Origin: Malacoraja senta
Lineage: Eukaryota
Reading direction: 5' to 3'
DNA length: 64,000 bases
NCBI GenBank assembly: GCA_038087875.1
Contig: CM075989.1
Coordinates: forward strand, 18,292,001-18,356,000
Made by a program: the position numbers and the translations under genes. Below, piece after piece: positions 1 through 64,000 of the stretch (positions are counted from its first letter, which is position 1; every line of letters begins with the position of its first letter). Below the pieces are notes generated by a model. That model saw nothing but the letters and a program-made list of their open reading frames with translations. It searched no databases and was not told the origin of the DNA.

Positions 1-414
1 TTGGCTGCAACCTTCCCTCCATTGATGAACTGTACACTGCAAGGGCCAGGAAGCGAGCGGGCAAGATCATCTCTGACCCCTCTCACCCTGGCCACAAACT
101 CTTTGAATCACTTCCCTTTGGAAGGCGACTCCAGACTGTCAAAGCTGCCACAGCCAGACATAAAAACAGTTTTTATCCACGAGTAGTAGCTCTACTCAAC
201 AGCCAAAAATCTGTAGCCTCCCTTTGATCTGGTATTTTGTTGGTTCACATGCTTGATCAATGGTGTTTTATCATTAATGTTTTATTATTATTAATGTTTA
301 GTGTTTTCTGAGTCATTCGTAACTGTCACTGTATGTCATGTTGTTACTTGTGGGCGGAGCACCAAGGCAAATTCCTTGTATGTGAATACTTGGCCAATAA
401 ACTTACTTACTTAC
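1..414 (+). mobile_element. 3' end of a Rex1/Babar-type LINE (ORF C-terminus 3-227, 3'UTR, AATAAA and (ACTT)n tail)
   Basis: Frame 3..227 reads GCNLPSIDELYTARARKRAGKIISDPSHPGHKLFESLPFGRRLQTVKAATARHKNSFYPRVVALLNSQKSVASL*. This matches the DPSHP...LF..LP.GRR...R..NSF C-terminal signature of Rex1/Babar ORFs. The element ends in caataaacttacttacttac. Confidence 0.85.
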
Positions 415-600
415 CTTCCTCAGATGTGGGGCCCCATCACTTATGTCCCATCCCCAACATTCTTTTCCAGCGTTCTCCTCCCTACTCCATTAGTCTGAAG
501 AACGTTCCTCACCCGAAGCGTCGTCTGTCCATTCCCTCCACAGACGCTGCCTGACCGGCCGGGTTCCTCCTCCAGGGCTTTGTGTTTTGCTCAAGATCCC

Positions 601-1429
601 TGTGTAAATCGCTCGTTCTAAGCTTCCCCATAGTCTAGTTTCAGTCAAAAACCACTGAATCAAGCACTTGATCAACTAATCTTTATTTAAAAAAAGCACA
701 ATTACAGTTCCCACCACTGTACCTAACCACCGCGGGTTCGATCCTCGTATCTGCCTGTTCAAGCCCTCTAGGCCTCGCTCAAACAGACTCTCCAGAAGTT
801 CACCCAGTCCCAAGCGCTCTCCCAGAAGATCGACGCAGGACCTCGTGGTAGCAGACTTTTATAGGTCCTGGGACCTCGAGGGGCCGAACCACATGGGGGT
901 GGTCTCTTTACAATCCAATTACAGATATCGATTAACCCCATACATAACAGACATTTTCCTAACCCAATAATACAGCAGCTAATACATTGTATTCAAGCAG
1001 GGCTTCTCAAGGAAGCCAACTTAGCAACATTTACCCTGATCTGCAAGAAACCCAGACACGGCTCAATACCTCATCCAGTCAACTCGTCAAAGTAGAACTC
1101 GGCAAAATTATTTACAATTATTTACAAGGTGTGTGTCTGGTTTGCAGTCATACAATCCATTCTATGCATTTTGCACCTAATTGACAGGGTCTGCAGATGT
1201 TCTCATTCTTTTCCTGCAGGTTATATCTAGGCTCTAGACAAACTGGCACCACTCCGCAGCTTGTCTCATTTCTGCAGAGAGCAATTTCCAAATTGACCAA
1301 ATCTCCCAGCAGCCCTGAAGTTTTTACCCCTTTTTAAAGTCCTAACCTGTCCAATTTGGCCAGGATTAACACCTGCACCTGCAGCCCCTGGTGTCACCAT
1401 TATGAGTTTGCGCCACAACCTCTATCACA
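601..1429 (-). mobile_element. Probable solo LTR (ERV/LTR-retrotransposon type)
   Basis: About 830 bp bounded by TGT...ACA. On the minus strand TATAAAA (857-863) is followed about 170 nt later by AATAAA (682-687), giving a U3-R-U5 layout. It abruptly truncates a Penelope-derived repeat at about 600. No clean TSD was found. Confidence 0.55.
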
Positions 1430-1573
1430 GATAACTTTGTCACTGTTGTTCGCAAACCTGGCATTAGCAGTCATTTCCTGTGATCTGTTGGAATGAACTC
1501 TCCTTCCAAACAGATGGCAGAGACTGGGCTGTGCCAACAAGCGGCTGGCAGAGACGTGACTGGTTCATAGCCG

Positions 1574-1592
1574 GGCCACCAGATGGAGGTGC
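1574..1592 (+). promoter_or_regulatory. Candidate CTCF-binding motif
   Basis: GGCCACCAGATGGAGGTGC resembles the CTCF core CCASYAGRKGGCR and lies in non-repeat sequence. Motif match only. Confidence 0.3.
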
Positions 1593-1844
1593 CACCTTGG
1601 CAGACAGCTGGCAAGCACAATATGGGCGAGGGCCGGATCCTTCCTCACCATCAAACAAATGTTATTTGGGTAATTGGTTTACGGTGAGTCGGTTTATGCT
1701 CTAGCATAGTCTAATTGTACCTCTAGTGATGCAGAAGGAGGCCATTTGACCCATTCGGCTCATGCCAGCTCCCAGAGAAACAATCCCATTCATCCCATTC
1801 CCCCCTCTTCTTATTTCCCTGCAACGCTGCAACTTATTTTCAAG

Positions 1845-3180
1845 AGAGTCATACAGTCATAGAGCACTGAAATGGGCCCTTCGGCCCAACTCGTCTATGC
1901 CAACCAAAATACCCAATCCAAATTTGGCCCATTTGGCCCACATATTCTAAACCTTTCCTATCGAAGTACCTGTCCAAGTGTCTTCTAAATGCTGTCATAG
2001 TATCCTTCTTAACCACCTCGTCTGGCAGCTAATTCCATAAACTAATTCCATTTCTATGTGAAAAAGTTGCCCCTCAGTTTCGCATTAAATCACTGCTTGC
2101 TCAACCCTCTCCATCATGGGCCATTATTAGTTTAATCTCCCTTCACCGTCTCCCATTGTCCCTTTATTCCCTTGCTTTTGCTTCCCCTGTCTCCTTCCTC
2201 CCATATCCCTCCCTCCAGCTTTACATTTCGCTTCTCTGCTTACCTGACATCCTTTTCTCTCCTTTTCACCTCTATCCCTTGTCACCGACTCCACCCCATC
2301 TACCAATCACCCATCATCTGTACCCACCCATCACTTGCCAGGCTTTGCCCCACACACTCCCACCTCTCTTTTCCAGCTTTCTCCCCTCCACTTCATCAGT
2401 CTGAAGAAAGGTCCCGACCTGAAATGTCCTTTTCCCACCTTTGGCCAATATCCCTCTCAAACCTTTCCTACCTATGTACCTATCCAAGCGTATCTTAAAT
2501 GGCACCTGCATCAACTACCTCCTCTGGCAGTGCGGTCCATATACCCACCACCCTCTGTGTGGAAGGAATTGCCCCTTAATATTTAATGTTGTCCCTCATT
2601 CCTTAAGCCTATGTCCTCCGGTTCTTGAATCCCTAAATATCATTTAAATGTTGTAATTGCACCTGCCTCATCAACTTACTCTCATTAGGAAGCTCATTCC
2701 ATATATCCACCACCCTTTGTGTGGAAAAAAAAAGTTGCTCCTCTAGTTCCGATTAAATCTTTCCCTCTCACCTTGAACATATCTCCTTGATTTTCCTACC
2801 CTGTGAAAACGACTCTGAATATTCACCATCTCTATTCCCCTCATAACTTTATACAGCTCTATAAGGTCGTCCCTGTACCTCCCGAGAAACCAACCTCTCC
2901 CTGTAGCTCTAGCCCCAGAGTCCTGGCAACATCATTGAAAATCTTCCCTGCACTTCTTAGGTGACCAAGACTGAACATAATTTTGATTAGTACAGGTGTC
3001 AGGGTTATGGGGAGAAGGCAGGAGGATGGGGTTAGGAGGGAGAGATAGATCAGCCATGATTGAATGCAGAGTAGACTTGATGGGCCAAACGGCCTAATTC
3101 TGCTCATATCAGTTATGATCTCATGACAATACACCAGGTGCAGTCGTATCAATGTCTTGTACAACTGCAATATAACATCT
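1845..3180. mobile_element. Cluster of nested CR1 (HER1-like) LINE 3' fragments plus a Penelope-derived 3' fragment (about 2150-2430)
   Basis: CR1 tail motifs (gggccgaagggcc, tcagccatgattgaat) occur on both strands. A pyrimidine-rich tract ends in ctgaagaaaggtcccgacctgaaatgtc. Confidence 0.75.
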
Positions 3181-3917
3181 TCCATCTGTTCATCATAGCC
3201 ACCAACCTCATTCATTGATCTGCTGTTTCCTTGCCCAATCCATTCCTTTAAACCCATGGTGTTTCCTGGCCTGCTTGTCCTGAAAATTCTTCGGCATGTG
3301 CTTTTCTGACCCTGGTTATGTTTCCCCCCTGCTGACATCCACTGTAACGAGCAATGCCAACTGTTCACAAAAAGTGGTATTAACCTGCGTTAAGTTAAGA
3401 TCACATTTGTTTTGCTATCCACAATGTTGATATCAAATACCATGGGCAGTCTTACTGTTCTGTTGAGCAATGCCAAAGTTGCTGCTTGATAAACCATTCT
3501 TCTGTGTGAGGGAAACCGTTTATTTGCATTTGATAAAATCAAATAGCAGTTGTAAGAGCGGCACAGCTCTGTTTATCTCAAGTTCCCATGCGCTGTATGT
3601 TCCGAGTTACTCCGATAATAAAAACATGTTTCATATTAACATTGTAAATGTATCAAAGCAACTGCATCTTTGCGTAAATGGAGCATTTTCAATTAATGGT
3701 CTGGAAAATGTCACCTATTTATATATGCAAAGATATATATATATATACATACATATATATGTGCGTGTAAAGATATATATGTGGGTGTGTAAAGCTATAT
3801 ACATGTGTAAAGCATGTGGGAAAACACAAAATGCTGGAGTAACTCAGCGGGAAAGGCAGCATCTCTGGAGAGAAAGAATCGGTGAGATTTCGGGTCGAGA
3901 CCTTTCTTCACTCATAT

Positions 3918-4177
<260 letters not shown>

Positions 4178-4607
4178 CTGTACCTGTGCCTCGGTACACG
4201 TGCCAATAAACTGAACTACACTAAAGTAATACATTACACAATAGAAAACAGCGACTTCATGCACAGACTGGTGAGATGTGAAGCCAAAAACCTCAGGAAC
4301 AGTAACTAGTGCTGAGGTTTGAAAGGAAGGAGAGAGCTGGTCAGTTGCTGAATGAAATACAGACTGAGACCAGCTGTATAGAATTGACTGTTTCTGCACA
4401 CCAAACCTAGTTTCCATTTCTGTGATGAGTTACTACTGTAACTAAATTTTAAAAATCCAATCTCCATTTTCTTTTAGAAAGGTTGAGATTTTGTTATGAC
4501 TTGTCCATTATTCTCTTTTAAATCCGCTTTTTTAACCATAAGAATACTTCTTGCTTCTTGCGGAGGTTTTAATTTCTCTTGCTCCCGATTGTTGTTTTCA
4601 CCCTCGG

Positions 4608-4940
4608 GGGTCATGTGTGACAGCACTCATGTCATCCGTGACATCTGGGGACATCCGTGACACTGTGGGAGGCATCCATGTTACCTGTGACATCGGGGAC
4701 ATACGTGACAATGCGCGCGGGACATCCGTGTCATCCGTGACACTGTGGGAGGCATCCATGTTATTCGTGACGTTGGGGACAACGATGCTGTGGGTGTCAT
4801 CCGTGTTACTGTGAGAAGCACCCATGTGGGCCGAGACAATTGGGAACATCCGTGACATCTGGGGACATCCGTGACACTGGATGGCTGCATGTCACCCCTG
4901 ACATTTGTGGACATCCGTGACACTGTGGGAGATCCATGTT
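4608..4940 (+). repeat. Degenerate minisatellite built on GACATCCGTGACA / CACTGTGGGAGGCATCCATG units
   Basis: CATCCGTG(ACA) recurs many times. The longer unit catccgtgacactgtggga(g)...catg occurs near 4652, 4733 and 4912. Confidence 0.8.
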
Positions 4941-6394
4941 TCCAAATTGAAGGCTTCACTGGAGGGACTTGAACACAACATTGGGGTTGGCACTCAGGGG
5001 ACCTCTAAACTAAACCTCTTTGGCCAAAGTTCTGATGGGCTACCCTAACCTCTCAACGTGGTTTGGTGCTAAATTGTGTTAGATAATGCTCCCACGAAAA
5101 AATCTTGGGGTGTTTAGTTTAACTGATAGTTTTATAGTTGTTATGGTTATCATTCTGGTAAATCCTCAATTTTCTTTAGTGGACTGGCGTGGGATAACCG
5201 TTAACCAAACAAGTTAGAAAATGGGAAAGGCATATGAACAATTCATTGACAGCTATTAGTTGGGTGTTGACGCGAAAGCCACAAATATCTCATCATTAAA
5301 CTGATAGGAATCTATGGGAAATTATAATTTCAGTCCACTAATGAAGGGCATGCAAGATGCATGCACGCCACACAGAAACAAATGGAACTATTTAATTGAT
5401 GATTCATTTTTATTGGCGTCACAAGGTGAATCTTACAGCAACTTAATTAATGCAAGCAATATATGAAAACACTGCTGTGTGCAAAAACAAATGGACCAAG
5501 TCTGCCTCGGGAGTTTTCATAATTCAACACTGAATTATGTGACATGCTCTTTGAAGCCTGATTCACCTATGTCTAGCCAAAATCTGTAAACAGTACCACC
5601 TGTTCATCATAAAACCTTCAAGAGAAAAGTTTCAATTTCACTTAACCTTGCAATAACTTTTCAGGTGTTTATATTTCTGGAAAAAATGTATGTCATCAGT
5701 TTTAGTAATAAACCGTAGCCTATTTAAGCCCTTGATGCACACTAAAGATTAGGGTTTTGTAGAGATTGTGCAGAGGTTTTACATTTTTCAAAAACATCAA
5801 GTCGATACTACCTAAAATAACACTCTCATTGTCAGCTGAGTGTCATCAGAGTGGGTCGCCAGAGTGGGATTCGAACCGTCACGCCCAAGGCTGTTGGTTC
5901 AAATTACCTCCAAAGTCGTTAAGAAAGAACCTGTCCATCAGTAATTGGTTTATATATCACCATCCATCCAATATTACCTCATCACAGAAGAAGTGCTCCA
6001 TATTTTCATTCGATACCAGGTTTATTTTTAAATGAATTTTCTTTAAAATAAATAGTTGCAAGCCCAATGAGATCCTTCCAATGAAGTCAGCCATTTAGCG
6101 CAGAGATGTGGAGAAATCGCTGTAATTAGAAAGCTGTACATCTTTTGAATGTATTTGATACTCAGTCATTCATTCTATTAATGAGTGAGACGGAGAGATT
6201 TCAGGACCATAGTACACGGGTCTAGCGGGTGATCTAGGGAAAGAGTAATAGACTTGTAGAAGAACAGCCATGATATTTTTAGAAATACAGCACTGAAACA
6301 GGCACTTCGGCCCACCGAGTGTACACTGACCAGCGATCCCTGCACATTAACACTATCCCACACTAGAGATAATTTTTACACTTATACCACTGCA

Positions 6395-6645
6395 CTCCTC
6401 CCCACCAGCTTCTCGTTTCACCCAACAAATAGCTAACAATAGCCAGTTTCCTTTATCATCGTTACTTTTTTGCACATCTTTCATTCGCTGTTCTTTATCT
6501 CTCTACATCGTCGTCTATATCTCTCGTTTCCCTTTCCCCTAACCAGTCTGAAGAAGGGTCTCGAACCGAAACGTCACCCATTCCTTCTCTCCAGAGATGC
6601 TGCCTGTCCCGCTGAGTTACTCCAGCTTTTTGCATCCATCTTCGG
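6395..6645 (+). mobile_element. Penelope-derived terminal (pLTR-like) fragment with hammerhead motif at 6548-6575
   Basis: Pyrimidine-rich 3'UTR, then CTGAAGA-A-GGGTCTCGAACC-GAAACGTC, then the family tail gatgctgcctgtcccgctgagttactccagc. Confidence 0.75.
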
Positions 6646-6929
6646 TAATCACTCCTTGGCTGAGATATTGCACAACCATTTGGTGCCCATGGAAACATTT
6701 CCCTGCAAGGTGTTAATGTCAACAGGGGAGATGGGGAGGTGAGAAAACCGGTGCAAAAGTAAAAGTCAGAAGCATGATGGATCTGATTGTCAAGTCAGGT
6801 GGAATCCAGGGGAATTCTTACGCACACCTTCCTTTCTTGGATCGTTTCAAACATAAAGTGGTCAGGCAGCCATAGTGTTAAACCCAACACCGCCCCATCA
6901 CAATTAAACACTACACTCATCCATCCTTA

Positions 6930-7218
6930 AACCCCTGTCCCACGGTATGAGATCATTCCAAGAGTTCTCCCGAATTTGCCCTGATTCGTGACCACTCGTC
7001 GGTACTCGGGGCTCTCGTGGACATTTTTCATCGTCAAAAAATCTTCACGTGTCTTCCCGTGCTTACCTGCCATTAGCGAGTCTTCCCGAATACCTGCCGT
7101 TAGCGCTAAGAGACGTCCCCGAGCTCCGCTATGTTCATTCTACGTGCTTACCACGAGTTTGATTTTTTTTAAACTCAGGAGAGCTCTTGGAATGAACTCG
7201 TACCGTGGGACAGGGCTA
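6930..7218. mobile_element. PIF/Harbinger-type MITE (family A)
   Basis: TIRs CCCTGTCCCACGGTA...TACCGTGGGACAGGG (about 40 bp, imperfect) flanked by a TTA/TTA 3-bp TSD (6927-6929, 7219-7221). Confidence 0.85.
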
Positions 7219-7270
7219 TTAGATGTGTTAATATTCTAACTTCCACAGACTTTCATCTTGAGGTTAACCA

Positions 7271-8514
7271 AATAACATTTGATGCACAATAATATTAAAG
7301 TTAACATAACATGGACAGGAAGCCATGACACATTGGAGGGGATTTTGTTGCGTTATTTCCCCGTTTCCTTTTTGGAGATTATTGTTAATTTTTCATAGGC
7401 CGGTGCCATTCATTGATGGCCCTTTGTTCCAATACTAACAGTGTACGAATGAACCCAGCAGGGGCCAAGCTCAATTGTCAGCCATTTATCAAGACTGTGG
7501 GAGACCGTTGAGATGGCAAACAGATTAATCACGAACATGCTGGAGGAACTCAGTAGGGTCAGGCAGCATCTTTGCAGGAAAAGAATGAGTGGCGATTTGG
7601 GTTGGAACCGTTCTTCAGGTTCAAAAAGGCTATAGATGGGTTCCGACCCACAACATCACCCATCCTTTTTCTCTCGAGATGGTGCTTGAGCCCGCTGAGA
7701 TACTCCAGCACTTTGTGTCTATCTTTGGTGTAAACCAGCATCTGCAGTTCCTTCCGACACTCGTGGAACCATAAGGCATGGAAACAGGCCCTTCGGCCGA
7801 ACTTGCACAAGCAGCCCAAGATGCTCCAATCATTCCGGCCATGTCAAAAACTGGGGAGTGCTGCACTCTTCTCCCCCCACCCCAGATCTTTCAATACACA
7901 TTGCTGATACCCTGATTGCACCCACATGCTCCTTGTGTGAGAGGCTCTAGAGCATTTTACACCATGCCATTCATCATTGTCGTGCTGAAGAATTGAAAAG
8001 CATGTGAAGAATTGGAAACATGAGTTAGCTTAAATAAAACATTAATAGCATGTAAATGGTGGCCCACAACATTCTACATTTCAAACATTGTACGTGGAAC
8101 TGCTGAAAACATTTGGAAATTATTTTGCAAACAGAAAGTTGTGCTAATTTAATTCTGAATCAGAGACCAATGGTTTCTGATAAGATAAGATTCTTAGAGC
8201 GATAAGTTTTTAATCAAAACTTAAGGAAAATTCTGAAGTTTGAGTTTTGAAATACATGAAGATAGCCATCGCTGATCTTTGGCCTATCCAATAACATTTG
8301 ATGCACAATAATATTAAAGTTAACATAACATGGACAGGAAGCCATGACACAATGGAGGGGATTTTGTTGCGTTATTTCCCCGTTTCCTTTTCGGAGATGA
8401 TTGTTAATTTGTCATTGCCCGGTGCCATTCATTGATGGCCCTTTGTTCCAATACTAACAGTGTACTAATGAACCCAGCAGGGTCAAGCTCAATTGTCAGC
8501 CATTTATCAAGACT
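7271..8514 (+). repeat. Local direct duplication of about 225 bp (7271-7496 and 8290-8514)
   Basis: Both copies run from aataacatttgatgcac to ccatttatcaagact with only a few substitutions. Confidence 0.9.
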
Positions 8515-9859
8515 TTAAGACCAGCCATGTTTAACAAGATTATTTTTTATCACCATTGCTGTTTCAAAAATGTTAGGTGAGTTTTTAACGTCATGAGGTA
8601 ATAAGTGATAGGAGCAGAATTAGGACATTCGGCCCATCAAGTCTACTCCATCATTCAATCATGGCTGATCTATCTCTCTCTCCTAACCCACTCTCATGCC
8701 TTTTCCCTAGAACCCCTGACACCCGTACTAATCAAGAATCGAACTGTCTCTGCCTTAAAAATATCCATTGATGGACTATACAAAGAATCCCACAGATTCA
8801 CCACCCTCTGACTAAAGAAATTCCTCCTCATCTCCTTCCAGAGGATATGACCTCTAGTCATAGAGTCTCCCATTAGTAGAAATATCCTCTACACATCCAC
8901 TCTATCCAAGCCTTTGACATATCATGTAAGCAATTGGCTTCAGGAGTTAAACGTGGGCAGGAAAACTATCTGGATTGAATGTTTAGACTTTACTTTAGAG
9001 ATACAGCATGAAAAGAGCCCCTTCAGTCCACTGAATCTACGCCAACCAGCGATCACCCCCAACACTAGCAGTATACAAAACACTAGGGGCAATTTCCCAT
9101 TTTTACTGCAGCCAATTAACCTACAAACCTGCACGTCTTTGGAGTGTGGGAGGAAACCGGAGCACCACGTGGTCACAGGGAGAACGTACAAACTCCATAC
9201 AGACAGAACCCATAGTCAGGATCAAACCCGGGTCTCTACCGCTACGCAGCCATGCCAAACGTTCTTCTGTTCAGATTCAATGAAGAATTCGACAGGAATA
9301 ATGATGTCCTTTTCATAGCTGGGGATCCTGCCTTTCATTGGGGGTATACCAGTGATACACTCAGTGGTAAACTTCAGCTTGGGATTCTGCAAAGTCAGAC
9401 AGCTACGGTTTGAGCAATTAATTTTAGCTGCTACACCATCAAAACTTTTTACCACCCCCTCCCCCCCATCAAAGACTAGAGGGCACAGCTTTAAGGTAAG
9501 GGGGGCAAAGTTTAAAGGAGATGTGCAAGGCAACTTTCTACGCAGAGAGTGATGGGTGCCTCGAACGTGCTGCCAGGGATGGTAGTGTTGGCAGATACAG
9601 GAGTGGTTTTGGATAGGCATGAATATGAAGGGAGTGGAGGGATATGGATTATGTACAGGCAGATGAGATGAGTTTAACTTGGCATCATGTTCGGCACAGA
9701 CATTATGGTTCGAAGGGCTGTTCACGTGCTGTACTGTTCCCTGTTCTAAGACACCTACAATAAGGCATGAAATGAATGGCTTGAGGTGGGATTTACAACC
9801 CAAATGTGTGTTTCACCAGCAAAGGGAACTGTGGACATGCAGACAAAGGTAACAAGCAC

Positions 9860-10146
9860 GGGCGGCAAGGTGGCGCAGCGGTAGAGTTGCTGCCTTACAG
9901 TGCCAGAGACCCGGGTTCGATCCTAACTATGGGTGCTGGCCGTACGTGTGGGGGTTTTCCCAAGATGCTCCGGATACCTCCCACATTCCAAAGACTTTCA
10001 GGTTTGTGGGTTATTTGACGGGTAAAATTGGAAAATTGTCCCAGGTGTGTGTAGGATAGTGTTAATGTACGGGGCTCATTGTTCGGCACAGACCCGGTGA
10101 GCGGAAGGGCCTGTTTCCGCACTGAATCTCTAAACTAAACTAAACT
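9860..10146 (+). mobile_element. HE1-type V-SINE (internally deleted)
   Basis: tRNA-derived head with A box (TGGCGCAGCGG) and B box (GGTTCGATCC), V-domain remnant, CR1-like tail and (TAAAC)n end. Confidence 0.85.
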
Positions 10147-11389
10147 AGCAAAGGGGGACAGATTTTGTTCGTGCCTGGCGCCTGGCTCTTCTTCCCCCCC
10201 TCTCCCACCAAAGGGTCAACATCAACAGAGCCACCCGCTCAATATAAGATCTTTAAATCAAATTGCAGATGAGGTAACCAGGCCAGAAGAGCAAAGACTA
10301 ATAGCAATGAACAGGAAAGACATTGTCCCCAAATCCCTCACTATCTGTTAGAAATTCTCAGCAAAGTGAAATGCAACTCTGCAGATTATTTCCAATGTGG
10401 GATTTAAATTAAAAAAAAACAATCAGCTGTGAACCAAACATGTTCTCAATGAGGGGATCAGAAAGGTAAAGTCTTTCTAAGTACATTAAGAAAACACAAA
10501 ACCTTCAGCAGTAAGCAGTGTCTCAGTTTGACATTGCGATTTTTAAGCTCTGTAAAACTGTTAGAGGAACAAATGACATAGACATTATAATCCGTTCACG
10601 CACAATATGTCAAATAATAAAGTATTTGTGCAATATATTCCGTTATTCAACAACAAACATCACCATTCCTTCAAAGTTAATGTCCAATAAAATCCAAGTT
10701 AACAAATTGCGGGTTTTCTCCGAGGTCTTCGGTTTCCTCCCACACTCCAAAGACATACAGGGTTGGAGGTTAATTGGCTTGGTGTAAATGTAAATTGTCC
10801 CCAGTGTGTGTAGGATAGTGTTAATGTGTGGGGATCGCTGGTCGGTGCGGACTCGGTGGGCCGAAAGGGCCTGTTTCCGCGCTGTATCTCCAAACTAAAA
10901 CTAAACTAAGCACAATACATTCAATATTCTCCTGTCTTTTACCATTGGAGGTGGAATTAAATTGTGATCAGAGAGAAGGCATCAGCCATCTGGTGTCAGA
11001 TGCTTTACAAGGGCAAAATTACTAAATGAAATTTAGATGAACTTCATTAGAAAATCCAGACCTAATCCATGTGGGCTATTCATCACATTCTCATTCATGG
11101 ATGCACTGACACTAAAGAAAGTTAAAAAAGCTTTGGATACGAACGCAGAATAAAAGCTGAAATGGAGTGTGAAAGGACAGGCAAATAATGAGGAGCCCAG
11201 TCATGGAGACTATTGTCACTTCTTTTAATGGGTGAACCACTTAATTATGTTGGTGCAAACAATACGAGGGGACTGACTCGGCAGTGTTGTCGAGTCGGCT
11301 TGCCTTCAGTCCCGTGTGTTCTCAGTTTCCCAAAGGAATCTCTTTCGAAATGGGAAGTGCAGAATCTGATCACATCCAGTATACTCTTA

Positions 11390-11629
11390 TGGGCCTGTCC
11401 CACTTGGCAATTATTTTCGGCGACGGCCCGGCATCATTAACTGGCGTATCATGTCACCGAAAAGTCGCGGCGTGATGCGGCGGTGACGCGCCGTGATGAC
11501 GTATTGACGCGCGGTGTTTTTTCAAGTGTCGCAACATTTTTTTTGTCGCCGCTGGGTTTTGACATGTTCAAAATCTTTTGGCGACCCTGATATGACGCCA
11601 AAAAAAAATCGTCAAGTGGGACAGGCCCT
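11390..11629. mobile_element. PIF/Harbinger-type MITE (family B)
   Basis: TIRs GGGCCTGTCCCACTT...AAGTGGGACAGGCCC with TTA/TTA TSD (11387-11389, 11630-11632). Same family as 45465-45709. Confidence 0.85.
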
Positions 11630-12765
11630 TTACTGTTTCCCACCACTAATGATAGTGCAGTCGCCTCTGGTGACTGGAATTTTCAGTCAAACGCAAGGCA
11701 ACATTTTTAACTGAAATATCCAGGCAATAAATTGTGCCACGGGCCAATATAAGAATTGAATGTAAATAGCCCATCATTTGGGGTTGGGCAAGAATACGGA
11801 TAGTGAATCTAGGGGAACTTGTTGACCATGGAGGGAGTCACGCTAACATCCATACGTTTGCACTTCCCAGAGACGGGCAGGATGTTGTGAGGTTTTATGG
11901 CACAGCAATGAAAGAACTTTTACTTCTTGCTCAGAGGTCCTAGGACCAACAATGGGCCAGTTTAATTTGTCACACATTAGGAACTGAACTCGTGACTTGT
12001 GTGGTTTGAGAAAGCTTCATGGCACATCACGATGCTTTCATCCACCACAACCATTGGCAAAGCTCTCAAATCCCTTTACTGGGACTGTTTTTTTCCCGCA
12101 CAAATGTGCATTGTTCCAATTTCTGTAAAGCGGGGCATAATTATGCTGCAAGCTTGAATTGGTCGGGGTGCGTCAGGGAAAGCTCTGAGTCATTAGCGGA
12201 CACACCTTTCAGTCACAATGACCTCCGTGCTCCATAATCCCGCTGTATTCTTTCAAATGTAGTAAACTTTGCTGAATAGTTTTTAAAATAAAAACATAAC
12301 ATATGAGACCAAATTATTAAAGTCTGTCGCGGATCTTACCAGTGGAAGTTGGCTGAATAGGCTGGCTCTGATGTTCACAAGGCCCAAGTTCACACAAGCT
12401 CAAACAGTGAAGCTCCAGTCTGGAATTAAAAAACAAAGGCTCATGATTTAACAAATCCTCCTACTGATCACGCTAACATGTATTTGATGGTACAGTGCCT
12501 GCATGCAAGTCTCTTTGGAGAAGTCAAACACAAGTCTGATTGTATTCTTGCCAAATATATTCAGAATACACACTTGGTTTTAAACCGTACTCATGGAAAA
12601 TGCAATGCAATTCACGCAAGGTAAACATTTAGTGCAGTTCCTTGGTAACACCCACATGAGGGGGCATAATTAATGCAAACGTTTAATAATTAGACACCTC
12701 CCATGCTGATGCAGAGTAGTATTTATCACGCGAGTATCAAATTGGTATGCGAGTTCTCAAGAAAA

Positions 12766-13057
12766 GGGCAGCAGGGTGGCGCAGCGGTAGAGTTGCTGCC
12801 TTAGAGCGAGAGAGTCCCGGGTTCGATCCTGACTATGGGTGCTGTCTGTACGGAGTTTGTACGTTCCCCCTGTGGCCGCATGGGTTTTCTCCGGGTGCTC
12901 CGGATTCCTCCCACACTCCAAAGACGTACAGGTTTGTCAGTTAATTGGCTTCAGTACAAATGTAAATAGGATAGTGTTAGTGTACGGGGTGATCGCTGGA
13001 CGGCACGGACTCAGTGGGCCGAAGGGCCTGTTTCCGTGCTGTATCTCTAAAGTCTAA
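12766..13057 (+). mobile_element. HE1-type V-SINE, near full length
   Basis: A and B boxes, V-domain (ggagtttgtacgttc...ggtgctccgg.ttcctcccaca) and tail gggccgaagggcctgtttccgtgctgtatctctaaa. About 28 copies or fragments of this SINE occur across the window. Confidence 0.9.
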
Positions 13058-14460
13058 AGAAAGATTCTCTCACACACGGTTTCTCCCTAAGTTCACATTG
13101 TAGTTCACATTTGGGTGGGACAGTCCCTAGGTGTAGTGCAACAATGTGAATGTTGAGGGTGGGTGGAAGTGGGAGGACATTAATTAAACACAATTGAATG
13201 ATTCAAAGGTGTGTTTACCGAAGTACCAAGATTCATATTGAGTCATTAACTTTACACCATTCCTGCCATGCCTAACACTTTTCGTATTGAGACGTTTTCA
13301 CATAGACACTTCTCATAATGTCATATTTCCTTTTCACAATTTTCAAAAGTCATATTGGTGAGATAGAAACTTTGGACTTTTTCTTTGCGCTCTTTGACTT
13401 TGGCCTTTTTCCTCTGTAAACAGCGGCAACATATGGTGGCTGTGGAGTTGTGGGTTTTGAAAAAGAACTTCACTGAGCTGGGCAGACGTGACAGTGAAGA
13501 ACCAGCGAACCGTTGAACTTCACGCAATCCTGTCCATGACTCAGACTCTTCTCCTTCAAGGGCAATCATTGGACTTCATTTCAATGCATCTGCACCAGGA
13601 ACACAGCAAGATGACCAGTTGCAGGAAACATTTGGGGTAGCGTAAGATTGTTATAACGAGTACGAGATGAGGGTGAAAGGTAACTGGAGCAGATGTCCGT
13701 GCACAAGTATGCTGTTGTGCCTGAGTGTAAATGGAGCAAGATATTTCCAAAGACTTCATTTACAAAAGCATTGCTGAACAAAAATGGTAAACAATTGCTG
13801 GGAAAGGCTTGATGAATCTGCAATATTGGCAGGCGATGTTCATACCAAGGAGATTATGTCACAATACAAGCTCCAGATCCAAGGACGGCAGATTGACCAA
13901 GCCCCCCCCCCCCCCCCGCAGCTACATTGGGCAACACGGTGACCCAGTGGTAGCGTTGCTGCCTTACAGCGCCAGAGACCCGGGTTCGATCTAGACAACG
14001 GATGGAGTTTGAATGTTCTCCCTGACCCTGGGACCGTGTGGGCTTTCACCGGGTGCTCTGGTCTGTAGGTTAATTGGATTTGGTAAAATTGTAAATTCTT
14101 CCTAGTATGAAGGTGTAGGATCGGGTGCTGTCTGTATGGTGTTTGTACGTTCTCTGGGTGCTCCGTTTCCTACACTTCAAAGATGAACAGGTTTTGTAGG
14201 CTAATTGGCTTGGCATAAGATGTGTCACAAAGTAGACTAAAGCCTTCGGTTCCATCTCTTTGCAACAATGATAATTTAGCCGGCAGTCAATATCATCTGA
14301 AACTTTTTTAATGTCACCATGCCTCCACCTAGTCAAGAGGGTTTAATCGCCATATATACCTGCAAGAGTACAATGACATTCTTACTTTTTGTAGCTTAAT
14401 AGGCTTGTAAATAATCCAACAACACTCAGATATATATATACTAATCAATAACTGTAACCG

Positions 14461-14751
14461 AGCAATACCGGGTCTGAAGAAGGGTCTCGACCCGAAACGT
14501 CACCCATTCCTTCTCTCCAGAGATGCTGCCTGTCCCGCTGAGTTGCTCCAGCATTTTGCGTCTGCCTTCGATTTAAACCAGCATCAACAGTTCTTTCCTA
14601 CACACTAAGTAATACCGAGTTTGAAGAAGGGTCTCGACCCAAAACATCACCTATTCCTTTTCTTCAGAGATGCTGCCTGACCCGCTGAGTTACTCCAGCT
14701 TTTTGTGTCTATCTTCGGTTTAAACCAGCATCTGCAGTTCCTTCCTACACA
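14461..14751 (+). mobile_element. Head-to-tail dimer (147-bp period) of the Penelope-derived hammerhead element
   Basis: Two units each start aataccg.gt(c/t)tgaagaagggtctcgaccc and end ttcctacaca. The second core is mutated. Confidence 0.8.
14470..14505 (+). ncRNA. Minimal type-I hammerhead ribozyme motif (Penelope-type)
   Basis: GGGU-CUGAAGA-A-GGGUC(UC)GACCC-GAAAC-GUC-ACCC. It has the full catalytic core, a 5-bp stem II, palindromic ACGU helix III, a GUC cleavage triplet and helix I GGGU/ACCC. Activity is untested. Confidence 0.75.
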
Positions 14752-15652
14752 TAATAAGTGACCATAATAGTGCAAAAACCGAAGATACTGTTCAGAGAAG
14801 ATTATAGTTGCCGAGGTCAGTGTTGTGTAGTGTTCAAGAGCCTGATGGTTACTGGGAAGAAGCAGTTCTTGAACCTGGTGGTCATAGTTAATAGGCTATT
14901 TATTATAATCTCTCTGTCTAATGTTTATTAATAGATTTTTACGCTTATTAATCAGCGTGTACAATGGCATGGCTTTCCTGTTTGATTGCTATGAGTGACA
15001 TGGAGTACACAGTGAAAAGGCCATTTTACCTTGAGGTTAGAGAAAAAATCACTAGTCATCTTGTGAGGGATTTCCCAATTATTTTTAATTTGGAGCAAAG
15101 TACTAGAAGCCACCCAAAGAAACACAGATGCAAGAAAATAAAGAATAAACCACGATTCACATGTGGGCTTGTATTTGAGTGCCAGATGTACAGAGATGTT
15201 AGGACAGCCATTTAGCAGGGAACAGATCCTCTCAGTCACACTACAACAGAATACAGTGTTCAATTCAATTTGACCTGCGTAAAGGTTCACTGATTGACAG
15301 TTGTAATTCACAGAGCTGGTGATGAAGACAGGAAAAACCGACAGAGGACTGGAAGCAAAGTGGTTACATTTGCGCTGCATGAAAACCAGGATTAGCTTAG
15401 TTTAGCTTAGAGATTCAGCGCGGAAACATGCCCTCCAGCCCACTGAGTCCACGCCAACCAGCGATCCCCGCACATTAACACTATCGTGCCCACACTAGGG
15501 ACAAATTTGAATCTTTACTGAGCTAATTAGCCTGCAAACCTGTACAGCTTTGGAATTTGGGAGGAAACCGACGCAGGACACGGGGAGAAGGTACAAACTC
15601 CGTACAGACAGCACCCCTAGTCAGGATCGAACCCAGGTCTCTGGTGCTGTAA

Positions 15653-16014
15653 TGGCCCTGTCCCACGATGCGAGTTCGTTCAAGAGCTCTCCTGAGTTTA
15701 AAAAAAAATCAGACTCGTGGTAAGCACGGAGAATTAACGTAGCGGGTACGTCGGAGCTCGGGGACGTCTCTTAGCGCTAACGGCAGGTACTCGGGAAGAC
15801 TCGCTAACAGCAGGGAAGCTCGGGAAGACTCGTGAAGATTTCTCAACATGTTGAAAAATGTCCACGAGAGCCCCGAGTACCGACGAGCGGCCATTACCGT
15901 AAATCTCCGAGTTCGAATCAGGGCAAACTCGGGAGAACTCTTTGAATGAACTCGTACAGTGGGATCTGAGAGCGATTGACCACCAGGAAATACGTGCCCC
16001 AAAGGACAGGGCTT
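15653..16014. mobile_element. PIF/Harbinger MITE (family A, inverted relative to 6930) nested in a minus-strand HE1 SINE (about 15395-16050)
   Basis: TAA/TAA TSD (15650-15652, 16015-16017). The internal sequence is the reverse complement of 6930-7218. A 39-bp insert with GGA duplication interrupts the right TIR. Confidence 0.85.
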
Positions 16015-17565
16015 TAAGGCAGCAACTCTACCGCTGCGCCACCGTGCCGACTTTCTCAACTCAGGGGTTGTAACCGAGAAGAAACAAGTCGCATTTGTAG
16101 AATCTTTGACATATTAATGACATCTCAAAGACAAATCTCAATCCATGTTACAGTGTGCAGGGCAGACTAATGCTTCAGCTAATGGAAGCCAGTCATAAAT
16201 CTTGATTACGTCGCCTATTCTTTTCAAACAGGAAACACCAGTTGAGAATGTTTAGTTGTTAACAATCCGACAGGTCACCTATAAACTTCAGCTTAGCAAA
16301 AAGAGTTATGATCACACTTACACGTTCTGCTTAGCTTATTAAGTTACTCTGTACTATTTGCCAGATAATGTAGTTCTATTGCACTAGCAATGGAACTACA
16401 GCTATAGTATTGTACAGCTGAAGAAGTCAATTAATCCCCACAATTCTTCATCCAGAAATAAATATCGACTTCCATTTACTCTATACGTGGCCCCATAGCA
16501 GAAGCTGGAAACTGGAAGTATCCTGAGCTAATTCTGCTACCACCATCATCTACTGCCCAAGTGATGGCTCCCACTGATTGTCGCCGGAAGCTTGCGTCCT
16601 TTTCAGGACGGACGATGACAGCGAGGTCAACATTTGTAACAAGATGGACACGAAAAGAAGAAGACTATATACGTGGCGAACAATGAAATGAATCATCTTT
16701 CCACTGGCAACCTGGCATGTTGATCCAAACTCAAATCCCAACATTACTATTGAATGGACTGATCACCTTTCCTCACAGTTGCCCAACTACAATGCAATCA
16801 CTGCAAAAGTAACTTGTATGGTATCATGGTACCCTTCAGAAATAGCCCAGCCCAAAATGTCATAGTGTCTTAGAGTCATCCAACACGGAAACAGGCTCTT
16901 CAGCCCAACTCGTCCATGCCGACCAAGATGCCCCATCTAAGCTGGACCAATTTGCCCGCATTTGGTCCATATCCCTCTAAACTTTTCCTATCCATGTACC
17001 TGTCTAAGAGTCTTTTAAATGTTGTTATTGTACCTGCCTCAACTACCTCCTCTGGTAGCTCGTTCCATATATCCACCAGCCTCGGAGTGGAAAGGTTGCC
17101 CCCCAGGTTCCTGTTAAATCTTTTCCCTCTCTCCTTAGACCTATCATCTGTCCATTCTCTCAACAGATACCTGACCCCTTGAGATCCTCCAGCACTTTGT
17201 TATTTGCTCCAGATTCCAGCATCTGCAGTTCTTGTGTCGCTATAAGTCTTGCAAGATCTTCTAATCGTTGCTAAGTCCCTGAATGTATTGACCTAATCGA
17301 CTTAATCTGTCTTTGTAAAACAATCCCTTCAACCAAAGAATCAGTCAAGTGAATATTCCCCTCACTGCTACAGAAGCACGTATATCCTCTGTTAAATGGC
17401 AAGCTGGCAACTTGCCATGTACCTGGCATCATTTCAATCGTTGATGAGCCATATCGTGTTCAGATCCTGCATGAATCATCACTCTAGTGGGAGAAGAGAG
17501 GAACTGGCACTTTGTTGGAATCCTCAAGGGCGGCACGGTGGCGCAGGGGTAGAGTTGCTGCCTTA

Positions 17566-17855
17566 AGGATAATGGGGAAATCCTTTAAGACCGAGATGAA
17601 GAAAAACATTTTCACACAGAGAGTGGTGAATCTCTGGAACTCTCTGCCACAGAGGGTAGTTGAGGCCAGTTCATTGGCTATATTTAAGAGGGAGTTAGAT
17701 GTGGCCCTTGTGGCTAAAGGGGATCAGGGGGTATGGAGAGAAGGCAGGTACGGGATACTGAGTTGGATGATCAGCCATGATCATATTGAATGGCGGTGCA
17801 GGCTCGAAGGGCCGAATGGCCTACTCCTGCACCTATTTTCTATGTATCTATGTAT
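17566..17855 (+). mobile_element. 5'-truncated CR1 LINE inserted in the head of an HE1 SINE (about 17528-18130)
   Basis: Encodes FTQRVVNLWNSLPQRVVEA.SL.IFKRELD (CR1 ORF2 C-terminus), followed by a CR1 3'UTR and tatgtatc tail. CTTA is duplicated at 17562-17565 and 17856-17859. Confidence 0.9.
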
Positions 17856-19696
17856 CTTACAGCACCAGAGACCCGGGTTCGATCTTGACTGCGGGTGTTG
17901 TCTGCACGGAGTTTGAACGTTCTCCCTGATCCTGGGACCGTGTGGGCTTTCACCGGGTGCTCTGGTTTCCTCACACACGCCACAGACGTACAGGTTTGTA
18001 GGTTAATTGGATTTGGTAAAATTGTAAATTCTTCCGAGTGTGAAGGTGTAGGATGGTGTACGGGATGATCGCTGGTCGGCGCGGACTTGGTGGGCCGACG
18101 GGGCCTGTTTCCACGCTGTATCTCTATAAAGTCAAATCACAAACCAATGCATGAGTCTCCTTGGTGTACTGTTAACTAACCACGAGGCCGTCAGTTTGAG
18201 TCTTTTGCCTCTGAATTGTGAAAGCAGCTCATATGGTGACTTATGGGCCGCATCTAACATTATAGTCCACACGCAGGAACACATCTATTGGAGGAACCCC
18301 GTGAGTGTGGCAACATCTGTGGGAGGAAATAGACAGACGACATTTTGGGTTGAGACCTAAAGGGTCTGGACTGAAAACATTATATGTGCAGGTGGTTTCC
18401 AAAACTAAAATGCTTTGCTCTGATATACTTTCTCCATCAATGACAACAGTGAGCCCGCAAACTCAACAGCCACAAACCTCAGGCACGTCAATCCAAAAAA
18501 ACGGATTCATGGCTCGATCTGTCCATGGTGGAGAATGCAATGGACCTCCTGGTTATTAATACCCAGTGCCCAGTAGACGTTAAGCTTTACTTTAGGCTTT
18601 GGAGATACAGTGCAGGAATAGGTCCCCCTGCCCACCGAGTCCGTGCCGACCAGCGACCACCCCGTACACTAGCACCATCCTACACACTAGGGACAATTTA
18701 CAATTTCCAGAAACCAATTAACCTCCAAACCTGGACTTCTTTGTAGTGTGGGAGGAAAATGGAGAATCCAGAGAGAAAAAAGACGCGGTCACGGGGAGAA
18801 CGTACAAACTGGGTACAGACAGCACCCGCAGTCAGGATCGAACCTGGGTCTCTGGCGCTGGGAGGCAGCGACTCCACCACTGAGCTGCCCGAAACATTTA
18901 TGGAGGTACTGGACAGACAACATTTCAGATCCGGACCATTCTTCAGATTGGTCCCGTCGTCTGTCCATTCCCTCCCACAGATGCTGCCTGGCCCATTGCG
19001 TTCCTCCAGCACTTTGTGTTTTGCTCAAGATTCCAGCATCTGCCGTCTCTTGTAACTCCATTTTAACTGGCTTATAGTTTGATGAAGGTCCTAACTACAG
19101 ATCAAGACTGCATTAAATATTTCTTCTACAAACATTGCTCATGATAGAACCATTTTCTGAAAGTCACAGTTTGAAATATGCAAAACTGTGAACCACTTCA
19201 ATAATAAATCAATTGTTTTGTTTTTGTTTTCTGTTTCAGCAGACTTTGCAGTTCCATAATTGTCACCGGGCCACATACAGGTATACCCGTAGCTCTCCAG
19301 TTCATTTTTGAGAGATCAGAACAAATTTATAATCTTTTGGATGGAATCTCCCCTTTGAAACGCATGGACTATAAATGGCAACATCAGCAGAAAATGCTGG
19401 TAACACTCAGCAGATGAAGGATCATCTGTGGAAACAGAGGCATTGATTGATCCTTGCTCCGCAGATGCTGCCCAACCTACTAAGTGTTTCCAACTTTCTC
19501 TGCCTATGTTTCAGACTTCCACAGGTTGTAATTGTTTGACTACTAACGAGCCAAACCTCTGAGGGCACCAATGGTCTGTTCACGACTCTGAGTGAACAAG
19601 GTTTTTGCAAGAGATTGTACGGCCATAGTTAATTGACGCAGCTGTGCAGTATCACGAGTTGTGTGAAAGTACGGACTCAGTTACTTTCCTTGCCCA

Positions 19697-20305
19697 TCAG
19701 GTACAGAAGTGTGAAAACGAACACCTCCAGATTCAGGGACACTTTCTTCCGAGCTGTTATCAGGCAACTGAACCATCCTCTCACCAACTAGAGAGTGACC
19801 CTGAGCTACTATCTTCCTCATTGGAGACCCTCGGACTATCTTTAATTGGACTTTACTAGATTTTAGTTTAGTTTAGATAGATACAGCGCGGAAACAGGCC
19901 CTTCGGCCCACCGGCAATCCACGCACATTAACACTATCCTACACACACTAGGGACAATTTTTCATTTACACCAAGCCAACTAACCTACAAACCTGTACGT
20001 CTCTGGAGTGTGGGAGGAAACCAAGGATCTTGGAGAAAACCCTCGCAGGTCACGGGGAGAACGTGCAAACTCCATACAGACAGCACCCGTAGTCAGGATT
20101 GAATCTGGGTCTCTGGCGCTGTAAGGTAGTGGCTCTACTGCTATGGCACGTTGCTGCCCTTATCTTGCACTAAACATTATTCCCATTATCATGTATCTGT
20201 ACACCACGATGGCTGGACTGTAATCATCTATTGTCTTGCCGTTGACTGGTTCGCATTCAACAAAAGCTTTTCATTGTGCCTCGGTACATGTGACAATAAA
20301 CTAAA
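19697..20305 (+). mobile_element. Rex1/Babar LINE 3' fragment interrupted by a minus-strand HE1 SINE (about 19860-20160)
   Basis: RYRSVKTNTSRFRDTFFRAVIRQLN-like ORF end, and a 3'UTR ending cctcggtacatgtgacaataaactaaa. Confidence 0.75.
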
Positions 20306-22248
20306 TGATTTACCAGAAAGAGAAACAAGATAAACAACATGTTCATCCCACCGTGGGAATAATCCAGCCAGATGTACTGACTTCAACACAGATGAACTGC
20401 AAGTCCCAGATAAACAAAACCAAAACTTCAGGGATGCCTAATATTCATTCTAAATTAAGGAAAGCGAGGGATAAAAATAATAAGGCACTGGTAATTATTA
20501 TGAATGCTAGCTCTGTCTCCACAAACTTGAAGCAATGACTTGAAAAAAGGCACCAGAATAAACTCAAGGTCCAGCAAATAAATGAGATTTGAATGAATCC
20601 CAGATTAGATAATGGAATGATCGGCTCTTCATAATTTATCGTGTGACCAAAAAGCGAGGCCAACAAAAGTCGAGAAGTTTGAAAGTTAGTCTTTTGAGAT
20701 GCGGAGTGGAAACAGGCCCTTCGGCCCACCGAGTCCATGCCAACCAGCGATCACCCAGCATACTGGAACTATCCCACACACATTAGGGAGAATTGACAAT
20801 TTACCGAAGCCCATTAACTGACAAAGCCCGTACGTCTTTGGAGTGTGGGAGGAAACCGGAGCACCTGGAGAAAACCCACACGGTCACAGGGAGAACGTAC
20901 AAACTCCGAACAGACAGCACCAGTTGTCAGGATCAAACTTGGGTTTGTGACGCTGAGGCAGCAACTCTACCGCAGCCCCACGATTGTACCCATTTTATCC
21001 TCATTTTGTCCACATGGAACATAGAAAACATAGGCATAGAAAATAGGTGCAGGAGTAGGCCATTAGGCCCTTCGAGCCAGCACCGCTATTCAATGTGATC
21101 ATGGCTGATCATCCAAAATCCGGCTTTTTCCCCATATCCCTTGATTCTCTTAGCCCGAAGAGCTAAATCTAACTTCCTCTTGAAAATTGAATTCTAGTAA
21201 ATGGGAGGGGGGGGGGGGGGGGGGGGGAACCAAAATCTTTTCCGGAAGAATCTTTTAGTAAGGGACATTGGGAGTGCTTCCCTAGATGATGGGTGAGCCA
21301 GCTTGGGTTCCCATTCTGCATCTTCTCGGGTCTGCATGCTCTTGGTGTGGCCACTTACTGAGGCAAGTAACACAATGGGGCTACCCATCAAATAGCCGCC
21401 ATTCAATTCCCAGCTAGTAGCAATTGGGTGGTAACTGATGTCATAAATAGGCCATGATGCACGGTTGCACTCTTTCCTGCTAGGCTGTTTGAAGTCACAA
21501 AGACTCTTGATTAGCAAGGGTGTCAGGGGTTATGGGGAGAAGGCAGGAGAATGGGGTTGAGAGGGCAAGACAGATCAGCCATGATTGAATGGCGGAGTAG
21601 ACTTGATGGCCGAATGGCCTAATTCTGCTCCTATAACATGAACATATGAAGATGCTGTTCTTCATTGAAAGAAGTGATTTCCCCTGAAAGAGACGTTTCC
21701 TCTCGAGAGCTCCTCCACTACTTGTAATGTTGGGGCCTGGTTTGAGCCAATTACTGTACTCTGGAGAAGTTCAGTCCCCTCCTGTAATTAATTCCATCTC
21801 ACTTTGATTACTACATCAATGCTGCCACATTACCTCTGCTGCTAATTTCCGCATTAGCCTCATGTTCACACCATTCATACCTGATTTATTTTTCCATTTC
21901 TTGACATTTCTATTTTCATCACAGATGGGTAGCAAGTTGGCTTCCACAACTATTTCATCCATGACTCCTCCTTTTTTAGTTTAGTTCAGAGATACAGCAT
22001 GGACACAGGCCCTTCGGCCCACCGCGTCCACACCGACCAACGATCCCCACACATTAACACTATCCTACACACACGAGGGACAATTTACATTTATACCAAG
22101 CAAATTAACCTACAAACCTGTACGTCTTTGGAGAGTGGGAGGAAACCAAAGATCCCGGAGAAAACCCACGTGGTCACGGGGGAGAACGTACAAACTCCGT
22201 ACGGCAGCACCCGTAGTCAGGATCGAACCCGAGTCTCTAGTGTTGTCA

Positions 22249-22652
22249 AGGGCCTGTCCAACGAGCATGCGACTGCATGCGGCAAGCACGACCTAACATG
22301 GTCGCTTGAGCCGTACGGCCTCGCGGGGCCGGTCCAACTTCGATCGCCGGAGCCGAATGGAGCTGGGCGGAGCTGGTCCCGACATCGCGCGGTGCTCCGA
22401 AAAACTGACAGTGTTCAAAAATTCCGCGCGGCAACGGCCTGCCAGCCCGCAGCCGCCTCGACGCCGTACGCACCGCCTCGACGCCGTACGCACCCTCGAC
22501 GGGCGTGCGCAGCGTCTCAACGACGTACGTCACGCGCGAACTTCCCGCGGACTTTGCTCGAACTTCACGTCACTCATTCGACCTCCGTGCGGCCCCGCTT
22601 CCGGTTTGGTCGCGCTCGCCGCATGCAGTCGCATGCTCGTGGGACAGGCCCT
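22249..22652. mobile_element. PIF/Harbinger MITE (family C, CpG-rich) nested in a minus-strand HE1 SINE (about 21975-22690)
   Basis: About 45-bp TIRs AGGGCCTGTCC(A/C)ACGAGCATGCGACTGCATGCGGC. The TSD is TCA/TAA, at the TAA of the SINE's GCTGTAAGGCAGC. Confidence 0.85.
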
Positions 22653-25371
22653 TAAGGCAGCAACTCTACTGCTGCGCCACCGTGCCGCCCTTTCATCCAC
22701 ACCATCTTGTGATTTGCCAGATCTAATTGAAATGATCGCACCTTCTACGTTTGTACACTTTTTTACTGGCACACAGACCCTGAACCCTGCAAGGACTTAA
22801 TTCAATGTCCCCAGTTTCTCCATATCCATTGTATTGGTCTTAGTTTAGAGATCCAGCATGGAAACAGGCCCTTCGGCCCATTGAGTCCATGCCAACCATC
22901 GATCACCCGTACACACTAGTTCTATGTTATCCCATTATCTCATCCACTCCCTACACACTGGGGGGACAATGTACAGAAGCCAATTAACATACAAACCTGC
23001 AAAATAAGTTCAAGGAATAACTCTTCATCTTCCATCCGAGCAGGTCACGTGCTTTGGGATTTAACACTGTAATTAAGGATGAATTTAACAATTTCAGACA
23101 ACTATTTTTTATTTCCACTGTACCCTTCTGTTCCAACATTCGCAAACTGGCTTCAAAATGGCAACTTGAAAGAAATCGTTATCTTTGCAATTTTCAAAGA
23201 TATTCTGTGTCTTCTCTCTCTCTCTCTCTCTCCCTCTCTCTCTCTCCACTTTCCTTCTGCAACTTGAAAGAAACTGGTCTTTTCAACTTTCCAGTTCTGA
23301 CCCAAAATGTCAAGTCTGCTTCTCTGCCCACTGATGCTACTTGACCTGCTGGATACTGCTGCCATTTGCTGCTTTTGTTTCTGGTTACCCAGTATTGGAC
23401 TCGTATCGCTCAGAAGTTCTTTCAAGCTTTTGAACTGCCTCCACACTGCAACACAGTCTTCCCTTCAAACGCCCAAGTGAAGCTGTGTGAGATTCAGATG
23501 ATTCAGTGATTCTACATATAACAAACGGCTTGTGTTGTACAGGCAAAATTCTTCGCCAATCCTGCCACAGTCTCACCTTCCACAACAAGCACATCTGTGC
23601 CAGATCGAGTTGAAATTATCTCACCTAACCCCCTTTCTGTGCCCTCCTTTACTGGAACACGGGCTGTGCTGTTTCTCCAATGATCCAGTTTTACTTTACT
23701 TCAGGGATACAGAGCGGAAACAGGCCCTTCGGCCCACCGAGTCCGTGCCGACCAGCGATCATCCCGTACACAAGCACCATCCTACACAATTTACATGTTT
23801 TACTGAAGCCAATTAACCTACAAACCTGTACGTCTTTGTGTGGGGGTAAACCGGAGCACCTGGAGACAACCCACGAGGTCACAGGAAGTCAGCACCTGCA
23901 GTCAGGATTGAACCCGGGTCTCTGGCGCTGTAAGGCAGCAATTCTGCCGCCGTGCAGTGCCAGTTCTTGGACACTGCTCGAACAGATCAATTGTCTCTTC
24001 GAACTGCCTGCCGTGGAGAACTGAAAATATTCCTTCCATTGTAGACGCGCCAAAATCTCTCTCCAAATGCTAACACACAATGAGCAGTCCCTCTATCACT
24101 GTGGGCAATCTCGCCCACATCCAACAGCGTGGCCCTGCTGTGCTTTGCAGGTGTGGTTCACAGCTTCTGGTCGTCCTTCACAGAGATTTCATTAATGAGC
24201 ACCTTCTGCTGCCATCACCATTTCCCTGGCGGATACCCCAACAGTCAGCTGTACAAATCCAGAGCTTTCTAAGGACGTTCACTTCAGTCGCTCGGGGTTC
24301 TACATTGACGGTGCCAGCTCCCATCACACACACGCTACTGCCGATAACAAGTTGCTGTTCAGCACAGGCCCCGCTGTAGTTTAGAGATAGAGCTTGAAAA
24401 CGGGACCCTCCAACCCACCGAGTCCGCACCGACCAGCGATCATCTGCACACCACGCCCATCCTACACACCAGGGACAATTCACAGAAGGCAATTAACCTT
24501 CAATCCTGCGCCACTTTGGAATGTAGGAGGAAACTGGACCACCCGGAGGAAACCCACTGGGTCACAGGGAGAACGTGTAAACTCCGCACAGACAGCACCC
24601 TTAGTCAGGATCGAACCAGGGTCTTTGGCTGGCGCTGTAAGGCAGCAAGTCTACCGCTGCGCCACCGTGCCGCCCTGCTCTTTAATCACCTGATCTTTCC
24701 TCTATAACTTCGTGGCTATGACTCTATTTAACAAATCAGCCTTCAGCCCAGCTTCTGCCTCACCCCCTCACTGCATGATCTAGCACCGACTGTGCATCTC
24801 TCCCTTTAGCCCAAACTTCATATCCCTTGTCAGATCGACCACTGTCAGATTCCACTGATATGGTGGCGGTCATCCACAGACAGCTGTCGACCTCTGCCGC
24901 CATCTCTCCGGGTGATGCACTTAAGTTTAGCCTAGAGATACAGCATGGGGAAAGGCCCTTCGGCCCATCGAGTCCATGCCATCCATTGATCACCCACTGG
25001 AATCTTCTTCAACTGCTTCAATACCACTGTCGTGAGACTCACCAGCTTATAATTGCCCAGATTCTCTCTACTTTCCTTCTTAAATAAAGGACCAACATTA
25101 GCTACTCTCCTGCCCTCCGAGTCCTAGCCTGTGGCTAGGCAAGGCGAAAGGTCTTCAAGGCGGTCAAAATTAAAATACAGTTCCCCAAATTATATAGTGC
25201 TGCTTCAAGTAGTAACTTTACACCGATTTCCTTGCTGCACTGACCTCCACTATGATCTACTGTATATTTCCAATAAATTAAATGGTCATCATCTTAATCA
25301 CACCTGACCAAAAATAATAAGGATGCAAGATTATTTTTATGGTCTTCAGGGGACAACGTAGATATTTTATG

Positions 25372-25597
25372 TTTAATAAGGAACTGCGGATGCTGGAAAA
25401 TCGAAGGTAGACAAAAATGCTGGAGAAACTCAGCGGGCGAGGCAGCATCTATGGAGCGAAGGAAATAGGCAACGTTTTGGGTCGAAACCCTTCTTCAGAC
25501 TGATGTAGGGTTTCGACCCGAAACTTTGCCTATTTCCTTCGCTCCATAGATGCTGCCTCATCCGCTGAGTTTCTCCAGCATTTTTGTCTACCTTGGC
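25372..25597. mobile_element. Penelope-derived hairpin insertion (inverted pLTR pair)
   Basis: Inverted arms of about 90 bp, a hammerhead-like core on the minus strand, and TATTTTATGT duplicated on both flanks. Confidence 0.8.
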
Positions 25598-26446
25598 TAT
25601 TTTATGTACTCTGTACTTAATTTTAGCCAGTTTAATATTTCAACAGGACATCAATTTAGATATGCAATAGAGAAATTAATTCAAACTTCATTATGAACGA
25701 CCCTGTGTTAATGGGCTTTCAGCAGTTGACGTTGTGATTTTATGAACATCTTGTCAGTCTTAAACAGCACAGTTTGGTGGGCTAGTTCAATGATGATGAT
25801 GATATCTCTCCCCCGAGACCCCCTGTAGACAACTTACCTGAAACGGAAATGCAGGGGTATTATCCTAACTACATCTGAAATTGGATTAAAAAAATTGAGA
25901 AGGGGAATTCAATATTTTCTTTTGCTAAACGCAAGCTGAGCCACAGCAAGCAGCGCAGCGTGCCGGAGAGATAAAAGTCGTCCGCATCACAACACAGTTG
26001 GACGCTGCTTTGCGAATGCAATTTGCCAGGTGTCAAGCTTCCACCTTCAGCTGGCTGTTGAGAGAGGAGGCACTGCGTGTTACTCTCCTCCCCGCCAGCA
26101 CGGGGGGATTGGCAGGTTAGCAAGGCCTGCAGCAGTGAGATGTTGAAGCTGCAGAGCCGGTCGCCAGCCTGTTCCTTGGCCAGAGAACGTTACGAGGTCA
26201 GGTGGGCCACTAAGAGCAAGAATCGACATCCTTGACTGTAAGGATTGTTATATATAATGTGTAAGAAGGAACTGCAGATGCTGGTTCAAACCGAAGATAG
26301 ACACAAAAAGCTGGAGTAACTCAGCGGAGTAGACAAAGTGTTTAAGAAGGAACTGCAGATGCTGGAAAATCGAAGGTAGACACCCTGGAGAAGTGCTGGA
26401 GAAACTCAGCGGGTGCAGCAGCATCTATGGAGCGAAGGAAATAGGC

Positions 26447-26474
26447 AACGTTTCGGGCCGAAACCCTTCTTCAG
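26447..26474 (-). ncRNA. Minimal hammerhead ribozyme motif (UUCG-capped stem II variant)
   Basis: CUGAAGA-A-GGGU(UUCG)GCCC-GAAAC-GUU on the same strand as, and downstream of, the GIY-YIG ORF end. Confidence 0.7.
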
Positions 26475-26569
26475 ACTGATGTAGGGGGGGGCGGGGAGAA
26501 GAAAGGAGAAAGGAAGAGGAGGAGCCCGAGGGCTGAGGGAGAGCTGAGAAGGGGAGGAGACAGCAAGGG

Positions 26570-26644
26570 CTACTGGAAATTGGAGAAGTCAATGTTTATG
26601 CCGCTAGGGTGCAGACTGCCCAAGCGGAATATGAGGTGCTGCTC
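26570..26644 (-). pseudogene. C-terminal fragment of a Penelope-type GIY-YIG endonuclease
   Basis: The E..LI..L..L.P.G.N motif is the conserved end of the GIY-YIG domain in Penelope/Neptune-type ORFs. Confidence 0.85.
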
Positions 26645-27008
26645 CCATTCCTTCTCTCCAGAGATGCTGCCTGTCCCGCTGAGTTACTCCAGCGCTTTGT
26701 GTCTATCAAGGATTGTAATATAGTTGTTTCATTTTCAATATATTGATATTTAAGAATATTTGTTTTACTTTGAGCTGTGCCGGTGGGTATTGTTTTGGAT
26801 TGTACTTATTATTCTTGTAACTAATTAATTAAAATTATTTTTGGTTACAAAAAGGGCAAGAATCTGGGCAGCAGATGTCCTGGTTGGGTTGCTCCTGGGC
26901 CTGCCAGGCTGACCAGCCGCGAGTCACGGCACCAGGCGGAAGAGGGCTCTGCCCGAGCCGGCTGCCTGCCCCTTTTCCGGGGTTACTTCCACAACCAGGT
27001 GGTTTTCC

Positions 27009-27090
27009 GTCTGAGGAAGGGTCTCGACCCGAAACGTCACCAATTCCTTCTCTTGAGTCTGAGGAAGGGTCGCGACCCGAAACATCTCCA
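27009..27090 (+). ncRNA. Tandem pair of hammerhead motifs, 48-bp period
   Basis: CTGAGGA-A-GGGTCTCGACCC-GAAACGTC (27011-27038) and CTGAGGA-A-GGGTCGCGACCC-GAAACATC (27059-27086). Confidence 0.65.
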
Positions 27091-27675
27091 ATTGCTTCTC
27101 TCCATAGATGCTGCCTCACCCGCTGAGTTACTCTGGCATTTTGTGTCTACTTAGCCTACAAACCTGTATGTTTTTTGAATGGAGGGAGGAAACAAGAGGA
27201 CCCGGAGAAAACCCACGCAGGTCACGGGGAGAACGTACAAACTACGTGCAGGCAACACCCGTAGTCAGGATCGAACCCAGGTCTCTGGTGCTGTAAGGCT
27301 GCAACTATATCCCTGCGCCACCTTGCGGCCGTTCTGCAGTCCCTTCCTACACCAGTTTATGTACTCCTGTTTCAAACATCCATCTGGGGCCCTGGTTTAC
27401 CAAACAACTTTGCTTTCTTTTTCAACAGAGGTCTGTGGCATTGCCAAAATGGCCTTTGTTGGTTGCGTTACACATTTCACCAGTTTTAATTGCTGAAAGC
27501 CCTGCTGAGAATAACAACCTTTTCACTGTGTCGAGAGATATCCTCCATTACATGGATAGATCACCTCAGCACAGACCCACGTGTGGGAGCGCAAAGTTCC
27601 AACAGTGAGAAGTCACACAGATGGTGCTGGGTAAATGGACCGAGCTGCCAGAGGAGGTCGTTGAGGCAGGTACAC

Positions 27676-27822
27676 ATCGACGTCGTGGCTATCCCTCGAG
27701 GTCGGGGATGATGGTCTACGATCTGCTGTTTTTATGGACTCTCAGGTGGCTTATGAGTCCAATCCTGACTTTGAAAGTTCTTTGGCATTCAGGACAGGTA
27801 ATTCCAGATGCCGGATCAGGCT
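27676..27822 (-). mobile_element. 3' end of an RTE-clade LINE inserted in a CR1 fragment
   Basis: The minus strand encodes ITCPECQRTFKVRIGLISHLRVHKNSRS*, the C-terminal C2H2 finger with RIGL.SH typical of RTE-1 elements. A short 3'UTR follows. Confidence 0.8.
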
Positions 27823-28730
27823 TTGGTACTGTAACAACATTTAAAAGAGATTTGGACTGGTACATTGATAGGACAGGTTTAGAGGGATATGGGCCAAACA
27901 TGGGCAAATGGGTCTAGCTTAGTTTGGGCAACTTGGGCGAGTTGGCCCGATGGGCTCTTTCCGTGCTGTATGACTCTATGTCTCCGTGGGTTTTCCCCGG
28001 GTGCTCTGGTTTCCTCCCACACTCCAAAGTCGTACAGGTTCGTAGGCTCATTGGCTTCGGCAAAGATTGTAAATTGTCCATGGTGTGTAGGACAGTGCTA
28101 GTGTACGGGGATCATTGGCCGGCACGGACACGGTGGGCCGAAGGGCATATGTCCACGCTCCATCTCGAAACTAAAACTTAGAGTTTCAGAGCACAAAAAA
28201 AATCTAGAAGGAACGTACAGAACTTATTTATCACTAGATCAATGATGCGGGAGTTAATTTGATTTGCTCCTAACTGTTTTATCGGCCAGGGTTCATCACA
28301 TGCACAACCTACCTGATTATAGGCCAAATGAAGCAGCCCAACACTTATTTCCCCAGTGTGAATGAGGATGTAATCACACACACAACTGCAGGCTGCACCA
28401 TTAGGGACTGCATCATGCTAATCAATGTGAACCGTACACAGCTGAGCTCCACACTGCAACAGACTCCATTAGAAGGTGACCCCACACTGCCACACAAGGA
28501 TGAATCAGAGCTGACCTCATCATGCATCTGCTGTCTCCGTTCAATCAAGTTATCCAGAGACCAGCCATCAATACTCATCCGCCATCAGACCAGGCGACAG
28601 GCGAACTGACTGCCGGCATCTTCTCTACGTCATCCGCTCGGCAAAGGGACTGAAAATACCTTCAACGCTTGGAGTGCAATAACTAATCTTGTACAATTCA
28701 GACCTGGAGTCAATAAATGCAGTCCTTTGT

Positions 28731-28857
28731 GTTTAAGAAGGAACTGCAGATGCTGGAAAATCGAAGGTAGAAAATCGGTTTCGGCCCGAAACGTTGCCTA
28801 TTTCCTTCGCTCCATAGATGCTGCTGCACCCGCTGAGTTTCTCCAGCATTTTTGCCT
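28731..28857. mobile_element. Penelope-derived inverted pLTR insertion with a 17-bp TSD
   Basis: TAAATGCAGTCCTTTGT is present on both flanks. The insert is a short reverse arm joined to a forward arm. Confidence 0.8.
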
Positions 28858-29096
28858 AAATGCAGTCCTTTGTTGCATGAGGTGTAGGAAGGAACTGCAG
28901 ATGCTGGTTTACACCTGTGCACTTGCAAGCCCACTGCAAGAAAATATACACAGCCATTTTTCACTTTGGGAATAGCCGGGGAATTGGCATTTGCAGCTTA
29001 GTCAAGCAGCAGGTAGACACAAAATGCTGGAGTAACTCAGCGGGATAGGCAGCATCTCTGGAGAGAAGGTGAGGCTGAAGAAGGGTGTACCTATAG

Positions 29097-29437
29097 CATC
29101 CAGTACAGACGATGGAAGTCTATTACCTAAATAACCATCACCATTTTCATATATGAGCAGCCAGCAGAGTAGTGAACCTCCTGCAGACGAGTGAACAGCA
29201 CTCATTAATGTTGACTAAAAGTGTTCCACCTCTCGACCCGTGTTGCCATGGTATCACACATTCAATTTACTCTGAAAATCTCAGCCCCATTCACCCCTCA
29301 CAGTACGGAGTTGGTTGATTTACCAATTTAGAAAACTGTTCTTTCCTCTGAGGAAGAGAGGTTAGTCCAACGCTGGAGGAGCCCAGCTGCAAGAATGCCT
29401 GATGAAAGGACACAGTGCATGGTGGAGCCTCAATACC
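29097..29437 (+). repeat. About 340-bp sequence duplicated at 62161-62496
   Basis: Both copies run from catccagtacagac to agcctcaatacc with scattered differences. It does not belong to the other repeat families seen here. Confidence 0.9.
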
Positions 29438-29604
29438 TGGGAGCAGCCTTCATAATTGACAAAAGAACAAATAAATTTAAAAAAAAGAATCATTCCCAAC
29501 AGTAAGAGTGCTCTTCTGAGATGAAAGCTCATTGTTGGAAGGGTGCTGAAGATGTACTTGTAGCTGCTTCATATCATACTTGATGCTGGCAAGAGATGTT
29601 TTAC

Positions 29605-30246
29605 AGTTATGTTTATTGTCACGTGTACCGAGGTACAGTGGAAAGCTTTTGTTGCGTGCTATCCAGTCGGCAGAGAGACAATGCATGATTACAATCGAGT
29701 CATTTACAGTGTATACATGATAAGGCAATAACGTTTAGTGCAAGGAAGAGCCAGCAAAGTCCAGTCAAGGATAGTCCGAGAGTCAATAAACAATAGGTGC
29801 AGGAGTAGGCCATTCGGCCCTTCAAACCAGCACCGCCGTTCAATGTGATCATGGCTGATCATCCACAATCAGTACCCCGTTCCTGCCTTCTCCCCATATC
29901 CCCTGACTCCGCTATCTTTAAGAGCCCTATCAAGCTCTCTTGAAAATATCCAGAGAACCGGCCTCCACCGCCCTCTGAGGCAGAGAATTCCACAGACTCA
30001 CAACTCTCTGTGTGAAAAGGTGTTTCCTCATCTTCGTTCTAAATGCCTTACCCCTTATTCTTAAACTGTGGCCCCTGGTTCTGGACTCCCCCAACATCGG
30101 GAACATGTTTCCTGCCTCTAGCGTGTCCAAACCCTTAATAATCTTATCTGTTTCAATAAGATTCCCTCTCATCCTTCTAAATTCCAGAGTGTACAAGCCC
30201 AGCCGCCCCATTCTCCCAGCATGAGGTAGATAGTAGTTCAGGACTG
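29605..30246 (-). mobile_element. CR1 LINE 3' fragment (about 29790-30221) nested in a Rex1/Babar 3'UTR fragment
   Basis: ORF 29930..30211 reads LGLYTLEFRRMRGNLIETDKIIKGLD...RTRGHSLRI...FTQRVVSLWNSLP, the CR1 ORF2 C-terminus. Confidence 0.9.
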
Positions 30247-33200
30247 TGCGGAGTTATGGGAGCCAAACATTTTGATGGTTAAAAATACCAGCAAATGAAT
30301 TTATTACGAAAGTCCAGAGCTGGAATGCAATGTGGTTTGAGCAACACAATTAACTGAGAGAGTGAAATGCACAAATGTATCTGGTGCCAGCAGGAAGAGG
30401 ATTCACTCAACTAATATTGTCATGCATTTGTTGATAAAGCAAAGGAAAAGGGCAAAGATGAACAACAGAAATCACCAGAAACACAATGGAAAACAGAAAG
30501 CAATAAGCAGCACTAATCAGTGGCATTTTTGTAGACAAAACGGCATTAGTACAAGCTAGATTTATCAACAATATTTATCCCAACCATATACCGCTCTCTT
30601 TTGTTTTGATTTCGTGACCAATCAATTTCTAATTTACTAAACTAATAAAATTGGAGAGCATCGAAATTAAAATCTAAAAAATGTAAAATTCTAGATTTTA
30701 ATTTGGAGGCTAGTTTTGTCTATTAGGAAAGAGGCTGATTTCTTCTGTCTGGCAATCTATTCTTAACATAAATTATCAATGCAATATTAATATAGAAATT
30801 AACTTCAATGATAAATCATCAGTATTGTGCAGCATTGACATCGACCCTGGCTCCCTTGTCGACCCCGTGATGTTGTGATGATGATGGTAGCATGCCAGAG
30901 AAACGGCACTAGTAACCCGTTTTGCAGAGTTTTTACAAGCCAACTCGGGAGTGGCACTGGCTGGAGTCTGGGAACAGGCCCCCGGTGGGAAAAAGGATCG
31001 CAGACACAATCCATCTGCCACCCTCAATGTGAAGTCAAATCCATCCGTGCCTGTGTGCCAGTCTCTCACAGTGGGAGATGCCAGGGGGGAGGTGGGCACG
31101 GTGACAACATCTTCGCACTCCGCACCGGCTACAAGAAAAGGTGCCGGGGCTTGTTTGACTGGCACCAGCTCCAGAGTTGCCCAAAGTGCCACAAAGACAG
31201 CAGAAGCATTTGTCCCACAGAAACGCAGGGAGTGAAAAAAACCAAAAAAAACGCCGCCTGTCAAAACATTGATCCCACGAGCAACAACGTGCTGCGGGAA
31301 CTCAGCGGTTCAGCCGGCAGCTGCAGAGGGAGTGGACAGGCGGTGTTTCGGGTTTGGAACCTTTTACAGACCAACAGGAGTGGGGTTGGGAGGGGGGGAG
31401 GGGGGGAGGGGGGGAGGGGAAGCTGGAATAAACAGGTGAGAGCGGGGCAAGTGATAGGTGGGTAGACAATAAATCTATAAGATCTTGTATGTGCCAGGGA
31501 GGTTGTGGCATTTAACTGATTAATGTTGGTTTCCAGAGGTGTGTGCTGAGGACAAATTTGCTGCCCTTTCTATGCCATCGGGTTGTACAGCAAGGAAACA
31601 GGCCCTTCGGCCCATCTTGTCCATGCAAACCAAGTTGGCATACTGAGCCAGTCACATTTCCTGCCTTTGGCCCATAGCCCTCTAAACCCTTCCGGTTAAT
31701 ACATCTCCGCACTGGGAGAGGTTGGAGAACCCGAGTTTTCCCCGGGTGCTCCGGGCTCCTCCCACACTCCAAAGAGGTACAGGTTTATAGGATAATTAGT
31801 TATAAATTGTCCTTAGTGTGCAGGATAGTCCTAATGCACGGGGAGATCGCTGGTCGGCGCGGACTCGGTGGGCCGAAGGGCTTGTTTCCATGCTGTATCT
31901 CAAAACTAAACTAAAAACATAATTTTAGGAAGGAACTGCAGATGCTGGTTTACACTGACGATAGACACTAAATGCTGGAGTAACAGGCAGCGTCTCTGGA
32001 GAGAAGGAATGGGTGACGTTTTGGGTTAAGACCCTTCTACAAAATCAGTACCCTGTTCCTACTTTCTCTCCATATCCCTTGATTCCTTGAAATCTTGAAG
32101 ATCCCCTCTCAATGAATATAAGCCCAGCCGATCCATTCTTTCATCGTATGTCAGTCTCGCCATCCTGGGAATTAACCTGCTGAACCTATGCTACACTCCC
32201 TCAATAGCAAACATCTTTTGAATGCTTTTATCACATCTGCCTCAACTACTTTCTCTGGCAGCTCATTCCATTGGCCCAACACCCTCTGTGTGGAACAGTT
32301 GCGGCTCTGGTTTAAATATTCTCCCTCTCATCTGTGCATGTTCAGTCTCCCTGCTCATGGCAGTGACTACTGTGATCGAGGAAATGAAAGTATCATCACA
32401 CGAATCTTTGAGGTCATTGAATAGGGAGTGATTAAGCAGGCTACAGCTCTAATCTCAAATTCAGAAGAATGAGAGATCTCATTGTCACATAAAATTCTCA
32501 AGGGGTTGATAGGGTCGTTGCAAGCAAGATATCTCCCAATTTGTTTTTTCTCTATGTCAGTGAATCATCAGAATTCTCTTTCTTGGAGAATTGTAAAAGG
32601 CCATCAAAGATGTACAGGTTTGTAATTGGCTTCGGTAAAGATTGTATATTGTCCCTAGTGTGTAGGATAGTGTTAGCGTGCGGGTCGATCGCTGGTCGAA
32701 GTGGGCTTGGTGTGCCAAAGGGCCTGTTTCCGCGCTGTATCTCTACACTAAACTAAATGGGACTAGCCCAGTATGCCGACTTAGTCGGCATGGACAAGAG
32801 GGGCCGAAGGGTCTGTTTCTTTGCTGCACACCTCCATGTTATCTGTCAGCCCATTCCTTCTCTCCAGAGATGCTGCCAGTCCTGCTGAGTTACTCCAGCG
32901 TTTTGTGTCTATCTTCGATTTAAACCAGCATCTGCAGTTCCTTCCTACACACATATCTAAGCCCTGGTTGGTTTATGGACTTTAGCTGGGATTGTTGACG
33001 TCGAACAGCATTATAAATGCCTTTCAAAACTGACACATCGTGCAAGCTGGAATCTGGCTCAAAGCACCCACTGTTTCCCTGTGGACCGGGTGAGTGGCAG
33101 GTGGTCCAGGGTGGCACTTGGTTTCTACAGCATGGCATGAAGGGCATTTTAATTAGGTTATCTGCCAACCACTGAAGAGCAGGCAGCAGGTGTGGAAACT

Positions 33201-33831
33201 CAATGACAAATACTGAAAGGTTACCTTCTCCCTGCCTGCCACACCTCCTTTCTAATTCATTTTAAACATTTCTCACACAAGTGATGGTACCGGCTCAATC
33301 CTATTCCACACGTGGCCACATTTTCATTCAATTCCCCTATGGTCGAGTGGAAGAGTAAAAGCATCTTAATCACAATTTCATTCTTACTTTAGCCGCCTTG
33401 GATTGATGTCTGTAATCTTTTAGGCGAGTACCAGAATCAATACTTTTCTCAATGTTTGGAAGTGAAGTATTTTGAGGAGATTATGCAGACTAGAGGAACA
33501 GCGCCTCATATTGCACTTGGGTTGACTTGCCCAGTTGTTACAAGGGAAGAAACAACAATCGGCCATCAAAGAGATCAATAGAACTCTTCCCCCCTCTCTC
33601 CCCTATGCACCACTTGGACTCAAACCTATTTCTCCCTTCCCACCAAAATACCTGGCTTCATAATTTGCAACTCTTCAATCCTTACCCCACATCTTTTGTC
33701 TTCTCTGCCCAACCATCTGCTTTTAAACTCCCCCTCACCTGTATCCACCTATCCCTTGCCACACTCTGACCTGCCTGTCCTCTCCTCCAGCTTTTGCCCC
33801 CCCTCCTCCCCACCGCAATCATCACAAGAAG

Positions 33832-34128
33832 GGGCGGCACGGTGGCGCAGCGGTAGAGTTGCAGCCTTACAGCGCTTGCAGCGCCAGAGACCCGGGTTCG
33901 ATCCCGACTACGGGTGCTGTCTGTACGGAGTTTGTACGTTCTCCCCGTGACCGCGTGAGTTTTCTCCGAGATCTTCGGTTTTCTCCCACACTCCAGAGAC
34001 GTGCAGGTTTGTAGGTAAATTGGCTTGGTAAATGTAAAAATTGTCCCTAGTGTGTGTAGGATAGTGCTAGTGTGCGGGGATCGCTGGTCGGCGCGGACCC
34101 GGTGGGTCGAAGGGTCTGTTTCCGCCCT
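33832..34128 (+). mobile_element. HE1-type V-SINE, near full length
   Basis: A and B boxes, V-domain and CR1-like tail. It interrupts a Penelope-derived element, whose halves lie at about 33580-33830 and 34130-34220. Confidence 0.9.
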
Positions 34129-34688
34129 GTGTCCCGACCTGAAACGTCATCCATCCATGTTCTCCAGAGAGGTACTACCTGACCCGTTGAGTTACTCCAG
34201 AAATGTGTCTTTTTTTAAACCAAAAAGAGAAAGTCTTACAAGTTTAAAGTAAAGCTATCCTTCAACCTGTTGCTTGTTCTGCATTAGAAAATCTACCTGT
34301 TGAGTCAAGGTTTTACTGTTGATGTTTCAACGGCAGTAACAGTTATAGAAAATGCTTCCACTTGTTGATTGTTGGGCAATGCATCTTATACAAAACCACA
34401 GAATAACTCAAGACCAGAGGGTACTGAGGCAAGGCATCACTGAAGAAGGGTCTCGACCCAAAACGTCACCCGTTCCTTCTCTCCAGAGATGCTGCCTGTC
34501 CCGCTGAGTTACTCCAACTTTTTGTGTCTATCTTCGGTTTAAACCAACATCTGCATTTCCTTCCTACACATCACTGGGTTCAAGTTGTTAGTTAATCTTC
34601 ATGGCCCATTTATCTAACTAGATGATAGACACAAAATGCTGGAGTAACTCAGCGGGGCAGGTAGCATCTCTGGAGAGAAGGAATGGGT

Positions 34689-34716
34689 GACGTTTCGGGT
34701 CGAGACCCTTCTTCAG
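34689..34716 (-). ncRNA. Minimal hammerhead ribozyme motif
   Basis: The reverse complement reads CUGAAGA-A-GGGUCUCGACCC-GAAAC-GUC, an intact core. Confidence 0.7.
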
Positions 34717-35943
34717 ACTGATGAAGTTGTGTCTCTCTTCAGTGTAAACTAGCATCTGCAGTTTCAACCTACTAACTAACTAGACGTACGGGCTTCTAAC
34801 ACGGCATGAATCAACACTCCAGCTATTTGTGCCTATCTTCGGTTTAAGCCAGCATCTGCAGTTCCTTCCTACACCCACTGTCTATTTGTTTAACCTGTGA
34901 GATTGTGGACTGAGATTTAAAAAAATAGGAACAGCAGCATTGGACAGTACATTAAAAAGTGTGATCAATAGTAAAGATAGAAATAGTTAAGACGATTTAA
35001 AATTTAATGTGTTAAAAATAATTAGATTTTCTCAAAACGATTCAGCAATTGAAGGATTTTATCCACTTTCTTGGTTGGAGAGGTTAGAGACAATTCCCAC
35101 ATTGATAAAAGGATGCTGGCACTCTTAATGGCCAGACTTAACTTTCAGTGGCTAGTTTAATGGGCAAATCCAATGAAAATAACGAGAAGGCTAAGGGTCA
35201 GATACCAGTAATGAGAAGCAAATGATGGAGAGATCTAAATCAACAGCAAGTTCTGGAGATTCATAACTCAAAGCATTGCTTAATGCTCTGAATCTGTTGG
35301 CCGATTTGCACATTAGTAACCAAATTCCAGCCCATTATATTCTTTTGGTCGCCCATGGCTTACATTATTCGAACATTATGAAACCAAAGTTTAGTTTAGT
35401 TTAGAGATACAGAGTGGAAACAGGCCTTTCGGTCCACTGGGCCCATGCTGACCAGCAATCCCCATACACTAACACTATCCTGTACACTCCAGGGACAATT
35501 TACAATTTTACCAAGCCAATTAACCTGCAAACCTGTACGTCTTTGGAGTGCGAGATCAAACCGGAGCACCTAAAGCCCATGCAGGTCACGGGGAGAACGT
35601 ACAAGCTTTGTATAGACAGCACCCGTAGTCAGGATCGAACCCGGGTCTCTGGCGTGGTAAGGCAGTAACACGGTGCCACCCATGGTGCCCTGGTAAATTG
35701 GTGAAGTGGGTAGAAAGGAACTGCAGATGCTGTTTTACTTCGGAGTCACGTGAGTGACTACGTGAAGAAGCCCGTCAGTGCGCCTGCGCGTCATTACGTC
35801 AGACGCCTTGACGCAAACGGACGTGAGGAGCAGTGCTCCTCGAGTGGTTTGTAGTTTTTCAACTACAAGGTAAGTAAAAACTTTTTTACAGGTTTTCCAG
35901 GTCCGTTTACTGTGGGTCTATGGCGATTTTTTTCACAGACGCC

Positions 35944-37100
35944 ATGGGAAAAAACGGACAGGGGGAAGAGGCGAGCGACATAGCCGACAGAAGTCGGGAA
36001 AGTCGGGAGTCCGCGGTTAGAGACCAACCGCCTCTAAACCCCGGTACAGTCGCCAGCGGTGAGCATAGCGACTGTGGACCTGGGGCTGGTGAAAACACAG
36101 TCAGTGCCTGTCGGGCAAAAGACAAAGTTTAAATCCCAACGGAGGGAGTCCCAGGCAATTAAGAAGCTCCAGGGCTAGATACTGCTTTAGAGCGTATTGC
36201 CCAAATAGAAAGTCTTTTACACAGGCTGTTGGAGCAACGTTCACTCAGTGAGGAGTGTTCTGAAAGCCAAGCTGCTGGAAACAGCTCAAACAGCTCCTGG
36301 TACAGGGCTAGATACTGCTTTCGAGCGTATTGCCCAAATAGAAGCCTTTTTCATAGGTTGTTGGAGCAAAAGTTCACTCAGGAAGGAGTGTACTGTAATC
36401 CAAGCTGCAGGAGCAGCTTAACAGCACCTGGCTCAGGGCTGATGGAATGCACCCTCAGGAATGAGGAGCGTGCTACGGGTCATGAGATTTCAGACCCCGA
36501 CTCTGACGGTGAGGCTGTACAAGGCGATGAAAGGCAGCTGCCAGATGTTCCAACCCTGGTAGTAGGATTCGCTGCCCCGTCAGGGTCAGGAGAGCCATTA
36601 GGAAGAACTGGCCTCCTTAATAAATTACTTGGTTTACCATTAGCTGGAACAGCATGAAATGGATGAGACTGCAAGAGTTGCAGAGAATATTAAAGCTGCT
36701 GGGTTCTGGAATAACTGCTTTTACCAGAATAGCAGGTAACAACCAAAAGATGACGAAGTTGCATCAGCAAGCACTGGGGTTGCTATGCAGCACCCACTTC
36801 GAGAAGTGCTATACGGTCTACTATGAATCCGAAATTCGCAGCACTCTGCAAACCAAGTAATATACAAATTACCCAACTTACTCTTTGGAGAGATCTCGGG
36901 AGACGTATTAAAGAGTTGGAAGATGAAGCGAAAACAGGATTGATGAAGACATCAATGGTTGTGAAGTCTGTAAAGAGGAAGTATCCTTTCAGACGTCATA
37001 CGGATCCTGGACCAAGTCGCTCATCAACGCAGGGACATAGTTGGCGGCCTGCAGCGGGAGCAAGAACCAGTGGGCGTGCTTCCGGGAGAACCCAGGAATC
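35944..37100 (+). pseudogene. DIRS gag-like ORF1 remnant (frameshifted)
   Basis: Lies upstream of RT. It has coiled-coil-like segments (LDTALERIAQIESLLHRLLEQ) and DLGRRIKELEDEAK near the end, and is broken across frames. Confidence 0.55.
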
Positions 37101-37169
37101 TCAGGGTACTGAAATGACTCAAGAGGTAGGTGGACCTGGTTCTCATGGGAACATACTAACTGGATTAAG

Positions 37170-37965
37170 TCCAAAAGTTGGAGGCAGGTTACATTTCTTC
37201 TATAATAATTGGAAGAAAATTACTTCAGATGTGGTAATCCTGAATAATATACAAGGATTTCGAATTGAATTCAATCCAAATTATGATTTGCCTGTTCAGC
37301 ATGTTCCTAGCCGAACTCTGCACTTTGTACAAAAAGAAGTGATGGAGGTTCAGGTTGCAATTGAAACCCTATATTAAAAAAAAGGGGTTATTGAAAAATC
37401 AGTCTACCAAAGTCACCAATTTGTGTCAAAAATATTCCCTCGATCAAAAAAGGATGGAGGATGTAGGATTCTTGTAGATTTGATAAATCTGAATCCTTTT
37501 GTGCAATTTAGACATTTTAAAATGGAAACATTTGTGACTGCCAAACAGCTTATTTCAGAAGCATGTTATATGGCAACTATAGACTTGAAAGATGCATATT
37601 ATTCAGTGTCTGTTCATTCAGAAGATGGGAAGTATCTTAAATTTAAATGGATGAACCAGTTGTGGCAGTTCAAAGCTCTGCCTAATTGGTTAATATCTGC
37701 ACTCAGAATATTCACAAAAATTGTTAAAACCAATTCTGGGCTTGCTGAGTAGCATGTACTAATGGCATATTTGGATGATGTCTTGATTATAGAAAGACAA
37801 AACAGTCAACAGAAGTATCTGTTGCAGTTGTGAAATCAACTTTTGAAAAGTTGGGGTTTCTAATTCATCCACAGAAATCTAGGTTAACACCATGTACCTC
37901 TATTAATTATTTGGGGTTCACAATTGATTCAGTCCAAATGAATATCACTTTGCCCAGGGAAAAGG
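37170..37965 (+). pseudogene. DIRS reverse transcriptase remnant
   Basis: Motifs VGGRLHFF..NW, KKDGGCR.LVDL..LN, HFKMET, IDLKDAYY, QFKALP and YLDD (37768-37779). Disrupted by frameshifts and stops near 37377 and 37720-37750. Confidence 0.92.
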
Positions 37966-38620
37966 GTGGATTTGATTAAAGATTGCAGTAATCTCCTAAA
38001 CGAGCAAAAACCTTCAATTAGACAGGTGGCTCGTGTACTGGGAAAATTAGTAGCAGCATTCCCAGCAGTCCAATTTGGACCATTACATTATCAACAGCTG
38101 CAGAGACTTAAAGAACAGGCACCGAGAATGCATGTTGGTCATTTTGATAGAACCATGCAACTAACAACAAATGCTGTTTCTGGTCTGCAGTGGTGGATTC
38201 TACATGTCTCAAGCAGTTCCAGCAAAGTGCTGATTGAACAACCTTCCATGATATTACAAACTGATGCCAGTGCACCAGGATGGGGTGCAACTGACTTAAC
38301 ATCTAGCTGAGGAGGCAGATGGAATCAGGAAGAGTCATTGTTACTGCAGACATGGGGAATTAACTATTTGGAGCTTCTAGGATGTTTCTATGGGCTCCAA
38401 GCTTATTGTTCTAACACAACTAATAAGCATGTTCAAGTTCAAATTGATAACACAACAGTAGTTGTTTATATTAATGATATGGAATTAAGTCGGTGTCTTG
38501 TGACAAAATGGTTAATCAACTTTGGGCTTGGTGTATTGAAAAGAACATTTGGATTTCAGCTATCTATCTACCAGGTAGAATGAACGATAGCAGACACCAA
38601 GTCACGAAAAGTTCCATGAT
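37966..38620 (+). pseudogene. DIRS RNase H remnant
   Basis: Motifs LQWW, QTDASAPGWG, INYLEL and QIDNTTVV.YIN. In-frame TGA at 38308-38310. Confidence 0.88.
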
Positions 38621-38632
38621 AATAAAGAATGG

Positions 38633-39013
38633 ATGTTGAATCAAGAGGTATTCAATGATATGGTCATCAGATTTGGAATGACCGACAGCGACTTGAATCA
38701 TCAGCTATCAAGATATGTCTCATGGAAACCAGATCCAGGAGCAGTGGCGATTGATGCTTTCTCGCTACATTGGGGTGGTATGTTTTCATATATATTTCCA
38801 CCTTTCTGCCTCATAAGCCAATGTTTGCTTAAAATCAGGCAAGATGCTGCTTCAAGGGTTTTGGTAGTACCAGATTGGCCTACACAGCCATGGTATCCGT
38901 TGATATTAGAATTAACAACACAAATGTTGATGAAAGTCCCAAAAAAGAGTAATTTATTGCTGCTCCCTGTACAGGGGAACAACATCCATTATATGATCGT
39001 TTGGATTTGTTGA
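38633..39013 (+). pseudogene. DIRS DNA N6-adenine methyltransferase-like (MT) domain remnant
   Basis: DAFSLHW...YIFPPF (NPPY-like motif) and LVVPDWPTQPWYP, characteristic of the DIRS1 MT domain. Confidence 0.85.
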
Positions 39014-39028
39014 TTTGCAGGTTTTAAG

Positions 39029-39992
39029 AATGCCTTTTCTGGGACGAGGACTGTCTGAGCATACTGTGGACATGCTTACGGCAGCCTGGAGGAAGAGCAC
39101 TCAAAAACAGTACCTTTCTTATATTAAGAAATGGGAAAAGTTCTGGGTACAAAAGAATGTGCAATAAAGTACTGCAGATATTTCAAATGTTTAGAATTTC
39201 TGTCAAAACTTTATTATGATGAAGGTCTGAGTTGTAGTGCAATTAATTCAGCCAGAAGTGCATTGTCCTCATATTTGGTTCTGGATTCAGAAAGAAACTC
39301 AATTGGGTCACACCCAATTGTTTCCAGACTAATGAAAGGAATCTTTAATTCCAAAACACCGAAACCTAGGTACGTGACAATCTGGGATGTAAGTGTGGTA
39401 CTGAAACTACTTCGTGATGGTTATCAAGTGTGTCTTTACCTTTGGTCAAGCTCAGTATGAAAGTATTCATGTTTATGGCATGAGTGACAGCACAACGAGT
39501 GCAAACACTTGGAAAATTACAAATAGACAGTATGGAAGTAACTGAAGACAAGGTTACATTCTATATCTATGACCTAATAAAGCAAATTAGGCCAGGTGTG
39601 ACAGGATTTAAAATTATGCTGGCAGCATATCCAAATGATCCATGTCTTTGTATTAAGACATATTTATTACAATACATTGAGGTCACAAAGAATTTGAGAA
39701 TACGGAAACTGGGTTTTTGATCACACACAAGAAACCACACAAGAGAGTTTCAATACAGACTATTTCCAGATGGATAAAAGAAGTCTTAACAGCTGCTGGT
39801 ATTAACATTTATGTTTTTACGTCTCACTCGACTAGGGCAGCAGAAATGTCGGCGGCCAGGGCAAAAGACGGCCCCGTCGACCATATCCTCGCAGCCGCCG
39901 GGTGGTCCAATGAGTTGATGTTTCAACATTTTTACCATCGGCCTATTGTTAATGCGGGGTTGTTTGCAGAAACTATTTTAAGTTCTGTGTAA
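39029..39992 (+). pseudogene. DIRS tyrosine recombinase remnant
   Basis: INSARSALS, G.HP.V.R.MKG, TAQRVQ (catalytic R), TISRWIK, HSTRAA (HxxR) and AAGWS...FQHFY (W, Y). Split over several frames. Confidence 0.92.
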
Positions 39993-40160
39993 ATTCCTTT
40001 GGTTTAAAGGGGATCTGATTCATTTCATTCTTGAAATGAATTACTGCATTTGTGGTACAAATGTTATTATGAATGCATGATTGATTATTCTCGTTCCGAG
40101 TCAATCTATGCAGTGAGAAGCCGGGATTGATCCACGGCATGAAATCACAAAGCTTTAAAA

Positions 40161-40274
40161 TCTTCACGTAGTCACTCACGTGACTCCGAAGTAAAATAGT
40201 AAGATTAAACGAGAACTTACCTAAGTTTGAAGTTTGATCTTTATTTTATGAGGAGTTACGTAGGTGATTACGTG
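40161..40274 (+). other. DIRS internal complementary region (ICR)
   Basis: 40161-40196 is the exact reverse complement of 35733-35768. 40197-40274 is the exact reverse complement of 40427-40504. Confidence 0.95.
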
Positions 40275-41519
40275 CCCGCCACGACCCTACCCTCTATCAT
40301 AAAGGTCAGATGGAAGTTCTTGTATTACTCGTTTTAGTATGAGACTATATTACTTCGGTTCTTGTTTTTTGTGATTTCACACCGCTGCTTTGAAGATTAA
40401 CGCGCAGGCGCACTGACGGGCTTCTTCACGTAATCACCTACGTAACTCCTCATAAAATAAAGATCAAACTTCAAACTTAGGTAAGTTCTCGTTTAATCTT
40501 ACTAGTTTATACCAAAGACAGACACAAAGATTTGTGATGTTTCAGGTTGGAACCCTTCTTCTGACCCAAAAACAGCACCCATCTTTTTTCTCCCAAGAAG
40601 CTGCCTGACCCACTGAGTAATTCCAGCACCTTGTCTAAACTGCTAACGTTTTTTTCTTGGGAAATATATAGTCGACATTTCAAGTGTATATTTCAGATTG
40701 GGAAAGTCTTTGGCTCATACAGAGAGAATAGAATCCCATCTGATTTCCTATTTCAATGTTATTTCTCCATTTTCTATCTTTTTATTGTGTTCTTGTAAGT
40801 AAATGTGGCCAGAGACCCGGGTTCGATCCTAACTACGGGTACTGGCCTGTACGGAGTTTGTACGTTCTCACCGTGACCTGCGTGGGTTTTCTCCAAGATC
40901 TCTGGTTTCCTCCCACACTCCAATGAAGTACAGGTTTGTAGGTTAATTGGCTTGGTGTATAAGTAAACTGTCCCTAGTGTGTGCAGGATAGTGTTAATGT
41001 GCGGGGATCGCTGGTCGGTGCGGACTCGGTGGGCCAAAGGACCTGTTTCCACACTGTCTCTCTTAGGAAAAAAACATTAAAAAATATATAATTGGATCCC
41101 CTCAAAATTAGATTGAGGCATTTTGCCTCAAAATCTGAATGAGGAAAAGATGCAACATATTTTTCAGGTTATTGCCAGGCATAATAACAAGCTGGGGAGT
41201 GGATTGGCAGGGATAAATGAGCAACAGAGTGCATGATGCAGGTTAGATTTATAGGTAGCTAAGACTGCAAAACATCACATGAAATGAGTGATGGTTTTTG
41301 TCTTAACAAGGCAGGAACATGGAAATATTTGGTGTGGAGAAAAATCCAAATTGGAATTTTTTAATTAGTTGCAGAAAAACCTAAAGTAAGTTTGTGACAT
41401 TAGAAATGTACTGTAGTAACAGCCATGACTCCAAATCAATAATGAATCCACTTGCACACACATTAGGTGAATTCACCCAATGGGTTTTACTTCCGCAGAC
41501 AAACAAGAGGGTCTAGAAT

Positions 41520-42065
41520 CCTATTGTGAGCAATTTTTGGGCACCATATCTGAGGAAGGATGTGCTGGCTCTGGAGAGGGTCTAGAGGAGGTTTATAAGA
41601 ATGATCCCAAGAATGAGTGGATGAACCTATGATGAGCGCTTGTCGGCACTGGGCCTGTACTCGCTGGACTTTAGAAGAATGAGGGGGCAACCTCATTGAA
41701 ACATACAGAATAGTGAAAGGCTTGGATAGAGTGGATGTGGAGAGGATGTTTCCACTAGTGGGAGAGTCTAGGACCAGAGGTCATTGCCTCAGAATTAAAG
41801 GACGTTCTTTTAGGAAGGAAATGAGGAGGAATTTCTTTAGTCAGAGGTTGATGAATCTGTGGAATTCTTTGCCACAGAAGGCTGTGGAGGCTGTCGGTTG
41901 ATATTTTTACAGCAGAGATAGATAGATTCTTGATTAGTATGGATGCCAGAGGTTGTGGGAAGAAGGCAGAAGAAGGCAGGGGTTAGAAGAGAGAGATAGA
42001 TCAGCCGTGATTGAATGGTGGAGTAGACTTGAAGGGCCGATTGGCCTAATTCTATTCCTATTCCT
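41520..42065 (+). mobile_element. CR1 LINE 3' fragment
   Basis: KGLDRVDVERMFPLVGESRTRGH...NFFSQR..NLWNSLPQKAVEA followed by a CR1 3'UTR. Confidence 0.9.
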
Positions 42066-42151
42066 TATATCATTCCCCTGCACTCCAGCATTACAGCCAT
42101 TCGGGCAATGGAAATTCATACTTACAGAATTCACAGATAACTACCCAAAAA

Positions 42152-43492
42152 AAAGTTATGGAATAAAATTTACGCCTTCCATGAATGTGAAAAAAGTAAA
42201 TAAACTTAAGGATGCAAAGTGTCCTTCAAGACACAAAGTGCTGGAGTACTCAGCATCTCTGGAGAACATGGATAGGTTACGTTTTGGGTCTATACCCTTC
42301 CTCTGGTCCAAAGGCCCTTTAATTGGACGTGGCTGTGGCTCCTGCACCTATTGTCTATTGGCTGGTTTGGCCAGGAGAGGCGTGGACCTTGAAGGGGATG
42401 TGTCATCACAGATCTAAAGGCGGAAACAATGTAAGGCAATGTGAACCAGGGCATTGGTGGGGAGTTTAAACAAGTCGACTGAAGGATCAAGCCCCATCAG
42501 GGTCGATGATATTTAGCTTTTCAATTCTACGAACATATTGTTATTGTGATATATTAATGCTGGTTCAAAGATATTCCTGTACAGGATGGATTCCCAAGTT
42601 TTTTTGTAATAATCTCCAATTTATTGAAATATGTAAATTAAGTGAATATACCTTTTGTTAGAAGTTTAAATTATTGAAGCTGAAGACTTTTCCTTCATAA
42701 ATTCCAATTACTCATAAATTTCACTTATTTGGATAACTTCTTTGACTGTCTAGAAGAATTCTTCATGCTCTGGTGATGGCACAGATAACATATGTCAACC
42801 TCGGGGAAACCACTGCGTTCTGTTTAGTGATATAATTAACAGATGCCTGTTACAGCAGACTTATTTCGCTGTTAACATTGCCACTAATAAGAGGGAATGC
42901 CCCTGCATCGTTAATAATGCTACCACTGAGCATCCTGAAATCTCTTGCTCTAACCTGTCTTCATCGACGGGACGGCAGTGGAGAGAGTCGACAGCTTCAA
43001 GTTCCTGGGCGCACACATCTCAGAAAATCTGTCCTGGCCCCAGCGCATTGATCGCAAACAAAGAAAGCTCATCAACACTTCAACTTCCTTCCGAGATTGA
43101 TGGGATTTTGTATGCTGGCGAATTTGTTATCGAACTTCCACAAGTGAACGGTAGGGAGTGTACTGACTGGTCTGTTAAGCTGCACTAAGTAAGAACTTCA
43201 TTGTTCCATTGTTGATACCTATCACAACTAAACAGTTGACTTTCGAATTTGAACTCCAACGGGAAAGAACAAAAATCAGTTATACAAGGGGGGCGTTAAA
43301 CAATATTTCAAGTTGAACCTGTCATTGAAAGTTATGGAATAAAATTTACGCCTTCCATTCATGTGAAAAAAGTAAATAAACTTAAGGAGGCAAAGTGTCC
43401 TTCAAGACACAAAGTGCTGGAGTACTCAGCGGGAGAGGCAGCATCTCTGGAGAACTTGGATAGGTTACGTTTTGGGTCGAGACCCTTCCTCT
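42152..43492 (+). repeat. Local direct duplication of about 150-165 bp (42152-42303 and 43328-43492)
   Basis: The shared unique flank aagttatggaataaaatttacgccttcc...gtccttcaagacac is joined to the same Penelope-derived fragment in both copies. Confidence 0.88.
42950..43172 (+). mobile_element. Rex1/Babar LINE internal fragment
   Basis: Encodes IDGTAVERVDSFKFLGAHISENLSW, the end of the RT domain of Rex1-type LINEs. Confidence 0.8.
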
Positions 43493-45464
43493 GTCCTCAA
43501 AAGAAGTCTTACGTTTGTACCCCTCCACCCCCACATCAGTGAGTTCTGGGTTTGCCAAGATGTAGAGCTCTTCTGTCATCTCTGCCTCTGGTACTTTTTC
43601 TATGGAGAGGAGCCTACCATGTTCTCCAGAGATGCTGCCTGACCTGCTGAGTTACTCCAGCACTTTGTGTCCTTTCGTGTATTAACCAGCATCTGCAGTT
43701 CCATGTGTGATCAATATGGCGATCCAATGTGATATCCTTTTTTACAAAATCATGTTGCCTTTCCTTCAATTGTGGGTGGCAGAGTGGTGCAGCGGTAGGG
43801 CTGCTGCCTCACAGCGCCAGATATCCAGGTTTGATCAATTGCACAATCTCCCTGCGACCATGTGGGTTTCCTCCGGGTGCACTGGTTTCCTCCCACATCC
43901 CAAAAGCAAGTGGATCCGGAGCAGGGTTCTGACCTGAAACGTCATTTTGTGTCTGGTGTAAACCAGCATCTGCAGTTCCTTCTTACACGTTTCTTCTGTA
44001 CACTCTGGGTGGGTCGATTGTAATCATAAATAGTCTTTCCGCTGACTGGTTATCATGCAACAAAAGCTTTTCACTATACCTCGGTCCACAGGACAACAAA
44101 CTAAACTAAACTAATGAATGTTGACACAAAACAAGCCACCAATAAAGATTTATTTGGATCAGATGATGAATCAGATCAGTGAAGGAGGATGGGGGCTGGG
44201 GAAGCAGCGAAGTTCAGAAGAGGTTCTACAGAAGGGTCTCGACCCAAATCGTCACCTATTCCTTCTCTCCAGAGATGCTGCCTGACCCCCTGAGTTACTC
44301 CAGCATTGTGTGTCACGGTGTACAGATACAGGATAAAGGAAATCATATTCAGTGTAAGGTAAAGTGCCATTAAAGATAGTCCGAGGGTCTCCAATGAGGT
44401 AGATAGTAGCTCAGGACTGCCCTCCAGTTGTCGGTTGGATGGCCTGATAACAGTTGGGAAGAAATTGTCTCCGAGTCTGGAAAATCTGGTAAAGTACCTT
44501 TTGATCAATTACTACATGGATACAGATAGATATTCTTTTGACCTGTTAACTCTTACTCATTGTTTTAAGTATCCTACTGACTGCATATTTCCAGTATTTC
44601 TCCTCCCCACCTTGCATAGGCCAGCAGAACATTTCACTTTTCACAAATCACGGGATAATCTGCAGACTTTGAAACTTTGCTTTTAAACAACTTCAGAGTG
44701 TATTTCTGCAGACTGTTGCAAATCGAGCATTAAATATTGCGACCACCTCTGTGCTCATCTTTCCAAGCAGAACTACCATTAATAATCAATATACTTGTTT
44801 TATTATTCAGCTACTTGAATGGTCAATTGACAGAAAACTCCTTAACGCACAACTATGGGCGGCACGGTGGCGTAGTGCTACTTCCTTACAGCGCCCGAGA
44901 CACTGATCCCGACTACGGGCGCTGTCTGTACGGAGTCTGTACGTTCTCCCCGCGACCTGCGTGGGTTTTCTCCGGCATCTTCGGTTTCCTCCCACACTCC
45001 AAAGACGTCCAGGCTTGTAGGTTAATTGGCTCGGTATGCATGTAAAATTGTCCTGAGGATGTGTTGGATAGTGTTAATGTGCGGGGACCGTTGGTTGGCG
45101 CGGCTTGGTGGGCCGAAGGGCCTGTTTCCACGCTGTATCTCTAAACTAAACTAAAAAACTAAAACAACAACTCTCCCTTAACACTTCTATCCAAATTCCT
45201 TCCAAAAGAGGAGGCATTAGTATTCCGCATGTATCATCAGCAGTTGAATTTATTATGCTTGACCCACTTTCCCCATGCCCGGGACTGCTGGCAACTATTG
45301 CAGTTTATTTTAATGCCTATTTTAAAACAGAGACAACTAAATTTTCGGCAACATCTTTTTGGCATTTTCTTTCATGTTGGGGCTGAGGTCCAAATCTCTG
45401 AGGCCAACTCTGCACTCAGTGACAACTACATGAACTTCCTTCTGAATCCCAGAGACGGTGTTAA

Positions 45465-45709
45465 AGGGCCTGTCCCACTTGCCGATATTTTCGGCAACTG
45501 CCGGCATCATTTACTGACGTATCAGGTCACCGAAAAATTTGCGGAGTGATGCGGCATGACGCGACGTGATGCGGCGTGACGCGGCATGATGACGTATGCC
45601 GCGCGGTGTTTTTTCAAGTGTCGCAACATTTTTCTTTGTTCAAAATCTTTTGGCGACACTGATATGACGCTGGCCGTCGCGGGGAAAATCGCAAAGTGGG
45701 ACAGGCCCT
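45465..45709. mobile_element. PIF/Harbinger MITE (family B)
   Basis: TIRs AGGGCCTGTCCCACTT...AAGTGGGACAGGCCCT with TAA/TTA (TWA) flanks. The internal sequence is homologous to 11390-11629. Confidence 0.85.
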
Positions 45710-46139
45710 TTACTGATCCCAGATAGACACAAAAAGCTGGAGTAACTCAGCGGGACAGGCAGCATCTCTGGAGAGAAGGATGGGTGACATTTTGGGTCGA
45801 GACCCTTCTTCAGATTGCTACTGATCCTCTTGATCCGTAGATCGACAGTCAATATTCATTTTCCATGATGTTAACACAATCTAATTTGCAGCGAAGCACT
45901 CCGCACTTTGTAAAGTTCACGGGCAAGAAGGTGCCAATGTCACGGGATGGTTAACCTAATGAGGTGCACTATCGGTGGGGGAGCTGAGAGATATTTACAC
46001 ACAATTCAATGATTCAATACTTTATTGTCACTTGTACCCAGGTACAGTGGAATTCTTTGTGTTTTGCATACAATGCACAAAGTTCCCAAAATAGTCGCCA
46101 CGTGTCTGGCGCCGACAGTGTTACAAAAATAATCATTAG

Positions 46140-46775
46140 CCGTTATTGCAAGAGGGCTAGAATACAACAACCGGGATGTCATGCTGAGGCTCTCTGAGGC
46201 GCTGGCCAGGCCGCGCTTGGAGTATTGTGAACAATTGTGGGCACCATATCCGAGGAAGGGTGTGCTGGCTCTGGAGAGAGTCCAGAGGAGGTTTACAAGA
46301 ATGATCCCAGGAATGAGTGGGTTAACATATGATGAGTGTTTTGACGGCACTGGGCCTGTACTCGCTGAAGTTTAGAAGGATGAGGGGGAACTTCATTGAA
46401 ACTTATTGAATAGTGAAAGGCTTGGATAGTGTGGATTTGGAGAGGATGTTTCCACTAGTGGGAGAGTCTAGGACTAATGGTCATAGCCTCAGAATAAAGG
46501 ATGTTCCTTTAAGAAGGAGATGAGGAGGAATTTTCTTTGGTCAGAGGATGGTAAATCTGTGGAATTTTTTGCCACAGAAGGCTGTGGAGGCCAATAGATA
46601 TTTTTAAGGCAGAGATAGACAGATTCTTGACTTGTATGGGTGTCAGGGATTATGGGGAGAAGGCAGGAGAATGGGGTTAGGAGGGAGAGATAGATCTGCC
46701 ATGATTGAATGATGGAGTAGACTTGATGGGCCGAATGGTTTAACCCTGCTCCTATCACTTATGACCATATGACAT
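46140..46775 (+). mobile_element. CR1 LINE 3' fragment
   Basis: RPRLEYCEQLWAPY...LERVQRRFTRMIPGM followed by the CR1 C-terminus and 3'UTR. Confidence 0.9.
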
Positions 46776-47593
46776 GATTAGAATCTCGATAGTCTCTCCT
46801 TGTTGTTGGCGGCCTCTCTCTCTCCCTCCCCCCCATCGGGTCCCTCCTTGTTCTCAGCAGCCCACCCCCCCGCCGGTCATTGGGTCCATCAGTCCATACT
46901 AGCTCCCATCAGATCCATTGCCCATCTCCTCCGCAACACATGCCCGTCAACCACCCATCCTCAATGGGGTGGGAGATTGCAACCTTCACGTGGTCCACCC
47001 TGTTTCCACCAATGCAATCAATCCAACGTGCACAAACAAGATCAAATACAACAAGTTGACCTACAACTTTAGGCTGCGCACGCCACACGCAAGAAGAAGT
47101 CACATCCTCAATCAATTCTTTTTGCCACTTACAGCAGCCAATTAACCTGTCAGCACATCTTCAGGATGTGGGAGAAAGCCCACGTATTCACTAGGAAAAC
47201 GTGCAAACTGCCCCCAGACAGCAAAGGTCAGGTGTGAACCTGGGTCACTGGGGAAGTGTGAATCAGCGTGAAGAAGGGTGAATTGGGTTGCTGTGAAGCT
47301 GTGCCACAGAGCCATGGATGTATAGATAGGCAAAGGGTGGAAGATGTTCACCGACACTCCCTGATCTATTAAATATTTATAGCGCTTAGAGTCAGAGTGA
47401 TACAGTGTGGAAACAGGCCCTTCAGCCCAACTTGCCCACAACGGCCAACATGTCCCATCGACACTAGTCCCACCTGCTTGCGTTTGGCCCATCTCCCTGT
47501 CCTGTCCATGTACCTGTCTAAATGTTTCTTAAACGTTGCGATAGTCCCTGCCTCAATTACCTCCTCCAGCAGCTTGTTCCATACACCCACCAC

Positions 47594-48184
47594 CAAAGAT
47601 ACTAGAGAGGAGCAAGATAGACCACTCCTCCGAAATCCAATGGAGTGACGTGTAGTACGTAACGGAACGTCACGGCCGCCATTTTTTAATGCAAAACGCG
47701 ACATCTTTGGTAGCGGGGACGGACTCCACAGTTATACAATCTGCGCTTACATCAGGAAGAGCAAAGATACTGGAGGCTCCTCTAGTATCTTTGGGGGAAG
47801 AGGACGTTTTCTCCACTCCTGAGTTGATCCAGGACTGATTCTCGGTCCCGCCGATACCAGATGAATGCAGCCGGCACCAGACTCTCTGTCTGGCGGGAGT
47901 GCCTCAAGCGTCGGCGCTCCCGAGTCAGCGGGCAATGCTTCTCTTGTATCTTTGGTGTAATCCGTTCCAAAGATTGATCCGCTCTATCATCTTTGGTGTA
48001 ATCCGTGTTGTAGGGAACAGTGTTTTATATAGCATCTATCACTTCACATATTTAGTTAATATTATTGTAAATATTATTATTATTATTGTAAATTGCAGTC
48101 CGGTAAAATGGAGTCAACACTCACGCATGTCATACTACGCTTTTTTCGCAGAGTGGCGCATCTTTCTCTGCTCTATAATCTTTG
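47594..48184. mobile_element. Non-autonomous DNA transposon with 8-bp TSD (P-element-like termini), nested in a minus-strand CR1 fragment (about 47390-48480)
   Basis: TSD CCCACCAC at 47586-47593 and 48185-48192. Imperfect TIRs of about 40 bp: CAAAGATACTAGAGAGGAGCAAGATAGACCACTC versus CAAAGATTATAGAGCAGAGAAAGATGCGCCACTC. Confidence 0.8.
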
Positions 48185-49923
48185 CCCACCACCCTCTGTG
48201 TGAGCAATAAAATATTTCCCCTCTCACCTTAGACCTGTTATCGGCTCCCCTACTCTGGACAAGAGACTGTGCGTCTACCCGATCTATTCCTCTCATGATT
48301 TTGTACACCTCTATATGATCATCCTTCATCCTCCTGCGCTCCAAGGAATAGAGCACCAGCCTGCTCAACATTTCCCTACATCTCAGGCCATCGAGTTCTG
48401 GCAACATCCTCGTAAATCTTCTCTGCACCCTTTCCAGCTTGACAACATCTTTCCTTTAACACGGTGCCCAGAACCGAACGCAATTTCATTTTCACTTCAG
48501 ATTACCGTACCAGCATCAGCGATGTTTCAGTTTCCATTGTGAATGGTTGACAAAGCAACACCGAGGATTATTTGCCGGGAAGTGAAATCGTCCTTTTTCA
48601 GTAATTGTTTCATGACAATACCGAACGATTCGCCACAATTAGCCACTGAGGCACAGAGAAACACAGCAGTCCGGGGAATTAAACTGGTATCTGAAACGAG
48701 CCAATGTCACAGAATTTGTGAAAGGGGAAAGTAAATAATTTCACAGACAATAGCTTGAATTGAAGAAGCCAATCTGTAGAAGAGCCCAAGGGCGTTGTTC
48801 GTCTGTGCTGCTCTATCTGCAGAGGTGAAGTGTACACAAGGAGAAAATCAGTGATTGCTAAACCACCGCTCCCATCACAGCCATCTGAGCATTCATACCC
48901 CCATCAAAACCAGTCAACAACAACGCTCAGAGTAAATAGCAGCTTGACTATCACCATCTACATCTTTCCTTTCCCTTTCCCCTGACTCACCGTCTGAAGG
49001 TCATAAGGTCATAAGTGATAGGAGTAGAATTAGGCCATTTGGCCCATCAAGTCTACTCCACCATACAATCATGGCTGATCTACCTCTCCCCCCTAACCCC
49101 ATTCTCCTGCCTTCTCCCCACAGCATCTGACACCTGTCATTCATTCATTCATCATCGTTGAAAACATTAGCGACGCAGTGGTGCTGGTTTCCAATGGGAA
49201 CGGTGACGGACGCACCACACATCTCTGTCCTCCAGTTACTGCGGACTTCCGCCGCTGGAAGTATAGGATTTTGGTGTGTGTGCATTATCATCATTCCTTA
49301 CAATGCTATGTACGACAGTGATCGCAACTTCTACTGAAGTTGTACTATTCATCTGTACTAATCAAATAAAATCTATCCTTGCCTTAAAAATATCCACTGA
49401 CTTGGCCTCCACAGACTTCTGTGGCAAAGAGTTCCGCAGACTCACCACCCTCTGACTAAGAAGGGTCTCGGCCCGAGTTGTCACCCATTCCTTCTCTCCA
49501 GAGATGCGGCCTGTCCCACTGACTTAATCCAGTATTTTTTTGTCTGCCTGCAGCTTGACTAATTTGCTTGTGCCAATTCCCTGGCTAGTCCCAAAGTGAA
49601 AATGACTGCGTAGATTTTCTTGCAGTGGACTTGCACATGCACGAGTAAGAAGTCTGAATTTGAATTTAAGTTTAGTTTATTGTCACCTGTACAGCGAAAA
49701 GCTTTTGTTGCATGCTAACCAGTCAGCAGAAAGACAATACATGATTACAATCAAGCCATCCGCAGTGTACAGACACATGATAAAGGTAACAAATGTGAAT
49801 AACATTTAGTGCAAGATAAAGTCCAGAAAAGTCCAATCAAAGATAGTCCGAGGGTCTCCAATGAGGTAGATAGTAGCTCAGACTGCTCTCTAGTTGTCGG
49901 TAGGATGGTTCAGTTGCCTGGTA

Positions 49924-50462
49924 TCATGGTAATTGGTCAGGTCGGGGGGGAGTCCCCTCGTCACGTGTACCATGTAATCCCGTGCTACCTGCTCCATGGT
50001 CGGATAGTCGGCGACCAAATTGTCTCCCCCACCTGGTTTTAAAGAAGGAACTGCAGATGCTGGAAAATCGAAGGTACACAAAAATGCTGGAGAAACTCAG
50101 CGGGTGCAGCAGCATCTATGGAGCGAAGGAAATAGGTAACGTTTCGGGCCGAAACCCTTCTTCAGACCCTTCTTCCCAGGGTCTGAAGAAGGGTTTCGGC
50201 CCGAAACGTTACCTATTTCCTTCGCTCCATAGATGCTGCTGCACCCGCTGAGTTTCTCCAGCATTTTTGTGTACCATCCCCCACCTGGTTTGCCAGGTGA
50301 GGAGGGGGCTGTGGACCCCCAGCAGGACCAAAAACAAGACCTGCCAAAGGGCAGATGAGCTCCTAGCGAGCCAATGGCCATCCACACACCAGTAGAAGTT
50401 GCGATCACTGTCGTACACGGCATTGTAAGGCACCGTGCCCGTTGATGTTTTCAATGATGATG

Positions 50463-50494
<32 letters not shown>

Positions 50495-50508
50495 GATGAT
50501 GATGATGA
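49924..50508 (+). mobile_element. Short GC-rich retroposon with a (GAT)n tail (possibly RTE-mobilised)
   Basis: TGGTA is duplicated at the junctions and the tail is (GAT)n at about 50455-50510. A related minus-strand copy at about 49141-49335 shares cagtagaagttgcgatcactgtcgtaca and tgttttcaa.gatgatga. Confidence 0.55.
50040..50276. mobile_element. Young Penelope-derived hairpin insertion with perfect 98-bp inverted arms and a 15-bp TSD
   Basis: Arms are 50073-50170 and 50178-50275 with a 7-nt loop. TCCCCCACCTGGTTT lies at 50025-50039 and 50277-50291. Intact hammerhead cores are at 50165-50138 (-) and 50183-50210 (+). Confidence 0.9.
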
Positions 50509-53164
50509 TGGTAACAGCTGGGAAGAAAATGACCCCGAATCTGGACGTGTGCGTTTTCACAATTCTATACATTCTGCCCAATGGAAGAGGGGAGAAGAGG
50601 AAGTGGCCAGGGTGCGACTTGTCCTTGATTATGCTGCTGGCCTTGCTGAGGCAGCATGAAATGTAAATGGAGTTTATGGAAGGGAGTGTGTTGGAAAGAA
50701 CTGTAGATGTTGGTTTAAATCGAAGATAGACACAAAAAGCTGGAGTAACTCAGCAGGACAGGCAGCATCTCTGGAGACAAGGGAGGTTGATTTATGTGAT
50801 GGTCTGGGCTGCGTCTACAATTTTCTGTCATTTCTTGCGGTCTTGGATGGAGCTCTTCCAAAACCTTGCTGTGATGCATCCCGATAAAATGCTTTCTACG
50901 GTTCACCTGTAGAAGTTGGTGAGAGTTGTTGGGGAAACGCCGAACCTCCTAAGCCTTCTAAAGAAGTAAGGCGTTGGTGTGCTTTCTTGGCCATTGCTTC
51001 ATATGGGTGGTCCAGGAGAAAGAAGTTGGGGATATTTACTCCGAGGAACATCACCTCTCCATGTTCTCCAGAGATGCTACTTGACTCGTTGAGTTACACC
51101 AGACATTTGGTGTCCTTTCATGTAAACCAGCACCTGTATGTAGTTCCTTGTCTCTACCAAGCGCACAGGCGAATTGTGTGCAGGGATCAGTGTAAGAAAA
51201 TAGTTACTAACCGGCAGAAGTGATGGCAAATATAAAAATAACTGAAGGGTCACCATTATCAAAGGAAAGAGAAATATCACAATATCTTGGCTGACAAAAC
51301 ATCGATTTCAAATACTTACAAAGTAGAGAGGAGATGAAAAACAAATAGAGTTTTCTTCTGAAGCACTGACAATAAATCCAAGAGTGCTGCTTTAAGTAAA
51401 AATCAAAGGCTATTATGTCCTGATACAATTAGCACAAACGCAGTGGAATCAGTTTCCAAAGGGGCAGCAAAAATGCATGCAGGTCGAACGAGAAGCTGCA
51501 GAAGCAAGTTTATTCTCATGAAGAAAGTCACGAATTTCACCAATATGTTGCTCAACATTTATCCTATTTAGCAAATACAGCAGTGCTAAGACTTTCTTGG
51601 ACATCTTATCACAAGTAGGATGTTCTGATCGGACTATCGGTCTTTAGAGGGTGGTGAATCTGTGGAATTCTTTGCCACAGAAGGCTGTAGAGGCCAAGTC
51701 AGTGGATATTTTTAAGGCAGAGATAGATAGATTCTTGATTAGTACAGGTTTCAGAGGTTATGGGTAGAAGGCAGGAGAATGGGGTTGGGAGGGAGAGATA
51801 GATCATCCATGATTGAATGGCGGAGTAGACTTGATGGGCCGAATGGCCTAATCCTACTCCTATCACATGACCTTATGACTTGTGGCTAGAGGATTGAATC
51901 CTGATCTTCTCGATTCTAATTGTATTTTCGCAAGTTCCTCCCCAGACTGTATCCGGAGGGGCCATCTGTTTCCACTCGGAGGGTGGTTGGTATATGGAAC
52001 GAGCTGCCAGAGGTGAGGCGAGTACAATAACAATATTTAAAAGAAATGTGGACAGAGACATGGATAGGAAAGGTTTAGAGGGATAGTGGCCAAACGCAGG
52101 TAAATGGGACTCATTCAGATGGGGCATCTTGGTCGGCATGGACGAATTGGGTTGAAGGGCCTGTTTGACTCTGCGATGCAGCTCCAAGAAGATGAATCTT
52201 TTATTGCAACGGCATTGAAGCCTACACCTGAAAGTCAGAATAGCAGCAGTATATGCAATAGATCAAGGCATTCTGCATGTCCACCAAACAGTGTAAGATG
52301 ACAGGTAGACACAAAATGCTGGAGTAACTCAGCGGGGCAGGCAGCATCAACAGTTCTTTCCTACACACTAAGTAATACCGAGTTTGAAGAAGGGTCTCAA
52401 CCCAAAACATCACCTATTCCTTTTCTCCAGAGATGCTGCCTGTCCCGCTGAGTTACGCCAGCATTTTGTGTCTACCTTCGATTTTACCACCATCTGCAGT
52501 TCTTCCTTACACACTGTAAGATGGCATTCGGGCAACTGCTCAGAAGCTGAGGGACAGATCAAGGCTTGTACATAATTAGAATGGAAACTTGAGAGACCAA
52601 TGCATAGTTCTGAATGTCGTTGAAGTTTCATTTCTTCAGGTGTCATACTGCCAATACAGACAATAGACAGTAGGTGCAGGAGTAGGCCATTCGGCCCTTC
52701 GAGCCAGCACCGCCATTCAATATCAACATAAAAAGCAAAACCTTTCTTATAATTTTTTTTCCCAATACAGATTGTGGAAGGTGCCTGGAATGCGCTGCCA
52801 GGGTTGGTGGTGGAGGCAGATACAATAGTGGTGTTTAAGAGGCTTTTGGATAGGCACACAAGTTGTGCATGCGGTGGAGAGATATGGACCACGTGCAGAG
52901 GAGATTAGTTTCACTTGACATCATTTGGGCACAGACCTGGTGGGCCGAAGGGTCTCTTCCTGTGCTGTACTGTTCGATGTTCCATTGAAGTACAAGGTCA
53001 ATACAAAAAACACTGCATGTTGCTGCAGTCTGATATCTTCTGGTGTTTATTTCCAATAAAAACCCTTTTTAAAAAATAATTCAGATGATGTGGGTTGCTG
53101 GTGCCAGGGCCTATAATTGCTCTTGCCCTCAAATGATTTTGAACTGAATTGCCACTTCAGTTCT

Positions 53165-53537
53165 GATCTTATTGAAACATATAAGATCGTTAAGTGTTTG
53201 GACACGCTAGAAGCAGGAAAAATGTTCCCGATGTTGGGGGAGTCCAGAACCTGGGGCCACAGTTTAAGAATAAGGGGTAGGCCATTTAGAACGGAGATGA
53301 GGAATCTGTGGAATTATTGAATCTGTGGAATTCTCTGCCTCAGAAGGCAGTGGAGGCCAATTCACTGGATGCTTTCTAGAGAGAGCTAGATAGAGCTCTT
53401 AAAGATAGAGGAGTCAGGGGATATGGGGAGAAGGCCGGAACGGGGTACTGATTGTGGATGATCAGCCAGGATCACAGTGAATGGTGGTGCTGGCCCAAAG
53501 GGCCGAATGGCCTACTCCTGCACTTATTGTCTATTGC
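53165..53537 (+). mobile_element. CR1 LINE 3' fragment
   Basis: DLIETYKIVK.LDTLEAGKMFPMLGESRT.GHSLRIRG followed by a CR1 3'UTR. Confidence 0.88.
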
Positions 53538-56500
53538 ATGGATGTCTCAATTGTCACATCTTTAACAGGTATCCATGTACATCAGGTACCATGTTAATAG
53601 CTGTGTAGATGAAGGGTTTCTTCCTCCTTCAACCACGGATGATCGTAGCGTCCTGGCCTCACTATCTCAACGTTTAAGAAACGTTTGGACAGGTACATGG
53701 ATTAGAGGGATATGAGCCAAGAGCAGTCAGGTGGGACTAGTTTCGATGGGCATGTTGGTCGGTGTGGGCAAGTTGGGCCGAAGGACTTGTTTCCATGCAG
53801 CACGACTCCATCACCTGCGATTTCACCAGTTACCTCAGCAGAAGTGGGCCCAAATTCTGGACTCTCTGATCCCAGTAGCTGCTCACCAGTTATCTTTTAT
53901 GCCATCTTAGGAATGTTAACATTGAGAATTTGCCACCATCTTAAAGTTGCACTTCACATTACACCCTTTATTTTTAAAAAAAGGGCTCGGACACACAAAA
54001 TAATTCTCAACCACAATTCAGTTCTGCTGTTTCTACTGACCAAGCATTGAAACTTGAAGAAAAATGCCTATTCCAATACGAATACCGTGTAACTACAACC
54101 AATAGATTTGAAGCCAGAAAATGGATTAACTGCAGTGCAATTTCTTTTCCTAAAAATCTATATTTTCAACAAAATCAAGGCTTGTCTGAAAACATGCCAC
54201 TTAATTCTGCGTTAATATAACAAACATGGAATACAAAGAGGCTAGCCTAGCGGTAGAGCTGCTGCCTTCCAGCACCAGAGACCTGGGTTCGATCCTGACT
54301 ACGGGTGCTGTCTGTGCAGAGTTTTACGTTCTCCCGGTGACCTGCCTGGGTTTTCGCCAAGATTTTCGGTTTCCTCCCACACACCAAAGACTTACAGGTT
54401 TAGAAACATAGAAAATATGTGCAGGAGTAGGCCATTCGGCCCTTCTAGGTAGCACCACCATACAATATGATCATGGCTCATCATCCATTATCAGTACCCC
54501 GTTCCTGCTTTTTCCCATATCCCTTGATTCCGTTAGCCCCAAGAGCTAAATCTAACTAGGTTTGTAGGTTAATTAGCTTGGTATATATGTATCGCTAGTT
54601 GGCGTGGACTCGGTGGGCCGAAGGGCCTGTTTCCACGATGTATCTCAAAACTAAACTATTCCAGCCAAACTATTGGAATTGCTCAATCTGTGGGAAAGTG
54701 AAAGCAACAACAGTTTATCCAGAGCTTTGCTGATTTCTTGACCTTACTTAAACTTGCCTCCCTCCAGACTGCTGATGCAGCAAGATGGAGAGATGTTGTC
54801 CAACACTCACCAGCCACAAATTGATTTGTATGCTATCATGCAGATCTCTTGTAGCTTCCTATACTACAAATCTCTCGGACATGTTGCACGGTCATCAGTT
54901 ATTTGTCACTCGTGATACAGATGCTACTGTTTCCACAACTGGGAAATACTGATCTTCCAAATGTAATAAGATTATCGCTGACTAAAAGCCGACGACCCTG
55001 ATCTCATTTACCCAGAGCAGAGTTTCACAACACTGCACAGTGTCTGTATATAGAAACCCCATCTGTCTGACTCTGGGCTGAGGCAATCAATGCTCCAAAC
55101 ACAGCAGAAAGGGTTAGACACAAAATGCTGGAGTAACTCAGCGGGACAGGCAGCATCTCTGGACAGAAGGACTGGGTAACGTTTCGGGTCGAGATGTCAC
55201 CCATTCCTTCTATTCAGAGATGCTACCTGTCCCGTTGAGTTACTCCAGCATTTTGCATCTATCTTTGGTGTAAACCAGCATCTGCAGTTCCTTCCTGCTT
55301 ACAAAGGGATAGATGGCTCACAAAGATAACAAAGAATATGTCTTCCTCTATCATGATTTATCGTGAAAAACATCTAGTTATTGCACAACATACATTTCCA
55401 AATAGTCCCATTTTCACTGACTGATTTTTCACTTGAATGCAAATTTTGAAAAGAGGAATAGTTTGAAAATTAAAATAGGGTCGTAAGAGTCATACAGCAC
55501 AGATACACATCCGTTGGCCCAACTTGTCCACGCTGAACGAGATGCCCCATCAATGCTAGTCCCATTTGCCTACGTTTGGCTCATATCCATTTAAACATTC
55601 CCTACCCATGTACCTGTCCAAATATATTTTAAATGTTGGTATTGTACCTCCTTTAGTTCCATATAACCACCACCACCCTCTGTGTGACAACATTGCTCCA
55701 AGGTTCCTATTAAATCTTTCCTCTCTCACCTTGAATCTCTGTGGTCTGGTCAAGATTGTCATAAGTAGAGACATCGGAACAATCAGTTCCCTCCTCTCTA
55801 CTTTCAGTCTGAAGAAGGGTCGTGACCTGAAACGTCATCCATCCTTTTTCTACATTGATGCTGCCCGGCCCGCTGAGTTACCCCGGCATTTTGTGTATGT
55901 GCCAGCATCTGCAGTTCCTACACATCTACACATTGGATTCTTGGGTCACGGTTCATAAGTTCATAAGCGATAGGAGCAGAATTAGGCCATTAGCCCCATC
56001 AAGTCTACTCCGCTATTCAATCCTGGCTGATCTATCTCTCCCTCTTAACCCCATTCTTCCTGCCCCCTCCCCATAACCCCTAACACCCATTCTAATCAAG
56101 AATCTATCTATTTCTGCTTTAAAAATATCCATTGATTTGTCTGCCACAACGTTCTGTGGCAATGAATTGGTTGTTGAGATAACTTACAATAAAATTGTGT
56201 AAACGTCTCCATTTATCATCTCAAAGGCTTTTGTTGCTTTTGGCTGAAAACAAGTGGGAAGAGTTGGGAGTTTGCACAGTGTTACCGCAAATAATGTTGA
56301 GCACATCTTGAAACAAGATTTGCTAATATTCAGCTCGTCTGTGTTATTTTAAATATTTTATGTACAGTTGACCCAGTGACCTACTGATCTGCATTACAAA
56401 AGATGGAGCAAAGAAATGATTCTTACCTTAAGTTGGTGCTCACTGCTGGTACTTTACAATATACAGAATCTTTGAGGGAAGGAACTAACCCAAAATGAGC

Positions 56501-57244
56501 CGCCATCTTAGAATGGAGATGAGGTGCAATTTCCTTCGACAGTGGGTGGTGAACCTGTGGAATTCATTGCCAGAGATGGCTGTGGAGGCCAAGACATCGG
56601 GTATTTTTAAAGCGGAGATTGATAGGAAGGAACTGCAGATGCTGGTTTAAACCAAAGACAGACACAAAAAGCTGGAGTAACTCAGCGAGACAGGCAGCAT
56701 CTCTGGAGAGAAGGAATGGGCGAGGTTTCGGGTGAGACCATACTTCTTGATTAGTAAGGGCGTCAAGCAGGAGAATGGGGTTGAGAGGGAAAAATAGATC
56801 AGCCATGATTAAATGCCGTAGTAGACTCGGTTGACTTAATGGCCGGATTCTGTTCCTATGTCTTATCGTCTTACTTTTGTAATCAAAGGAATCTGGACAA
56901 GAACTAATGCACACAGTACTGAGTCTGTGGCTGATCTCTGGACACTAATAGTGGAGGTTGTGCAGAGAAACTCAGCAAGGCAGCAGAGGAACTGATGTCA
57001 ATCTCAAGAACAGCATTAGCAGCCGACCTCTGAAAGAGCAGAGCATATGTAGCTTAGCTCAGTACAACAGTGGAGCATCTGAACTTAATCTCTGTGTGGC
57101 GTCACAGGAGGATCAGGAGCCAATGTGTACAGCCATGTAGAAGATCTTGGCTCAACGCAGTGAACTAACCAAGAGGATCACGGGCCAATTTCAGCACAGT
57201 AACATGTTCCTCCCCACCTCAATATTCTTATCCCAAAATGAGCA

Positions 57245-57557
57245 GGGAGGCACGGTGGCGCAGCGGTAGAGTTGCTGCCTCACAGCATCAGTGACCCATG
57301 TTCGATCCTGACTACAGGTGCTGTCTATACGGAGTTTGTACGTTCTCCCCGTGACCTGCGTGGCTTTTCTCTGGGTGCTCCGGTTTCCTCCCACACTTCA
57401 AAGACGTGCAGGTTTGCAGGTTAATTGGCTTTGGTAAAATTGGCCCTAGCGTGTGTATAGGGTAATGCTAGTGTAAGGGGTCATTCGGCGGCACGGATTT
57501 GGTGGGCCGAAGGGCCTGATTCCGTGCTGTATCTCGAAACTAAACAAAACTAAACTG
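57245..57557 (+). mobile_element. HE1-type V-SINE, full length
   Basis: tRNA-like head, V-domain, CR1-like tail and (TAAAC)n end. Confidence 0.9.
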
Positions 57558-57682
57558 AACAATGGAGCAGCAGAGCATGCATGGCCAGATGTTGGATAAT
57601 GCTGACCTCAGCACAGGGAGTCTCTGGAGCCAGACTCAATACTCCTGGTCTGGGATAGAGAAAGGTCCAATCCCTAACTAGT

Positions 57683-57710
57683 CTGAAGAAAGGTCTCGAC
57701 CTGAAACGTC
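57683..57710 (+). ncRNA. Minimal hammerhead motif with compensatory stem II change
   Basis: CUGAAGA-A-AGGUC(UC)GACCU-GAAAC-GUC, in which the outer G-C pair is replaced by A-U. Confidence 0.65.
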
Positions 57711-58659
57711 ACCCATTCCTGCTCTCCAGAGACGCAGCCTGTCTCCAGCTTTCCGTGTCTGTCTAAGAGATTGCGACAATAGTTGGACGTAATTGGGGCG
57801 AGGTCTGGTGTAAAGCTTTTCACGGTACCTCGGTACACGTGACAATAAACTAAACTGAATTGAAACAGAAGTACAGTCCCTCCCACAGCTGAAGAGTTTG
57901 CAGAATATCACCGTTTATGTTTACAACTAAAATTAGCCATAGAATGGCAGCTAAGATGCTGGAGGGCTTTTGGCATCTATGGAACTTTTGCCTTCAGAAC
58001 TAACAAGGGAAGGGCGGACAGAAAGGCAAACTGATCATTATTGCTACTTAATATGTAGGCTTTTAAAAAAAAAGTAGAATGAACATGGAATACCACTGTA
58101 GAAACAAAAGATCCGCAGATGCTGGCTTACACCAAAGATAGACACAAAGTGCTGGAGTAACTCAGCGGGTCAGGCAGCATCTCTAGAGAGAAATGATGGG
58201 CGATGTTTCGGGTCGGGACCCTCCTTCAGACTGAAAGTAGGGGGTGGGTAGGTGAACAGCTGGAGGCAGAACCCCTCCCATTCTTTTTCTCCAGCACTCC
58301 AGTAACCCGCTGAGTTACTCCAGCACTTTGTGTCTGCCTATGGAATACCATTGTGTAGGTATTGTGTACCATTGTGGAGCTACAGATGCTGGTTTACACT
58401 GAAGGTGGACACAAAATGCTGGAGTAACTCTGCGGGTCAGGCAGCATCTCTGGAGAAAAGGAATAACTGACATTTCGGTTTCTTTGTTTAGAGTGAGCGA
58501 CAATTCTTTCAGTGACAGCACAGTGCGAAGAGAGGACAATACTCAGACAAGAATGTCATATATTGAAGGTTGCCAACTTGCAACTCCCGACAAATTAACT
58601 CAACATTTTCATCTACCCAATTAAAGTCTCTCTACACCAATCTTGGAAACATTCCCTTA

Positions 58660-58972
58660 AGTGATAAGAGCAGAATTAGGCCATTCGGCCCATCAAGTTT
58701 TCTCCACCATTCAATCATGTCTGATCTGTCGTTCCCCCTTAACCCCATTCTCCTGCCTTCTCCCCATAACCCCCGACACCGTACTAATCAAGAATCTATC
58801 TATCGCTGCCTTAAAAATATCCATTGACTTGACCTCCACAGCCTTCTGTGGCAATGAATCCCACAGATTCACCACAGTAAAGAAATTCCTCCTCATCTCC
58901 TTCCTAAAGGAAGATCCTTTAATTCTGAGGCTGTGTGCTCTGGTCCTAGACTCTCCCACTAGTGGAAACATC
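58660..58972 (-). mobile_element. CR1 LINE 3' fragment
   Basis: MFPLVGESRTRAHSLRIKG...NLWDSLPQKAVEVKS.DIFKA.IDRFL followed by a 3'UTR. Confidence 0.9.
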
Positions 58973-59314
58973 CGCTTTATCCAGGCTTTCCCTATTCATA
59001 TTGCCTTGAATCACCTCCTCCCCTTACCAGGCCTAAAGCTCCCCTTCAATCAGTTGGGGACGATGCCTCCAACAGTGAAGGTCTCATTCCCCGCACTTTC
59101 CCCTCACCCCCTCTGCCCTTCCAATCTTTAGACATTTTGACTTTAGACATCCAGCCCTCCAGCCCACGCTGACCAGCGATCTCCCCGTGCACGAGCACTA
59201 TCCTACACATTGGGACCAATTTACAATTTTAGCCAAGCCACTCAGCCTACAAAGCTGTGCATCTTTGGAGTGTTGGAGGAATGTGGAGCATCCGGAAACA
59301 ACTCCACACAGGTC

Positions 59315-59758
59315 CCAACGCGGGCGGCGCTGACAGACATTGCGGTGTCCTGGGGCCGCCAGTGTTGAATCTCCGCCCGGCGCGGCCTGGGGACGTCGGG
59401 AGCTGCGGACTCCGGCGGGAAGCGGCCGTTTTGGAGGTCCAAGCCGCTGAGGTTGGCCTCCAGTCCCGACGTCGGAGAGCCAACATCCCGGCGAGCGGGC
59501 CCGAGCGGCGGGCTGCCCGTAGCGGCGACTGCGGAGGGCTCCGGAGGCCCCGACCACGGGTGAACATCGAGGAAGAGACTGACTTTGGTGCCTTCCCTCA
59601 CAGTGGGAAACTTTTGATTCTGCTGGGTGGAGATGTTTTATGTTGAATTCTATCGTGTGTTATGTCCTTTATTTTTATTGTCTGGCTGTATGGTGATCAC
59701 ATTTCACTGTGCCAACTGGCACATGTGACAAATAAATATATCTTGTATCTTGTATCTT
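59315..59758 (+). mobile_element. GC-rich short retroposon with a Rex1-like 3' tail, inserted in a minus-strand HE1 SINE
   Basis: GTC is duplicated at 59312-59314 and 59759-59761. The 5' part is CpG-rich, and the 3' end reads atttcactgtgcc...cacatgtgacaaataaa plus (TATCTTG)n. Confidence 0.7.
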
Positions 59759-62700
59759 GTCACAGGGAGAAAGTACAAACTCCGTACAGACAGCGCCCAT
59801 AGCCAGGATTGAACCCGGGTCTCTGGCACTGTGAGGCAACAACTCCACCGCTGCGCCAATCCCTGACCCCAGCAAAAGACTCAATAGTAGCCCCTCCCAA
59901 GCGTTTGGGTCACCCCTATCTGTCTCATTTTCAGCTCAGCACCGACCCTTCCTGCAGTCTGCAGTATTTCACCGAGTATTTCACACCGTGTTCAGCATTT
60001 TAAGAATGATTTTTAATTGGGAATAATGGACTCATATTCAGATTGGAGACATGATCACACATGGCAACCATTCCCATGACATTCAGTGCACTAATTCAGT
60101 CTGACTGACCCGAGGTGTCACCATTTGTATAATTTGATACAGTACAGGCTGGAAATTACTGCATTATCTGTGTAAAATGCATAATGTCTTTGTGTGACAT
60201 TCCTCTGCTATTTTAACAGAGGCAGAAATCCATTTAAAACAAATGGGTCAGAGCCTCCATTAATCTGATGGACAAAGGAATGTAATTTAGAAGTGTTATG
60301 CATTCATCGGTCAGTGGCACACCAAGCATCTCCACCTCACACATTCATTAACAAGAAACAATGCATAAAGACACGGTGAATCGTATTGCCTGAGATTAGA
60401 CAACCAGGCACATTGACATGACCTCCTTCATCTTTCCACAAATTCATTTTTCCACTCCTCCTTTCCACAAGTTAATCTTTCTTCAAAGAAATTTGGTTGG
60501 CATGGGCAAGGTGGACTGTAGGGCCTGTTTCCATGTAACAAAATGGAAACGCAGATGCTGATTTCTGCCGAGTTATAGGCCCAAAATGCTGGAGTAGCTC
60601 AGCGGATCAGGCAGCATCTCTGGAGAATATGCATAGGTGACGTTTTGAGTCGGCTGTCCAACCACCTCCTATTGGAAACACCCCCCCTCGCCTGTATCCA
60701 CCTATCACTCACCAGGCTTCGCCCTGCCCCTCCACTCTGCCAGCTTTCTTTCTCCCCCACCACAATCAGTCTGAAGTTGGGTCCCGACCCGAAGCGTCAT
60801 CTACGCATGTTCTCCAGAGATGATCATAAGATCATAATACACAGGAACAGAATTAGACTATTCGGCCCACCAAGTCTGCTCCGCCATTTGATCACGGCTG
60901 ATCTATTTTTCCATCTCAATCCCATTCTCCTGTCTTCTCCCCGTAACCTTTGACGCCCTTAATAATCCAGAAACTATCAATCTCCTCTTTAATAAACACC
61001 CAATGACTTGGCTCTCATAGCTGTATGTGGCAATCAATTCCACAGATTCACCATTCTTTGGCTAAAGAAATTCTTCCTCATCTCCGTTCTATGCTGCCTG
61101 ATCTGCTGAGTTACTCCAGTGTCTCTCTCTTACTAAACTGGATTCTGAGGGGGGGGGGTTGCTGGGGAGCCTGAGGCGATCACTTGCACCAATTGTAGCA
61201 TTTCTCCCACTGCAGCTACCTTGGTTAAATCTGAGCAGGCTGCTTACAGACCCAGGTCTGTTGCTGCTTCGTCTACCATTTTACACACACACACCCACTC
61301 AGCTGCTATTGTTGGGATGAATAAATCTTTTTTGACGTTCAGGATTTAAAAAAAGTATCCATATTTTCCAATACATTGGCACATATAGTGGACTACAATA
61401 GCATGTGGACACAAGGAACTGCAGGTACTGGAGTCTTGAGGAAAACACAAAGTGCTGGAGGAACTCAATGGGTCAGGCAGCAGCCATGGAGGGAGTGAAC
61501 CTACAACATTTCAGGTCAGGACCCTTCTTCAGAGAATTACTTCTTCATTGCTGACAGAAAAAATCCAAGCCCTTTGATTTCAACATCCACGGCATTTTCC
61601 TTAACATTGTCCTTTGTTCTTCTGGTGCGGAGTGTAAATATGTTCCTCTATTACTGATTCACCAGCAGGAATAGCCATTTCCCTTACATATTATTGATCA
61701 TTAAGAGTAATGAACACTTAAATATGCTCCGAATTTAAATTGGGAAGAAATGTTCGCTCTCTGCCGACTCTGCACAAATTCACTCAAACTGCACGGTGTT
61801 CCATTATCATTGCAAATTAATGAAAGTCCATCTGTTAGAAATTGCCTCCATTTCCTACTGCTGAGATCTGATAACAAAATTGAGCAGCTCGGTGACTGTG
61901 CACTGTCGGGGAGAGGCCCAGTGATTAAAATGGATTTCATGAGGTTGAGCCAACAAGACTTAGATCTGTCAATAGACACAACAAGCTGGAGTAACTCGGC
62001 GGGACAGGCAGCATCTCTGGAGAGAAGGAATGGGTGACGTTTCGGGTCGAGACTGAAGAAGGGTCTCCTCCCACACCTGACTCAACTACCTCTTCTGTCC
62101 CGCTGAGTTACTCCAGCGTTTTGTGTCTCTCTATGTTTCAAGATGTTTGTGAACCGATATCATCCAGTACAGACTATGGAAGCCTTTTACCTAAATAACC
62201 ATCGCCATTTTCACATATGAGCATCCGGCAGAGTAGTGAACCTCCTTCAGACTAGTGAACAGCACTCATTAATGTTGACTAAAAGTGTTGCACCTCTCGA
62301 CCCGTGTTGCCATGGTATCACACGTTCAATTTACTCTGAAATTGCTCCCACTTCCATTCAGTACGGAGTTGGATGATTTACCAATTTAGAAAACTGTCCT
62401 TTCCTCTGAGGAAGAGAGGTTAGTCCAAGGCTGGAGGAGCTCAGCTGCAAGAATGCCTGATGAAAGGACACAGTGCATGGTTCAGCCTCAATACCAAAAG
62501 TCACCCCTTCCTTCTCTCCAGAGATGCTGCCTGTCCCGCTGAGTTACTCCAGCATGTTGTGTCTATCTTCAGTTTAAATCAGCATCTACACTTTCTTCCT
62601 ACACATAATGTGTTGTTATTGGACTGTTTTGAACTGGAACTATGGGCCAACAGCACAGGAAAGTTGACAACCAGCAATAAATCATCAACCAGGAACTATT

Positions 62701-63851
62701 CTTTACAGGGTTGGATGTCACTGTACATTTCACTGTACCTAGGTACGTAACAAGTGTAGTTTAGATTGTTTTTAGTTTAAAGATACAGCGCGGAAACGGG
62801 GCCTATGGCCACCGAGACCACGCCGACCAGCGATGCCCGAACACTAACACTATCCTACACACACACGCACACACGAGGGACAATTTACAATTATACCAAG
62901 CCAATTAACCTACAAACCTGTACGACAATGTCCCGACGTAGTCAGGATCGAACCCGGGTCTCTGGCGCTGTAAGGCAGCAACTCTACCGCTGGGCCACCG
63001 AGCCACCCAACACTCGTTTGCAAATCCTGTTATAGTTCAGTTCTCCTTCCATGCAAGTGGCAGAGAGCAGTACACAGAGTCCCATCCAGGCCCCTGTCGA
63101 ACTAGTCACAGTCCTCATCGTACAAGTCACAGGTCGGTTTCACATTTGCCGACAATCTTCGTGAAAGTGCAACAGCACAGCCTGTTGTTATTCTGCGAGC
63201 CTGCCTCGTCCCAACCAGTCAAACATTCTTTACATCTCTGCTATGCTGGTTGGCTCGGCCTGAAGTACTGAGCTCCAGCGGCTACGTTAACAAAGGATTG
63301 ATTTATACCCACTTGTCTTGCCTGCCCCTTCTTCATTGAGCAATAGTGCAGAGGAATACTGCCAGAAACCATGCTCAGCATCAAGGGCCAATTTAAAAGA
63401 CTGCAACACGCAAGTTCAAGAAATACAATGCAAAGAAAAACCAGCCTATTCACACTAGTAACTGCAGAGGCTTTTGTGAAATGTTCATCTCCATCTCAGC
63501 TCTCTCTCTCGAGGCATAATAGTGCCCTGTTCCCTCATCCTGTATCGCTATATTGTTATTTCTTATGGAGCACTGGGATGTTGTAACTTCAGTACCAGTA
63601 AGCTGCTCATCGATTATATTCTGCAATCTTAGAAAAATGTCAACATTGACAATTTGCTGCCATCTTCACATTACGCCATTTATAAAAAGGGCTCAGACTC
63701 TTCATCATGTGTATGGACAGATCCGAAGCTGAACGTTCTGTTCACGGCATTCGTTAGTATCGCGCTTTCAAATTATTGCTGGTTCAGGGAAGAAAAGTCC
63801 AATAATTAGGGATTCAAGAGATCAGGAGAGTGTTGGCTTGTCACATGCAGC

Positions 63852-64000
63852 TAGGGTTGCCAACTGTCCCGTATTAGCCAGGACATCCCGTACATTGGGC
63901 TAAATCGGTTTGTCCCAAGTGGGACCGTCCTTGTCCCGTATTTGACTGCTACTACTCGGGTCGAGGGGACTGTCGGGTCGGAGTGTCGCGTCCGGCCCCG
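63852..64000 (+). mobile_element. End of a hAT (Blackjack-like) DNA transposon, truncated by the window edge
   Basis: Begins TAGGGTTGCCAAC followed by repeated TGTCCCG/GGGAC subterminal motifs. The other end is not visible. Confidence 0.6.

Follow-up and report, generated by a model that had tools for sequence, protein, structure and literature searches.

The window analysed here is a stretch of 64,000 nucleotides of Malacoraja senta DNA (64 kb), crowded with copies of a short repeat that carries a hammerhead ribozyme motif. This locus raises two questions: where do the short copies come from, and does the ribozyme cut its RNA in living cells? Positions in the repeat are numbered with C3 of the core as +1, which places the predicted cut between +28 and +29.

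All nine cores that the initial annotation had listed as intact or near-intact were found at their coordinates and on their strands. All nine kept the catalytic-core bases and a GTC or GTT triplet, and in each of them A9 is followed by an unpaired A and the C15.2-G16.2 palindrome is present. Helix II had 4 of 4 pairs in eight cores and 3 of 4 in core 6548, while helix I had only two contiguous pairs in six; four pairs were present in cores 14474, 50165 and 50183, with bases that come from the flank or from a duplication. The peptide strings 'LKKGLDPKRH' and 'GDVSGRDPSSD' are, by direct reading, the two strands of the hammerhead motif. The estimate of about ten further decayed copies was too low, since the profile search gave 59 copies in the window (33 on the + strand and 26 on the - strand; reversed-sequence control 0). 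The features are as follows.

489..62570, both strands: whole population, 59 matches by profile search
6545..6643, + strand: copy with core 6548, cut predicted after 6575, helix II with 3 of 4 pairs
14472..14731, + strand: two head-to-tail copies, intact core 14474, cut predicted after 14501
25390..25594: head-to-head inverted pair joined at the ribozyme 5' edge, a typical PLE inverted structure
26338..26476, - strand: core 26474 (cut predicted after 26447), remainder of the pLTR and a tail of ~37 nt
26477..26569, - strand: pyrimidine-rich 3' UTR whose final CAG borders the ribozyme motif
26644-26570, - strand: last 24 codons and stop of a PLE ORF (GIY-YIG C-terminus), tblastn E 4e-6
26644..26709, + strand: inverted older-lineage piece at the 5' end of the 26.4-26.6 kb insertion, starting at about +30
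27009..27151, + strand: intact core 27011 in a partial copy, fused to another copy that begins at AGT
32849..32931, + strand: copy apparently starting at +29; ambiguous, maybe a longer copy with a small insertion
34622..34722, - strand: copy with intact core 34716, cut predicted after 34689
45720..45817, - strand: solo copy with decayed core, 9-bp target-site duplication abutting the ribozyme 5' edge
50057..50277: inverted young-lineage pair with intact cores 50165 (-) and 50183 (+), cuts predicted after 50138 and 50210, respectively
55804..55898, + strand: copy with core 55809, G10.1-U11.1 variant, cut predicted after 55836
57680..57765, + strand: copy with core 57683, A10.1-U11.1 variant, cut predicted after 57710

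The second copy of the pair at 14472..14731 is decayed and begins at AGT, and a pyrimidine-rich 3' UTR of an older lineage lies upstream of the copy at 6545..6643. The junction within 27009..27151 is of the template-jump type.

The repeat corresponds to the pLTR, the end with the hammerhead motif, of Neptune-like Penelope retrotransposons. The GIY-YIG C-terminus noticed near core 26474 does lie on the same strand, about 95 bases upstream of the core, and this fragment (26570..26644) has 67% identity to the full-length protein. Young full-length elements encode a 1,212-aa ORF with RT and GIY-YIG between two motif-bearing pLTRs, which upholds the proposed Penelope origin; elements with the motif in both pLTRs were present at 6 of 20 loci. 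The protein matched RVT_1 (E 6e-6) and GIY-YIG (E 1e-3), both below the Pfam cut-offs, and contains DKG, YIDD and GIY-YIG motifs; its atlas neighbours carry RVT_1/GIY-YIG at 0.98. A CX4CX2C linker at aa 1079 falls within the CX2-5CxxC pattern of Neptune, a type of linker also found in Nematis (Craig 2021). A single ORF with RT and C-terminal GIY-YIG, pLTRs, inverted 5' pieces and an optional tail of 30-40 bp are all as in EN+ PLEs. The ORF begins ~160 nt after the motif. With regard to the retained spliceosomal intron of EN+ PLEs, a splice-acceptor-like site is conserved upstream of the motif. No RNA record was listed for the repeat; contigs guessed to be RNA cover it, with ends that are not readable from them and no splice joint listed. 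We considered splicing as a way to complete helix I and rejected it, because the one donor-acceptor product tested had 0 genomic copies and would not lengthen the helix anyway. The metagenome scan confirmed no relatives.

Genome-wide, the exact core pattern occurred 66,672 times (control 0), so that the high copy number was confirmed. The repeat made up ~4% of sampled bases, and extrapolation gave ~815,000 copies, of which about 8% keep the exact core. The minimal type-I architecture with the ACGU palindrome was also confirmed, with a shorter helix I: among 146 intact cores, 100 had a helix of 2 bp and 9 one of 4 bp, which fits the 2-bp variant of D. virilis and not the 4-5 bp that define the minimal type-I hammerhead. 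The Rfam check that had been suggested was blank, with no hammerhead covariance model among 18 matches at E<=5. The predicted folds of four constructs did not give the catalytic fold, which lay 3 kcal/mol above the best predicted fold when it was constrained. In an alignment of 13 rows the helix cells were paired in 95%, with mostly one-sided changes, and covariation was no higher than in shuffles (44 of 500 as high). Solo copies decay at CpG within the core. The initial annotation expected several potential self-cleavage sites on any transcript crossing the region; this is overstated, because only ~8% of copies keep the exact core, helix I is mostly 2 bp, the core decays at CpG, the PLE hammerheads in the literature depend on dimerisation or on the protein of the element, and no host exon was recognised among 100 frames scanned.

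The ends of the short copies are informative on their origin. Their 3' ends lie at +93-96 or +129-132, most of their 5' ends fall within -5..0, and they have target-site duplications. Among 269 core-bearing copies, 110 had unique flanks, 68 had inverted junctions directly before the core, 86 retained UTR and 5 were direct repeats. In the young lineage 27 of 63 5' ends fell within -7..+2, and of 48 young copies with unique flanks, 32 carried duplications of at least 7 bp (control 0). Most copies start at the ribozyme 5' edge, so their template was uncut RNA. Splicing of host exons to the motif was ruled out as the source of the unique flanks, because the duplications abut the start. An earlier impression that full-length copies never stop at the 5' hotspot (0 of 6) was dropped, as 11 of 50 rows do stop there.

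The family had been called largely non-autonomous, which is not supported as put. The short copies match the pLTR letter for letter, have their own target-site duplications and have fixed start and end points, so they look like run-off by-products of the autonomous young element and not a separate family. One could instead regard them as a self-propagating SINE-like family with its own internal promoter, mobilised in trans, as ~815,000 copies with own duplications, fixed ends and an initiator-like TCAGT at the start might suggest. This is quite improbable: young solos are identical to the autonomous pLTR, longer copies linked to the ORF exist for every lineage that has its own UTR, and solos decay in the core and do not include the downstream sequence needed by the anole protein (Frangieh 2024).

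It is somewhat unlikely that the -5..0 hotspot marks, instead of a transcription start, the point where RT halts at a 3' splice site (pyrimidine tract and CAG) occupied by protein or where an exonuclease is stalled by the ribozyme fold. Several lineages do have unrelated pyrimidine-rich UTRs that all end in YCAGT, and the D. virilis Penelope intron ends at helix I (Cervera 2014). Nor is there a cap-G signal: a cap-derived G before AGT, hinted by small samples, was not confirmed by a larger one (3 GAGT among 46 AGT in 100 rows, by eye). Breakpoints, however, were nearly absent in -120..-8 (1 of 63) and RT jumps clustered at the 5' edge (18 of 31). Starts defined by target-site duplications retain intron-side bases, so they are not spliced products, and no ORF-less spliced copy was found. 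The excess of GGT (18 of 100) is partly self-duplication.

A minority of copies begin exactly at +29, the first base after the predicted cut. Genome-wide start counts at +27, +29 and +31 were 72, 164 and 95, a 1.7-2.4-fold excess at +29 after a normalisation that presumes random flanks, measured against these two control positions only. Samples taken without selection show no more than a bump at +29: 2 of 63 young-lineage 5' ends fell in +26..+33, other samples gave 6 of 435 and 7 of 765 copies near +29 (six of these seven at +31), and 1 of 31 direct junctions was at +29. A target-site duplication abutted +29 in 2 of 11 single copies.

The arrays, which lie outside the window, give a more regular picture. 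Two of them, found independently of the cut-site search (138 bp x11 and 165 bp x4), restart at +29; the 47 loci examined contained about 16 re-entry junctions, of which these are two. The +89-to-+29 joint was present in all nine fetched loci having that junction (8 events, two lineages), and six of them are independent 61-bp head-to-tail arrays with the unit +29..+89. Every unit of these six and of the two longer arrays restarts at +29, while no direct arrays were in the +27 or +31 lists; arrays in the +29 list were collapsed by eye over the first 100 of 164 rows. The 61-, 138- and 165-bp arrays are without the ribozyme core, which sits just 5' of each unit, and a core in direct orientation was absent from all 8 visible 5' ends of the +89/+29 loci. 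The 3'-most unit of these loci often starts at +128-131, outside the repeat unit. Repeated insertion into the own pLTR was ruled out, because there is no upstream core and a single target-site duplication surrounds one array as a whole. Re-entry at +89 does not follow from pairing with the ACCT at +91-94, which would predict +90, a form that the search pattern excluded. The joint was listed for three of four runs (organisms D, E and G), with none listed in run X21 (40 records). Inheritance may account for the joints of other organisms, and X19 may come from the species or sample of this genome itself.

The main rival to cleavage is an RT stop at the neighbouring palindrome, which ends at +28, next to the predicted cut. 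The motif would then not cut in vivo; RT would stall at AACGTT (+23..+28) or at a bound protein and jump back once, and the arrays would grow by DNA slippage or unequal crossing-over. The palindrome duplex of about -5.5 kcal/mol, the helix I of only 2 bp, uncut RNA as the main template here and in vitro, and the anole RNA without reads ending at the cut (Frangieh 2024) all agree with such a stall. We consider it improbable, since in arrays of 8 and of 11 units all units stop at one and the same base, junctions differ by one added base inside one array (L366), and 7 of 9 loci have at least two full units where other direct junctions are almost all single. The best monomer fold also pairs +29..+32, hence an RT stop would be expected further 3'.

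If the ribozyme does cut, the arrays could still be rolling-circle copies of ligated RNA circles (61, 138 and 165 nt) or progeny of one or two master arrays. Ends with 5'-OH are RtcB substrates, retrozyme circles are documented (Cervera 2020), the 138-nt unit includes the +131 start and so fits a circle, and identical junctions at many loci suit a shared template. This origin is unlikely, as four 61-bp loci have a first pass that begins beyond the unit, at +128-131, the junction is common to both lineages, and variants at +88, at +91 and with an added A occur.

We therefore prefer cleavage followed by run-off. The short copies are likely RT run-off products, mostly of uncut RNA and in a small share of ribozyme-cut RNA, and the +29 starts and arrays are likely a fossil record of a minimal ribozyme cleaving in living cells. 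RT would start at two 3' points, as seen in vitro for the anole element, and run off RNA with its 5' end at the conserved YCAGT, where transcription probably begins. The ribozyme would remove the first ~30 nt from a few percent of the templates, either dimerised by way of the ACGU palindrome or with the protein of the element. On cut RNA the RT would run off at +29, re-engage near +89 and repeat, giving core-less 61-bp arrays; long copies would arise from tandem, circular or jumped templates. More tentatively, PLE RT may perform telomerase-style repeat addition in the germline, with the hammerhead setting the 5' boundary of the template and the 61-bp arrays as its trace. The existence of young intact elements opens this idea to direct tests.

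PLE hammerheads were already known, and the motif described here adds a member; the +29 starts and the arrays restarting at the cut are new. Craig 2021 describes hammerhead function in endonuclease-bearing PLEs as unclear, and in the single biochemical study no RNA reads lay at the cut (Frangieh 2024). If our reading is true, activity of a PLE hammerhead would for the first time have left a trace in vivo, in the form of arrays restarting at the scissile bond, and such junctions would allow ribozyme activity to be read from assemblies of any PLE-rich genome. Bounded-template re-copying by the sister group of telomerase would also bear on the origin of repeat addition.

The described PLE hammerheads have the same core, the unpaired base between 9 and 10.1, G10.1-C11.1 and the palindromic 15.2-16.2, and likewise lie in both pLTRs and mostly as single dispersed motifs. 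Helix II is 4 bp here and 7-8 bp in S. mansoni, helix I 2 bp against 4-5, and the 66,672 exact cores compare with about 4,000 in coelacanth and 9,000 in Xenopus, counted with another descriptor. Breakpoints at the cut site, seen here, are not described for those hammerheads. The D. virilis Penelope variant shares the 2-bp helix I, the 5' strand meeting a splice-acceptor-like sequence and probably an internal promoter in the pLTR (Schostak 2008, PMC2377424), but belongs to another clade and has a loop-III insertion absent here. Anolis Poseidon PAc (Frangieh 2024, PMC11167929) shares a tail delimited by two internal RT starts, the use of mainly uncut RNA as template and C-terminal GIY-YIG; the ORF start ~160 nt after the motif and the CX4CX2C linker are unlike PAc. 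PAc was shown to be cleaved in vitro with protein, but its cut site was the end of no reads; in the present genome, junctions do fall on the predicted cut.

Non-LTR retrozymes (Cervera 2020, PMC7229834; Li 2026 preprint, 10.64898/2026.07.22.740005) share PLE-pLTR-related tandem repeats. A separate 384-bp x13 array elsewhere, with a hammerhead core in every unit, fits this class. The 61-, 138- and 165-bp arrays have no core within and most repeat copies are dispersed monomers, so neither these arrays nor the window copies are the tandem units, each with a hammerhead, that define retrozymes. The proposed mechanism resembles telomerase repeat addition, in which an RT of the sister clade copies again and again as far as a fixed boundary of its template, and the 5' HDV-like ribozymes of R2, which define the 5' end of the element. 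The skate arrays differ from both in that the unit is 61 nt, is inserted at internal nicks and is a rare by-product.

All nine hammerhead cores named in the initial annotation are present in the window (C13:18292001-18356000) with a full catalytic core, and all nine keep the extra A, the ACGT palindrome and the triplet, which is GTC or GTT. Eight of them have every pair of helix II. Rfam gave no hammerhead match. The host's repeats are suggestive of a cartilaginous fish. A profile built from 86 copies detected 59 copies in the window and none in the reversed sequence. With the same profile, 419 copies were found in 999 kb sampled at round-number places on the 18 largest contigs, which extrapolates to about 815,000 genome-wide, and BLAST on 600 kb of this sample gave 281 copies (4.3% of bases). 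The exact core pattern occurs 66,672 times in the 1.94-Gb assembly (control 0). The repeat as first described is real and very high in copy number, and it adds a member to a class already known.

The repeat is the hammerhead-bearing end (pLTR) of a Penelope-like element (PLE). The copy at 26.4-26.6 kb does come after a GIY-YIG C-terminus, as had been noticed: the last 24 codons of the domain lie upstream of it, and its best genomic relatives run into GIY-YIG and RT frames. In a genome search for the RT, about 100 among the 150 matches listed have an identical score. Among 20 loci retrieved because of their long frames, six have a core both upstream and downstream of the ORF, and paired pLTRs of full-length loci are about 97-100% alike where compared. 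The ORF of one full-length element, L081, has 1,212 aa. Pfam matches of the PLE ORF are weak; its sequence motifs and its CX4CX2C linker suggest Neptune or Nematis (cf. Craig 2021). Several older lineages have unrelated pyrimidine-rich UTRs; YCAGT and the core are common to them. A 78-bp in-frame tandem repeat in the L081 ORF (aa about 270-300, locus 4226-4453) varies in copy number among full-length elements, with ORFs of 1,212 to 1,290 aa, and a good candidate splice-donor-like site overlaps the start codon (L081:3309-3317). The window also holds a broken retroelement, which we take to be DIRS-like, and a PLE remnant:

36163-39989, + strand: the broken retroelement, in which RT (Pfam RVT_1, E 9e-5) is accompanied by other frames and by part of a tyrosine recombinase (Phage_integrase, E 2e-5)
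43490-43633, + strand: remnant of the pre-RT region of a PLE (45% identity), between two repeat copies

Copy-to-copy variation sits at tolerant positions (N7, loop II, H17) and other changes are one-sided and preserve pairs, while CpGs within the core are decayed in 23-33% of copies; the motif appears to be selected in masters and decaying in solos (short dispersed copies). Covariation in the helices was no higher than in shuffles (13 rows), and none of four constructs folded in silico gave the catalytic fold. Among the 146 intact cores, helix I is 2 bp long in 100 and 3-4 bp long in 18, with fewer pairs in 28. A minimal motif is reported to be inactive as monomer with low activity as dimer (Cervera 2014), and for the anole element (Poseidon PAc of Anolis) cleavage is reported only with its own protein (Frangieh 2024, PMC11167929).

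Positions are counted from C3 of the core (+1), the T before it being 0 and the predicted cut lying between +28 and +29. Copies end 3' at +93-96 or +129-132. The 5' ends concentrate at the ribozyme edge (about -5..0, conserved YCAGT), where the 269 core-bearing copies show 110 unique flanks, 68 inverted junctions and 5 direct ones; 86 retain UTR. Before the core, T was seen by eye in 90, GT in 76, AGT in 46 and CAGT in 23 of the first 100 of 1,727 rows. Among 63 young-lineage 5' ends, 27 lie at -7..+2, one at -120..-8 and two at +26..+33. Target-site duplications (TSDs) of at least 8 bp surround 22 of the 110 unique-flank copies (about 2 expected), and among 48 young copies 32 have TSDs (control 0). 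Of 31 direct tandem junctions, 18 begin again at -5..0, and rows with a pLTR-ORF junction (n = 50) start at -8..0 in 11, further upstream in 25 and at +11..+111 in 14. From these 5'-end, TSD and junction counts at the edge we therefore conclude that most templates were uncut, likely with their 5' end at AGT.

The initiator consensus is YYANWYY, and we prefer to read the edge as a transcription initiator. A splice-site or exonuclease stop is a rival source of the same 5' ends, and a search for a cap signal before the edge found none. The edge TCAG-T-CTGA forms a palindrome with position 0 at its centre (window 26477-26480 and all cores), and many inverted junctions centre on it. A second small peak of young-lineage 5' ends lies at +11 (9/63), where GTTTCG could pair with CGAAAC as an alternative hairpin.

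The 47 junction loci, selected without regard to +29, hold about 16 re-entry junctions, and two of these are arrays that begin again at +29:

C1:27817327: 138 bp x11, unambiguous
C1:381271263: 165 bp x4, one base ambiguous

Genome-wide, starts without element sequence before them number 72 at +27, 164 at +29 and 95 at +31. Normalised for pattern and chance, the +29 excess is 2.4-fold raw. It becomes 2.1-fold when arrays are collapsed (7 arrays take up 33 of the first 100 +29 rows, which extrapolates to 118) and about 29 single-base deletions are left out of the +31 count, and the most conservative calculation gives 1.7-fold, with p 5e-6 or lower under a rough model with two control positions. 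Samples taken without selection show a small bump at +29, and its class is an estimated 2-3% of the edge class. All clear cases lie outside the window, in young lineages only.

In 9/9 loci fetched for the recurrent prefix, from both young lineages, +89 is joined to +29. The arrays have 2, at least 8, 3, 5-6 (one event, two loci), 5 and 3 units, and two of the nine loci are partial-plus-full pairs. The 3'-most unit ends at a normal RT start (at +128-131 in four loci), and no visible 5' end has a core in direct orientation. One whole array is enclosed by a 15-bp TSD, and units within one array differ by an added A. Among 11 +29 singles, a TSD abuts +29 in two and comes with a short insert in two; the others have inverted junctions (4), re-entries from +91 and the tail (2) or nothing (1). 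The control lists (+27 and +31 starts) hold no direct arrays. Four sequencing runs were matched to the pLTR, and +89 to +29 was the sole joint listed for three runs among the 12 rows listed (304 more lie beyond). These three runs are from organisms E, G and D of three studies, and the joints may be inherited copies.

At L085:7063-7096, three runs have joints that lead from +27/+28 back to -5..-3. These could be a trace of the 5' cleavage fragment, though only as a hint, since neighbouring junction ends spread over +28..+59. A retrozyme-like tandem array (384 bp x13; G000:C1:28902275-28907178, L306-L318) derives from the young lineage and has an intact core in every unit. Arrays with units of 254, 275, 299 and 219 bp were seen as well, and the 165-bp array (L321) sits within a relative of the broken RT/recombinase element at 36163-39989.

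Building on the observed sequence, elements, end distributions and junctions, we propose that transcription would start at the edge, that the motif would cleave in vivo and that RT would re-engage repeatedly near +89 rather than +90. Long copies, we likewise propose, would come from tandem, circular or jumped templates. Internal RT starts and protein-assisted cleavage are reported in Frangieh 2024 (PMC11167929). Mainly non-subscription literature (main texts) yielded no account of PLE copies or arrays that begin at the hammerhead cut, and none on hammerheads of Neptune elements in sharks; the novelty of cut-site starts may be affected by Fig. S2 in Frangieh 2024 and by the Cervera 2014 alignments. 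The Li 2026 preprint (10.64898/2026.07.22.740005) covers one chondrichthyan genome. The junction evidence makes the repeat a variant worth testing. The two 3' end points here match the pair of internal sites where RT starts on the anole element (Frangieh 2024), and the D. virilis Penelope hammerhead is reported to have a 2-bp helix I (Cervera 2014), as in 100/146 intact cores here.

Follow-up and report, generated by a model that had tools for sequence, protein, structure and literature searches.

The locus described here raises the question of how a DIRS1-like retrotransposon enters its host DNA without leaving a target-site duplication (TSD). Within the window (the whole 64,000-nucleotide stretch of Malacoraja senta DNA that was analysed, to which all coordinates refer), positions 35733-40504 (4,772 bp, both boundaries exact) almost certainly hold a full-length, coding-dead element of this type. 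The DIRS1-like kind is already known and this skate family adds one more to it. The element is unremarkable in itself; it is the scar of its insertion, together with a conserved fold at its junction, that suggests a hint as to mechanism.

A DIRS1-like element within a host repeat

The DIRS1-like identity put forward in the preliminary description is supported by the termini, by the presence of an ICR (internal complementary region) and by the order of the reverse transcriptase (RT), RNase H and methyltransferase-like (MT) domains followed by a tyrosine recombinase (YR), all on the + strand (Table 1). The architecture had also been called complete, which holds for the layout, all parts being present in order, and for the layout only, because the coding regions are broken by about 8 frame changes and 4 in-frame stops in total; judged from its sequence, the copy is coding-dead. 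When put together, the two flanks rebuild the empty site, a single copy of a dispersed repeat of the host. Given that 17/18 other core copies of this repeat in the window carry two G at the insertion point, no bases were duplicated or lost on insertion, and the lack of a TSD that had been claimed is thereby confirmed.

Table 1. Parts of the element and the host sequence on either side of it.
Feature	Coordinates	Strand	Remarks
Left half of dispersed host repeat (target)	35695-35732	+	ends ...GCTG; rejoined flanks match other copies in the window
Left inverted terminal repeat (ITR)	35733-35791	+	begins TT; 35733-35768 mirrored in ICR; 35759-35791 identical to right ITR
ORF1 position (gag by position only)	35920-37120	+	several frames; limits approximate
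RT	37123-37960	+	YLDD near 37768; Pfam RVT_1, tblastn, profile of relatives
RNase H	37961-38590	+	TDAS, NYLEL and DNTT motifs
MT domain, PCIF1/CAPAM-like	38606-39021	+	frame change near 38950-38990
YR	39012-39992	+	R, K, HSTR, W and Y present
ICR	40161-40274	+	antisense copy of circle junction; crossover at 40196/40197 (AA/T)
Core of junction hairpin	40191-40249	+	outer stem, asymmetric loop, inner stem with conserved T.G, terminal stem
Degenerate sense copy of junction	40314-40358	+	between ICR and right ITR; 14/15 bases at 40344-40358
Right ITR	40400-40457	+	inverted, partly divergent
Right extension, 47 nt	40458-40504	+	self-complementary; ends with 8-nt spacer and final A
Right half of host repeat	40505-40640	+	begins GTTT

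The terminal repeats are inverted and non-identical, with 33 identical bases (35759-35791 and 40400-40432) and a divergent outer part. They had been called split, a term that belongs to PAT/Ngaro elements; membership of that group requires split direct repeats and was rejected. The reverse complement of the ICR equals the right end (40427-40504) joined to the left end (35733-35768) at 114/114 bases, which bears out the earlier statement that the ICR stores the circle junction and fits a restoration of the cDNA ends from the ICR, as demonstrated for Dictyostelium DIRS-1. The extra sense copy of the junction (z 3.9; 2/500 shuffles) is also found in the relatives L001 and L020 and is absent from 9 others; with one present in only 3/12 elements, it was rejected as a general feature. 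A 5'-UTR intron was likewise rejected as a general feature: a donor-like site is present in 6/21 cases, but the reverse strand has 3 such sites, with an internal control giving 0.

At the position of ORF1, where no Pfam family was matched, a broken ORF with a 133-bp tandem duplication (36170-36440) sits in the gag-like place. The RT is interrupted by stops at 37375 and 37750 and by frame changes near 37790 and 37960, the RNase H by a stop at 38308 and frame changes near 38480 and 38585, and the YR by frame changes near 39165-39200, 39420 and 39700 and a stop at 39481. Among the profiles proposed earlier as a check on the repaired frames, Pfam RVT_1 matched two fragments of the RT short of the cut-off (E 8.8e-5 and 4.9e-4) and Phage_integrase matched the last fragment of the YR (E 2.1e-5), but the fragments of the window gave no Pfam match to Dam or RNase H. 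The RNase H and MT assignments rest on intact relatives; profiles of these match the element at E 2.7e-142 (pol) and 4.4e-36 (C-terminal piece of the YR).

The MT domain had been described as Dam-like. It is indeed methyltransferase-like, but its predicted fold is nearer to PCIF1/CAPAM, which was the best match to a model of the intact relative L020 (Z 10.7, rmsd 3.5, 144 aligned), above T4 Dam (Z 8.6), and the sole family that Foldseek returned under E 0.001; Pfam PF12237 gave weak matches to the domain. From PCIF1/CAPAM it differs in the F at the start of motif IV, in having no WW domain and in lying inside pol. Motif IV reads YIFPPF in this copy and follows x-x-F-P-P-F in 56/58 relatives, in place of the N/D-P-P-Y/F catalytic motif of active N6-adenine methyltransferases (Dam or PCIF1 type), and so looks non-catalytic; in this copy five codons (15 nt) of motif I are also deleted. 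Iyer et al. placed the DIRS MT in the PCIF1 clade and called it likely inactive. The domain, PCIF1-like in fold, would most probably bind nucleic acid but not methylate it. A structure model of the YR of an intact relative resembles Cre (TM about 0.7) more closely than the integron integrase 2a3v (0.57), and shows no helix at residues 228-249, where the extra helix of IntI would lie.

Compared by its termini, the element resembles LgDIRS1, LgDIRS3 and AcaDIRS1-2 (mollusc/cnidarian-type termini; PMC3266345, Table 3), with which it shares ITRs, an ICR, a right extension, an ATT junction and the lack of a long ORF overlap. The conserved ITR is about 33 nt here and 31-36 nt there, the right extension 47 nt and 48-49 nt, and the ICR 36+78 as against 39-45 and 86-88; the skate element differs in being in a vertebrate, in being coding-dead and in its insertion at GGT. 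The fish, frog and lizard rows of the same table are unlike it, having conserved ITRs of 102-148 nt and extensions of 26-34 nt, and taken alone the element is notable only for invertebrate-type termini in the genome of a cartilaginous fish. With Dictyostelium DIRS-1 (PMC7192593) it shares an ICR complementary to both termini, the series gag, RT-RH-MT and YR, and the absence of a TSD, whereas its ICR is of 114 and not 88 nt, its ITRs are short, and it lies in a host repeat while DIRS-1 inserts into its own copies. The closest named protein, Amblyraja radiata LOC116990664 (P0001, annotated as uncharacterized), is 63% (RNase H) and 67% (MT) identical, and on these sequence identities belongs to a different family. 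Viral contigs contained no relative by protein, and 5 pattern matches among them were without DIRS proteins.

Position of the crossover

The junction triplet is ATT, in keeping with the NTT triplet found at the circle junction of DIRS1-like elements and, as a rule, present again at each end, and the target triplet was GGT. Because the target was GGT and not ATT, the ends of the element read GTT on the left and AGT on the right. The crossover thus falls within the triplet, at A/TT: this pair of ends is explained without extra changes only by a crossover after the first base. A crossover at a TTT core needs two further changes and was rejected. In Table 3 of PMC3266345, 8/8 readable triplet exceptions fall the same way, two rows with 2-nt junctions being left out.

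In relatives, which are mutually related and were drawn from metagenome contigs, possibly collapsed repeats, the junctions have the layout arm-AA, 8-nt spacer, TT-arm. In a first set, to which 8 elements contributed both ends, the 26 distinct left junctions uniformly begin at TT and lack the spacer (0/26), the longest match beyond the cut being 4 bases, and the spacer is present at 13/13 right junctions. A second set has the spacer in 0/4 left ends and 2/2 complete right ends, giving 0/30 and 15/15 when the sets are joined; one left end of the 30, that of L093, has a G at +1, against the rule. Left out of the counts were L028 (a 7-nt spacer, although its left end fits the rule), the duplicates L015, L040 and L041, and the apparent right ends of L014/L015 (a palindromic contig). 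The spacer is of 8 nt in 40/41 ICR rows and the crossover triplet is AAT in the 26/26 junctions of relatives that were tallied, with AAC found in other DIRS rows of the table in PMC3266345. On the target side, base -1 is A in 23/26 and G in 3/26. Likeness at -2 (15/26) and -3 (11/26) exceeds that expected from composition (p 0.004 and 0.036) and is gone by -4; against permuted pairings it is not significant (p 0.14 and 0.08).

A predicted, conserved hairpin at the junction

The junction is predicted to fold into an imperfect hairpin (z -8.6, folded as RNA) with an asymmetric loop formed by the 8-nt spacer and a 6-nt spacer opposite, the cut adjoining the loop. Across 27 junctions 96.6% of cells are paired and 8 pairs show a two-sided change, as compared with 0/500 shuffles and with 22-47% in slid controls; the inner stem is paired in 99.5% and its T.G occurs in 24/27. 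The antisense strand folds more stably than the sense strand in 27/27 (mean -3.9 kcal/mol, as against -0.9 in shuffles), six incomplete ICRs being left out of the fold comparison. By prediction and covariation, the junction would form a hairpin with one preferred strand, as in attC-type sites. In the second set the sense strand of L105 folds slightly better. The inner geometry deviates in L098, L102, L076 and L028. The outer stem is the already known divergent ITR, and Rfam gave 0 matches in 34000-42000. The fold brings the two cDNA ends together exactly at the crossover, with the nick at AA/T. Given that the ICR of the RNA is the antisense junction sequence, the fold and its wobble pair can be assigned neither to DNA nor to RNA alone.

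Proposed integration of the folded junction

It is suggested, with a probability of roughly 45%, that of the folded cDNA junction a single strand, the antisense one, is exchanged by the YR and that replication resolves the product, as at integron attC. The folded hairpin would, equally tentatively, be the recombination site itself, with R/TT as its target, and a double-stranded circle would be unnecessary. A sub-genomic RNA would be copied into antisense single-stranded cDNA, with the missing ends restored from the ICR, both of which have been demonstrated for Dictyostelium DIRS-1. The antisense junction would fold so that the arms ..AA and TT.. flank the asymmetric spacer loop, giving a hairpin that resembles a tyrosine-recombinase core site, and the YR would cut this strand at AA/T and exchange it alone with an R/TT target that has to resemble it over 1-3 bases next to the cut. 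The junction would then be resolved by replication or by repair, leaving the single fixed crossover that is seen and no duplication. The present copy was probably already defective and moved by the proteins of other copies; those of Dictyostelium DIRS-1 act in trans (PMC7192593).

In integrons, attC is a folded bottom strand that is cut in AA/C and resolved by replication (PMC5027507). The likeness to attC x attI lies in the folded single strand, the strand bias, the bottom-strand cut after AA, the minimal target likeness and the one inherited crossover. The systems differ in that the AAC triplet of attC is AAT in this DIRS clade, and in that the skate element is a eukaryotic retroelement with a Cre-like rather than IntI-like YR fold, for which single-strand exchange is proposed. 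The scars fit one strand exchange resolved by replication; a double-stranded circle that undergoes a single exchange would produce them as well.

In the published model, or a near variant of it, the cDNA is closed by ligation and converted to a double strand, and the YR recombines the resulting circle with the target across a short NTT overlap, the conserved boxes being duplex binding sites and the fixed crossover arising from one exchange and replication or from biased repair. The preliminary description took this circular intermediate to be established, whereas it is a model: the cDNA of Dictyostelium DIRS-1 is antisense, single-stranded, mostly linear and ICR-dependent, and attempts to amplify the junction by inverse PCR yielded nothing (PMC7192593), so that the check by inverse PCR put forward in the preliminary description has already failed once. 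Nevertheless, some circular single-stranded cDNA was seen in that study, rapid integration could conceal duplex circles, the arms and the fixed 8-nt spacer are present in a duplex too, and both the Cre-like fold of the YR and the deviating left end of L093 suit the model. Reciprocal exchange across a 3-bp overlap, however, does not yield a left GTT with a right AGT, nor does it account for the spacer being missing from every left end, and binding sites alone leave the pair-specific compensatory changes and the strand-biased T.G pair unexplained; integration of a duplex circle is considered rather unlikely.

The fold may instead act before integration, either in the RNA, where it would serve the structure of the ICR, packaging or priming, or by keeping the 3' and 5' ends of the linear antisense cDNA side by side for end-joining, with the YR then using another form. 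The RNA carries the same sequence in its ICR, the strong z was obtained for a fold as RNA, G.U pairs suit RNA, and the folded cDNA ends abut at the crossover in a cDNA that is mostly linear. According to PMC7192593, Poulter and Goodwin suggested that a 3'-terminal hairpin serves as primer. Yet deletion of the ICR left first-strand synthesis unblocked (PMC7192593), the AA-8 nt-TT geometry is unneeded for an RNA function, and the one-sided crossover is not explained by either role by itself; a purely earlier role is considered rather unlikely, and end-joining and folded-strand exchange can both hold. It is very improbable that the locus is an assembly artefact, a chance arrangement or an intact element with sequencing errors, and this reading is largely refuted. 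Some frame changes do lie near homopolymer runs, and no reads of this individual fall on the locus (run X10 gave 0, which is uninformative), but the host-repeat flanks are clean, the coding regions have lost 15 nt in one deletion and contain four stops in frame, the same layout recurs in dozens of relatives, and the family is multi-copy and covered end to end in sequencing runs of three organisms, a contig of run X1 likewise beginning to fit at 35733.

The mismatched target and the relatives together pin the crossover to one phosphodiester and name a 60-nt folded substrate. DIRS integration has rested on an untested model of 1985, and the crossover and the fold make an oligonucleotide cleavage assay and a series of compensatory mutants possible. 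If exchange of the folded antisense strand is true, it would constitute a eukaryotic, retroelement-borne system of single-strand site-specific recombination and the failure to find a double-stranded circle would be explained; furthermore, a recombinase able, in eukaryotic cells, to insert a folded single strand of DNA at targets of 3 bases would be of technical interest.

Termini, internal complementary region and insertion site

The element ends in inverted repeats (ITRs) that share 33 identical bases in their inner part and diverge in their outer part, with a 47-nt extension on the right. The internal complementary region (ICR), when reverse-complemented, matches the 78 right-terminal bases of the element followed by its 36 left-terminal ones at 114/114 positions, which bears out the preliminary description of the ICR as a store of the circle junction. 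The two flanks, rejoined, form a single copy of a dispersed host repeat and, given that 17 of 18 other matches to the repeat core in the window read GG at the insertion point, the empty site is rebuilt as ...GCTG|GTTT... with nothing duplicated, as had been claimed. The repeats flanking the element presumably resemble ray SINEs, and so, presumably, does another high-copy repeat with two inverted copies farther out on either side.

A degenerate copy of the junction, in sense orientation, lies between the ICR and the right ITR and could base-pair with the centre of the ICR. It is significant in the window (z 3.9) and in two relatives, L001 (5.5) and L020 (9.3), where it also lies between ICR and right ITR, and is absent from nine other relatives examined; it would be either a duplication left over in one sub-clade or a switch for masking the ICR. 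A 5'-UTR intron is suggested by a clean splice donor with a pyrimidine-rich acceptor shortly before an ATG in good context; a donor-like site is present in only 6 of 21 relatives. ORF1, a putative gag by position only, contains a tandem duplication, and one contig of sequencing run X1 skips a unit-sized stretch.

Features of the element and its surroundings (window positions)
Feature	Position	Strand	Remarks
Whole element	35733-40504	+	4,772 bp
ICR	40161-40274		
Candidate 5'-UTR intron	35870-35938		69 nt
ATG	35944		
ORF1 tandem duplication	36170-36440		133 bp, 85% identity
Frame changes (about 8)	near 37790, 37960, 38480, 38585, 38970, 39180, 39420, 39700		
In-frame stops	37375, 37750, 38308, 39481		
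Inverted pair	40135-40151, 40368-40384		17 nt, encloses ICR hairpin in RNA fold
Degenerate junction copy	40314-40358	sense	
GGTAAG	40478-40487		ICR mirror 40214-40222
Paired 2-base indel, run X4	40222, 40478		ICR and corresponding right-end place
Copies of another high-copy repeat	35403-35668, 40774-41063		inverted, 79%, flank element at distance

Crossover position and junction fold

In the literature model, a 3-bp junction recombines with a target triplet of identical sequence. In the window element a junction ATT and a target GGT gave a left end GTT and a right end AGT, which places the crossover after the first triplet base. A recognisable ICR arm was present in 40 of the 80 relative loci examined and, with the window included, 40 of 41 rows read arm-AA, an 8-nt variable spacer, TT-arm. 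With L028 and three duplicates excluded, all 26 distinct left junctions of the first set begin at TT, the target base at -1 being A in 23 and G in 3, and the longest spacer match beyond the cut is at most 4 bases. The spacer is present in 13/13 right junctions (11 exact, two with a single change), the next two bases being T in 12 and T in 11; given that eight elements supply both ends, these amount to some 31 events. At -2 and -3 the likeness to the spacer exceeds composition (p 0.004 and 0.036) and is not above permuted pairings (p 0.14 and 0.08). In a second set of 23 loci, with four readable left and two complete right junctions, the spacer occurs in 0/4 and 2/2 respectively, and the left end of L093, with G at +1, is a counter-example to the TT start. 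A tyrosine recombinase (YR) cleaves one strand at each side of a 6-8 bp spacer; judged from the junction sequences, the inherited crossover is the right-side one only, that is, the antisense-strand cut AA|T. All eight readable exceptions in Table 3 of PMC3266345 fit the same cut, seven at right-end positions 2-3 and one at left-end position 1. GGTAAG is nearly invariant in the right extension, an invariance read from a motif search that itself required part of GGTAAG, and L095 and L102 differ. This motif is identical to the consensus of 5' splice sites, and its mirror in the ICR resembles the 5' end of U1 snRNA.

The sequence of the ICR corresponds to the antisense junction and is predicted to fold, as RNA, into a long, imperfect hairpin (z -8.6), and the same hairpin is predicted as DNA in 27 distinct junctions, six truncated ones having been dropped. 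The antisense strand is the stabler in 27/27, by a mean of 3.9 kcal/mol versus 0.9 for shuffles. In the junction alignment 96.6% of cells are paired and 8/22 pairs show two-sided changes, a level reached by 0/500 shuffles, with slid controls at 22-47%. The inner stem (99.5% paired, four compensated pairs, a T.G pair in 24/27) lies wholly inside the right extension and is therefore not explained by the ITRs. The structure was derived from the same junction sequences and, these being related, the changes represent perhaps 4-5 events. The cut position lies where the outer stem meets an 8-against-6 loop. Three more distant elements (L098, L102 and L076) fold too, with other inner geometry, and in L105 the sense strand folds slightly better than the antisense.

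Integration mechanism

The preliminary description took a circular DNA intermediate as established. This is overstated, the circle being a model: in the DIRS-1 results of Malicki et al. (PMC7192593) the cDNA was single-stranded and mostly linear and inverse PCR of the junction failed; the ICR was needed after first-strand synthesis, the proteins act in trans, and junction self-complementarity and a proposed priming hairpin are mentioned in passing. In the integron attC site, as described in PMC5027507, a folded bottom strand recombines, is cut in AA|C and is resolved by replication. Given these cDNA findings and this precedent, exchange of the single antisense strand at the folded junction is tentatively favoured, at a probability of roughly 0.45: YR would act on the folded antisense junction and replication would resolve the exchange. 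Two alternatives are rated less likely, at nearly equal probability: integration of a duplex circle, and a role of the fold, which is predicted for RNA as well as for DNA, only in RNA or in end-joining. Single-strand exchange would be a likeness of mechanism to integrons and not membership, since the YR of the intact relative L020, as modelled (pLDDT 92.7), comes closest to Cre (TM ~0.7; integron integrase 0.57). In the literature searched, neither a folded single-strand site nor a spacer of 8 nt had been proposed for DIRS, and Goodwin and Poulter may already note the crossover position.

Coding content, relatives and decay

Reverse transcriptase (RT), RNase H, the methyltransferase-like domain (MT) and YR lie in the order described earlier on the + strand, as located with profiles of intact relatives, but the coding regions are broken: given the frame changes, the four stops and the loss of five codons from MT motif I, the window copy is dead, with the catalytic motifs of RT, RNase H and YR still readable. 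In the proposed Pfam check, 14 element fragments were scanned; matches to RVT_1 (E 8.8e-5 and 4.9e-4) and to Phage_integrase (2.1e-5) all fell below cut-off, and no fragment matched Dam. The Dam-like assignment of the MT is overstated: for the model of the L020 domain (pLDDT 90.1) the best fold match is CAPAM/PCIF1 (Z 10.7, rmsd 3.5, 144 aligned), the sole one below E 0.001, with KsgA/Erm (9.1) and T4 Dam (8.6) behind it. Motif IV is x-x-F-P-P-F in 56/58 relatives, and DLFA is retained in 56. Iyer et al. assign the DIRS MT to the PCIF1 clade and regard it as probably inactive, and a 2026 preprint (10.64898/2026.05.21.726589) treats it as Dam-like, with NPP in most eukaryotic members and no 6mA gain observed in E. 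coli. For the MT of this clade, the likelier reading would be a binding role without catalysis.

The element is DIRS1-like, a known kind, and is a new member as judged apart from the Dfam and Repbase catalogues; the literature searched yielded nothing on DIRS elements of cartilaginous fish. Among named proteins the closest belongs to Amblyraja radiata, which, with the presumed ray-SINE likeness of the flanking repeats, points to a probable skate host. Intact relatives, 40-52% identical, come from metagenome and MAG contigs, and their hosts are probably invertebrates. In Table 3 of PMC3266345 the mollusc rows have terminal dimensions like those of the element, whereas the fish, frog and lizard rows do not. 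The 23 DIRS-like pol matches of the second set (L086-L108) lie in contigs of bacterial MAGs, with many in symbiont bins, and are probably mis-binned host DNA, and two identical inverted copies on one contig (L014/L015) are probably an assembly mirror.

Contigs of 4 of 15 listed runs were compared with the window: 63,295 matched in X1, 307 in X4, 134 in X6 and none in X10, covering 30/30, 30/30 and 28/30 bins in the first three, which derive from three organisms. In X1, two joints read from their end positions, 35732 to 40195 and 35653 to 40195 (three contigs each), link host repeats to the reversed right end and then TT, hinting at further insertions in host repeats on the opposite strand. The listed pieces differ from the window copy by 38 in 2,036 bases (X4) and 51 in 2,383 (X6), about 2% each. 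The paired X4 indel, at nearly all depth, is as expected if the ends are copied from the ICR. Given 1-2% decay after insertion, the probability of 0 differences in 137 paired bases is 0.065-0.004, and this moderate evidence indicates that much of the decay probably preceded the last move of the element, which fits trans-mobilisation, as shown for DIRS-1 (PMC7192593).
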